Source of the DNA: an uncultured Lachnospiraceae bacterium
GTDB lineage: Bacteria; Bacillota; Clostridia; Lachnospirales; Lachnospiraceae
Reading direction: 5' to 3'
Length of the DNA: 44,840 nucleotides
Assembly: GCA_905235345.1 (NCBI GenBank)
Contig: CAJOLO010000001.1
Location: 1 to 44,840, forward strand
In this document: positions 1 through 44,840 of the stretch, one piece after another
How positions within the stretch are numbered: position 1 is the stretch's first letter
Layout: every line of letters begins with the position of its first letter
The notes under the pieces: model-generated
Databases searched by the model: none
Told to the model about the DNA's origin: nothing
What the model saw: the letters and a program-made list of their open reading frames with translations, nothing else
Translations under genes and position numbers: made by a program

Positions 1-137
1 AACGAAGTGAGCTTAGTTCGAAGGTATGCTTTAGCTCGTGCCTGTGATGGAACTGTATAATATGTACAATTCTGAAGATATAAACAAGAGTTTCGCAATC
101 ACCTAATAATAATATGAAAATGACAGGGGAAAGATAT

Positions 138-896
138 ATGTCAGCAGAAATTGATTACAAATCCATGAGAATAGCACCGATCGCAATATTGTCATTGCTG
201 TTGTTTATGTCATTACTTGACATAAACGTGTTCGTTATTTTGCTTTCTTCCGAAACAGGAATTCAGGGAATTGCTTTATTAAGCAGTATTGATTCCTTGT
301 ATTATATCTGCGAATTCTTGTATATTACCGCTTTGATTGTAGTGCTGGTGAGTCTTTATAGAATGCATGACATTTCGGAAAACTATAATTATGCATGGAT
401 TATATTTGTTTTTCAAATGATAGGTGATATGCTAAATCAGATGATCGGAATATTCACAAGATTGAGTGAGAACGTATTGATTATGGGTATCATATCAGGT
501 GTGTTTGATATGCTTCCTAAGCTGTGCGTTATGATTGGAGTCGTAACTTTGCTTGATGTTTTGACAAAAATGTGCAGTGAGATGAATGGTATAGGCAGCA
601 ACTCCGTTTCCGTTAATGAAATCCTTCCTGATGCCCATATAAAGAACCTGAAAAAAACATGGATTGCTACAGAGCTGATACGTATTGCCTTATTGTTTCC
701 GTTATTAGTAAGCATGCATATTGTGGTGTCGGCGGGAACAGTGATGTCAGGGACTCTTTTCGGTATGGTAAAGATTCTTATAGGATTGTCAATAGTACTG
801 CTTCTTATACACATTATTATTTCAATAATTGTTTTTGGGAAGATTCGGAAGGTATTTAGAAGCTATTACTTATATAGATATAACAAGGGAGTATGA
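138..896 (+). CDS. Polytopic integral membrane protein of unknown function, first gene ahead of the two-component pair
   Basis: ORF track 114..896. The AGGGGAAAG RBS at 125-133 favours ATG 138. About 7-8 hydrophobic helices and no catalytic motif recognised. Confidence 0.6.
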   Translation: MSAEIDYKSMRIAPIAILSLLLFMSLLDINVFVILLSSETGIQGIALLSSIDSLYYICEFLYITALIVVLVSLYRMHDISENYNYAWIIFVFQMIGDMLNQMIGIFTRLSENVLIMGIISGVFDMLPKLCVMIGVVTLLDVLTKMCSEMNGIGSNSVSVNEILPDAHIKNLKKTWIATELIRIALLFPLLVSMHIVVSAGTVMSGTLFGMVKILIGLSIVLLLIHIIISIIVFGKIRKVFRSYYLYRYNKGV

Positions 897-984
897 ACAG
901 AAGGCATACTTGTATTCGATATAGTTATGGTACTTAGTGGCATTAGTAATCTTATTAAACGAAAGACACAGGGAGGTGGATTTA

Positions 985-2226
985 TTGCAGGGGGTGGATA
1001 TCGATATATATGAAGTGCGGGAAGCAATACATACAGTGACAGTATTTGGCTCAGCATTTCTTCTTCTGACACTCATTATCGTTATAACGCTGATGAAGAA
1101 TTACAGCAAGCGTATGAGATGGTTCATAGCAGCCGTTCTTACCACTATGGGAGGAGTGATATTTGAATTCATTGCAGGCGGATGCCTTGTTAATGATATA
1201 TTCAGTTCGACAGATGGGTGTTTATTGTGTGCGAACATATTTTATGCCGTTGTTGCCCCGATATTCACGTTGTATTTCATAGAGACAGAGGTGGATGAGG
1301 GACAGGTTTGGGATCGCCGGTTCTGGTTTGTCCTTCAGGGACTTTTTTCGTTACTTACAATTACACTCATGTTATTTTCGCAAGTCAACTACGCGAGATG
1401 GGTGGCTTTTCTTATGGAATATGTGATCATTATTATCATGTTGCTTATTTCACCAAAGGATATCAGAGAATGTATCGGTTTCATAATAGGATGTATGTTC
1501 CCTATCGGGGTATCATTTCTGGGAATGATGGATAAAGGTCTTAATGTTACCGCAATCGGAATATCAATGTTTTTGCTGGTAGTAATGTTCGTATATCAGA
1601 TTGATGTAGATCGTGAGTTGTTCACCAAGAAGGCGGATCTTTCGGAGAATAAGGTTGCATTGATGATGGAACAGATACATCCTCATTTTATATATAATTC
1701 GTTGCAACAGATCGTTCTACTGTGTGACGAGGATGCGAAGGCGGTAAAGCCTGCAATACTTAACTTCTCCGAATATCTTAGGAAGAATCTGGAATCACTT
1801 ACAAGTGTTGAATTGATTCCTTTTCTTGAGGAGATGAAGCACGTTGATATGTTTATTGAGCTTTCAAGGATTATGCCGTCAAGGAATTTCAATGTGGTGA
1901 AGAAGCTTGAGGTCACGGATTTTAATATCCCTGCACTTACACTGCAGCCTCTTGTGGAAAATGCCATCAAATACGGGATAGGAATGAGTACTGAGGGAGA
2001 CAGTATTGTTATATGCTCTAAGATTGAAAAAGGCTATTATGTTATAACAATATCGGATGATGGACATGGTATAAAGACTGAGCTTTCAACACAGAAGGAA
2101 CACAAGAGTGTTGGCATCGGGAATGTACGGACAAGGCTAAAACTTATGTGCAACGGCGAATTGTCTATAAAGCAGACGAAGCAGGGCACTATTCAGATCA
2201 TAAAGATACCGATATTGGATAAATGA
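985..2226 (+). CDS. Sensor histidine kinase, LytS/YesM-type (multi-TM sensor, His_kinase region and HATPase_c)
   Basis: ORF track 937..2226 with a GTG start. GGGAGGTGG at 971-979 favours TTG 985, so the start is uncertain. H-box HPHFIYNSL, N-box LVENAIKYGI, G-boxes DDGHGI and GIGNVRTRL, with 5-6 N-terminal TM helices. Confidence 0.85.
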   Translation: MQGVDIDIYEVREAIHTVTVFGSAFLLLTLIIVITLMKNYSKRMRWFIAAVLTTMGGVIFEFIAGGCLVNDIFSSTDGCLLCANIFYAVVAPIFTLYFIETEVDEGQVWDRRFWFVLQGLFSLLTITLMLFSQVNYARWVAFLMEYVIIIIMLLISPKDIRECIGFIIGCMFPIGVSFLGMMDKGLNVTAIGISMFLLVVMFVYQIDVDRELFTKKADLSENKVALMMEQIHPHFIYNSLQQIVLLCDEDAKAVKPAILNFSEYLRKNLESLTSVELIPFLEEMKHVDMFIELSRIMPSRNFNVVKKLEVTDFNIPALTLQPLVENAIKYGIGMSTEGDSIVICSKIEKGYYVITISDDGHGIKTELSTQKEHKSVGIGNVRTRLKLMCNGELSIKQTKQGTIQIIKIPILDK

Positions 2227-2301
2227 TAACCAGTGATATATGAGATATATAGAGATGAATTCGAATTAAGCTGAAATACGGATATACAGGGAGGGATGCG
2301 T

Positions 2302-3114
2302 ATGATAACAATATCTGTTGATGATCAGGTTACTGTGGCACAGGAAATGGTGAAGATGATGAAAGAGATCGATCCGGAAGGGGAGCATTCATCATATTCT
2401 GATTATGAAAATGCACTTGAGTATGTTGAAAAGAGGCTTCCTGACGTGGCGTGGCTCGATATTGAGATGCCAGGGGTAAGCGGCTTAGAGATGGCTAAGA
2501 GGATCAAGGAGATCTCGCCAAAGACGAATATAGTTTTTGTAACCGGACATGAGAAGTTTGCTTATCAATCCTTTAAGCTGCATGCCAGTGGATTTATATT
2601 AAAGCCTTTCAGGAAGGAAGATATAGAAAGAGAGCTTGAGAATCTTCGCAATCCAATCCTGAAAGAAGATAAGAAGAAAAGAATGAGAGTCCAATGTTTT
2701 GGAAATTTTGAAGTGTTTGACAAAAACGGAATTCCGGTAAGTTTTCAGAGAACCAAGAGCAAGGAACTGCTTGCATATCTTATAGACAGAAGAGGGGCGT
2801 TGTGTTCGATTAATGATATCTGCAATGTGTTCTTTGAGGAAGAAGGGGATGAGCGGTCAATGAAGAGCAGACTCAGACTGTTCTTCTCAAAGCTCAAACA
2901 GGATCTTGAAAAGGCAGGTGTAGGAGATGTGATTGTAAAAGAGTGGAATGCCTATGGAATTGATACGTCAAAGATAGATTGTGATTACTATGACTACCTG
3001 AAAGGTGATATTATTGCAATCAATTCGTTTCAGGGCGAGTATATGTCCCAGTACTCATGGGCAGAGATGACATTAGGCGATCTTATAATGAAATCAGGGA
3101 ATGTTTATTATTAA
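2302..3114 (+). CDS. Response regulator with a REC domain fused to a SARP-type winged-helix plus short BTAD-like segment (COG3947-like)
   Basis: ORF track 2296. The RBS AGGGAGGG at 2288-2295 favours ATG 2302. REC motifs include DVAWLDIEMPGVSG (phospho-Asp) and the FVTGH / ASGFILKP region. The C-terminal half, MRVQCFGNFEVF..KELLAYLIDRRG..DCDYYDYL, matches the SARP/OmpR wHTH pattern. Confidence 0.85.
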   Translation: MITISVDDQVTVAQEMVKMMKEIDPEGEHSSYSDYENALEYVEKRLPDVAWLDIEMPGVSGLEMAKRIKEISPKTNIVFVTGHEKFAYQSFKLHASGFILKPFRKEDIERELENLRNPILKEDKKKRMRVQCFGNFEVFDKNGIPVSFQRTKSKELLAYLIDRRGALCSINDICNVFFEEEGDERSMKSRLRLFFSKLKQDLEKAGVGDVIVKEWNAYGIDTSKIDCDYYDYLKGDIIAINSFQGEYMSQYSWAEMTLGDLIMKSGNVYY

Positions 3115-3136
3115 TGTATCATATGTTTTTGGATGT

Positions 3137-3169
3137 GTTGCACTTTTGTTGCACTTTGCATTGTATAAT
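3137..3169 (+). promoter_or_regulatory. Motif copy P1: GTTGCAC(3137-3143)-4bp-GTTGCAC(3148-3154)-9bp-TATAAT(3164-3169). Candidate activator-dependent promoter of the pilin/T4SS operon.
   Basis: Read directly from the sequence. The same geometry recurs at 15250, 34394 and 35981. It lies about 150 nt upstream of ATG 3319. Confidence 0.65.
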
Positions 3170-3318
3170 ACATACATAAGCTGTAATGAATGTGATATAT
3201 CAGTTATTTAGAATTCTCCAGAGGGATTATCCAGACATTACGGACGAAACATAATGTAATGAGGGGCGGCGGATATCCCTCGAATCAATCTATAATTCAT
3301 ATTAAGGAGGAAAGCGTT

Positions 3319-3747
3319 ATGAAGAAAATGATGAAGAAATTGGAAAGCGCTAAGGGACTTAAGGTTATGAAGGTGTGTTCATTGACACTTGTAGCAGCAC
3401 TCACGGTACTCGCGTACAGCGGAGTAGCATTTGCCGCTCAGCAGGGCGCAGATCTTACTACTGTGGTTAATCCTGTTGTCGGTCTTATTAATTCTCTGAT
3501 CAATCCGTTACTTCTTCTTGTGGGTGCAGGTGGTGGTGTATATGCCATCATTCTTGGTTTTAAGTATGCAACGGCAGAAGAGCCACAGGAGAGAGAGAAG
3601 CGCAAGCAGGCGATTAAGACCTTCCTGATCGGATATGTACTCATTTTCGTACTTATGGTTGTATTGAAACTTGCCACACCTGCACTTGAAACATGGATGA
3701 CTAATTCTACTGCTGGAACTGTTACAACAACAGAGGCTGCACAATAG
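3319..3747 (+). CDS. VirB2/TrbC-like pilin-type small membrane protein (142 aa)
   Basis: ORF track 3259. AAGGAGG at 3304-3310 favours ATG 3319. Signal peptide with an AFA-AQ cleavage site, then two hydrophobic helices separated by the charged loop EEPQEREKRKQ. It sits first in the T4SS gene block. Confidence 0.55.
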   Translation: MKKMMKKLESAKGLKVMKVCSLTLVAALTVLAYSGVAFAAQQGADLTTVVNPVVGLINSLINPLLLLVGAGGGVYAIILGFKYATAEEPQEREKRKQAIKTFLIGYVLIFVLMVVLKLATPALETWMTNSTAGTVTTTEAAQ

Positions 3748-3782
3748 GAGTAGTAATTACAATTGAAGAAAACATATACTAC

Positions 3783-3810
3783 ATTGGTCAGGGATTAATC
3801 TCTGACCAAT
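3783..3810 (+). terminator. Near-perfect 14-bp-arm inverted repeat (ATTGGTCAGGGATT/AATCTCTGACCAAT) after the pilin gene. Possible partial terminator or attenuator.
   Basis: Palindrome seen directly, with one mismatch. There is no U-tract after it, so any termination is probably partial. Confidence 0.4.
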
Positions 3811-4013
3811 GAGTAGTATATGGCATACTCTATATACTATTCGTGGAATATGACACGATAATTATGTCATCTGCTCTTAGAGGTCAATTAGTATAAAGTA
3901 ATTATTGTAAATGTTGCCTGATTGTACCTGTTGTGATAAGGCTTACTATGATGGTAACGCCCGGGATATGTGACAGCTAAGCGGAGATAACAGATGTTCG
4001 GAGGTAATCATAT

Positions 4014-6038
4014 ATGAAGACATGGAAGAAGATTATAATGTACATAATCATATTCATACTTATATCAGGAACGGTGGGATTCTTTATTCGTTTATTTCCT
4101 GATATGTTAACTTCGGCATTGCAGGGACAGGAGAGTAAGATTGACTTCTCATTACTACTGTCAGCGAAGACATGGCTGTATGGTGCAGGTGCAGGTTTCA
4201 TTGTTGTGATTATATGGATGCTTTCCGGTAACCATCTCGACCACATGATAACAGATTCCAATGGAAGTCTGCTCGGCAAGAAGGGTGAGGTTGACAGGGT
4301 GGAGGGATCTCTTGAGAACAGCCGTTTTCTTACAGAAAAGGAGAGAGATAAGTATTTTCCCGAACATCTATACAGTGAGCTGAATAAGGTTGAGAAGGAT
4401 GGTATCCCCGTAAGGGCGGTACTTAACAATAAAAAGATGTTGGAGGTCAACTTCCTGCCGGGCGCACATTCACTTATAATCGGCGCTACCGGTTCCGGTA
4501 AAACAACCACATTTATCAACCCTATGATACAGCTTCTTGCATCCACATCAGCGGGAAGCTCTATGATCATGACGGACCCTAAGGGAGAGCTTTTTGATCT
4601 GCATTCCCAGTATCTTACGGAGCGTGGTTATAAGGTGCTTCTTTTAGACCTGCGTGATACATATTCATCTTCAAGGTGGAATCCGTTAGACGGAATATGG
4701 GATATGTATCAGGACTATGTGGAGGCAGGCAAAGACATCAGGATGCACAAAGACAGTATGGCTGACTATCCGGACCTTAAGAGAATGGATGGTGAGGCAG
4801 AACCGGGAAGTACATGGGTTGAGTGGAGAGGGAAGGCTTATGCGGATCTTTCCCACTGTCAGGATGATGTGTCAGTAACAAGGCAGAGATATTACGATGA
4901 GATGTACGAGGATCTGAACGATCTGGTATCCGTTATCTGTCCGATTGAGAATGAGAAGGATCCTGTATGGGAGAAGGGTGCCCGTTCCATCATTATGAGT
5001 ACATGTCTTGCCATGCTTGAGGATTCTGAGGATGAAAGACTTGGTATGACCAAAGATAAGTTCAACTTCTTCAATATCAATAAGGCACTCACCAATTCAG
5101 AGAATGATTTTGCCGCATTAAAGGATTATTTTGAGGGCAGGAGCAAGCTGTCTCAGGCTTATACCCTTTCAAGGCAGGTGCTTTCTGCGGCAGATACAAC
5201 ACTATCTTCGTACATGTCCATAACATTTGATAAGCTTAATATGTTCAATGACAGGGGACTGTGTGGTCTTACCTCGGCAACGGATGTTGAGGCTGAGAAG
5301 TTCGCAGAACAGCCGACGGCACTCTTTATGAAGATTCCCGATGAGAAGGACACAAGGCACGGACTTGCGGCTGTATTTATCCTCTGTATGTATAAAGCAC
5401 TGATCAAAGTGGCGTCGGCAAGAGAGGATCTGTCACTGCCCCGTAATGTATATTTCATCCTTGATGAGTTCGGTAATATGCCTAAGATAGAGAAGTTCGA
5501 CAAGATGATCACTGTCGGACGTTCCAGAAAGATATGGTTTAACATGGTGGTACAGTCCTATTCACAGCTTAATAATGTTTATGGTGAAAAGGTAGCGGAT
5601 ATAGTGAAGTCTAACTGTGGTATGAAGATGTTCATCGGTTCTAATGATATCGGAACCTGTGAGGAGTTCTCGAAGCTTTGCGGTAATATGACGGTTCGTA
5701 CTACGTCCACGTCATCATCTATCGGAGCTAAAGCGGGCGAGATGAATCTGTCTTCCCAGACACAGGTCAGACCTCTTATATATCCGTCTGAGCTGCAGAT
5801 GCTTAACAATAAGGAGAGTACAGGTAATGCGATAATTGTTACATTCGGCAATTATCCGTTAAAGACAAAATATACACCAAGTTATTTATGCCCTTACTAT
5901 AAGATGGGACGAATGAACATGGATGAACTTAGAAGTCATATGTTCAGAGCTGACGAGGTGTACTATGATCTTGATGAGAGAAATGATATTGTGCTCGGCA
6001 AGAGTGACGAAGATGATGGCGAATATGAGGCATCGTGA
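4014..6038 (+). CDS. virD4: Type IV coupling protein, VirD4/TraG family ATPase
   Basis: GGAGG RBS at 4000-4004. N-terminal TM helices, Walker A IIGATGSGKTT, Walker B YFILDEFGNMP, and the VVQSYSQL..YG motif typical of TraG/VirD4. Confidence 0.9.
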   Translation: MKTWKKIIMYIIIFILISGTVGFFIRLFPDMLTSALQGQESKIDFSLLLSAKTWLYGAGAGFIVVIIWMLSGNHLDHMITDSNGSLLGKKGEVDRVEGSLENSRFLTEKERDKYFPEHLYSELNKVEKDGIPVRAVLNNKKMLEVNFLPGAHSLIIGATGSGKTTTFINPMIQLLASTSAGSSMIMTDPKGELFDLHSQYLTERGYKVLLLDLRDTYSSSRWNPLDGIWDMYQDYVEAGKDIRMHKDSMADYPDLKRMDGEAEPGSTWVEWRGKAYADLSHCQDDVSVTRQRYYDEMYEDLNDLVSVICPIENEKDPVWEKGARSIIMSTCLAMLEDSEDERLGMTKDKFNFFNINKALTNSENDFAALKDYFEGRSKLSQAYTLSRQVLSAADTTLSSYMSITFDKLNMFNDRGLCGLTSATDVEAEKFAEQPTALFMKIPDEKDTRHGLAAVFILCMYKALIKVASAREDLSLPRNVYFILDEFGNMPKIEKFDKMITVGRSRKIWFNMVVQSYSQLNNVYGEKVADIVKSNCGMKMFIGSNDIGTCEEFSKLCGNMTVRTTSTSSSIGAKAGEMNLSSQTQVRPLIYPSELQMLNNKESTGNAIIVTFGNYPLKTKYTPSYLCPYYKMGRMNMDELRSHMFRADEVYYDLDERNDIVLGKSDEDDGEYEAS

Positions 6039-6060
6039 TTATGTGTGATAGGAGTTTTCA

Positions 6061-7113
6061 ATGAGAAGAAAGATATCAGCAGGTTTGAAATTGAATATGG
6101 CTGTAATGTTTACTGCAGGTATTGTTATCTTATGGGTGTCCTATTGTATCAGTACTCCTTTGACGGTACATGCTGTTGGCCTTGAAGACTCGGAGACAGT
6201 CGACATAGACGTTTCCACGACGGAAGCGGATGCAACTGAGTCGGATTTTGATTATGAAGGTCCAATAGATATTATCACCCGAGAACCGATCCCGGAGAAT
6301 GGTGATCAGGATATTACCCAGAGAGTCAATATATCAGATGGTTCCGTCTATGACAGGGCAACCGGATACTTTGTGTACGCTGTTGATAACGGTTCGGTGA
6401 GTATCAGTGTGGCGGATGGCATGATGGTAACCGGAGATGTAATGCTTGCCAGGAGTGAGAATGCTAATGTAAGACTGTATAAGGATGGGGAGCCTCTGGA
6501 TGAATTACCGGGACTTATTAATTCTCCGGGTTCCTATGCTATTGTAAGCGGTGACGACGAAAGTAATGGGCAGATTATGGGATTTCGGGTGCTTAGTGAG
6601 ATTACGGGAGCAGTTAACCAGTATAGTCTTCCTAAGGGCTTCAGTGTAAGAAGCGTGGTGATCAATGGTGAAGACGCTGTGTTTGACTACGGTGTTGTGG
6701 ATATGACAGCCGAGGGGAAATACGATATCAATTATATATGCTCCGATAATGGCATTTCATATTACTTGCGTGTGACGGTGGATCACACTCCGCCACAGGT
6801 GACATTTGAAGGTCTTGATGACAATAACAGAGCCAAGGGTCCGGTTACAATAACCGGACTTGAGGAGGGAGATACCGTATCCGTTATATCAGGCAGTACG
6901 GTTAAGAAATTGAACGCCAATTCACAGATCGTGGAAAGTGGTAATTACCGTGTTGTGGTATCTGATTTGGCCGGCAATTATATTGAGAAGGAATTCAAGA
7001 TAATGGTATATCTTAATCTGCAGGCATGGATGCTGTTTGGACTTTTGCTTCTCATCATAGTCGGATTGGCAGTTGCACTGGTAATTACAAGAAAAAGACT
7101 GAGGGTAAGGTAG
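6061..7113 (+). CDS. Bitopic surface protein with an N-terminal signal/anchor, an Ig-like domain and a C-terminal TM plus basic tail
   Basis: AGGAG RBS at 6050-6054. N-terminal hydrophobic segment, GNYRVVVSDLAGNYIEKEFKI (an Ig-like AGN motif), and a C-terminal helix followed by TRKRLRVR. No LPXTG. Confidence 0.6.
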   Translation: MRRKISAGLKLNMAVMFTAGIVILWVSYCISTPLTVHAVGLEDSETVDIDVSTTEADATESDFDYEGPIDIITREPIPENGDQDITQRVNISDGSVYDRATGYFVYAVDNGSVSISVADGMMVTGDVMLARSENANVRLYKDGEPLDELPGLINSPGSYAIVSGDDESNGQIMGFRVLSEITGAVNQYSLPKGFSVRSVVINGEDAVFDYGVVDMTAEGKYDINYICSDNGISYYLRVTVDHTPPQVTFEGLDDNNRAKGPVTITGLEEGDTVSVISGSTVKKLNANSQIVESGNYRVVVSDLAGNYIEKEFKIMVYLNLQAWMLFGLLLLIIVGLAVALVITRKRLRVR

Positions 7114-7203
7114 AAGGATTTGTCAATCCGTAAAGTAATATAGATTTTTCAAGACATGGATACCGGAATAAAGCAACAGGCATTACAGAATAGGAGAACG
7201 CTT

Positions 7204-10200
7204 ATGAATACATTATTTTTTTCAATGCCGTATCTGATTGATATCGGCGGGGCAATTGAAGATTTTTTTCAGGAATTAATAGAGAATTATGTATTCGCAA
7301 TATTCTATTATATTGAGATTGCAATGTTATATGTCCTGAAACTTCTTGAGGATATTATGCTTATCTTTACAGGTGAGGCTCCGGTTGTGTATAACGGCGA
7401 AGAAAACTCCCTGCTTAATGTGTTCTTCAGCCATGATTCCGTAAGAGGTGTATATATGGGAATCGGAATGGTGGGAATCATATTCGCATTTGCCTTTGCT
7501 ATTGTGTCGGTTATAAGGAAGATGTTTGATTCAAGAGGCAAATATCAGAGCCTTACATTGGGTGCGATATTGGGCAATCTGTTAAAAAGTATTCTTCTCA
7601 TATTTGGCATGAATGCAATCCTTCTCGTATCGATCAATGCGACGAACATCCTTCTTCAGGCGGTAAATGATTCCTTTATATTGTCGAATGATCTTGTCAC
7701 AGGTGCAGGTACGCCTATAGAATTCACGGATGAGCAGTATGCCGCTATGGGAAGGATATTGAATACAATCGGTAATTATTCGCTGAATCCGTCTTATCGT
7801 TCCAGATACAATCTGAATGCCTGCTACAATGATATAAGAACGGATCTTAAGTATCTTGGAGACCAGGGGGTGTTCAGATACCATTATGAATCTTATGATG
7901 AGAATGATAATGAGATCATTACATGGCAGAGTCTTATGGAGGAGTTAGGCACTGCTTATGATTATAATAAAGAGACTACATTAGATACTTATGATGACGG
8001 TATTACCAATGCTATATTGGATTGTATGGAGATCATAAAACAGAATCCCAATATCAGGGTGCTCAAGAGCTATCAGGGAACAACGCATGAGTACACCGGA
8101 AGGGTATCACTTGACAGGATCATGTTTCTGGTAGGAACCATGGGAACCGTCAATACTGCGGCTGCGAGAAATGATGCATATAACAGGGATCCTAATTTCT
8201 ATGATAATATCAGAGCTCCGTTCTATTATGGATCTAAGGATATGTACAGTTTCAGTCAGGTAAGAGAGGTATTCTCGGTAAGTCCTCTTAAGATGAATTA
8301 TGTGATTGTATTTATAAGCACCTATGAGATTGCAATGGAGATGATGATTGTAATAGTGACCTGCGGTGTAAGAATATTCAATCTTCTTGCACTCTATCTG
8401 GTAGCACCACTGGCAATTGCTACGATGCCTATGGATGACGGTGCAAAGTTCAAACAGTGGACGACCGCATTCGTTGTTCAGTTGCTCAGTGTGCTGGGTA
8501 TGGTAATTGCCATAAGGCTTTTCATATTGTTGCTCCCTATCATATGGAGTCCTGCACTATCGGTTGGTGATGCAGGCGTTGCGTTGGAAGATTGGGATGT
8601 ATCAAGCACAGAAGCTACACTTAATTTAGTCAATAAGTTACTGAATCTTCTTCTTACGATGATACTTAAGATTGTTCTTACATATACGGCTGTTCAGGCT
8701 ATCAATAAGGTGAATGGTATATTTACGGGCATTCTTGCGGACAACGCCGGAATGCAGGCCATTACAGCAGGTGATATGAGAAAAGAATTCGCTGAAACAG
8801 GCGTAGGTAGGTTCATGAATGCACATAAGCCACTTGGTGGAACCAAACAACAAAGTCAGGAGAAGAGACCGGTTAATGGCGGTGGGAAAGGTGGCGAAGG
8901 TAGTGAATCCGAAGCTGTTGATAAAACATCAAAGGGTATGCAGAAGGCTAATGCTAATGTTGCCAAACCTGGAGGCGGTAAAGATGGAGCAGATAAGAGA
9001 GAAAAGGATATGAAGATGCTTGATGCCGCTGTTAAACATGGTCAGGAGACTGGTCGCAGGATGGACGGCAAGAAGCTAAGTAAGGATGGTAAAGATCTTG
9101 CGATCATGAAGGGCACTCTGGAGCATATGCAGAAAGACGGCATGAATATGAAGGATGCCAAGGCTGCGGCTGAGAAGGATTACAAAGCTGACAAGGAGAA
9201 GAAGGATGCTGAGAATAAGTTCCATCAGAAAGAACTCAAAGCAGGACCTCCTGACAGGAATAAGGCTCAGAAGCAGGCAGCCAAGATGAAGGATTATGAT
9301 TATAAGGCGATGAAGAGAGATCTTGCATTCATGAAAGAAAATGGTTATCATGCGAATGGAGATGCGATTAAGCCGGGCGAACGGGCTCAGATGGAAGAGA
9401 CACTGAAGGCTTACGAGAATCAACAACGTGGAGACAGAGGTTCGTCGTCTGGAGGTTCGCAAACCGGTGATAGTACACCGGGTAGTCAGAACAGTCAGGT
9501 GGGCGGAACCACAGTTGCCGGAGTAGTCGGAGCAGCAACGAAGGGAGCCGAAGCCACAGTGAATGAAAGCGGAAGCGATACTGGACATATTCTTGAAAAT
9601 CAACGTAGTCAGGTGGATGGAAAAGAAAGTGACGGAAGTGGTTTGCAAGAAACGGGTGCGAATACAATTCCGAAGAGTCAGAGTGTTCAGGTAGGAGGAA
9701 ACAGTTCATTTGAAACAAGCACGGGTGCGAATACGATTCCGGAGAATCAGAGTGTTCAGGTAGGAGGAAACAGTTCATTTGAAACAAGCACGGGTGTGAA
9801 TACGATTCCGGAGAGTCAGAGTGCACAGGTAGGAGGAAACAGTTCATTTGAAACAAGCACGGGTGCGAATACGATTCCGGAGAATCAGAGTGCACAGGTA
9901 GGAGGAAACAGTTCATTTGAAACAAGCACGGGTGCGAATACGATTCCGGAGAGTCAGAGTGCACAGGTAGGAGGAAACAGTTCATATGAAACGAGCACGG
10001 GTGCGAATACGATTCCGGAGAATCAGAGTGTTCAGGTAGGAGGAAACAGTTCATATGAAACAAGCACGGGTGCGAACACGATTCCGGAGAATCAGAGTGT
10101 TCAGGTAGGAGGAAACAGTTCATTTGAAACAAGCACGGGTGCGAACACGATTCCGGAGAGTCAGAGTGTTCAGGCAGGCGAAAACAGTTCATATGAAACG

Positions 10201-10614
10201 AACCCGAGCACGAATACGATTCCGGAGAGTCAGAGTGTTCAGGTAGGAGAAAACAGTTCATATGAAACGAGCACGGGTGCGAATACGATTCCGGGGAATC
10301 AGAGTGTTCAGGTAGGAGGAAACAGTTCATATGAAACAAGCACGGGTACGAATACGATTCCGGAGAATCAGAGTTCACAGGTAGGCGTAAGCAGTACGGT
10401 TGAAAGTGGTGCGAATACGATTCCGGGGAATCAGAGTGTTCAGGTAGGAGGAAACAGTTCATATGAAACAAGTACGGGTACGAATACGATTTCGGAGAAT
10501 CAGAGTGTTCAGGTAGGAGGAAACAGTTCATATGAAACGAACCCGAGCATGAATACGATTCCGGAGAATCAGAGTGTTCAGGTAGGCGATAGCAAAGCGA
10601 ATGACGAGAAATAG
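7204..10614 (+). CDS. VirB6/TrbL-like polytopic T4SS channel protein with a long Lys-rich and tandem-repeat C-terminal tail
   Basis: ORF track 7156. AGGAGA at 7192-7197 favours ATG 7204. There are at least 6 TM helices, including VAPLAIATMPMDDGAKFKQW. It lies between the VirD4 and VirB4 genes, as VirB6-like genes do in Firmicutes systems. Family assignment rests on topology and context. Confidence 0.6.
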   Translation: MNTLFFSMPYLIDIGGAIEDFFQELIENYVFAIFYYIEIAMLYVLKLLEDIMLIFTGEAPVVYNGEENSLLNVFFSHDSVRGVYMGIGMVGIIFAFAFAIVSVIRKMFDSRGKYQSLTLGAILGNLLKSILLIFGMNAILLVSINATNILLQAVNDSFILSNDLVTGAGTPIEFTDEQYAAMGRILNTIGNYSLNPSYRSRYNLNACYNDIRTDLKYLGDQGVFRYHYESYDENDNEIITWQSLMEELGTAYDYNKETTLDTYDDGITNAILDCMEIIKQNPNIRVLKSYQGTTHEYTGRVSLDRIMFLVGTMGTVNTAAARNDAYNRDPNFYDNIRAPFYYGSKDMYSFSQVREVFSVSPLKMNYVIVFISTYEIAMEMMIVIVTCGVRIFNLLALYLVAPLAIATMPMDDGAKFKQWTTAFVVQLLSVLGMVIAIRLFILLLPIIWSPALSVGDAGVALEDWDVSSTEATLNLVNKLLNLLLTMILKIVLTYTAVQAINKVNGIFTGILADNAGMQAITAGDMRKEFAETGVGRFMNAHKPLGGTKQQSQEKRPVNGGGKGGEGSESEAVDKTSKGMQKANANVAKPGGGKDGADKREKDMKMLDAAVKHGQETGRRMDGKKLSKDGKDLAIMKGTLEHMQKDGMNMKDAKAAAEKDYKADKEKKDAENKFHQKELKAGPPDRNKAQKQAAKMKDYDYKAMKRDLAFMKENGYHANGDAIKPGERAQMEETLKAYENQQRGDRGSSSGGSQTGDSTPGSQNSQVGGTTVAGVVGAATKGAEATVNESGSDTGHILENQRSQVDGKESDGSGLQETGANTIPKSQSVQVGGNSSFETSTGANTIPENQSVQVGGNSSFETSTGVNTIPESQSAQVGGNSSFETSTGANTIPENQSAQVGGNSSFETSTGANTIPESQSAQVGGNSSYETSTGANTIPENQSVQVGGNSSYETSTGANTIPENQSVQVGGNSSFETSTGANTIPESQSVQAGENSSYETNPSTNTIPESQSVQVGENSSYETSTGANTIPGNQSVQVGGNSSYETSTGTNTIPENQSSQVGVSSTVESGANTIPGNQSVQVGGNSSYETSTGTNTISENQSVQVGGNSSYETNPSMNTIPENQSVQVGDSKANDEK
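9652..10590 (+). repeat. About 13.5 tandem copies of a 69-bp (23-aa) unit, TGANTIPENQSVQVGGNSSFETS, in frame inside the VirB6-like gene
   Basis: Unit boundaries at 9652 and 9721 were read directly and the copies were counted from the translation. Variants include S/N, F/Y and V/A substitutions. Confidence 0.95.
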
Positions 10615-10665
10615 AGGTAGGCGGCACTATACCGAATAATTTATACAGATAGGCAGGCAGAAGAT

Positions 10666-13600
10666 ATGAGACTAATACCCGGAAAAACAAAGGTTAAAAT
10701 TGAATTATTCAGAGGTGTTACACTCGGTGATGTGGTGGTAGGTCTTCTGGGCTTAATAGCGGTTACACTTTGTGCGATATCCTCTCTGCCGGCAAGATGG
10801 GTGATTGCCGTTATTATTGCAGTGCTCTTTGGTATTCTGGTCGTGAGGTTTGATGATGAGGCTTTATATGTCTTTCTATGGCACATGATAAGATACAGGG
10901 CATATCCGAGAAGATATTCCCGTGTCTATGATGATAAGGCACTTCTTCAGATGTCGAATGAGAATCTTCCGCAGGAATTCTTTGAAAATATGGAAGATGC
11001 GGCGGAGAATGAGGAGGAACTTAGCCCGAAAGAAAAGAAGAAGCAGCTTAAAGCTCTTATCAAGGAAGAGGATAAGGTATTAAAGAGTAAGACTGCTACC
11101 AAGGAGGAGAAGGATGCGGTATGGCTTGCAAGGGCTAACCGTTCCATGGAGAAGAAGAAAGAGAAGAAGGCAACAGCTAATGAGAATGATAGTTTTGAAG
11201 AAATGGTGGATGTTATGCCATTTACCAACATTCGTGACGGATTTATCGAGTATGGCGACAAGTATTACGGCACTGTAATTGAGATAGATCCCGTAGAGTT
11301 CCGCTTTTTCTCGAAACATCGCAGAAATAATGCCATTGAGGCATGCTTCGGCAAGGTGCTAAGAGGCTTACAGGGTGAGTATGGTGCCAACATAGTCAAG
11401 CTGCAGAGGCCTATAGTGTATGACGAATACCTCGACGCAGAGTATGAGAAATTAGAAGCACTCAAACATTCCTACGAAAGTGGAATGTTATCGGAGGAGG
11501 AGCTTCAAGCAAGAGTGGAGATACAGTATGATCGTATCAATGAGGTTCGGTCTCTTTGTGAAGAGGAGAAAGTGATCGAATCCTTTTACTATTTTGTACT
11601 TTTTGAGAGTGACAAGAGACGTCTGGACGTTATGACCCGTCAGGCAATCATGAGCTTAGAACAGGGTGAGCTTACCGTAAGACGGCTTGATACAAGGGAA
11701 CTTGCTATTTTCCTAAAATATTCCAACTGTCTTGATTTTGACGAAAAGGAGATAGATAACATCGATCCTGAGCATTGGGCAGAGTGGGCTATGCCGCAGG
11801 ATATCAAGATAACCATGCGTAAGATAGAGGTTAATAATATTATCACCCACAACTTGAGAGTGATCGATTACCCATCGGTTGTTGGCGACTCTTGGATGGC
11901 GGGTGTGATGTCATTTCCTGCGACCAAGGTGGTTGTTAAGCTGACTCCTATGGATAATGCCAAGTCGATAAAAGCAATTGACCGCTCTCTGGTGGAACTT
12001 AGAGGACAGTACATGAATACAAATGTTGATTCTAAGATGTTGGAACTTTCCGAACACATTGATACACTGTCTTCCCTGCTTGTAACCTTGAAGCAGGATA
12101 ATGAGTCTCTGCTTTCTACCAATATATATGTGACAGCCTATGATGTCGCAAAGACAGGAGAGGATCCGTATCTGTCAGAGAAGCTTGATTCAGAGATTCC
12201 GTCAGTGGCAGATATGAAAAAGACGTTAAAGAGAAGTTATTCTGAGGCAGGCATGCGTATGTCGGGAATGGATTTCATGCAGATTCAGAGCTTCATCGGC
12301 GCACAGGTATCGGCTTATGATCCCCTTCTAAAGGAGGGCAGAGGTATTCCCACCAATACTGTTGCGGGAATGTATCCATGGATATTTGCCCATATATCGG
12401 ATAAGGGCGGTATCAAGTTGGGAGCGGCAGACGGAATTCCGGTATTCATTGATTTCTTTAGACGTGATTCGGAGAGAGTCAATTCCAATATGGTCATTGT
12501 TGGAAAGTCAGGCTCAGGTAAATCTTATGCCACCAAATCACTGCTTTCCAATCTTGCATCAGAGGATGCCAAGATATTCATTCTGGATCCGGAAAATGAG
12601 TATTCGGAACTTGCCCACAATCTTCATGGCAAGGTAATCAATGTAGGGAATGCCAAGTATGGAAGACTGAATCCTTTCCATATCATCACAGCACTTGATG
12701 ATGATGAGGCAGGTGAAGAAGGAGGCGGACCGGGTGGAAGTTATGCTACACACCTTCAGTTCCTTGAGGAGTTCTTCAGACAGATTCTTCCGGATATAGA
12801 TAAGGATGCGTTAGAATATCTCAACTCTCTTATCGAGAGAGTATATCTTAACTTCGGAATCACTCCTGAGACGGATCTGTCAACATTTACTGCTGAAGAT
12901 TATCCGATATTCGATGATCTCTATGATGTGGTGCTTCAGGAATTTGAGAGGACCAATAACGAGTATTTGAGACAGCTACTCCGTTCTCTTGTTAACTATA
13001 TCGCCAAATTCTCTACCGGCGGAAGGAATGCGAATATATGGAACGGACCTTCGACAATTACTACGGATGAGAACTTCTCCGTATTCAACTTCCAGTCTAT
13101 GCTTGCCAACCGCAATACAACGATTGCCAATGCGCAGATGTTACTGGTGCTTAAGTATATAGATAACGAGATCATCAAGAACAGGGACTACAACACACGC
13201 TACGGTCTGAAGCGTAAGGTTGTGGTTGTAATAGATGAGGCACATGTCTTTATTGATAACAAATATCCGGTAGCACTGGATTTCATGTTCCAGCTTGCTA
13301 AACGTATCCGTAAGTATAACGGTATGCAGATCGTTATCACTCAGAATATCAAGGATTTTGTGGGAAGTGAGGAGATTGCAAGAAAGTCTTCCGCTATCAT
13401 CAATGCGTGTCAGTACAGCTTTGTATTCGGTCTTGCTCCGAACGATATGGATGATCTGTGCAAGCTCTATGCTAAGGCAGGAGGAATTAATGAGCAGGAG
13501 CAGGAGGATATACTTGGTGCAAAGCGTGGTCAGGCATTTACCATCATGAGCCCTACATCCCGTTCATCCTTCCAGATTGAGGTTCCATCTTCAATGGTGG

Positions 13601-14820
13601 ATATGTTTGAAAATATGGATTTTGAGAGCAATTATTTTTCAGGCGAAGAGGGCGCAGAGGCGTGGGAGGAATTTGTGGCAGATAGCAGGGCAGCGCATGA
13701 TGATAACCTTCTTGAACGTATGCAGTCCGAGAACAGCGTATCGGAGACTGTAGAGCAGGTAAATACACTTACCTTCTCTGAGATAAGCGAGGAGGAAGCA
13801 GATGCGCTCCTGTCAGAGAATGACAATATCGATACAGCTTCCGAAAAATATCAGAAGAAGTCTGCCATGGAGAAACTTATGGAAGCAGAGAAAGTAGTTG
13901 ACCGTAGGGAATACGAGATGGCAACGGGCAGATTCGGTGGAATCGGGTTCAGCGAAATGACCGAAGAAGAGTATGAGGATACAGACGAAGAGCAGGAGGA
14001 GAGCTATGGCGGAATCGGGTTCAGCGAAATGACCGAAGAAGAGTATGAGGATACAGATGAAGAGCGGGAGGAGAGCTATGGCGGAATCGGGTTCAGCGTG
14101 ATGACCGAAGAAGAGTATGAGGACACAGACGAAGAACAGGATTCTTACCAATATTCGAAAGCTTATATTGAAGATGAATTGAATAAATTCAAAGCTTCCG
14201 TTCGTGAAGAGATGGAGAAGGAGCTTGAAGATAGGATTAAGTGGATATCACTTGGTGCGGGACTTGGTACAACCGGAATGGCAGTGACAGGAGCGGCAGG
14301 TGTGGCAGGCATTGCTGCAGGAGATATTGCGTTTGCCGGTACTAATACAAAAGATGATTATGAGACGGAAGAAGGCTTCGACTCAGAAGAAGATTATAAG
14401 GCGGAAGAAGACGATACCTTGGAAGAATCATACGGTGAAGAATCCGGCTTTGATGAAGATTATGTGGCAAGCGATGATTCCGGCCTTGAAGAGACCTACG
14501 AATCGGAAGAAGAGTATGAGGAAGCTTCAGAATATGATGAAGATGAGACGGCTGCAGCGTATGAGGAAGAGGGTGCTGAATATGAGGAGGATGAATACGA
14601 GGATGAAGAGTTTGAACTTCCTGAAGATGAATTCTTCTTTGACGATGATGACAGTGAATACGAGCCGGCACCATTTGTATTTGCAGATTTGTTAGATTCC
14701 ATGGCTGAGGAATATGCGGACATGAACCTCGATGAGAGAATGGAAGAGCTTGGAGAACCTGTCATGGAGATCACGCTTGAAGAACTGGCAGCTTATGTCA
14801 AGGAAATGAGAAAGAAGTAA
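10666..14820 (+). CDS. virB4: VirB3(PrgI)-like TM domain fused to a VirB4-family ATPase, with a roughly 400-aa acidic C-terminal extension
   Basis: N-terminus LIPGKTKVKIELFRGVTLGD plus 2 TM helices (PrgI/VirB3-like). Walker A VGKSGSGKSY, Walker B VVVVIDEAHVF, and QIVITQNIKDF. At 1384 aa it is much longer than usual for the family. Confidence 0.9.
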   Translation: MRLIPGKTKVKIELFRGVTLGDVVVGLLGLIAVTLCAISSLPARWVIAVIIAVLFGILVVRFDDEALYVFLWHMIRYRAYPRRYSRVYDDKALLQMSNENLPQEFFENMEDAAENEEELSPKEKKKQLKALIKEEDKVLKSKTATKEEKDAVWLARANRSMEKKKEKKATANENDSFEEMVDVMPFTNIRDGFIEYGDKYYGTVIEIDPVEFRFFSKHRRNNAIEACFGKVLRGLQGEYGANIVKLQRPIVYDEYLDAEYEKLEALKHSYESGMLSEEELQARVEIQYDRINEVRSLCEEEKVIESFYYFVLFESDKRRLDVMTRQAIMSLEQGELTVRRLDTRELAIFLKYSNCLDFDEKEIDNIDPEHWAEWAMPQDIKITMRKIEVNNIITHNLRVIDYPSVVGDSWMAGVMSFPATKVVVKLTPMDNAKSIKAIDRSLVELRGQYMNTNVDSKMLELSEHIDTLSSLLVTLKQDNESLLSTNIYVTAYDVAKTGEDPYLSEKLDSEIPSVADMKKTLKRSYSEAGMRMSGMDFMQIQSFIGAQVSAYDPLLKEGRGIPTNTVAGMYPWIFAHISDKGGIKLGAADGIPVFIDFFRRDSERVNSNMVIVGKSGSGKSYATKSLLSNLASEDAKIFILDPENEYSELAHNLHGKVINVGNAKYGRLNPFHIITALDDDEAGEEGGGPGGSYATHLQFLEEFFRQILPDIDKDALEYLNSLIERVYLNFGITPETDLSTFTAEDYPIFDDLYDVVLQEFERTNNEYLRQLLRSLVNYIAKFSTGGRNANIWNGPSTITTDENFSVFNFQSMLANRNTTIANAQMLLVLKYIDNEIIKNRDYNTRYGLKRKVVVVIDEAHVFIDNKYPVALDFMFQLAKRIRKYNGMQIVITQNIKDFVGSEEIARKSSAIINACQYSFVFGLAPNDMDDLCKLYAKAGGINEQEQEDILGAKRGQAFTIMSPTSRSSFQIEVPSSMVDMFENMDFESNYFSGEEGAEAWEEFVADSRAAHDDNLLERMQSENSVSETVEQVNTLTFSEISEEEADALLSENDNIDTASEKYQKKSAMEKLMEAEKVVDRREYEMATGRFGGIGFSEMTEEEYEDTDEEQEESYGGIGFSEMTEEEYEDTDEEREESYGGIGFSVMTEEEYEDTDEEQDSYQYSKAYIEDELNKFKASVREEMEKELEDRIKWISLGAGLGTTGMAVTGAAGVAGIAAGDIAFAGTNTKDDYETEEGFDSEEDYKAEEDDTLEESYGEESGFDEDYVASDDSGLEETYESEEEYEEASEYDEDETAAAYEEEGAEYEEDEYEDEEFELPEDEFFFDDDDSEYEPAPFVFADLLDSMAEEYADMNLDERMEELGEPVMEITLEELAAYVKEMRKK
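13936..14145 (+). repeat. About 2.9 tandem copies of a 72-bp (24-aa) unit, GGIGFSEMTEEEYEDTDEEQEESY, in the VirB4 C-terminal extension
   Basis: Unit starts at 13936, 14008 and 14080 were read directly from the sequence. Confidence 0.9.
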
Positions 14821-14917
14821 ATCTTGCAGGGGCTGATTAGTTGATTGATATTGTATAAAGAAACAAATACTATATAATTAATCTATATTGATTGATGAAT
14901 GGGAAGGAATGAAAAAA

Positions 14918-15220
14918 ATGGATGTAAAATTAGTAAACAGAGGAGAGGACGGAGAGCTTCTTCTGTCGGGAGATTTGGATACCAAGACAGCAAAGGATGC
15001 GGAGGCATTATTCTTACAGATGGCAGACAGATTCACAAATATTACGCTTAACATGAAGGATTTGCAGTATATATCATCGGCAGGTCTGAGAAGTATCCGT
15101 AATCTTTATATGAAGCTTATGAAAAAAGGCGGCAAGCTGATGGTCAGCAATGTGAATGAGAATGTTATGGAAGTCTTCGAGATGACAGGACTGGCAGGCC
15201 TTCTGAATATAAGAGAATAA
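14918..15220 (+). CDS. STAS-domain anti-anti-sigma-type protein (SpoIIAA/RsbV-like), 100 aa
   Basis: ORF track 14888 (TTG). GGGAAGGA at 14901-14908 favours ATG 14918. Pattern LSGDLD..., candidate phosphorylatable Ser in YISSAGLRS, and MEVFEMTGL typical of the STAS fold. Confidence 0.85.
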   Translation: MDVKLVNRGEDGELLLSGDLDTKTAKDAEALFLQMADRFTNITLNMKDLQYISSAGLRSIRNLYMKLMKKGGKLMVSNVNENVMEVFEMTGLAGLLNIRE

Positions 15221-15249
15221 GAAACACTTGCCGCCGATTAAGCTATTGT

Positions 15250-15282
15250 GTTGCACATTTGTAGCGCTTTATATGATATGTT
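15250..15282 (+). promoter_or_regulatory. Motif copy P2: GTTGCAC(15250-15256)-4bp-GTAGCGC(15261-15267)-9bp-TATGTT(15277-15282)
   Basis: Read directly from the sequence. It lies about 155 nt upstream of ATG 15437. Confidence 0.6.
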
Positions 15283-15436
15283 ATATGTATATCTCAGACG
15301 AAGATGTCCCCCGCCTCTAAGCAGAGCGAATGCAGGGGCAACAAACTTTGGAATAACTGACAATTGAAAAAGCAATCGTTAGGATAACCATGGCTGACTA
15401 TGCCATATGTGGTTCCCATGAAAGGAGCTATTCACT

Positions 15437-17623
15437 ATGCACATTAAGAAAATACACCACACAATATATAAGAGGCTTCACGCCCTGGCATTAGCGGGAG
15501 TTATGACACTAACCCTGCTTGCAGAGGCCACGCCGCTGCTTGACGGTATAGCGCCATTTACTTCCGGGACATCAGCTAAGCTTACCGGAATGCCTTCCAA
15601 GGTCTATGCGACCTCATCGGCTGAGGAGACAACTGAGGAAGCAAAGGAGACAACTGAGGAAGCAAAGGAGACAACTGAGGAAGCAAAGGAGAATGTGAAC
15701 TCAGCAGCCACGGTGCTTAAGGATACCCATGGGCGTATCGTGCTTTGGAAATGGGAGAAGGTTACCCAGAGTAATGTAGGCAATCTGATAAATGATGACA
15801 AATTCCACCCCTCAATGCTGGTGCGCATGGATAGCAGTGGCAATTACAAGGGCTTTATCTCCACATTTGCGGATGAGGAGCATGTCTATCGCGGATATGA
15901 CAATGGAAATTATCCCGAGAAGTTTAATAAGCTTGAGCAGTCAAGCAGGGATGCACATGGTTCTAAGGTGGAAAGGGAGATCGGACTGTCATACTGTTAC
16001 AACCAGTATAGTTCATTTTTTATCAAGCTGGATAATCAGGGCAATTCGTTAAATGATGCGGAAGTATTTGGACAGGATGTGTTCTACACCAACGGAAGCA
16101 ATATGGGTGTACCCTATATAAGAGCCAAGCGGATAGGCAACACTCTGAGGACTAAGTTAAAGGATCGTAATACATTCAGAGTTGATGCCAGTATAGTGCT
16201 TGCCAGAGCCTCTGCGGCAAAGGATCCCAATGATGTCTCTTTCTATGAGGTCATGGACGGCACCCTTTCTGATGATGATTACTTTCTGGAAAAATGGTGG
16301 TATGGAAGCGGCGGTGAGAAGAATGAGCCGTATTTATATATAACACCGAAAAGTGGTAAGTATTACACCCCAAACTATGAGTTCTGCCTTCAGCCCTTTG
16401 GAGCGGAGAATGGTGGACGAGGTGATACCTGGGTGATCAAGGCAGACCTGAATGAGGAGGAGGATCCGGGCCTTGACGGACTCGATTATGCCATTGCTGA
16501 TGATTGCCAGGGTAAATATGGTGATCAGATTGATGGTTTTTCCACCACACTTTTGACCAAGGGTGGCTATCTTCTTGCCATGGATGTAAGAAGGGCGGGA
16601 GGTAACGGACCGGTAATATCTGCGAACAGCTATGGAATAGGTTTGTCACCATATTACAGCGGACGTAATATATATGATGTTAAGGTGAGTGGTGCGGAGT
16701 GTCGTTTTACATGGTATGTGGGAACACCCTACACATTTGCTTCTCTTGTGGGACAGGGTGGCGATTCTGAGACGGGTGAACATGGAACCACCATCATCGG
16801 CAAGGGGGAGCTTCTTGAGATCAACAATGCGGAATACATGGATGTGAACAACCGTCTTCAGCGTTCAGACGGTCTGATCCTTCCTGAAAGTGCTAAGATA
16901 ATTATTAATGAGGGCGGCGTGTTGTCCGTTACCACTAACCTGATCAATAACGGTAAGATTATTAACAACGGAGGTACGATAATAATCAAAGAAGGCGGGT
17001 GTATAAGTCCCTTCCTGGATACCAATGAAGGTGTGGTTGAATGCAGAAATGGCGGTAATATCGTTGTCATGCCTGAGGGCAGACTCTTTTGTCTGTCGGA
17101 TATATATATGAAAGATGTTGATCTTACCACACTGGCAACACAAAATGAGTGCAGCTTAAAGCTTACCGGCGGTTCCACCCTCATCAATTACGGTCTGTTC
17201 GCCAACAGCTTCTGCCAGATAGATAAGTCCAGCATAATTGAGAACCGTGGTAAGGGTGTCATTATGGCAGCGGTTAAGCGGAAGAATATCAACAAGCTGC
17301 TGTATAATGCCGAGCTTAAGATAGATGGAGATTATACTACTGTTGAAGGATTAGAGCCCATTGACGGCTATGGGCTGGCGGCTGAGATGACGGATAACTA
17401 TATCATGTTCTATGGTATCACCTGCCCTCAATCCTATAGCGGTACCTTTAGCTCATTGAATTCATACAGTATGGATGATGGCGGAACGATTCGGTGTGAC
17501 AGGACAGCTACCTTTGTAAGGTACATATATTCTGAAAAATACAAACCTGAAAATGATACCGGAAGCCAGAAATGGTACTTTGACGCAGTAAGACTTGTGG
17601 ATGTGGAGGAGCCTGATTACTGA
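15437..17623 (+). CDS. Secreted 728-aa protein with 3x ETTEEAK repeats and a C-terminal Gly/Asn-rich, beta-helix-like repeat region
   Basis: AGGAG RBS at 15423-15427. The N-terminus is a basic n-region followed by a hydrophobic h-region. NEGGVLSV..NNGKIINNGGTIIIKEGG..RNGGNIVV..LTGGSTLINYG resembles parallel beta-helix passenger repeats. Confidence 0.7.
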   Translation: MHIKKIHHTIYKRLHALALAGVMTLTLLAEATPLLDGIAPFTSGTSAKLTGMPSKVYATSSAEETTEEAKETTEEAKETTEEAKENVNSAATVLKDTHGRIVLWKWEKVTQSNVGNLINDDKFHPSMLVRMDSSGNYKGFISTFADEEHVYRGYDNGNYPEKFNKLEQSSRDAHGSKVEREIGLSYCYNQYSSFFIKLDNQGNSLNDAEVFGQDVFYTNGSNMGVPYIRAKRIGNTLRTKLKDRNTFRVDASIVLARASAAKDPNDVSFYEVMDGTLSDDDYFLEKWWYGSGGEKNEPYLYITPKSGKYYTPNYEFCLQPFGAENGGRGDTWVIKADLNEEEDPGLDGLDYAIADDCQGKYGDQIDGFSTTLLTKGGYLLAMDVRRAGGNGPVISANSYGIGLSPYYSGRNIYDVKVSGAECRFTWYVGTPYTFASLVGQGGDSETGEHGTTIIGKGELLEINNAEYMDVNNRLQRSDGLILPESAKIIINEGGVLSVTTNLINNGKIINNGGTIIIKEGGCISPFLDTNEGVVECRNGGNIVVMPEGRLFCLSDIYMKDVDLTTLATQNECSLKLTGGSTLINYGLFANSFCQIDKSSIIENRGKGVIMAAVKRKNINKLLYNAELKIDGDYTTVEGLEPIDGYGLAAEMTDNYIMFYGITCPQSYSGTFSSLNSYSMDDGGTIRCDRTATFVRYIYSEKYKPENDTGSQKWYFDAVRLVDVEEPDY
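15626..15688 (+). repeat. 3 exact tandem copies of the 21-bp unit gagacaactgaggaagcaaag (ETTEEAK)
   Basis: Read directly from the sequence. Confidence 0.95.
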
Positions 17624-17737
17624 TGGGTGGTCAGTAATGTATGCAGGTATAATATGCTGCATTTTACTTCACTTAAATGATAACTTGAAAGCGTATGGAT
17701 ACACGGATCCATGAAATGGGAATGGGGGAATGAAAGT

Positions 17738-20700
17738 ATGAAGAAAATACATATCATTCATAACAGAATATGGAAAAGAGGACTTGCAGGGATACTTGCA
17801 CTTTCACTGTTCCTCTCATGTGTTCCGGAACTTGGTGCGGAAGCAACCACTGAGATAAGTGCTGATTCCGGCATGGCAGTTGAAGACGATGCAGCTTCGG
17901 AAGAAGCACCCGTAGAGGAAGCTTCACTTCTTCCAAACTATTCCGTAACACCCAATGCGGAGATTCCGGCCTATGAAGCCTACAAGGGTATGAGCGAATG
18001 GAATAACGGTACAGTAACAGATGCCATGCCTAACACATATTCCCTTACCATTGCCACCGGGGAGAGTGCCGGAGATTCGGTACTTTATTTTGTGGTGCGG
18101 TATAAGGATACACTTGGCAATACGAGGTCACAGTTTGTATTCCCCAATACAGATGGCGGAGCCAGAAGTGATTCCGTATTGAGATACAAGGCAGGAGATG
18201 CTCTTGACAAAGCCTATGGCTCAAGCAATATAGGAACCTACAAATATGCGGAGGATAGCAAGAAAGAGAGCCCTCTTGACTCATGGACGGTACAGGATTA
18301 CATATTTACTACGGAGTATACCATTGCGACCATTGAGAAGGTGGAGGTGTATCTTTCCACAGGAACTACAGGCACAAGCAGCATTCCGGATCAAGAGGAT
18401 AATACTCTAAGCTCTGATGGAGATAATGACAGTAAAGAGACAGTAAATGATTCCAACACGCAGTTTGTTACAAATGACAATCAGCCCAATAATAATGTTA
18501 TTAGTAAAATAGAAGTAAGTGATACCGATGGTGTCGTTAAGACGGATGAGGACACAGAGGGTGCCGTTAAGGTCATACCCGCGGATACTACACTTAGATT
18601 TTCAGCGAATAAAGGCGGTTCAGATAGTAATAGCAAGGTGAACACCAAGAAATCGGATGTTTACTATAGGTATGATGATGTCAATCAGGATTTTATTGAA
18701 GATGAAAATGGTTACTTTCAGTATGATGCTGAATGGAGGACATATAGATATTATAATAATCGTAATCATGTATACTTGTACTTTTACCCCGAAAAATATG
18801 AATTTATTACAGCGGAACAGGCTAAAGAGTTGTGGGAAAATGGTATAGAGCCGGATATTGATGAACCTAAAGAAGATGTGAAATATGCATTCGACGAGCT
18901 CCTTAAAACATTTTATCCTGATCCGGGGCAGGCGAGAGTATATTATTACAGCAAGTATGATAAAACATTTTGGTATACTGAAAATAGAACCCAATATTTT
19001 TATGATTTCAATAGTAAAGAATTTGTAGAATATGGTGATCTGAAAAACCCGAAAAGATATGGAGACTACAATCCTGAATTTAAGAAAAATACAAATTATT
19101 ATTATGATGTGTACTCCCGCACATTCAAAGAAGATGCTGAGGGCAAATTTGTGTATGATCCTGAAGTTGGTACCGTATATCACACAGAAAAAGAAGATGT
19201 ATATTATGATGTGCCAACCCGCAAATTTGTGGGAAAAGACAAATTGACGGAAATAGATACTTATCGCTATGATGATTATGACCAGAATTTTATTCCGGAT
19301 AGGAATGGTGATTTTCAATATGATTCCTTGTTGGAGACCTATTATATTAAAACAGACAAAAATATATTATTATACTATTATCCTGAGAGATGTGATTTTA
19401 TTACATGGAAACAATATTCTGATTGGAAGTCAAAAGGTAAAGAACCGGCTGCAGAACCTGATAAAAAGGGCAAATATTCCTTTTATAAGTTTCTTGAAAC
19501 ATTTTATGATGATCCTAAAGGGGAATATTCTTATGATGATAAGAGCAAAACATTTTATAAAACAAAGCGGGGTTATATTTACTCAGATTATGAATACTAT
19601 GATTTTGAATCTCGATCTTTTAGTCAGGGTATAGTTTTTGGGAGTGGTTCAGGAAATGATGAATTCAAGGCTCAGCATAGATATGGGGATTACAACCCCG
19701 GTTTTAATGAAACAGCCCATTATGTATTTGATGTATATAGTCGCAAATTTAAGGAATCTGATAATGGCAAATTTGTGTATGATCCCGATGTTGGTACCGT
19801 ATATCACACAGAAAAAGAAGATGTATATTATGATGTGCCAACCCGCAAATTTGTGGAAAAGGATAAATTATCGGAATATTATCGCTATGATGATTTCGAT
19901 CAGAACTTTATTTTTGATAATGGTGGTGATTTTCAATATGATTCCGAGCTGGAGACCTATTATATTGCAACAGGGGAAGGACTACTAGATACATTATTGT
20001 ATTTTTATCCGGAGAAATATGAATTCGTAACAAAGGTACAATACAAGGAATGGAAGAATAACGGTGTGACGCCGGATACAGAACCTAAGGCGTGGGTAGA
20101 TGAGGAAACAAAAAATGCGATAAAATATTCTTATAATGAGGCAACCCATACATTTTATACATTTTATACAGGAAATGAGGCATATGAATATTCTGATGAC
20201 AAGAACACATTTATATCTTCTACAGATAAAAAGTATTTTGATTTTAATAAGCGGAAGTTTGTTAATGAGGAAGAATTAACCGAGCAGATAAGGTACAGGA
20301 AGAAACCAAAGCCTGAATATAAGGAAGACGCCAATTACTACTTTGATGTATGTACTCGTACCTTCAAGGAGGATGCGAAAGGCAAATTCGTATATGATCC
20401 GGAGCTTGGAACGGTATATCACACTGTCAAAAATGTGTATTATGACATCAATACGGATAAATTTGTTCCAAAGGAGCAGTTGACCGACCAGAACAGCTAC
20501 TCAGATGAAGAGAAAGGCACGAGCTACTATACAGACAATGTGGTGTCTGAGGATAAGCTGTCCCATAAGAAGGATGTCACTGCTAACACCAAAGGCATAA
20601 TAGGTACCAATACCAAAACATCTTCCAAGGGAAGCTGGACCATACAGGGACTTTCTGTTTATAAGATAAATAAATACAAGAGATACGAGGAGTACGGTTT

Positions 20701-23700
20701 GGTTTCCGGACAGAAGTTCCTTGACTTTGAAGGTTATAAGGTTGCGGATGTAAAGAAGAGGAACGGTGGAGCCCTTACCTTCTCCACATCCGGAGTGGAT
20801 ACCATCATAACCATCGGCGGAGCGGAGGACAGTAACTACTGTGACATCGTGAATTATGCCGAGAATGAAGTCAAGAGGGAATTTGCCTCTGATTCCTCAC
20901 TCTATTCTATAAGAATGGATATGGCAGACCAGTTGAATGCGGGAATTGAAGCATTTATGAACGCAGACGGAACGAAGCTTAGCGGTGATAACGGTATCGT
21001 TGAGGATATCGCGATGGAGTTACAGTATAAGGATATACACGGATGGACCAGAAAGGTCACGCTCCCATTTATAATGAGCAGTTATATGGAAGCTTCCAAT
21101 GCATGCGGAGATAATACCATATTAGGCTTTGCGGGACGCGGCGATACGGTGGCGATGCAGGGACTGCTGCCTGAATTTGCCAGTCTTGCTACTTCCCCCA
21201 AGATCTATGTGGGCAATACTGCAAGAACCAAGGTAAGTGAGAAGGGAATAAATGTAAGCAGCCCCACGACTAAGATGAATACGGCAATCACCGCCACGGC
21301 GTCAGACGATATAAGTCTTGCGGGCGTATCCATGTATAAGGGCGGATGTATGCCTTATGTGATGGGAGGTACGGATTCTGACGGGCAGGCGCTTGTGGGC
21401 GCGACCCTACAGTATGTGTTCGAGAATGCGGATCCCATACAGTACTATACCACGACCAACACTAAGGGAAGGCTGGTGAAGGCGAACGGTAACGATACCA
21501 TCAAGCTGGTGGCGTATAAGAGCGGTTCACCGCTGATAGCGTCAGGGTTTGGCAGGGACAGATATATGGTGACCCTTAAGACCGGTGATAAGGGCAGGTC
21601 GGGGACGAAGGACGATATTTCCCTTATGTTCTATTACGAGAAGCAGGATGGAACGAAGGGAACTACCATCTCCTACAGGGTTAAGAAGGCTGCCAATGAC
21701 TTTCTGGGCACATGGCCCACCAAGGCCGGAGAAAACTACATAGAAACATCCGGACTTTCAGATGGCGGGGATATATCATTTCTCATAGAGGCACCGGATC
21801 TGAAATCATTCACCGGAGTGGATATATCATTACTTGGGGATGACGAGTGGCTGATGGATAACCTTATCATCTCGCTGGTGGATGATGTCTCGTTAAGGCG
21901 GGCATACATAAGGGATAAGAACGACACCAATTACTGGGTAGAGCGGCAGATGACCATAGCGCCCATCTTCAGCCTGAAGGGATTGGATGCCTATGTGCAG
22001 GATAATGACGGCAATGTCTTAGATGAAGACGGCAGGCGGGTCGAGAAGAAGAAGGTGCAGAAATATGATGATGACGGCAATCCGCTCTATGACGATAACG
22101 GGGAGCCAATCTATGAGGAAGTGGAGGACGACAGCTATTATACCCAGACAAGAACAATGAGTGAACAGTTCTTTACCGGTGGACAGTCCATCAATATATC
22201 GTTTAACACCCGTACCATCAATGACGTGAGGGATACGGATTACGCTTCGGTGCGCTACCGCATGACATACGACCAGACGGGAGTTGACTGGGGTTTTGCC
22301 AAGAAGAAGCTGACTTATGATGTGTCGGTGAAGGTTGCGGAGGATCCTGAATATGACTTGGGTAACGGCGATTCCGGTTCTACCAACTACTTCTACTTCC
22401 AGCTTATATTCAAGAACGGCAACAGCGGATATGTGCTTGCCAACCAGCAGATCAGCTCTGACGGTTTCCGTTCCGGCAAAACGGAGATATTCTCCATAGC
22501 GGTGAACAGGGATTACGGAGATCTTACGGGAGTACGCATCATACCGGAGGATATATCTTCAGATGCGGATCCGTTTGATAAGCTGAATATTGACACAATA
22601 ACGGTGACACAGCAGACCAACGGCGGAGCTGCCATGATGTATGTGATCGGACAGGTAGGATGGATTGACATCGATTACAGGGATGAGAGTGAGAAGGCAA
22701 GCTTCAGAGGACAGCAGGCGAGAACGGCCGGAGAGATTGCAAAGCTCTGCAAGGTAACGGACAGAAAGCGTGTCTATAACATGCTCTGCGAGTTCACCAA
22801 TCTGCCATGGGATAACGATTATTACCAGTTAGAGGGCTCGGTAATGGCAACGGTATCTTATATGAGTTCGGCCACCAATAAGGTGGAGACTATGGAATTC
22901 GATGTGGTGCAAAGGCTTGCGTCATATATGAACAAGACAGCCAAATCCTTTGATGCGGCGACCAATCCGGATGAGGTGCGGGTAGCGTCCTCTCAGATGA
23001 AGACTATATCAGATCCGGAGTGGATGTTCAGACCGAACACCACAGACCGGTTTATCATGCCGCCGATTGCGGATATACAGTCATTAAAGAGTATCGTGTT
23101 CACGGCGCAGTCAAGGAACGGCTATCCTGCCACATGGAACATAGGTAAGGTATGCATATCCGAGATCGAAGAAAACGGCGGATTACAGTTAAATGCGAAT
23201 GAAGAGTATTACAGGAGCATGAAGACCAAGAGTCTGTGTGCCAGCGACGGGGAGACGGTAACAGTCAATGTCAACATAGGTACGCCATCTGCCTCCAAGG
23301 AGATCAAATTCAATGATAATACCATAACATGGTCTTCGGAAGGATGGGCGACGCCTGTAAGCAGAATGCCGGATTCATCTGATGACAAGGTGAATATATT
23401 CGTATATCCGTCAGCTTCAACGAAGAATATAGAGGGCAGCAAGGTGAACATGTTCTTCCAGTATGCCATACCGTTCTCACAGTATATGCAAAAGACCGAG
23501 GTATTAGAGCCGGCCAACAGCGGAACTAATGATGCAGTGTTCTATATACTGGGAATGAGCGTGAAGGATTTCGTAAGTGCCTCGACACTTGGAATACAGT
23601 GCTCCAACTCAAGACTTTTGTTCAGTCATGCCGTTGTGCAGCACGTCAGGGATGATGTGGTCATGAATACATTTACCTATCTGTTTACGGGAGAGCCGTC

Positions 23701-25357
23701 AGCGGTGATCACGCTAAGGACAGAGCCGGGCACGAGCAATGTGTATATGGATAATACGGAGGAGACGGTGGCATTCTCGTTCGGCGCCAATACGGCGGAA
23801 CAGCTTCTTACGAATGAGTATGATGATGTGGCGGTAGCGTTCCACTACAGGTCAACGATAGACGGCGGAAGAATGGAATATCGTTCCCCTTATGTATATC
23901 TGACTGACCAGGGCGTGAGTGCTATATCTGAAGGACTGTTTGTTGAGCTTGACTTCAAAGTGCCATATGTATCGGAGATAACGGGATACTCAATCGCCGG
24001 ATACGGCAACATAAAGGGTAATGTGGATGCGGCTGCCGGAATCGTATATCATGTGGATAAGGCAGAACTTAATCCGGAGTCTGCAATATATGAGACTGTG
24101 GAACGCTCCAGGAGGAGTTACGCATCCTTTGCGGATTCCTATAAACTGACGGATGCCATTACGAAATACAAGAGGACCAATGACAAATGCTACGGTGATG
24201 ATGCGGTGGCTCCGGTTGCGGTGACATTTACTACGGCAGAGGCTTCCAATGTGCTGGACAGCGGTACGGAGTCAAAGGTTCAGATGACATTTAACTACAC
24301 CAATTACAAGGGTGTGAAGATGACGAAGGAATTCGTGGATGCTACGCCGTATATCCAGGGAGATACGAAGAAGTTCGTGGCAAATGAAGATGCAACGGTG
24401 AAGTTCTTCATCAAGGAGCTGGATAAAGACTTGTCGCTTACATCGGTGGATATCATACCTTATAACGGCAAGAAAGTTACGACAACAGATATCAATGTGG
24501 CCTCGGATGAGGCTGTGAAGAGTCAGAATACGGGGGATGATACGCAGGCGTATACGAATAATACGGACAGCAGTAATACAACTAATACTGCGAATGGCGG
24601 TACTAATTCGGATAACCTTCAGACCACCGATAATACCGATACTGCGGTCAGCAGCATGACCGAGACGGATGAAGTGAATCTGCTTACCCAGACACTTGAG
24701 AGCATGAATGCAAGCTGGACTATATCAGGTGTTGTATGTGATATCGCATGGGGTGAGAAGATCAAGCAAAGACCGATAACCCAGCAGTTCTTAGGACTTG
24801 AGAAGGGCGGAACACTTAGATTTAATGATATAACAATGACGATTGATATCATGAGGTCTAATGGTGCCGTAACGCAGGTTAAGGATGGAATGGCACTTGT
24901 TACAGTGAAGCCGGGTGAAAGTCTGTCGGCGGTTATCAAGATAGCAGGATCAACAGGTGGCTATTCGGCTCATGCCTATAAGATGTTCGGTGAGGCAGGA
25001 GATGAGGTTCCGACAACGATTTCTAAAATTACAACGATCGGCTTCACATTCAATGCGCCGACCAATATAAGCGGTGGGGCAGAGGAGTATAAGATCGAGA
25101 TATCACCGATTGACGCACCGGATATAGTATACACCATAAGAGTCTGGGTACAGAGCGACCAGGTGACTACGGAAGCCACAACTGAGGCAACGACCGAACA
25201 GGCGACAGAGAAGGCAACCGAGGAGAAGACAACAGAAGCAACGACAGAAGCGACAACAGAAGCCGCGACTGAAGCAACGACGGAAACCACAACAGAAACG
25301 ACAACAGAAGTGACTACAGAAGCCACGGCTGAGGCTGCAACTGAGACGACACCCTAA
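17738..25357 (+). CDS. Giant secreted protein (about 2539 aa) with Tyr/Asp-rich 200-aa repeats, PLAT/LH2-like beta-sandwich modules and a Thr/Glu/Ala tail
   Basis: ORF track 17711. GGGGGAA at 17724-17730 favours ATG 17738. Signal peptide ending ELGAEA. Continuous 7.6 kb ORF. No LPXTG. Confidence 0.8.
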   Translation: MKKIHIIHNRIWKRGLAGILALSLFLSCVPELGAEATTEISADSGMAVEDDAASEEAPVEEASLLPNYSVTPNAEIPAYEAYKGMSEWNNGTVTDAMPNTYSLTIATGESAGDSVLYFVVRYKDTLGNTRSQFVFPNTDGGARSDSVLRYKAGDALDKAYGSSNIGTYKYAEDSKKESPLDSWTVQDYIFTTEYTIATIEKVEVYLSTGTTGTSSIPDQEDNTLSSDGDNDSKETVNDSNTQFVTNDNQPNNNVISKIEVSDTDGVVKTDEDTEGAVKVIPADTTLRFSANKGGSDSNSKVNTKKSDVYYRYDDVNQDFIEDENGYFQYDAEWRTYRYYNNRNHVYLYFYPEKYEFITAEQAKELWENGIEPDIDEPKEDVKYAFDELLKTFYPDPGQARVYYYSKYDKTFWYTENRTQYFYDFNSKEFVEYGDLKNPKRYGDYNPEFKKNTNYYYDVYSRTFKEDAEGKFVYDPEVGTVYHTEKEDVYYDVPTRKFVGKDKLTEIDTYRYDDYDQNFIPDRNGDFQYDSLLETYYIKTDKNILLYYYPERCDFITWKQYSDWKSKGKEPAAEPDKKGKYSFYKFLETFYDDPKGEYSYDDKSKTFYKTKRGYIYSDYEYYDFESRSFSQGIVFGSGSGNDEFKAQHRYGDYNPGFNETAHYVFDVYSRKFKESDNGKFVYDPDVGTVYHTEKEDVYYDVPTRKFVEKDKLSEYYRYDDFDQNFIFDNGGDFQYDSELETYYIATGEGLLDTLLYFYPEKYEFVTKVQYKEWKNNGVTPDTEPKAWVDEETKNAIKYSYNEATHTFYTFYTGNEAYEYSDDKNTFISSTDKKYFDFNKRKFVNEEELTEQIRYRKKPKPEYKEDANYYFDVCTRTFKEDAKGKFVYDPELGTVYHTVKNVYYDINTDKFVPKEQLTDQNSYSDEEKGTSYYTDNVVSEDKLSHKKDVTANTKGIIGTNTKTSSKGSWTIQGLSVYKINKYKRYEEYGLVSGQKFLDFEGYKVADVKKRNGGALTFSTSGVDTIITIGGAEDSNYCDIVNYAENEVKREFASDSSLYSIRMDMADQLNAGIEAFMNADGTKLSGDNGIVEDIAMELQYKDIHGWTRKVTLPFIMSSYMEASNACGDNTILGFAGRGDTVAMQGLLPEFASLATSPKIYVGNTARTKVSEKGINVSSPTTKMNTAITATASDDISLAGVSMYKGGCMPYVMGGTDSDGQALVGATLQYVFENADPIQYYTTTNTKGRLVKANGNDTIKLVAYKSGSPLIASGFGRDRYMVTLKTGDKGRSGTKDDISLMFYYEKQDGTKGTTISYRVKKAANDFLGTWPTKAGENYIETSGLSDGGDISFLIEAPDLKSFTGVDISLLGDDEWLMDNLIISLVDDVSLRRAYIRDKNDTNYWVERQMTIAPIFSLKGLDAYVQDNDGNVLDEDGRRVEKKKVQKYDDDGNPLYDDNGEPIYEEVEDDSYYTQTRTMSEQFFTGGQSINISFNTRTINDVRDTDYASVRYRMTYDQTGVDWGFAKKKLTYDVSVKVAEDPEYDLGNGDSGSTNYFYFQLIFKNGNSGYVLANQQISSDGFRSGKTEIFSIAVNRDYGDLTGVRIIPEDISSDADPFDKLNIDTITVTQQTNGGAAMMYVIGQVGWIDIDYRDESEKASFRGQQARTAGEIAKLCKVTDRKRVYNMLCEFTNLPWDNDYYQLEGSVMATVSYMSSATNKVETMEFDVVQRLASYMNKTAKSFDAATNPDEVRVASSQMKTISDPEWMFRPNTTDRFIMPPIADIQSLKSIVFTAQSRNGYPATWNIGKVCISEIEENGGLQLNANEEYYRSMKTKSLCASDGETVTVNVNIGTPSASKEIKFNDNTITWSSEGWATPVSRMPDSSDDKVNIFVYPSASTKNIEGSKVNMFFQYAIPFSQYMQKTEVLEPANSGTNDAVFYILGMSVKDFVSASTLGIQCSNSRLLFSHAVVQHVRDDVVMNTFTYLFTGEPSAVITLRTEPGTSNVYMDNTEETVAFSFGANTAEQLLTNEYDDVAVAFHYRSTIDGGRMEYRSPYVYLTDQGVSAISEGLFVELDFKVPYVSEITGYSIAGYGNIKGNVDAAAGIVYHVDKAELNPESAIYETVERSRRSYASFADSYKLTDAITKYKRTNDKCYGDDAVAPVAVTFTTAEASNVLDSGTESKVQMTFNYTNYKGVKMTKEFVDATPYIQGDTKKFVANEDATVKFFIKELDKDLSLTSVDIIPYNGKKVTTTDINVASDEAVKSQNTGDDTQAYTNNTDSSNTTNTANGGTNSDNLQTTDNTDTAVSSMTETDEVNLLTQTLESMNASWTISGVVCDIAWGEKIKQRPITQQFLGLEKGGTLRFNDITMTIDIMRSNGAVTQVKDGMALVTVKPGESLSAVIKIAGSTGGYSAHAYKMFGEAGDEVPTTISKITTIGFTFNAPTNISGGAEEYKIEISPIDAPDIVYTIRVWVQSDQVTTEATTEATTEQATEKATEEKTTEATTEATTEAATEATTETTTETTTEVTTEATAEAATETTP
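18653..20491 (+). repeat. Three tandem units of about 600-620 bp (about 200 aa) inside the giant gene, in a visibly AT-rich block
   Basis: The YRYDD..QNF unit starts recur at 18662, 19259 and 19877. The 91-bp blocks 19142-19232 and 19766-19856 differ at only 2 positions. Confidence 0.9.
25166..25354 (+). repeat. Low-complexity TTEA-type repeats (TTEATTEATTEQATEK...) forming the C-terminus of the giant protein
   Basis: Read directly from the sequence and its translation. Confidence 0.9.
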
Positions 25358-25446
25358 GATATAGTGGAAACTGATTGTGCAACTTATGCGACACTATAAT
25401 TTAATGACAATGGGGAATACTATACAGGATTTAGGAGAAATATGAC

Positions 25447-26667
25447 ATGAATAAAAAGAAAATACTGATTGCAGGCATTGCAGTATTACTGTTTGCGGTG
25501 TTATTAGCAGTCATCATAATCAATGTTAATAAAGGAAAGGTGAAGCTTTTCACTGATTCTAATTATCCATGCATGTATAAGAGCAGGGATAATAATGTGG
25601 TATTTCAACTGAATGATAAGAATAATTATGATATCCCTTGGCAGATAGAGGAAGATGGTGGAATTGTGGATGCATCTGTTAAGAATGACGGCAAGGGCAG
25701 GAAGGCAGTATATACTTTATCTGCTAAGGCTCCGGGGATGACGGAGCTTAGGCTTTATAAGACTAAAGAGCTGTTAGGCTTTGAGGTTGAGATAGTTTCT
25801 GTAAGGATTCCTGTCAACATATCGGAGAATGAGACAGGAATGGTGTTAAATGTTTTCGGATCACCCACACTTACTGACAATGGCGGAGCTGTTGGAGGCA
25901 GGAATACCGACAATCCATATATTCTGCTTAACAATGGTGACGGCACTGCAAAGGTCGTATTTGTTAAGGGACAGAATGACTGGATGGTATCTGACAGCAG
26001 TAATATGGCAAGCATTGAATGGAATATAGCAGATGACAGCTATGATTTATGTCAGATTTCAGAGAATCCTGATTATGACCCTGATGCAGAGGTTACTACA
26101 GAAATAACTACAGAATATATTGAACCTGAGAATTCAGGGGATGAAGAAGATATGATTGATCCGGAAAGTGTTACTGAAGATAATTCCGAAAGCTCCTCTT
26201 CTAAAGGTTCAAGCGAGAAGCCTTCTAAGACAGCTAAGGATATCGGGAATATGACTATCTCAGATGAGGATTATGAGAATGGAAGTATTGATTTGTCTGA
26301 ATATGCAGTAGATGGAGAGATACCTGAGGATGTCCTTAAGGCGCTTGACGAGAAGCTTGCAGAGAAAGCTAAGGAGATGGGTGACGATTCCGGTTATTCG
26401 TCAGACAGCGAATCTGACAGTGAGTTGTCTGATACAGAGGATGGTGAGGCATCGGAGGATGGGCTTACAATAAATCCCGAGACGGGAGTAGTTATCATCA
26501 ATGAAGAAGATTTGATGAATATGCGTGCAGAGAAGATCACAGTTGTCAAGGAGACAATATTAACTGTTTCCTCTGAGCAGTATAATACTGTAGAATATAT
26601 CAAGGTATCATTTATGTCTGATGGCAATATTATGCTTTCCATCAGCAAAAAGGGGCCTAAGAAATAA
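25447..26667 (+). CDS. Bitopic membrane protein of 406 aa with an N-terminal TM anchor, an extracytoplasmic domain, an acidic Ser/Asp/Glu linker and a small C-terminal domain
   Basis: AGGAG RBS at 25433-25437. KKILIAGIAVLLFAVLLAVIIINV anchor. No family recognised. Confidence 0.65.
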   Translation: MNKKKILIAGIAVLLFAVLLAVIIINVNKGKVKLFTDSNYPCMYKSRDNNVVFQLNDKNNYDIPWQIEEDGGIVDASVKNDGKGRKAVYTLSAKAPGMTELRLYKTKELLGFEVEIVSVRIPVNISENETGMVLNVFGSPTLTDNGGAVGGRNTDNPYILLNNGDGTAKVVFVKGQNDWMVSDSSNMASIEWNIADDSYDLCQISENPDYDPDAEVTTEITTEYIEPENSGDEEDMIDPESVTEDNSESSSSKGSSEKPSKTAKDIGNMTISDEDYENGSIDLSEYAVDGEIPEDVLKALDEKLAEKAKEMGDDSGYSSDSESDSELSDTEDGEASEDGLTINPETGVVIINEEDLMNMRAEKITVVKETILTVSSEQYNTVEYIKVSFMSDGNIMLSISKKGPKK

Positions 26668-26678
26668 TTTGGAAGGTG

Positions 26679-27812
26679 ATGTTAGTGTTATCAAAGAAGG
26701 ACAAGACTGATCAGCTTCTTATGGAATCCAGAAAGCTGCTGCTTAATCAGGTGGAAGTGGGAAGTGACGGCAGGCTGATCGCAGTGGATGAGATAAGGAC
26801 ATTCAGATATGGTGCTGCAGAGGGCGAGCATAAGGTGAGGATTTCCGGTATAACCACCAGGGATTTCTTCTACCGAACCAAATACAACCGAACCAAGGCC
26901 GTATATCAGGCGTCTGAGGCTATGAAGGATATAGGCAGGCGTGCCAGTCTTAAGTGCATGAATGATGCGGCAGCCTGTATAATCAAATCACCGATATTTT
27001 ATCCGGTGGTAATCGTGTTTTATGAGAATAGAGACGGACGAATGCAGCTTTCTGCATTTACTGCGAGAGCGTTCTCATCCCTTTTTGCCATCAATTCAGC
27101 GCTTAAGAGGTTTGACAGGGAACTGCCTGATACAATGGTGAGAAAGGTTTCCATACACAGCGTACATGATGTGAATATGGCTGTTATTCACAGTCTCAAG
27201 GGTCTCGTCAAAAAAGATAGCGATAATGAAGACGGAGACTATGTTGATCTGAAGAAGATGTTTAAGGCAGAAAGAAGAAACAGAAAGGTTTCCGGTGCCG
27301 GCGGCAGAGGGGGAAGAGGAAGGAAAAAGAGTGAAGAATCGGTTCGCACAGGGAATTATCATATTGGGGATGATAAGGAATTACTGGATCAGAGAAGTCT
27401 ATATAATGGCGAATCAGAGAGTTTAAGTTCAGAGCCTGAAGGATTAGAGCAGGAAGACTCAGGGATAAATAGCGATAGAAGTTATGAAAGCCGCGAGGAA
27501 AGGAAAGCCAGAAAGAAGGCTGAGCGATTAGAAAAAAAGCGGGAAGCTGCCAGAAGAAAGTACGAGAAGCTCTTGGAAGAAGCTCCGGCAAAGACACCGG
27601 GGGGCGAAGATTTGATTAATACATCGGTGGATGAGGGATATTCTGAGGAAGAGGATGAAGATATAATGAGAGAATTTACCGGAATGAGCACAGATGAGTT
27701 GGATGCTTATGACGATAATGAAACCGATGAAGATATAATGAGAGAATTTACCGGAATGAGCACGGATGAGATGAATGCTTACGGTGATTATGGAACTAAT
27801 GAAGATAATTGA
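26679..27812 (+). CDS. Cytoplasmic protein of unknown function (about 377 aa) with a globular N-terminal domain, a basic RGGRGRKK segment and an acidic tail carrying a 2x 24-aa repeat
   Basis: ORF track 26676 (GTG). GGAAGG lies at 26671-26676. The start could be 26679 or 26685. No signal peptide. Confidence 0.6.
   Translation: MLVLSKKDKTDQLLMESRKLLLNQVEVGSDGRLIAVDEIRTFRYGAAEGEHKVRISGITTRDFFYRTKYNRTKAVYQASEAMKDIGRRASLKCMNDAAACIIKSPIFYPVVIVFYENRDGRMQLSAFTARAFSSLFAINSALKRFDRELPDTMVRKVSIHSVHDVNMAVIHSLKGLVKKDSDNEDGDYVDLKKMFKAERRNRKVSGAGGRGGRGRKKSEESVRTGNYHIGDDKELLDQRSLYNGESESLSSEPEGLEQEDSGINSDRSYESREERKARKKAERLEKKREAARRKYEKLLEEAPAKTPGGEDLINTSVDEGYSEEEDEDIMREFTGMSTDELDAYDDNETDEDIMREFTGMSTDEMNAYGDYGTNEDN
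27657..27800 (+). repeat. 2 tandem copies of a 72-bp (24-aa) unit, EDIMREFTGMSTDE(L/M)(D/N)AY...
   Basis: Unit starts at 27657 and 27729 were read directly from the sequence. Confidence 0.9.
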
Positions 27813-27928
27813 AGCCTGTGGGAATAGTAGAATGAGAAGTGGATGAAGCACATTGGCTTTAAAATGGATAGTTCACTGTGACATAACCTGTGGTAGTTAT
27901 TAAAGAGATTGGTACAAGGAGGAAAAGC

Positions 27929-28456
27929 ATGAGTGACGATATCAAATCAGAGGAAAGTTTTCATCTGGGAGACTTGGAAGAATTCAGCATTTCTGGTAAG
28001 ATTTCCGAAGGTACTGATGAAAGTATAGATTATACAATAAGTGAGGATGGCAGTTCCATTATCATAGACGCAGAGGATGCGAATATTGATGTAGTCCAGG
28101 AATTTGTGCGCGATAAGCTTATGGCATACGGCTGCGGGAATAAAGTTATGCTGCAGATAAGACTTGCGGTGGAGGAGATATTTGTCAATATTATTTCCTA
28201 TGCATACAGGCCCGAAATTGGTAAGGCTGAGGTGTCCTGTGAGGTTACGGAGGAGCCGCTTTCGGTGTGCATTCAGTTCATGGATTCAGGTAAGCCCTTT
28301 GACCCTTTGGCGGCTGATGAAGCTGATACATCAGGTGCTATGTTTCTGGAACGGGAGGGCGGCTTTGGGATACATTTGGTTAAGAATACCATGGATGATG
28401 TGAAGTATGAATATTGTGAAGGTAAGAATATTCTTACTGTTATGAAGAGGCTGTAG
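27929..28456 (+). CDS. RsbW/SpoIIAB-like anti-sigma-type Ser/Thr kinase (HATPase_c_2) with an acidic N-terminal extension of about 55 aa
   Basis: ORF track 27890 (GTG). AGGAGG at 27917-27922 favours ATG 27929. N-box EEIFVNIISYAY, DSGKPFDP, and GGFGIHLVKNTMDDV. Confidence 0.85.
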   Translation: MSDDIKSEESFHLGDLEEFSISGKISEGTDESIDYTISEDGSSIIIDAEDANIDVVQEFVRDKLMAYGCGNKVMLQIRLAVEEIFVNIISYAYRPEIGKAEVSCEVTEEPLSVCIQFMDSGKPFDPLAADEADTSGAMFLEREGGFGIHLVKNTMDDVKYEYCEGKNILTVMKRL

Positions 28457-28546
28457 AGACGGAAAGATATTATCAATTTTATTCTGTATGAAAACTGCAG
28501 TTGGTATTGGGACAGATAGAGATTTACAATATGGGGGAGTGGAAGA

Positions 28547-29524
28547 ATGAATACAAGAGTGATCAATGTAATTCCGGAGAGAGTGCTTGAAGGAATAGCT
28601 TTATGTGGTTATAAAAAAGTAGAACCGGAGGATCAGGCATTGTTTGATCCGTACTATGATAAAATGAATCATCCATGGTCAGGCTCCACAGAATTTCTTA
28701 ATTTTATAGCGTGGAGTGACACTCTTCCGGTTTATTTCAAGGAATCAGATGGCATGATAATAGGTTTGAGTTATGAATCTAATGAAGGAATGCTTGTGGG
28801 TATACCATTTATTGGGCATTATACAAATGAATCGGTTAAGCAGGTATTTGCTATAATGAAAAAAGATTTTGAAACGATTGGTGAGCCGTTAGTCATTATG
28901 GATGTAACAAAATGGATGCTTCCGTATTATGAGTCTGTTGATGGTTTTTCCTTCGATATTGAAGATAAAAGGGAGTATATGGAGTATATATATACCGCCA
29001 CCGATTTTGAGGCGGGGCTGGATAAGCAGGATGACCGATATCGATACAGGTATTTCATGCGCAAATTCGATTATGAGGTTGAAGAGATCAAGTCGAAGCA
29101 CAGAGATGAGATTGTAGGTTTTATGGAACGTATATGGTGTGGTGGCAAGACATGTAGTGAATGTCAGTTTGGGTGTATGGTAGAGGTTACAGACAGGGTT
29201 GTGTCCGCATTTGACGAGCTGGAGGTTAACGGATTGCTGGTAAGGGTAGACGGAGAAATTGCGGGCTTTTGTATAGTTACAAAGCGTATGGGGCAGGCAA
29301 TATATCAATTCAAGCATGCCATTAATCGTATCAAGGGGATTAATGAATATATGCTTCGTGAGTGCTATGAGCGTTATCTTAAAGGGGTTGATATTGTCAA
29401 TTATACCGAGGATTGTGGGATAGAAAGTCTTAGAAGATATAAGATGAATCTGGCAACGGATTATTCTCTTTTGTCAAGACTTACTCTAATCCAATCAGAT
29501 AATAAAATGAAAGTACATAATTAA
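28547..29524 (+). CDS. DUF2156-like protein (fold of the C-terminal domain of lysyl-phosphatidylglycerol synthase / GNAT-like)
   Basis: The ORF itself is clear. Family assignment comes from pattern memory only: EFLNFIAWSD, IEDKREYMEYIYTATDF, RYRYRYFMRKFDYE. It needs an HMM check. Confidence 0.5.
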   Translation: MNTRVINVIPERVLEGIALCGYKKVEPEDQALFDPYYDKMNHPWSGSTEFLNFIAWSDTLPVYFKESDGMIIGLSYESNEGMLVGIPFIGHYTNESVKQVFAIMKKDFETIGEPLVIMDVTKWMLPYYESVDGFSFDIEDKREYMEYIYTATDFEAGLDKQDDRYRYRYFMRKFDYEVEEIKSKHRDEIVGFMERIWCGGKTCSECQFGCMVEVTDRVVSAFDELEVNGLLVRVDGEIAGFCIVTKRMGQAIYQFKHAINRIKGINEYMLRECYERYLKGVDIVNYTEDCGIESLRRYKMNLATDYSLLSRLTLIQSDNKMKVHN

Positions 29525-29560
29525 TGCCGCTTGTTGCGGCAAAGATGAGGGCTGCGGATA

Positions 29561-32500
29561 ATGAAACATAACCATATGGCAGATAATGAGAATATAGAAA
29601 ATCAAAACATAGAAAAGCATGGGGATCAAAGCTTAGGAAATAAGAATACACAAGGTCAAGAGGATTGCATTTTGGAAGATCATAACATTGAGAAGAAGAG
29701 TATGGATATGATGAAGGAGAAGAAGAGAAAACGCCGAATAATATTCAGTGTTTTGCTTTTGATTTTTTCCATTATTGTAGTAATCCAGTTACATAATTGG
29801 ATTAATGTTAATCCATTTAGACCATTTGAATTAAGCAATGTATATTGTTCGACTATCGATAAATACGGCAATATGTATGTGATAGATGACAGTAACTCAA
29901 GACTTTTGAAGATTGACTCTGAAGGGAGGCTGCTGTGGAAGAAGAAAGCCTCCGGGAAAACCTTTGAAAACGCTTATAATATATCATGTGATGACGAAGG
30001 CAATATATATATTCAGGATGTACGCATTGACAGTGGGGTCAGGCTTGCTTCAGAGAGCGTTGTCAAATTCTCAACCGATGGAAAGTTTTTAGGAGTATTG
30101 AGAACATATAATTATATGGGAGAAAATAAGTCATCAGAGGTCACTATGCGCGAGTCGATTGTGGGACTTTCCGGACAGGAGCATTCTGTCATGTATACGC
30201 GGAAGGGCAAAGATGCCTTATATGAAATAGACGAAGAACAGTCGATATGTGAGACATATCCTTTTCCTGATGCTTTTGACACTGTATTATCCTGTGCCTA
30301 TGATAATGGCAGAATATGGTATACCACTTATGATGGAAGATTACTTGAGTACGTGGATGGAGTTAATGATAAGCTTCTCTATGATTGTGAGGACGAAGAA
30401 GGAAGTATCATAAGAAGTGTAAGCTACGGTGATGGAAAGTTATATGTTGCTGATATAGGTTTCAGGGATATATTGGTTGTAGATTTAGATACAGGAGATC
30501 AGTTCCGTCTTGCGTTGGAGGAGGATGTAAAAGAGCGTGAGATTTCCTACATGGTAAATGCAGACAATGGTTTGGTTTCGACATCATCTTATTCAGTATC
30601 CTTATGGAACGGGGATAAATATACCAGATATTATGAAGTGGAATTAAGCAATAAATGGAAGATATTAACTATTCTTCTTATGTTTTCGTTACTGGTGCTG
30701 GCAATAGATGTAGTTATAGATATTGTACTATTTGTCTTTTATATAATTAAGATATCAAGTTATCAGCTAAAGGTAATTCTGGGTATAATTGCAGGTGTTA
30801 TTGCAATTGGAGCACTTTTTTTGGGTTCGTTGTATCCGCAGTTCAGCAAAGAACTGCAAAGCACAGTGTTTTCCAGAGAGAAACTTGCAGCCACAGTTAC
30901 TGCTGAAGCAGTGCCTACGGAAGCGTTTCTAGCGATTACTAAACCATCAGATTACATGAATGAAGACTATCTGGCTGTAAAGAGGGCGGTTGACAATATC
31001 TTCCTGCATGATTCGGATGCCTCTAAGGATCTGTATTGTGAAATGTACCGTATAATTGATGGAACTATAACATTAACCTATTCCATTGAAAACGGATGTG
31101 CTGTGTATCCTTATGATTGGGATTATGAAGGCTCGGATGAGCAGAAGATTATAACCACCGGGGTAGGAAAGGAAGTTGTTTATATAGGCAGTTCGGGGAG
31201 CTATATATATGTATTGGAGCCTATGAGGGATGATAGTGGGGAAGTTATCGGACTTATAGAGGTGGGTAAAGATCTTGCAGGTTTCATGGCAGAGAGTAAC
31301 AAAATGCTAATAAAACTTATCATTAATATTGTCGCTATTACAATTGTTATTATTATGTTTGTGATAGAGCTGTTCTACTTTATAGAAGGAAAGAGAGAAA
31401 GAGAGGCTGTTAATGGTGATAGTGCTGCTTACGAAGATAACAGTAGCATGGAGAAGGCTTTGAAAACAACCGGTGGGACATCTGCCGGAATTATAAGATT
31501 TTTGTCATTCCTTATATACTTTTTCACTAATCTTTCTACGGCTATTCTTCCTATATATGCCTTGCGCATAGCAGGTAAGAGCGGCTTTACATTCGGACTA
31601 TCCAAAGAGGTGTTATCTGCCGTACCAATATCTGCAGAGGTTATTATGGGTGCAGTTTGCTCATTTTTCGGAAGTAAGGTTATTAAGGCTTTCGGTGCTA
31701 AAAAGACTGCATTTGTCAGTGCTGTATTGATTACGGCAGGTCTGGCACTTAGAGTAGTTCCTGACATATGGGTGCTTTCTCTGGCACAGGCAATATTAGG
31801 AGCTGGATGGGGAACACTTTTGCTCATGGTAAACATACTTATTACCGCGCTGCCTGAGGAGCGCAGAGACACAGGCTTTGCCTATTTCAGTGCAGCAGGC
31901 TTCAGTGGTGTTAATTGTGGTATATTGTTTGGAGGTTTCATTATTCAGTGGGTGTCTTATCCGGTTATGTTTATTATAGTGGCTGCACTAAGTATTACAA
32001 TTATATTTGCAGTTAGGAGTTACATACCTGATTCGCTTGTTCATGAAGAGACTATGGAAGATACTGAGGAAGAAAAAGCTGCTTCAATGCCTGTTATAAA
32101 GCTTATATGTAATCCGCGAATTCTCGGGTTTATCTTTATGATGCTTATACCTGCAGCTATTGTAGGATATTATCTTAATTACCTGTATCCTATTCTTGGT
32201 GAGAAATGGGGACTTTCGGAGACATATATAGGTTATTCATATCTGATAGACGGTCTGTTTGTGGTATTATTTGGAGGATTATTGACTAAGGTATTTTCGG
32301 GAAAGAAAAGACTGGGACTGGCAATTTCATCATTTATATATGCGGTAGCATTTGTTGTTGTGGTAGTATTCAATAATATACCTGCACTGTTTGCCTCTCT
32401 TGCTATTGTGGGAATATCTGACGGCTTTGGCAATCCGTTGATGACAGGTTATTTTACTGATCTTGATATAGTTGAGAAATATGGGTATGACAGGGCATTT

Positions 32501-32704
32501 GGTGTATATAGTTTGTTTGAAAATATTGCACAGACAGTGGGCTCATTTGTATTCTCATATGTGCTTATAGTAGGTGTTAAAAGTGGACTTATGATTATTG
32601 CTGTGGCACTTTCTGTGCTCACTATGTTATTCCTTCTAGGAGGGATTTTTGATCGAAGGAAGAAAACAGAACAAGTTAAAATTGCAGGAGATAAATCGTT
32701 ATGA
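29561..32704 (+). CDS. 1047-aa fusion protein: N-terminal TM, NHL-like beta-propeller, TM pair, Cache/PDC-like domain, TM, then a C-terminal 12-TM MFS-like transporter
   Basis: YVIDDSNSRLLKIDSEGRLLWKK and LYVADIGFRDILVVD resemble NHL blades. GEVIGLIEVGKDL is Cache-like. The last roughly 400 aa form an MFS-like helix bundle. The stop overlaps the next start (ATGA at 32701-32704). Confidence 0.7.
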   Translation: MKHNHMADNENIENQNIEKHGDQSLGNKNTQGQEDCILEDHNIEKKSMDMMKEKKRKRRIIFSVLLLIFSIIVVIQLHNWINVNPFRPFELSNVYCSTIDKYGNMYVIDDSNSRLLKIDSEGRLLWKKKASGKTFENAYNISCDDEGNIYIQDVRIDSGVRLASESVVKFSTDGKFLGVLRTYNYMGENKSSEVTMRESIVGLSGQEHSVMYTRKGKDALYEIDEEQSICETYPFPDAFDTVLSCAYDNGRIWYTTYDGRLLEYVDGVNDKLLYDCEDEEGSIIRSVSYGDGKLYVADIGFRDILVVDLDTGDQFRLALEEDVKEREISYMVNADNGLVSTSSYSVSLWNGDKYTRYYEVELSNKWKILTILLMFSLLVLAIDVVIDIVLFVFYIIKISSYQLKVILGIIAGVIAIGALFLGSLYPQFSKELQSTVFSREKLAATVTAEAVPTEAFLAITKPSDYMNEDYLAVKRAVDNIFLHDSDASKDLYCEMYRIIDGTITLTYSIENGCAVYPYDWDYEGSDEQKIITTGVGKEVVYIGSSGSYIYVLEPMRDDSGEVIGLIEVGKDLAGFMAESNKMLIKLIINIVAITIVIIMFVIELFYFIEGKREREAVNGDSAAYEDNSSMEKALKTTGGTSAGIIRFLSFLIYFFTNLSTAILPIYALRIAGKSGFTFGLSKEVLSAVPISAEVIMGAVCSFFGSKVIKAFGAKKTAFVSAVLITAGLALRVVPDIWVLSLAQAILGAGWGTLLLMVNILITALPEERRDTGFAYFSAAGFSGVNCGILFGGFIIQWVSYPVMFIIVAALSITIIFAVRSYIPDSLVHEETMEDTEEEKAASMPVIKLICNPRILGFIFMMLIPAAIVGYYLNYLYPILGEKWGLSETYIGYSYLIDGLFVVLFGGLLTKVFSGKKRLGLAISSFIYAVAFVVVVVFNNIPALFASLAIVGISDGFGNPLMTGYFTDLDIVEKYGYDRAFGVYSLFENIAQTVGSFVFSYVLIVGVKSGLMIIAVALSVLTMLFLLGGIFDRRKKTEQVKIAGDKSL

Positions 32705-34356
32705 AAAAAAGAAAATCAATACTTGGTAAAAAACTTCTCAGGCTTACGGTCATTGACATGTGTATAATAGCCATACTTTTTCTTTCCGGAAGTTCATATA
32801 TATATATTGAAGAGATGAATTCTGTTTATAAGAAAAAGAGTTCAGAGGTTGCTTTTTCTGTTGCAGATATGGTTGATGGAGATTTTATACGTGATCTTTC
32901 TGAGATGATTGATACAGATGAATATAAAGATGTATTCGGTAAGGCTTCATATGAGAATCAGCAGCCGATCATAGACTACCTTAAAGAGAAAGGCATGTAT
33001 GAAAGATATATTGAATTAAATGAAATGATCGAGAATATAAGAAATGATATGAATATTGCATATCTGTATATTGAAGTCTTTCGTGACGGTAAGGCACAAT
33101 ATATTGTTGAACCCTTTGCCGGTTTCTATGCCCTTGGCTATGAAGAGGAACTGTTGGATGAATTTAGCGGAATCTATGGAAATGAGCATATTGAAGGGGA
33201 TGTGACCCGTAGTGAATTCGGCTGGCTGTCTACAGGAGGAGAACCTGTATATGATTCGGAAGGCAATGCTGTTGCAGTAGTTTTAGTGGATATTGACATG
33301 AACGAGATCATGAACAAACGTTATGTATTTATTATCATAATGCTTGTGGAACTTATTGTAGTAATTACGTTGGCACAGGTAATGATGTCTAAGCTGTTGA
33401 CAAGGGATGTTATCAATCCGATTAAGGCACTTACCGATAATGCACAGTCCTTCGGTACAGGGGAAAACGGTTTTTCCAAGGAGAATATTATTGATCTTGA
33501 TATCAAAAGCGGAGACGAGATCGAGGATATGTATCATATGTTGCGCTTCATGCAGGAGAGCATTATCGACTATATGGATAACCTTCAGTCTGTAACTGCG
33601 GAACGTGAACGTATCGGTGCGGAGGTAGAGATAGCTACTACTATCCAGCAGAGTATGCTTGAACATGTAGACCCTGATTTCACAGGAAAGAAGGAGTATG
33701 ATCTGTTTGCATCCATGACGCCGGCAAGGGAAGTAGGCGGAGATTTCTACGATTTTTTCATGACAGATGATGACCATATTGCCATATTGATTGCCGATGT
33801 GTCGGATAAGGGTGTGGGCTCGGCATTTTTTATGGCCATAGCCAAGACACTGATCAAGACATATTCAAAGACGGGCGGAACACCATCGGAGATAATTACC
33901 AATGTTGACAGACATATATCGGAGAAGAACGAGGCAGGGCTCTTTGTTACGGTATGGTTTGCGATAATTGATCTTGTGAGTGGACATGTGGAAGCCTGCA
34001 ATGCAGGACACGATTATCCTGCAATTATGAAAAATGGTGAGGAGTTCGTCATAGAGAAGACACCTCATGGACCGCCGGTAGCATTTATACCGGGAATGGA
34101 TTTTGTTGGTACGGAGTTCGACTTAAAGCCGGGAGACCGGATATTCTTATATACGGACGGCTTAAATGAAGCCAAGCGCGGCGATGGTGAGCGTTTTGGT
34201 ACGGACAGAATGCTGGAGGTACTGAATGCCCACAAGGATGCGGATAATGAGGAAATGATTCAGCTTATGCGTAAGGCAGTGGATGAGTTTGCCGGGGATG
34301 AGCCGCAGTTTGATGATATGACAATGCTTGGATTCACATTCAAGGGCAGAGGATAG
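32701..34356 (+). CDS. Membrane-bound PP2C/SpoIIE-family phosphatase (RsbU-like) with an extracytoplasmic Cache-like domain and a HAMP linker
   Basis: N-terminal TM, sensor domain and a second TM. HAMP-like INPIKALTDNAQ. PP2C motifs REVGGDFYDF, ADVSDKGVGSA, YTDGLNEA and DDMTMLGF. Confidence 0.9.
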   Translation: MKKRKSILGKKLLRLTVIDMCIIAILFLSGSSYIYIEEMNSVYKKKSSEVAFSVADMVDGDFIRDLSEMIDTDEYKDVFGKASYENQQPIIDYLKEKGMYERYIELNEMIENIRNDMNIAYLYIEVFRDGKAQYIVEPFAGFYALGYEEELLDEFSGIYGNEHIEGDVTRSEFGWLSTGGEPVYDSEGNAVAVVLVDIDMNEIMNKRYVFIIIMLVELIVVITLAQVMMSKLLTRDVINPIKALTDNAQSFGTGENGFSKENIIDLDIKSGDEIEDMYHMLRFMQESIIDYMDNLQSVTAERERIGAEVEIATTIQQSMLEHVDPDFTGKKEYDLFASMTPAREVGGDFYDFFMTDDDHIAILIADVSDKGVGSAFFMAIAKTLIKTYSKTGGTPSEIITNVDRHISEKNEAGLFVTVWFAIIDLVSGHVEACNAGHDYPAIMKNGEEFVIEKTPHGPPVAFIPGMDFVGTEFDLKPGDRIFLYTDGLNEAKRGDGERFGTDRMLEVLNAHKDADNEEMIQLMRKAVDEFAGDEPQFDDMTMLGFTFKGRG

Positions 34357-34393
34357 AGATAGGCTATAAAGATTACAGGAGAATTTTATCTAA

Positions 34394-34426
34394 GATGCAC
34401 TTTTGTTGCACTTTGCGTGCTACAAT
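34394..34426 (+). promoter_or_regulatory. Motif copy P3: GATGCAC(34394-34400)-4bp-GTTGCAC(34405-34411)-9bp-TACAAT(34421-34426)
   Basis: Read directly from the sequence. It lies 75 nt upstream of ATG 34501. Confidence 0.6.
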
Positions 34427-34500
34427 AATATTAAGTCAATTGATGATAAGATGGAAGAAGTAACTGACGTGTTTTGAAATTATATGCAGGAGGTATGCGT

Positions 34501-35895
34501 ATGCCTGGATCTGATAATGAGAAGGATATAGAGATGGTTTCCGAGTCTAAGGAAGAGATGACCTCCGAGGCAGAAGCAAAGAGCGAAGAGCCGGAAGCGA
34601 CCTCCGAGGTAGAAGCAGTATCTGAAGATGAGCAGGATCAGATAGAAACAGAGCAGAAAGAGGCGATTTCCGATAAGAATAGCGAGCTTCTAGAGCGTAT
34701 GAGCCGGATGGAAGCTGAGATGGAAGCGGAGAAGGAAAGGCTCAAGAAGGAACGCCTTGCCTTTCAGGAGGAGCGCAAGCGCTTTGAGGAGGAGAAGAAG
34801 GCCTTTGAAGAAATGAATGTTAATGTGGCTTTTAACAAACAGGCAGAGCCGGATAAGAATGCTCAATCGGCAGTTGCGAATCAAAAAGCTTCCGATATGA
34901 CGGGCAAACCTGCCGACAAACAGTCTGCAAAACCTGAGAAAGAGGGCGTAGTAACCAGGAAAGGCAATTATAATGAGATGAGTATGGCGGATGATTCCAT
35001 TACATTGAAGCAGGCGGATCAGGCGGCAAAGCTTAAGATTACCGCAGATATGTCTGTGCTTGCCCAAAAGTCATCCAGGGAATTCAAGAAGATGCAGGCA
35101 GCAGTTGACAGGTTTGATAAATTCATGAAGGGTATGGGAGGCAGGACAACATTTTCCGCTGAAGAGCTGGAGAAGTACGATAAGCTGTCTCATGATGTTT
35201 ATAAGGCATCGGATGAATATCTGAAGAAGAAAGAACAGGATATGGAAAAGCGTGCTCCCGGTAAGGACGGCCAGAAGAAGCAATCTGACTATGAATATTC
35301 CAGAATTAAGGCGGCAGAGGAGATCAGAGAGAGCGTAGAGCAGATGCGGAAGGAGATGCTTGAGAAGGCATTCAACGACAAGTTAGAGGAAATGAACAAA
35401 CGCTGTCAGGATCAGCTTAAGAATCTTGAAAACAGCAGAAATAATATGGCGTCTGATAAAGATATGGATCCGGCAAGAAGGGAGTCTCGCCTCGCGGATA
35501 ATATGGCGCATACCATATATTATGGCAATTGCATGAAACAGTTGTCATCCAAGGGCGAACTACAGATGAAGCCGGGGGAAAGCATGAATGCGGCTGTTAA
35601 CAGATTGAATACGGCTATCATTCCCACGAAGAATGAGATTGAGGAAATCAAAGCACATCCGGTTGCCAAGAGAATAGTAGATGCAGGTGTGAAGAATCTT
35701 TCCGAAGGAAAATCATTTACTATGAACGATATGGAAAAGACAATGAAGCAGGCAGCCATGAAGAAGGCTCCTGAGGTGAAGAAGGCAAAGGATATGAAAA
35801 GAGAGCAGGAAAGACAGATGGAGCAGGCAAGACAGAGGGAGGCAAGGCAGACGAGAAGAAAAGCGCCTGAGAAGAAGGCTCCGGCACGGACATAA
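34501..35895 (+). CDS. Signal-less Glu/Lys-rich coiled-coil protein (464 aa) with a strongly basic C-terminal tail. Candidate secretion substrate.
   Basis: ORF track 34474 (TTG). AGGAGG at 34488-34493 favours ATG 34501 (MPGSDNEK). EAEMEAEKERLKKERLAFQEERKRFEEEKKAFEE is coiled-coil-like. The tail ends ...REARQTRRKAPEKKAPART. Confidence 0.75.
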   Translation: MPGSDNEKDIEMVSESKEEMTSEAEAKSEEPEATSEVEAVSEDEQDQIETEQKEAISDKNSELLERMSRMEAEMEAEKERLKKERLAFQEERKRFEEEKKAFEEMNVNVAFNKQAEPDKNAQSAVANQKASDMTGKPADKQSAKPEKEGVVTRKGNYNEMSMADDSITLKQADQAAKLKITADMSVLAQKSSREFKKMQAAVDRFDKFMKGMGGRTTFSAEELEKYDKLSHDVYKASDEYLKKKEQDMEKRAPGKDGQKKQSDYEYSRIKAAEEIRESVEQMRKEMLEKAFNDKLEEMNKRCQDQLKNLENSRNNMASDKDMDPARRESRLADNMAHTIYYGNCMKQLSSKGELQMKPGESMNAAVNRLNTAIIPTKNEIEEIKAHPVAKRIVDAGVKNLSEGKSFTMNDMEKTMKQAAMKKAPEVKKAKDMKREQERQMEQARQREARQTRRKAPEKKAPART

Positions 35896-35918
35896 TTTTA
35901 TATTAATATTATTTCAAT

Positions 35919-35955
35919 AAAACGGTTGAATTGGATTCAATCGTTTTATTATTTA
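35919..35955 (+). terminator. Rho-independent terminator (AAAACGGTTGAAT-tgg-ATTCAATCGTTTT followed by a T-rich tail)
   Basis: 13-bp stem with one G-U pair, a 3-nt loop, then ATTATTTAT. It lies 24 nt after the stop at 35895. Confidence 0.7.
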
Positions 35956-35980
35956 TAAAATGAGATTATGTTATTTTTTT

Positions 35981-36013
35981 GTTGCACATTTGTAGCGCTT
36001 AGGGTGATAAAAT
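35981..36013 (+). promoter_or_regulatory. Motif copy P4: GTTGCAC(35981-35987)-4bp-GTAGCGC(35992-35998)-9bp-TAAAAT(36008-36013), preceded by a T7 tract
   Basis: Read directly from the sequence. It lies about 105 nt upstream of ATG 36119. Confidence 0.6.
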
Positions 36014-36118
36014 AACTTTAATATCAGTAAAAAACGGTAAGGGTGATATACTTACTTTACGCATCGTATTATCAGTCAATATAAGAGATGATTCTGTGAG
36101 ATAAGGAGGTACACTAAT

Positions 36119-36700
36119 ATGGGAAAAGAAGGACAGACGGATAAAGAGAAGATATTGGCGGAGCAGTTAAAGCATGAGGAGAATATGAAATCGACAATAC
36201 GCCAGGATGCAGCAGGTGCACTTATGAGCTTTGCTTCTGTAATATCAAAGGAAAAATATAAAAATGTAGTTGATTCTCGATTGTATGACGAAATTAATGG
36301 TCAGGAATCAGTTGATGATGATATGGAACCACTTGCAGATAGAGCTATGGAAGATATTTCAAAAGAAATTAGCAAAGCTTATGATGTGATGGGAGATGGG
36401 ATATCTTTAAATGTAATAAAAGACAGAGATGCTTTTAATGAGTATAAGGGTAAATTGAACCAGATGGCGGATAAACTTGACGAGCTCCTTGATAATAATG
36501 TAGCGAATGGTGAATACGGGGAAAAATCCAAAGAGTTCATCAGATCCATTTCATCAAATCATATGAGAAGAATAGCTTCCGGCGGATCTGATAAATATCT
36601 GGGTTATAAAAATATTCTGGCTGGCGGGATGAACTCGTTGTATGCTACTCTTAATGTAAACACAGTAGATAACAGACTATACAGAGCCCACAATAATTAA
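36119..36700 (+). CDS. Small signal-less protein of 193 aa and unknown function. Possible adaptor or chaperone for the two large downstream proteins.
   Basis: AAGGAGG RBS at 36103-36109. It is packed tightly against the next gene. No motif recognised. Confidence 0.65.
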   Translation: MGKEGQTDKEKILAEQLKHEENMKSTIRQDAAGALMSFASVISKEKYKNVVDSRLYDEINGQESVDDDMEPLADRAMEDISKEISKAYDVMGDGISLNVIKDRDAFNEYKGKLNQMADKLDELLDNNVANGEYGEKSKEFIRSISSNHMRRIASGGSDKYLGYKNILAGGMNSLYATLNVNTVDNRLYRAHNN

Positions 36701-36723
36701 TGATTATAGAGGAGGTTGCGATT

Positions 36724-44840: not shown

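Follow-up and report, generated by a model that had tools for sequence, protein, structure and literature searches.

The window analysed here, a stretch of 44,840 nucleotides from an uncultured Lachnospiraceae bacterium (GCA_905235345.1, contig CAJOLO010000001.1), opens with three genes on the + strand. The first, unk260 (114..896, +), encodes a polytopic membrane protein of 260 aa whose family was not assigned. It is followed by a sensor histidine kinase (937..2226, +), with about seven transmembrane segments preceding His_kinase (PF06580) and HATPase_c domains, and by a response regulator of 272 aa (2296..3114, +), of which the kinase is the presumed phosphodonor and which we propose as the activator of the four sites described below. 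The kinase gene adjoins the regulator gene in essentially all related loci, and unk260, conserved between or beside the two, is the only other gene that always neighbors the regulator; it is possibly an accessory sensor component.

Downstream, the genes can be grouped into four probable transcription units, all on the + strand. Unit 1 (3259..15220), whose gene order is supported by synteny among related loci, would comprise genes for a type IV secretion system (T4SS) pilin, a VirD4 coupling protein, unknown proteins of 350 and 1152 aa, a VirB4-like ATPase and a STAS protein. The predicted unit 2 (15437..34356) encodes proteins of 728 and 2548 aa, two unknowns, an RsbW-like kinase, an LPG_synthase_C protein, an MFS fusion and a SpoIIE/PP2C phosphatase. 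Unit 3 (34474..35895) encodes a 473-aa protein, likely starting at ATG 34501 behind GGAGG, and is ended by an intrinsic terminator (35919..35955, +; −18.5 kcal/mol, z = −4.6, with 0/200 shuffles as stable) that lies immediately upstream of the fourth site, an order of terminator and motif also present in a related locus (L051). Unit 4, putatively 36119..44592, holds genes for unknown proteins of 193, 993 and 1038 aa and for an ABC_ATPase (PF09818) protein. A known plasmid system was rejected for this cluster, since its VirD4 shares no more than 29% identity with that of any plasmid, and a literature search on this T4SS locus returned nothing relevant.

Four predicted promoters, P1 to P4, accompany these units on the + strand; the scores given are from the position weight matrix (PWM) described below. 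P1 (3137..3169; 39.7 bits) reads GTTGCAC-TTTT-GTTGCAC-TTTGCATTG-TATAAT, that is, a distal heptamer (3137-3143), a spacer (3144-3147), a proximal heptamer (3148-3154), a 9-bp gap and the −10 hexamer TATAAT (3164-3169); its transcription start site (TSS) is predicted at about 3176 (CA at 3175-3176), and it probably drives the pilin/T4SS operon. P2 (15250..15282; 26.8 bits), GTTGCAC-ATTT-GTAGCGC-TTTATATGA-TATGTT, has heptamers at 15250-15256 and 15261-15267, a TGA extended −10 at 15274-15276 and TATGTT at 15277-15282, and with a predicted TSS at about 15289 it would drive the operon of the 728-aa and 2548-aa proteins. P3 (34394..34426; 32.7 bits), GATGCAC-TTTT-GTTGCAC-TTTGCGTGC-TACAAT, contains heptamers at 34394-34400 (GATGCAC) and 34405-34411, TGC at 34418-34420 and TACAAT at 34421-34426; its TSS is predicted at about 34433, and its likely target is the gene for the 473-aa protein, which is Lys/Glu-rich. 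P4 (35981..36013; 35.3 bits), GTTGCAC-ATTT-GTAGCGC-TTAGGGTGA-TAAAAT, has heptamers at 35981-35987 and 35992-35998, TGA at 36005-36007 and TAAAAT at 36008-36013, with a predicted TSS at about 36020, and presumably drives the operon 36119-44592.

A preliminary description of this DNA had claimed a shared layout of heptamer, 4 bp, heptamer, 9 bp and a −10-like hexamer, and direct reading found it exact at all four sites, the hexamer being TAnnnT. Its statement that neither repeat stands at a normal −35 spacing held as well, the distances to the hexamer being 9 or 20 bp, with no −35 element at 16–18 bp. For this reason P1–P4 are absent from the list produced by a generic −35/−10 promoter scan of the window; as the count of promoter-like sequences in that scan was at chance level, it is uninformative on the four sites beyond the absent −35. 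An Rfam search of the whole window matched no RNA family and so gave no sign of a riboswitch layer in the leaders.

All four sites are intergenic, lie 47–154 nt upstream of a + strand ORF and share the orientation of the downstream gene, and an A occupies hexamer position +7 in 4/4. With up to two mismatches allowed, the 18-nt repeat pattern matched P1–P4 alone in the window, always on the + strand, and gave 0 matches in 100 dinucleotide-preserving shuffles. An independent PWM, built from 40 sites of other genomes with the window left out of training, scored P1–P4 at 26.8–39.7 bits, compared with 4.3 for the next best window position and a maximum of 9.5 over 30 simulated windows. Identity among the sites was 0.65–0.82 within the motif and 0.24–0.40 in the flanking 60 bp to each side, which excludes their having been copied as part of a longer repeat.

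These values bear on the idea that the sites are non-regulatory, arising by chance, from duplicated sequence or, at P2 and P4, as weak terminator-like hairpins. A terminator scan does list 15248-15267, where eight pairs, three of them G-T, form a stem ahead of a T-rich tail; P1 and P3, on the other hand, are pure direct repeats unable to pair, P4 has no T-tail, and about 50 loci conserve the direct repeat and the −10 without compensatory pairing. Together with the zero shuffle matches, the recovery by the independent PWM and the unrelated flanks, this leaves the non-regulatory reading with hardly any probability.

The same site architecture was found in approximately 50 related rumen Lachnospiraceae loci; because these were gathered by homology to the response regulator (RR), the joint presence of RR and motif in them is biased as a test of their association. 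Cultured isolates that carry the locus include Lachnospiraceae AC2029, C6A11, NE2001, YSB2008 and LC2019 and Eubacterium ruminantium FB3002. From the related loci, 67 distinct tandem sites were defined without reference to any −10 element. TAnnnT was present at exactly 9 bp in 63/67 of these, compared with only 4/177 look-alike candidates without the TT spacer, and 63 of the 67 were on the gene strand. Further features were conserved although they had not been selected for, namely TG at −15/−14 (a TGn extended −10, present at most sites), CA/A at hexamer +6/+7 and an upstream A-tract. These comparative observations support the view that sites of the P1–P4 type are real promoters with a fixed repeat-to-hexamer distance.

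With regard to the individual sites, one lies upstream of the pilin gene in 32/32 pilin-bearing loci (30 found by script, the other two, L002 and L004, by eye), irrespective of which gene precedes, RR or kinase. In 8 loci, genes for homologues of the 728-aa protein are preceded by sites of the GCRC type, counterparts of P2. A metagenome scan centered on the 473-aa protein gave solely L050 and L051; neither has an orthologous copy of P3, since the 473-aa homologue gene there comes after another ORF, and both keep P4, with the terminator-plus-motif arrangement downstream of that homologue. Relatives also have three-repeat versions of the motif. A single perfect copy was found on a contig classified as viral, of which the approximately 8 kb examined contained no RR, and as that scan gave no second match, the motif is not a common phage element. 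The proposed division into two subtypes, P1/P3 and P2/P4, applies within the window and does not extend to a general feature, because the proximal repeat grades continuously in other genomes (GTTGCGC, GTTATGC, GTTATAC).

The comparison with other loci also speaks to a σ54-type −24/−12 promoter, TGGCAC-N5-TTGCA, from which P1 and P3 (TTGCAC-N5-TTGCA) are one mismatch away with an identical 11-bp element offset. Against it, the near-invariant GG of the −24 element is replaced by TG at every site, P2 and P4 carry TAGCG at the ‘−12’ position, and relatives have GTGACT or GTACACA repeats ahead of the same −10; moreover, a conserved extended −10 at 9 bp downstream would be superfluous for σ54, and no AAA+ enhancer-binding protein or rpoN occurs among the window genes. 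A σ54 promoter is therefore extremely improbable.

The receiver domain (REC, residues 1–118) of the response regulator was readily identified (PF00072, E 5.8e-21), and in its family the active-site residues D9, D55, T83 and K103 are invariant, with D10 in at least 90% of sequences. Pfam found REC alone in the window protein, with no DNA-binding domain even at E ≤ 10, and single-sequence Pfam, NCBIfam and PDB searches with its C-terminal half gave no DNA-binding domain either; this domain was resolved solely by profile and structure comparisons. Trans_reg_C (PF00486) matched weakly in 19/23 family members (best E 2.3e-4) and not in the window protein, and profile matches to AfsR, SaeR and EmbR were weak (E 0.07–0.4). 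The full-length model aligned with the OmpR/PhoB regulators VanR, DrrB, PhoP, KdpE and RpaA over about 232 columns, covering both domains. For the model of the C-terminal domain (pTM 0.80), the top six structural matches were AfsR (8hvr/8k60) and EmbR (2ff4/2fez), with E values of 8.5e-6 to 2e-4, TMq of 0.61–0.70 and approximately 165 aligned columns, followed by the PhoB-type DNA-binding domains of PhoB, AdeR and KdpE with about 90 columns. The SARP-type winged helix assigned in the preliminary description was thus borne out as a fold (residues ~130–225, recognition helix ~186–206), whereas the BTA domain is mostly absent: only residues ~226–267 follow the wing, about 45 residues with three short BTA-like helices (230–267), and Pfam found no BTAD in the window regulator or 23 relatives. 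With its BTA domain truncated, the regulator is not a full SARP. Members of the family consistently share this short C-terminus, and among the 603 clusters formed at 50% identity (E ≤ 1e-30) a length of about 265 aa prevails. The acidic α2–α3 loop is conserved in the family, natural fusions of REC with two tandem domains occur in it, and several homologues bear the JGI label ‘two-component SAPR family response regulator’.

Two paralogous regulators, RR1 and RR2, differ in their recognition helices and in the heptamers that accompany them. RR1 (α3 ALKKQLRVF.SSLR) pairs with GTTGCRC, while RR2 paralogues (α3 QKQ.DV..RSLR) co-occur with GTTGGAC (11/12 loci vs. 3/29; Fisher p = 1.3e-6, by script); L039, the twelfth RR2 locus, which the ORF filter of the script excluded, also has a GTTGGAC site. 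This paralogue-to-heptamer assignment is not airtight, because L016 and L024 carry GTTGGAC sites with no RR2 paralogue in the DNA examined. More distant relatives have GTGACT, GTTGCAG or GTACACA repeats in the same layout, directly after RR genes. Autoregulation of RR1 through the motif found no support: the two-component operon of the window has TGTATAAT at 54-61 with no heptamers upstream, and RR1 genes in loci without RR2 mostly abut the upstream gene.

On these grounds, P1–P4 are very probably docking sites of the neighboring response regulator, which would switch on the T4SS and cargo genes. A search of the 22 ORFs gave no further DNA-binding domain, in agreement with the earlier claim that the regulator is the only DNA-binding protein recognized in the window. 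Another factor might nevertheless read the motif, either an unrecognized alternative sigma factor or another DNA-binding protein, perhaps the target of the STAS/RsbW-like/SpoIIE partner switch: the window contains a complete partner-switching set with no sigma factor identified there, and more than 10 of its ORFs are without family assignment. Set against this, TGn-TAnnnT is an element of the kind used by the housekeeping sigma factor, the repeats stand at distances (9 or 20 bp) that would not serve for a −35, and a one-turn direct repeat indicates a tandem dimer and not a sigma element. Furthermore, the motif accompanies the RR family even in distant loci without T4SS and partner-switching genes, the heptamer changing alongside the recognition helix, and unk260, the sole other constant neighbor, is a polytopic membrane protein. 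We regard the involvement of another factor as improbable.

The mechanism that we favor, and consider likely, is that P1–P4 are extended −10 promoters of the housekeeping sigma factor (σA) that lack a −35 hexamer and depend for activation on the phosphorylated regulator, bound as a head-to-tail dimer. Each promoter would combine TGn-TAnnnT with two direct-repeat units of 11 bp (core T-GTTGCRC) spanning about −40 to −19. The membrane kinase (937-2226) would phosphorylate D55 of the regulator, upon which the receiver domains would dimerize and the two SARP/OmpR-type winged-helix domains would bind head to tail on one face of the DNA, each α3 (~186–206) entering the major groove of one repeat. 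The bound pair may then stand in for the absent −35 through a contact with RNA polymerase, in which the acidic α2–α3 loop would probably meet sigma region 4, as in PhoB and AfsR; this contact cannot equal that of SARPs, because most of the BTA domain is missing. The outcome of such a circuit from kinase to regulator to four operons would be that the pilin/T4SS machinery is induced in coordination with the giant-protein operon, the 473-aa protein and the distal operon.

The same regulator could instead bind the repeats and repress, with a dimer at −40 to −19 occluding RNA polymerase from a constitutive extended −10 promoter until a signal arrives. Extended −10 promoters can function without a −35, TGn is present at most sites, and the binding position overlaps the polymerase footprint. 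However, the repeat-to-hexamer distance is exact to the base pair in 63/67 sites, which counts against occlusion because it is expected for a protein–polymerase contact and not required for occlusion. PhoB, with the same position and geometry, is a class II activator. The geometry is also that of the class II activator AfsR, of the same fold, whose residues E76/E77 contact sigma R4 and whose BTA domain contacts sigma R4 and the α-CTD (PMC10936776), and the acidic α2–α3 loop is kept here. Repression thus appears rather unlikely.

Beyond activation of P1–P4 by the regulator, we tentatively entertain a broader reading, in which we place limited confidence and which combines a family, a specificity code and a hierarchy. 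A large ‘REC + mini-SARP’ family, of hundreds of 50%-identity clusters mainly in gut and rumen Firmicutes, might replace the −35 in a SARP-like manner without the BTA ‘chair’, the receiver dimerizing instead. Specificity might be set by α3 residues ~190, 194 and 198 against heptamer positions 4–7, and in rumen Lachnospiraceae a cascade from HK2-RR2 through GTTGGAC to RR1 and GTTGCRC might switch on a T4SS lineage that is not of plasmid type and has giant cargo proteins.

The analysis provides a testable regulon and binding-site model for a catalogued response-regulator architecture without a characterized member, and it indicates how a distinct, chromosomally conserved T4SS cluster of rumen Lachnospiraceae is likely switched on, as four coordinated units. 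The clean layout (22-bp box, extended −10, fixed spacing) and the natural heptamer variants make heptamer-swap and helix-swap experiments straightforward. The mechanism is familiar and the regulator family is uncharacterized; if true, the model would add a hybrid domain arrangement to class II activation of the SARP/PhoB type, an incremental step with no new principle.

Among known systems, LytTR response regulators are the usual partners of PF06580 kinases and use 9-bp repeats spaced by 12 bp. A LytTR regulator was rejected here, given that the output domain is a winged helix, the repeats are 7 bp at 11-bp periodicity and the likeness to LytR/BtsR is confined to the receiver. The COG3947 ‘SAPR family’ (REC + wHTH + BTAD), a JGI name, similarly joins REC to a SARP-like DNA-binding domain, whereas the family of the window regulator stops about 45 residues past the winged helix with no BTAD detected; our literature search found no paper on the targets of any REC-SARP/COG3947-type regulator. 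PhoB/OmpR regulators share REC plus a C-terminal winged helix and differ in that Trans_reg_C is barely detectable here by sequence, BTA-like helices are added after the wing, the receiver is nearest the LytR/BtsR class, and the kinase is of the LytS/YesM type (PF06580), not the EnvZ/PhoR type. The pho box is bound head to tail upon phosphorylation, comprises two 11-bp units (7 conserved plus 4 A/T-rich positions) and replaces the −35 at about 10 bp from the −10, with class II activation through sigma region 4. Because pho boxes fit too, the geometry of P1–P4 points to the OmpR/SARP winged-helix class and not to SARPs uniquely.

SARPs (AfsR with the afs box, ActII-ORF4, DnrI and RedD, as well as EmbR) are unlike the window regulator in having no N-terminal phospho-receiver and a BTA domain of seven helices and about 150 residues, compared with about 45 residues here, where the sigma-R4 ‘chair’ and the α-CTD surface are absent. 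They also differ in host (actinomycetes versus a Firmicute), in targets (antibiotic biosynthesis versus T4SS genes) and in having a weak −10 versus the strong extended −10 found here. According to the SARP rule, periodicity is 11 bp and a gap of 8 bp separates the 3′ repeat from the −10; the AfsR box covers −40 to −19 (PMC10936776). Of the exact SARP-site geometry claimed at the outset, the 11-bp periodicity was found at all sites, while the gap, as the heptamers are defined, is 9 bp versus the published 8. Given a TSS 7 nt beyond the hexamer, the conserved 8-bp cores (T plus heptamer) would start at −40 and −29, in the AfsR register. The likeness therefore comprises the DNA-binding fold, of which SARPs are the best structural match, the acidic α2–α3 loop, and direct repeats of 11-bp periodicity that overlap the −35 region and leave 8–9 bp between the 3′ repeat and the −10, in a 22-bp box at −40 to −19 where each 11-bp unit has its conserved core in the first 8 bp.

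The four candidate promoter sites all lie on the plus strand, and re-reading of the sequence confirmed to the base both the positions given in the preliminary description and the layout of two 7-bp repeats (heptamers) 4 bp apart, followed by 9 bp and a -10-like hexamer. They read GTTGCAC-TTTT-GTTGCAC-TTTGCATTG-TATAAT (P1, 3137-3169), GTTGCAC-ATTT-GTAGCGC-TTTATATGA-TATGTT (P2, 15250-15282), GATGCAC-TTTT-GTTGCAC-TTTGCGTGC-TACAAT (P3, 34394-34426) and GTTGCAC-ATTT-GTAGCGC-TTAGGGTGA-TAAAAT (P4, 35981-36013), and each occupies an intergenic gap 5' of a plus-strand ORF. With up to two mismatches allowed, the 18-nt repeat pattern matched only these sites in the whole window, and none of 100 dinucleotide-preserving shuffles contained a match. 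Identity among the sites was 0.65-0.82 within the motif compared to 0.24-0.40 in the 60-bp flanks; since the likeness is confined to the motif, duplication of a longer repeat does not account for P1-P4. A PWM derived from 40 sites in other genomes picked out exactly P1-P4 in the window (26.8-39.7 bits, with 4.3 for the next best position and a null maximum of 9.5). A sigma-54 promoter reading of the repeats was ruled out on the invariant GG of such promoters, and a hairpin reading of P2 and P4 was also discarded, as nothing but direct repeats is present in P1, P3 and the orthologous sites.

According to the Pfam and NCBIfam annotation of the window, a two-component operon comes first, with genes for a 260-aa polytopic membrane protein without a family match (114-896), a histidine kinase (HK) with about seven TM segments, PF06580 and HATPase_c (937-2226), and the response regulator (RR; 2296-3114), in which the receiver (REC) is the sole recognised domain. 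This operon is preceded at 54-61 by TGTATAAT, an extended -10, and no heptamer repeats were found in the 53 bp upstream. P1 is followed by genes for a T4SS pilin (3259), a VirD4 coupling protein (4014), two unknowns (6061, 7156), a VirB4/TraG-like ATPase (10666) and, last before P2, a STAS protein (14888-15220). Between P2 and P3 are genes for a 728-aa unknown (15437), a 2548-aa protein (17711-25357), two unknowns (25447, 26676), an RsbW-like kinase with HATPase_c_2 (27890-28456), an LPG_synthase_C protein (28547), an MFS fusion (29561) and a SpoIIE/PP2C phosphatase (32701-34356), which has a long N-terminal region and whose gene directly precedes P3. P3 is followed by the gene for a 473-aa Lys/Glu-rich protein (34474), a strong terminator and then P4, after which three unknowns and a PF09818 ATPase are encoded (36119-44592). 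The P1 and P2 operons together hold a complete partner-switching set (the STAS anti-anti-sigma-like protein, the RsbW-like kinase and the SpoIIE/PP2C phosphatase); no sigma factor was recognisable in the window. The annotation gave no second DNA-binding domain in the window either, in agreement with the earlier statement that the regulator is the only recognised DNA-binding protein there. The 2548-aa protein, of which a homologue fragment is present in the related locus L040, showed a marginal PLAT/LH2 match (residues 1554-1646, E 2.8e-5) and no other assigned domain. Within the 1152-aa ORF, identical promoter-like strings (TTGAAA-N16-TACGAT) recur every 69 bp at 9710-9944, which points to a tandem repeat of 69 bp (23 residues) within the ORF itself.

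A scan of the genome collection with the regulator as query yielded 49 loci, mostly from rumen Lachnospiraceae, in which the motif family reappears in an unchanged layout. When tandem sites were defined without any -10 criterion, 63 of 67 distinct sites had TAnnnT after a gap of precisely 9 bp, other gaps being at background level, and 63 of the 67 were located on the gene strand. As a control, TAnnnT at +9 was present in 66 of 90 three-mismatch look-alikes with the TT spacer but in only 4 of 177 without it. Features that had played no part in site selection were counted across 61 distinct sites. T and G at -15/-14, as in an extended -10, occurred in 50 and 44 sites, respectively, and an A-tract lay 11-15 bp 5' of the distal repeat. 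C at 6 nt and A at 7 nt after the hexamer, which is initiation-like, were found in 31 and 40 sites, with the A at all four window sites. A T also preceded each heptamer, and the repeating unit is therefore (A/T)TTT-GTTGSRC, 11 bp with an 8-bp core. Since extended -10 promoters work without a -35 element, it is possible that the regulator represses P1-P4 instead of activating them; the base-pair-exact spacing between repeats and hexamer argues against this and for contact with the polymerase. With regard to genomic position, all 32 loci with a pilin gene have a site 5' of it, identified by script in 30 and by eye in two (L002 and L004), whether the preceding gene is that of the RR or of the HK. 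GCRC-type sites were also found 5' of the 728-aa homologues (8 loci) and of VirD4 (7 loci), and the P4 arrangement of terminator and motif is kept in two metagenome contigs, in which P3 was not found.

Several indirect lines of evidence agree in linking the regulator to this motif. GTTGCRC sites were always present alongside its orthologues (RR1; recognition helix alpha3 ALKKQLRVF.SSLR), a co-occurrence that is not an unbiased test because the loci were gathered via RR homology. A second paralogous HK-RR pair, whose regulator (RR2) has the alpha3 sequence QKQ.DV..RSLR, was found in 12 loci (L010, L012, L013, L020, L021, L023, L025, L027, L029, L030, L033 and L039), and the variant motif GTTGGAC-ATTT-GTTGGAC-N9-TAnnnT accompanies this second HK-RR(-RR) set, e.g., at 9155 and 13425 in L029. 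By script, GTTGGAC occurred in 11 of the 12 loci with the second pair, the twelfth being left out only by the script's ORF filter, compared to 3 of the 29 that lack it (Fisher p = 1.3e-6, with no correction for phylogeny); L016 and L024 carried the variant without an RR2 paralogue in the locus DNA examined. The frequent placement of GTTGGAC sites directly 5' of the gene for RR1 suggests a cascade of two tiers, from RR2 to RR1. Some GTTGGAC sites were doubled or had three heptamers with an 11-bp period (L027 9872-9900, L030 8807-8835, L020 7838/7870).

Furthermore, relatives of about 38% identity show the matching layout (a tandem unit of 11 bp, then 9 bp that include TGn, and a -10-like hexamer) immediately 3' of the RR gene with other heptamers, and their alpha3 sequences differ correspondingly. 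These heptamers are GTGACTN (L044 6100, L046 3140), GTGACAC (L043 ~10890, with the hexamer GACAAT, as opposed to TAnnnT in all others) and GTTGCAG (L045 10896) after the RR gene, and, right behind the stop codon of the RR, GTACACA/GTCATAT (L047, L048) and CCGCAGC/CCGACAC (L041). The ORF 3' of the motif in L047 and L048 begins MKYTKEQLEPIAKYLDKELEDELLEGVGAG and might encode a small protein of the leader-peptide type. A further sigma factor or another DNA-binding protein, possibly one connected with the partner-switching set, might instead read the motif; this reading is disfavoured by the housekeeping type of the -10, by the position of both repeats away from the -35 distance, and by the fact that the motif accompanies the RR family into loci without the T4SS cluster genes. 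Among 2.9 million viral contigs, the sole exact match to the extended motif was at 4961-4993 on the minus strand of IMGVR_UViG_3300021400_005384 (L052), about 70 nt 5' of the gene for a 116-aa Nif11-domain protein and with AAA_14 ATPase, PLD-nuclease, C5-methylase and ORF6N/Rha-like genes as neighbours; no regulator of this family was found in the ~8 kb of this contig that was covered.

Gene order is conserved across the related loci, with RR, membrane protein and HK followed by pilin, (728-aa homologue), VirD4, 350-aa, 1152-aa and VirB4. VirD4 is 80-91% identical in most rumen Lachnospiraceae loci (L002-L040) and at most 29% identical to any VirD4 among 72,556 plasmid records, and no relaxase was recognised in the window; the T4SS (3259-14820) thus looks like a distinct lineage. 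The 260-aa membrane protein was always beside the RR and HK genes.

Regarding the regulator itself, its receiver is intact as judged from 64 homologues, in which D9, D55, T83 and K103 never vary and D10 hardly does. The closest named receivers are BtsR and LytR, which fits with the PF06580-type kinase and points to a LytS/LytR-lineage signalling pair joined to a SARP-like output domain. The C-terminal 150 residues had no Pfam match. The AlphaFold model of the full-length protein (pLDDT 82) aligned with full-length OmpR/PhoB regulators over ~232 columns. For the C-terminal domain modelled alone (pTM 0.80), the six best PDB matches were to EmbR and to AfsR as part of its transcription-activation complex (E 8.5e-6 to 2.2e-4, TMq 0.61-0.70, ~165 columns), followed over ~90 columns by the effector domains of PhoB, AdeR, YycF, KdpE and SaeR. 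Sequence profiles gave weak matches, mostly to AfsR, SaeR, EmbR, KdpE, RpaA and VanR, along with a few unrelated chains; Trans_reg_C weakly matched 19 of 23 relatives and BTAD none of the 23. By these structure and profile comparisons, the output domain is a SARP-like winged helix, after which come no more than about three short helices. Such a short form is typical of a sizeable family (603 clusters at 50% identity, E <= 1e-30, most of ~265 aa). At least eight listed members (P0120-P0124, P0127, P0128 and P0133) carry two tandem copies of the C-terminal domain, the arrangement expected of a domain that works in adjacent pairs on direct repeats.

We infer that P1-P4 are probably promoters for the housekeeping sigma factor with an extended -10 and no -35, whose activity would depend on the phosphorylated regulator, bound as a head-to-tail dimer at -40 to -19, by class II activation of the PhoB/SARP type. 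This would place a distinct T4SS cluster, as predicted target, under a familiar regulatory design run by an uncharacterised regulator family. The reader's initial interpretation is thereby supported and refined with respect to the 9-bp gap, the geometry shared with PhoB, the truncated BTA domain, and the LytS/LytR lineage of kinase and receiver. The direct repeats bound by SARPs recur every 11 bp, the 3' one lying 8 bp away from the -10; in the AfsR box, one 11-bp unit spans -40 to -30 and a second -29 to -19, and the first 8 bp of each are contacted (PMC10936776). If transcription starts 7 nt after the hexamer, the 8-bp cores of the window sites begin at -40 and -29, as in the AfsR box. Hence, of the SARP geometry first proposed, the 11-bp periodicity was upheld, whereas the gap is 9 bp, not 8, and the geometry is common to PhoB-type sites. 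Likewise, AfsR and EmbR as best structural matches bear out the SARP-type winged helix, but the protein is not fully SARP-like: SARPs carry a seven-helix BTA domain after the winged helix (PMC10936776), in place of which this family has about three short helices. With the greater part of the BTA domain absent, the regulator probably touches RNAP more in the manner of PhoB than of AfsR, and the receiver presumably supplies the dimerisation done by the BTA/ODB interface in AfsR. In common with AfsR, whose E76/E77 of the alpha2-alpha3 loop contact sigma R4 and the beta' ZBD (PMC10936776), the family conserves an acidic loop (FEDREED-type) at this position.

Follow-up and report, generated by a model that had tools for sequence, protein, structure and literature searches.

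The window, i.e., the whole 44.8-kb stretch of DNA analysed here, carries genes of a type IV secretion system (T4SS) interspersed with those of a STAS protein, an RsbW-like kinase and a PP2C phosphatase (Table 1). The pilin and the VirD4-type protein exceed the cutoffs of the NCBIfam Mbov_0395 family (54.7 bits, cutoff 40) and CD1115 family (293 bits, cutoff 250), respectively, and the VirB4-like ATPase matches VirB4_plasma (Mbov_0397 family) with an E-value of 3.1e-159 and 531 bits, under the cutoff of 590. The VirB6-like protein ends in about 15 tandem repeats, each of roughly 23 aa, and the VirB4-like ATPase has TM segments near its N-terminus and a long tail of acidic repeats.

Table 1. 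Features of the secretion cluster in the window (all on the forward strand).
Feature	Position	Strand	Evidence
LytS-type histidine kinase, cluster head	937-2226	+	His_kinase 7.2e-14
Response regulator, cluster head	2296-3114	+	Response_reg 5.8e-21
VirB2-like T4SS pilin	3259-3747	+	Pfam T4SS_pilin 2.3e-9
VirD4-type coupling protein	4014-6038	+	T4SS-DNA_transf 4e-53, TraG-D_C 1.5e-32
VirB6-like polytopic membrane protein	7156-10614	+	MMCAP2_0566 family 120.5 bits (cutoff 90), Mbov_0396 family 2.1e-17
VirB4-like T4SS ATPase	10666-14820	+	P-loop_TraG 2.1e-17, DUF87
STAS-domain protein, anti-sigma-antagonist class, 100 aa	14918-15220	+	Pfam STAS 2.4e-14
Secreted p728, 2548-aa giant, TM-anchored p406	15437-26667	+	Conserved cluster genes
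p378, N-terminal domain (~141 aa) and acidic repeat tail	26676-27812	+	Iterated HMM search
RsbW/SpoIIAB-class GHKL Ser kinase, 175 aa	27929-28456	+	HATPase_c_2 9.5e-22
DUF2156/LPG_synthase_C protein and 1047-aa N-terminal domain-MFS fusion	28547-32704	+	LPG_synthase_C 4.8e-17, MFS_1 3.6e-34
Membrane sensor PP2C (SpoIIE-family) phosphatase, 551 aa	32701-34356	+	SpoIIE 9.9e-48
Four large hydrophilic ORFs, p473, p193, p993, p1038	34474-42803	+	Candidate substrates

Between the STAS and kinase genes, p728, the giant protein, which has a weak PLAT match (2.8e-5), and p406 are encoded in an order that is also found for their homologues in L001, L009-L017, L089, L090 and L112. The p378 gene lies immediately 5' of the STAS or kinase gene in most related loci; as found by iterated HMM search, it adjoins one or the other in gene orders a and b as well as in L169 and L170, and in L170 it overlaps the STAS gene by 17 bp. 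Its N-terminal domain is conserved (AF2 pLDDT 83.6), the model has no fold match in the PDB, and none of the 162 homologues has a Pfam match, the few named ones being labelled hypothetical. The p378 protein may be a fourth member of the module or else its target. The DUF2156 and MFS pair between the kinase and PP2C genes is a lineage-specific insert; in Lachnospiraceae NC2004 (L007) it likewise immediately precedes the gene of the PP2C, and E. ruminantium (L001) has no such insert, its kinase and PP2C genes adjoining each other. The four candidate substrates have no Pfam match, no family match even at E<=5 and no obvious signal peptide as judged by eye; homologues of p473 are found 3' of the PP2C gene in the gene-order-a loci.

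The partner-switching proteins

The preliminary description had recognized a STAS protein, an RsbW-like kinase and a PP2C phosphatase with canonical motifs, and these assignments hold, all three domains being confirmed and the catalytic motifs intact. Proteins of these three kinds ordinarily serve to release a sigma factor. The STAS ORF opens at 14888, its ATG at 14918 being preceded at 9 nt by GGAAGGA, and the gene immediately follows virB4, as had been described. The protein exceeds the cutoff of the anti-sigma-factor antagonist family TIGR00377 (7.7e-20, 70.8 bits, cutoff 53.45), and its SSAGL motif lies at 15074-15088 (aa 53-57), the second Ser (aa 54) being the predicted phospho-acceptor. 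The two Ser of SS[AS]G[LIM] are kept in all 76 STAS ORFs from related loci.

The kinase gene starts 6 nt downstream of AAGGAGG and encodes an N box (EEIFVNIISYAY, 28172-28207), a G1 box (DSGKPFDP, 28283-28306) and a G2 box (GGFGIHL, 28358-28378), the residues of which are unchanged in two comparisons, across 16 and across 49 homologues. The AF2 model of the core has a pLDDT above 90 for most of its length, and its top fold matches are SpoIIAB (1tid, E 2.9e-7), RsbW (6m37), UsfX (8jzt) and SiaB (6kko), while the score against equivalog models stays far below the cutoff (39 vs 145 bits). Ahead of this core, a disordered acidic extension of about 45 aa is found (14 acidic and two basic residues among the first 47; pLDDT below 50 for residues 6-30). 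The acidic stretch previously noted as unusual is thus present, but it is lineage-specific: it consists of EE[ST]FHLGG repeats of variable copy number confined to the closest relatives, and 135-aa kinases at other T4SS-linked loci do without it.

The phosphatase comprises a TM segment, an outside loop of about 170 aa, a second TM segment, a linker and a PPM domain, with its motifs GGDFYD, DVSDKG, TDGLNE and DDMT at 33736, 33796, 34153 and 34312, respectively. The catalytic metal-binding Asp residues are unchanged in 32 of 32 T4SS-linked orthologues, and the two-TM topology is found again in orthologues.

Linkage of the trio with secretion genes

About 170 related loci from genomes and metagenomes of rumen and gut Clostridia were compared. 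The trio and the T4SS genes remain linked in no fewer than five gene orders, and dozens of independent genomes and metagenomes share this linkage, so that their association is not chance scatter. When the search was anchored on the kinase, VirB4, VirD4, VirB6-like, pilin or giant genes were found within 10 kb in 24 of 80 species-representative loci and, considering the closest loci only, T4SS or giant genes in 18 of 27. When it was anchored on VirB4, a module gene was in view in 20 of the 25 VirB4-plus-giant loci, and the remaining five stop inside or just past the giant or virD4 gene, short of the usual place of the module as judged from complete loci of that gene order; no clear counter-example to linkage was found among these 25. 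Of the 25 close VirB4-plus-giant loci, 17 have the STAS gene immediately 3' of virB4. In many loci the spacing between these two genes is only 3-7 bp, or they overlap, and the STAS ORF shares 4 bp with the giant ORF in L091, L092, L093, L095, L112 and L121. The divergence of VirB4 is correlated with that of the STAS protein (r = 0.79) and of the kinase (r = 0.67; Mantel 0/2000 in both cases), a mirror-tree correlation which may in part be a product of shared species phylogeny. In L143-L159, a third VirB4 subgroup of greater divergence, no module gene lies within 10 kb, and more distant members of the kinase family belong to ordinary modules that lack T4SS genes in their vicinity.

This retained linkage and co-divergence support the earlier reading of the three genes as one partner-switching set of the secretion locus. 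Their distances in the window, 12.7 kb from the STAS gene to that of the kinase and 17.5 kb to that of the phosphatase, are as first given, and the trio is indeed scattered there; however, since sister loci L005, L022, L035 and L099 have a contiguous p378N-STAS-kinase-PP2C block, this layout is probably a derived state.

The preliminary description had also reported no sigma factor, which is true of the window: none of its 22 large ORFs has a Sigma70 match in Pfam, and SigF, SigB, SigW and ECF probes returned nothing at E<=10 against its 456 six-frame segments (the SigF and SigB probes, and the ECF matches of the SigW probe, were verified as sigma factors by Pfam). With such probes, no SigB/SigF-type sigma was detected beside any of 168 related loci. 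In canonical sigB and sigF operons, the sigma gene is directly 3' of the kinase gene; no sigma gene was found 3' of the kinase gene in the window or in any of the 168 scanned loci. The statement does not extend to all sister clusters, however, as an ECF sigma stands in head position in L093, L106 and L112, which keeps a transcriptional or unlinked-sigma reading alive. No single transcription factor is as constant across clusters as the trio, since the head may consist of a histidine kinase with a regulator, of either of these by itself, or of an ECF sigma. In the window, the head is a LytS-type kinase and a regulator at 937-3114, a pair that had not previously been linked to the trio. Alignments of this regulator to CtrA, CreB and DrrB run beyond the receiver domain, and weak C-terminal profile matches to KdpE and EmbR (E 0.13-0.65) suggest that its output domain is a probable divergent winged helix.

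Likeness to known systems

The same three domain families as in the window are found in RsbV/RsbW/RsbU (sigma-B) and SpoIIAA/SpoIIAB/SpoIIE (sigma-F) from Bacillus, which have in common with it the phospho-Ser motif and all three kinase boxes (N, G1, G2) and provide the closest solved structures (RsbV 6m36_B, 4.9e-9, for the STAS protein; by fold, SpoIIAB and RsbW for the kinase). Unlike these systems, the trio of the window sits within a T4SS cluster and has no sigma gene after the kinase. The Bordetella BtrU/BtrV/BtrW system resembles the window in that a secretion locus (bsc type III) includes the genes of a PP2C, a STAS protein and an RsbW-like kinase. In that locus the partner-switcher genes adjoin the gene of BtrS, an ECF sigma, and an ECF sigma is also found in sister clusters L093, L106 and L112. 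BtrU, BtrV and BtrW are all needed for T3SS secretion, and none negatively regulates a co-encoded SigB-type sigma (PMC8256260). However, Btr belongs to a Gram-negative T3SS, whereas the window holds a monoderm T4SS-like cluster with a two-component system where the ECF sigma would be, a PP2C that is a two-TM membrane sensor, and no sequence orthology beyond shared domains.

Regarding the Sia system, SiaC differs from classical STAS proteins and its phosphorylated residue is a Thr, whereas the switch protein of the window is a classical STAS with its Ser in SSAGL. In P. aeruginosa, the membrane PP2C SiaA and the RsbW-like kinase SiaB toggle a small protein whose unphosphorylated form activates a non-sigma output, the diguanylate cyclase SiaD (PMC7647112). 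Among solved structures and curated families, SiaA comes closest to the PP2C of the window (6k4e, 9.4e-11; NF038263, 8.5e-21), although the latter reaches only 74 bits against the SiaA NCBIfam cutoff of 700; SiaB is one of the fold matches of the kinase, but a GGDEF protein is absent from the window. SypE from Vibrio fischeri harbors a receiver domain. Combining kinase and phosphatase in one protein, it acts with SypA, another case of non-sigma output (PMC8256260). In both SypA/SypE and HenR/STAS from Anabaena, where a STAS protein controls a glycosyltransferase, the unphosphorylated form of an in-locus STAS protein is the output, but these outputs are polysaccharide or biofilm functions and no secretion system takes part (PMC8256260, PMC13555669).

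As for the secretion machine itself, the pilin, VirB6-like and VirB4 proteins match the Mbov_0395, Mbov_0396 and Mbov_0397 families of the minimal T4SS (MPF-FATA class) from Mycoplasma and Spiroplasma ICEs and plasmids, the nearest plasmid-borne VirB4 proteins, from Spiroplasma and Mycoplasma, being about 33% identical. A VirB1-like or VirB8-like component is identified neither in the window nor in the mycoplasma ICE apparatus (PMC12857230), and no relaxase, DDE transposase or integrase was found in the window or in compact sister clusters. Compared with the Mollicutes systems, the window adds a giant secreted protein, the trio and large family-less candidate substrates, and the cluster also adds a two-component system or an ECF sigma.

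A phosphorylation switch and its alternatives

It can be hypothesized, with roughly even confidence, that the trio is a dedicated, co-inherited regulator of this relaxase-less, Mollicutes-ICE-like minimal T4SS, acting post-translationally. By default, the kinase would phosphorylate the Ser of the STAS SSAGL motif, until the two-TM PP2C detects an extracytoplasmic or envelope cue and dephosphorylates the STAS protein, which would then recapture the kinase and/or itself bind a non-sigma, T4SS-associated partner. Candidate partners are VirB4, whose gene is just 5' of that of the STAS protein, and the p378 N-domain protein; alternatively, the kinase rather than the STAS protein may be the effector. 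Apparatus or substrate activity would thereby be switched, in the manner of BtrUVW, SypA/SypE or SiaABC, while transcription of the cluster would be left to the separate head regulator, i.e., the LytS-type kinase and regulator here and an ECF sigma in some sisters. We infer which way the signal runs, what it targets and that it acts post-translationally, and conserved operon membership suits transcriptional control of the cluster equally well. Since the trio is a conserved, built-in part of the cluster, this little-known machine is probably turned on and off by protein phosphorylation. Such clusters are widespread in rumen and gut Clostridia, and no published account of a trio built into a T4SS cluster was found.

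An unlikely alternative is classical anti-sigma control, where the kinase would hold a sigma, of ECF type or other, whose gene lies beyond the window and the dephosphorylated STAS protein would free it for the cluster promoters. The kinase fold is closest to true anti-sigma factors (SpoIIAB, RsbW, UsfX), and upstream neighbours are outside view because the window begins 113 bp 5' of its first gene. The ECF sigmas immediately 5' of the pilin gene in L093, L106 and L112 are orthologous (48-72% mutual identity), ECF sigmas of a second group stand at the head of L129 and L132, and in L035 an ECF sigma gene lies directly 3' of that of the PP2C; no obvious anti-sigma ORF adjoins any of them, the gaps between sigma and pilin genes measuring 30-300 bp and the single 78-aa ORF in the gap of L093 having no Pfam match. 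However, of the roughly 13 close clusters whose head is in view, only three have the sigma, and about nine, the window included, have two-component genes instead and retain the trio; moreover, the L112 kinase is the most divergent among those compared (33-45% identity to the others). SpoIIAB binds sigma region 3, which ECF sigmas lack, and we know of no RsbW-type anti-ECF factor. The Bordetella partner switchers, for their part, act on secretion and not as negative regulators (PMC8256260).

That the module tunes the two-component system of its own cluster, with transcription via the winged-helix domain of the regulator as output, appears improbable; the kinase may for instance serve as anti-activator of the regulator, or the STAS protein may feed the LytS-type kinase. 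Regulator orthologues do adjoin the kinase gene on its 5' side in gene order c (L020, L023, L025, L026, L033), and the LytS-kinase, regulator, STAS and RsbW-like kinase genes are contiguous in Ruminococcus L043 and L075 (with PP2C in L075), where T4SS genes are absent. Yet L090, L100 and L114 have a histidine kinase with no adjoining regulator, an ECF sigma replaces the two-component genes at the heads of L093, L106 and L112, the DNA-binding call for the regulator C-terminus is weak, and no RsbW-type protein is known to us to bind a response regulator. Control of neighbouring cargo instead of the T4SS, either the DUF2156/MFS envelope-modification pair or surface display of the giant protein, is comparably doubtful. 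The position of the pair in the window and in NC2004 would suit it, as would the DUF2156 gene that follows that of the kinase in L059, where T4SS genes are absent, and the giant gene is always beside or near that of the STAS protein; but most T4SS-linked loci keep the trio without DUF2156 and MFS, and virB4, STAS and PP2C genes occur with no giant homologue in group-2 loci, e.g., L130 and L138. It is very improbable that the three are chance neighbours or a decaying, functionless module: although they stand 12.7 and 4.2 kb apart and orphan STAS, RsbW and PP2C genes are numerous in Clostridia, coincidence and decay are disfavoured by catalytic residues that are all intact and by linkage in dozens of genomes with correlated divergence.

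Gene content of the window and components of the trio

Gene order in the window was assigned by Pfam and NCBIfam, and the substantial ORFs, several of which are named by their length in amino acids (e.g., p378), all lie on the + strand (see the table of coordinates, in which L-numbers designate related loci compared with the window). The VirB6-like protein and the pilin, like VirD4, score above their family cutoffs, and VirB4 (531 bits) falls just below the equivalog cutoff of 590. The tails of the VirB6-like protein, VirB4 and p378 contain tandem repeats, namely a ~23-aa GANTIPENQSVQVGGNSSFETST unit in ~15 copies, GGIGFSEMTEEEYEDTDEE in three copies and EDIMREFTGMSTDE in two copies, respectively. 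Scans of the window for tRNAs and for Rfam families were both empty. A promoter and terminator scan of 14600-34550 found 64 promoter-like sites versus 55.5 ± 7.8 in shuffles, which is uninformative on operon breaks, and a weak terminator-like hairpin directly 3' of the STAS gene.

Coordinates of features in the window and in related loci
Locus	Feature	Position	Strand	Family or remark
Window	multi-TM protein	114-896	+	
Window	LytS-type histidine kinase	937-2226	+	
Window	response regulator	2296-3114	+	
Window	VirB2-like pilin	3259-3747	+	Mbov_0395 family
Window	VirD4 coupling protein	4014-6038	+	CD1115 family, above cutoff
Window	p350, 350-aa membrane-anchored protein	6061-7113	+	
Window	VirB6-like protein	7156-10614	+	MMCAP2_0566 / Mbov_0396 families
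Window	VirB6-like tail	9500-10614		
Window	VirB4	10666-14820	+	Mbov_0397 family, 3e-159
Window	VirB4 tail	13700-14820		
Window	STAS protein	14918-15220	+	
Window	terminator-like hairpin	15248-15267		
Window	p728, secreted 728-aa protein	15437-17623	+	
Window	2548-aa giant protein	17711-25357	+	weak PLAT match
Window	p406	25447-26667	+	family-less
Window	p378	26676-27812	+	family-less
Window	p378 N-domain (p378N)	~26676-27150		~141 aa
Window	p378 tail	27500-27812		
Window	kinase	27929-28456	+	HATPase_c_2
Window	DUF2156 protein	28547-29524	+	DUF2156 / LPG_synthase_C
Window	MFS fusion protein	29561-32704	+	
Window	PP2C phosphatase	32701-34356	+	SpoIIE family
Window	four large ORFs	34474-42803	+	no family match
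Window	p473, p193, p993	34474-39681		
Window	p1038	39687-42803		
Window	ABC_ATPase-family protein	42838-44592	+	
L003	RelB/YafQ pair	6354-6907		
L003	777-aa protein	13999-16332		
L007	DUF2156 protein and MFS fusion	15802-19746		
L059	DUF2156 gene	10406-11383		
L169	Phage_lysozyme2 protein	16721-18058		
L046	kinase-relative fusion	8840-10393		
L060	kinase-relative fusion	8801-10429		
L032	kinase-relative fusion	8309-10429		
L093	ECF-type sigma	1124-1675		
L106	ECF-type sigma	2616-3095		
L112	ECF-type sigma	906-1385		
L129	ECF-type sigma	1-654		
L132	ECF-type sigma	5070-5579		
L035	ECF-type sigma	12248-12748		

The preliminary description had reported a complete STAS/kinase/PP2C set scattered through a secretion locus, and the completeness of the set is confirmed by domain matches, invariant boxes, conserved Asp residues and a Ser-Ser pair. 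The STAS protein matches Pfam STAS (2.4e-14) and TIGR00377 (anti-sigma-antagonist superfamily; 70.8 bits vs a curated cutoff of 53.45) and can be aligned to RsbV, from the solved RsbV-RsbW complex, over the phospho-Ser D-S-T-G-L segment. It is a single-domain protein with a conserved phosphorylatable Ser ahead of G-L, Ser-Ser being invariant in 76/76 relatives. The kinase is a GHKL Ser kinase (HATPase_c_2, 9.5e-22) whose N (E82, E83, N87), G1 (D119, G121) and G2 (G144, G145, G147) box residues are all invariant in 16 homologues; among 49 homologues they are likewise invariant but for E83, which is conserved in at least 90%. Its AF2 core is confident along most of its length, and the best fold matches by Foldseek are SpoIIAB, RsbW, UsfX, Rv1364c and SiaB, the top ones (SpoIIAB, RsbW, UsfX) with a probability of 1.00 and a target-normalised TM of 0.65-0.79. 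The phosphatase (SpoIIE, 9.9e-48) is a PPM/PP2C with every metal-binding Asp kept, and the Asp residues of GGDFYD, ADVS, TDG and FDD are conserved in 32/32 T4SS-linked orthologues. Since a ~170-aa loop lies between two hydrophobic segments, it is a membrane sensor; among solved or curated proteins, SiaA is the nearest to it. Shine-Dalgarno spacing favours starts at 14918 for STAS and 27929 for the kinase. Its domains and motifs place the module among the partner-switching systems.

The acidic N-terminal extension of the kinase noticed in the preliminary description is real, with 14 acidic and 2 basic residues among 47 aa, and disordered by AF2, but it is variable and found in the closest relatives only, where it is built of 1 to ~6 copies of an EE[ST]FHLGG repeat; the 135-aa kinases of gene orders b, c, and d (see the table of gene orders) have no such extension. 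Outside these kinases the repeat can be found in a single VirB4-derived and a single unassigned ORF; with these two exceptions it is confined to the kinases of the closest relatives, and it was rejected as a general docking or secretion signal. Some distant kinase relatives are long fusions, i.e., STAS-APH(phosphotransferase)-HATPase_c_2 or PP2C-HATPase_c_2 single proteins, from Clostridia loci (L046, L060, L032); their loci are without T4SS genes, and they were discarded as uninformative on a T4SS target.

Conserved operon-level coupling of the trio to virB4, the giant gene and p378N

In a kinase-anchored comparison covering one genome per species (80 loci, 10-kb range), homologues of VirB4, VirD4, the VirB6-like protein, the pilin or the giant can be found at most 10 kb from the kinase gene in 24/80 loci and in 18 of the 27 loci with the most similar kinases, several loci without T4SS genes in range being short contigs. 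By NJ analysis of kinase cores, the window falls in a clade that is mostly T4SS-linked. The scattered layout described earlier holds for the window, but is only one of several, order b having a contiguous p378N-STAS-kinase-PP2C block. Because the kinase gene adjoins the PP2C gene in E. ruminantium, the insertion of DUF2156 and MFS genes between the two in the window, common to NC2004 as well, is regarded as lineage-specific. That the linkage has been kept through so much rearrangement is the principal result; the module belongs to the cluster.

Gene orders of T4SS-linked loci
Order	Arrangement	Carriers
a	VirB4-STAS-giant-p406-p378-kinase-PP2C-p473	window, E. ruminantium (L001; GCA_900108205.1), Lachnospiraceae NE2001 (FOEK01) and NC2004 (L007; JHXB01)
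b	giant-VirD4-p378N-STAS-kinase-PP2C, fully contiguous	L005, L022, L024, L035, L067
b, variant	giant-p378N-STAS-kinase-PP2C, VirD4 upstream	L099
c	VirB4-STAS-giant-response regulator-kinase ... PP2C	L020, L023, L025, L026, L033
d	kinase-PP2C ... pilin-p728-VirD4-p350-VirB6-like	L039, L041, L042
e	PP2C-pilin-STAS-kinase, and pilin-kinase-PP2C	L018, L086
compact ~23-kb cluster	ECF sigma, pilin, p728, VirD4, p350, VirB6-like, VirB4, STAS, giant, 278-aa ORF, p378N, kinase, PP2C	L112

The reverse comparison, anchored on VirB4 in metagenome loci, gives a module gene in view in 20 of the 25 loci with VirB4 and the giant, STAS lying directly after virB4 in 17/25. The giant gene of those 25 loci also comes after virB4, usually with STAS ahead of it; virB4 and STAS are often separated by gaps of 3-7 bp or overlap, and STAS and the giant gene often overlap by 4 bp. 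In the 5/25 loci without a module gene, the sequence ends within or just after the giant gene or virD4, short of the position of the module in order b. The remaining 44 VirB4 loci are mixed, including a second VirB4 subgroup, and a module gene was found in 14 of them. Pairwise divergence of STAS (r = 0.79) and of the kinase (r = 0.67) follows that of VirB4 (Mantel 0/2000), to which shared species phylogeny may contribute. Coupling of the module to virB4, the giant gene and p378N is conserved at the operon level. In a third VirB4 subgroup (L143-L159), STAS, kinase and PP2C genes are all missing within 10 kb, bar one borderline locus; a very long p350-like gene (often >7 kb) is followed there by pilin, VirB6-like and VirB4 genes, and the machine of this subgroup may be a variant without the module.

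Several loci with this Clostridia-type cluster (L020, L023, L039, L042, L079) come from bins labelled Odoribacter, Bacteroidales, Bacteroidaceae, or Tidjanibacter; the metagenomic contigs were probably mis-binned, and a true occurrence in Bacteroidota is less likely.

Sigma factors, related systems and possible output of the switch

In canonical partner-switching operons, the sigma gene is found right after the kinase gene. As the preliminary description had stated, the window encodes no sigma factor, which holds for all six frames, and no SigB/SigF-type sigma was matched when 168 related loci were scanned with sigma probes; the SigF and SigB probes themselves and the ECF ORFs found by the SigW probe were checked by Pfam. 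The sigma factors met in related loci are only of the ECF type, in a minority of loci. They lie at the head of the cluster in the sister clusters L093, L106, and L112 (mutually 48-72% identical), a further ECF group occurs at the head of L129 and L132, and the ECF sigma of L035 is directly 3' of the PP2C gene; no anti-sigma ORF is apparent beside these sigmas. The head of the window cluster is formed by a LytS-type kinase and a response regulator, and in Ruminococcus loci without T4SS genes the two-component pair adjoins STAS-kinase. Between clusters, the head regulator varies and the trio stays constant. Since Pfam is empty for the C-terminus of the regulator and its profile gives only sub-threshold PDB matches to KdpE and EmbR, assignment of this domain as a divergent OmpR/SARP-type winged helix is tentative.

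With its STAS, GHKL kinase and PP2C genes, the window resembles the RsbV-RsbW-RsbU and SpoIIAA-AB-IIE systems, but no SigB/SigF-type sigma is co-encoded with the kinase. As in Bordetella Btr, the module is embedded in and conserved with a secretion locus, both by synteny in the two directions and by co-divergence. However, the Btr locus has the ECF sigma BtrS, the like of which is found in six sister loci (L093, L106, L112, L129, L132, and L035) and not in the window. In addition, the Btr machine is a T3SS and its module is required for secretion, not for transcription of apparatus genes, whereas the machine here is T4SS-like, so that the module can at most work like Btr without being a member. 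Regarding SiaABCD, the SiaA-equivalog model NF038263 scores the window PP2C at 74 bits, its cutoff being 700, and no GGDEF domain, as in the output protein SiaD, is present in the window. The module would at most work like the Btr, Syp or Sia systems and is a member of none. Outputs other than sigma factors have precedents in SiaABC, which acts on a diguanylate cyclase (PMC7647112), and in a STAS protein by which a glycosyltransferase is controlled (PMC13555669).

The clustered VirB4, VirD4, VirB6-like and pilin-like genes are those of a monoderm minimal T4SS (MPF-FATA, Mollicutes-ICE-like), the closest being that of Mollicutes ICEs and plasmids. Unlike the latter, which have a relaxase or transposase, the cluster has none in view and harbors, besides regulators, a secreted giant and a set of large family-less ORFs. 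Pfam domains of a relaxase, DDE transposase or integrase, expected of a conjugative element (ICE or plasmid), are absent from the large ORFs of the window and from the flanks of compact sister clusters, and PLSDB plasmids hold no close VirB4 relative (best ~33% identity, all Mollicutes).

A possible mechanism is that an extracytoplasmic or envelope cue prompts the PP2C to dephosphorylate STAS-P, that unphosphorylated STAS would then bind the kinase and/or a T4SS-associated partner, and that the activity of the apparatus or of a substrate would be altered post-translationally, while cluster transcription would be set by the two-component system or an ECF sigma. On such a post-translational action on a T4SS-associated partner, with transcription set separately, we are evenly divided. 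The main rival explanation makes the kinase an anti-sigma factor, its target being an ECF sigma whose gene, in this lineage, would lie beyond the window. Although the sister clusters make this credible, the sigma is missing from most close clusters while the trio is kept, and ECF sigmas are not known to have a counterpart of the region-3 surface contacted by SpoIIAB, which also argues against an explanation that we consider unlikely. It seems highly improbable that the module acts on the response regulator, orthologues of which adjoin the kinase gene in order c. Action on neighbouring envelope or adhesin cargo, for its part, has little to recommend it.

Returning to a T4SS-associated partner, a specific but rather doubtful version is that the relaxase-less Gram-positive T4SS is gated, the PP2C sensing target-cell or envelope contact and dephosphorylated STAS docking on VirB4 or on p378 as an adaptor, which would license export of the large downstream family-less proteins. 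If so, this would be the first T4SS under direct phospho-partner-switch control, and a signal-gated machine for effector translocation would be widespread among rumen and gut Clostridia. Full-text searches of the literature found no paper tying STAS, anti-sigma or PP2C proteins or partner switching to any T4SS. Known functions of Gram-positive T4SSs are nearly all DNA transfer, and dedicated Gram-positive effector translocators are a long-standing open question (PMC12857230, a 2025 review). The cluster bears on this question with its large family-less proteins, no relaxase found, and its wide occurrence in rumen and gut Clostridia. As it is carried by cultured Hungate isolates (E. ruminantium, Lachnospiraceae NE2001 and NC2004), the hypothesis is testable, and the built-in switch can be exploited experimentally: with Ser-to-Ala or Ser-to-Asp alleles of STAS, or with PP2C mutants, the machine could be fixed in its on or off state, helping to reveal exported cargo. 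Non-sigma partner switching, so far known for Bordetella T3SS, biofilm and c-di-GMP control, would be extended to T4SS, and the p378 N-domain family, for which no fold is known, would become a candidate for a novel component of such switches.

p378 and neighbouring proteins

The p378 N-domain defines a conserved family with one homologue by single-sequence search and 162 by profile search, none of which has a Pfam match, the few named ones being hypothetical. Its gene is immediately upstream of the STAS or kinase gene in orders a and b, loci with the family including L001, L005, L169 and L170, and p378 overlaps the kinase gene by 8 bp in E. ruminantium and STAS by 17 bp in L170. The AF2 model of the domain is confident (pLDDT 83.6), but has no fold match in the PDB, where Foldseek did not improve on E 5e-3 and TM stayed <0.4. 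A PDB profile match to Ika8, a designed propeller (6.7e-12), covers four short repeated stretches and was set aside as an artefact of repeats. p378 is the leading candidate for a fourth component of the module.

No meaningful Pfam match was obtained, even at E<=5, for p473, p193, p993, p1038, p728, p406, and p350. The hydrophilic p473, p193, and p993, with no signal peptide by eye, are candidate T4SS substrates, p473 homologues being found 3' of the PP2C gene in many order-a loci. p1038 has a GHSRGA (GxSxG) motif recalling a lipase/Tle1-type nucleophile elbow, and a true alpha/beta-hydrolase gene (530 aa) can be found at a comparable downstream position in L100; both proteins are candidate effectors. 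Between kinase and PP2C (28547-32704), a soluble DUF2156/LPG_synthase_C protein precedes a 1047-aa fusion of an N-terminal domain with MFS, as also in NC2004, and in an Anaerotruncus locus without T4SS genes (L059) DUF2156 is 3' of a related kinase gene; the pair may represent aminoacyl-lipid envelope modification tied to the module. Additional cargo is present in sister clusters: L003 encodes a RelB/YafQ toxin-antitoxin pair as well as a protein of 777 aa that weakly matches PI3_PI4_kinase, and L169 a Phage_lysozyme2 protein, possibly a VirB1-like hydrolase.
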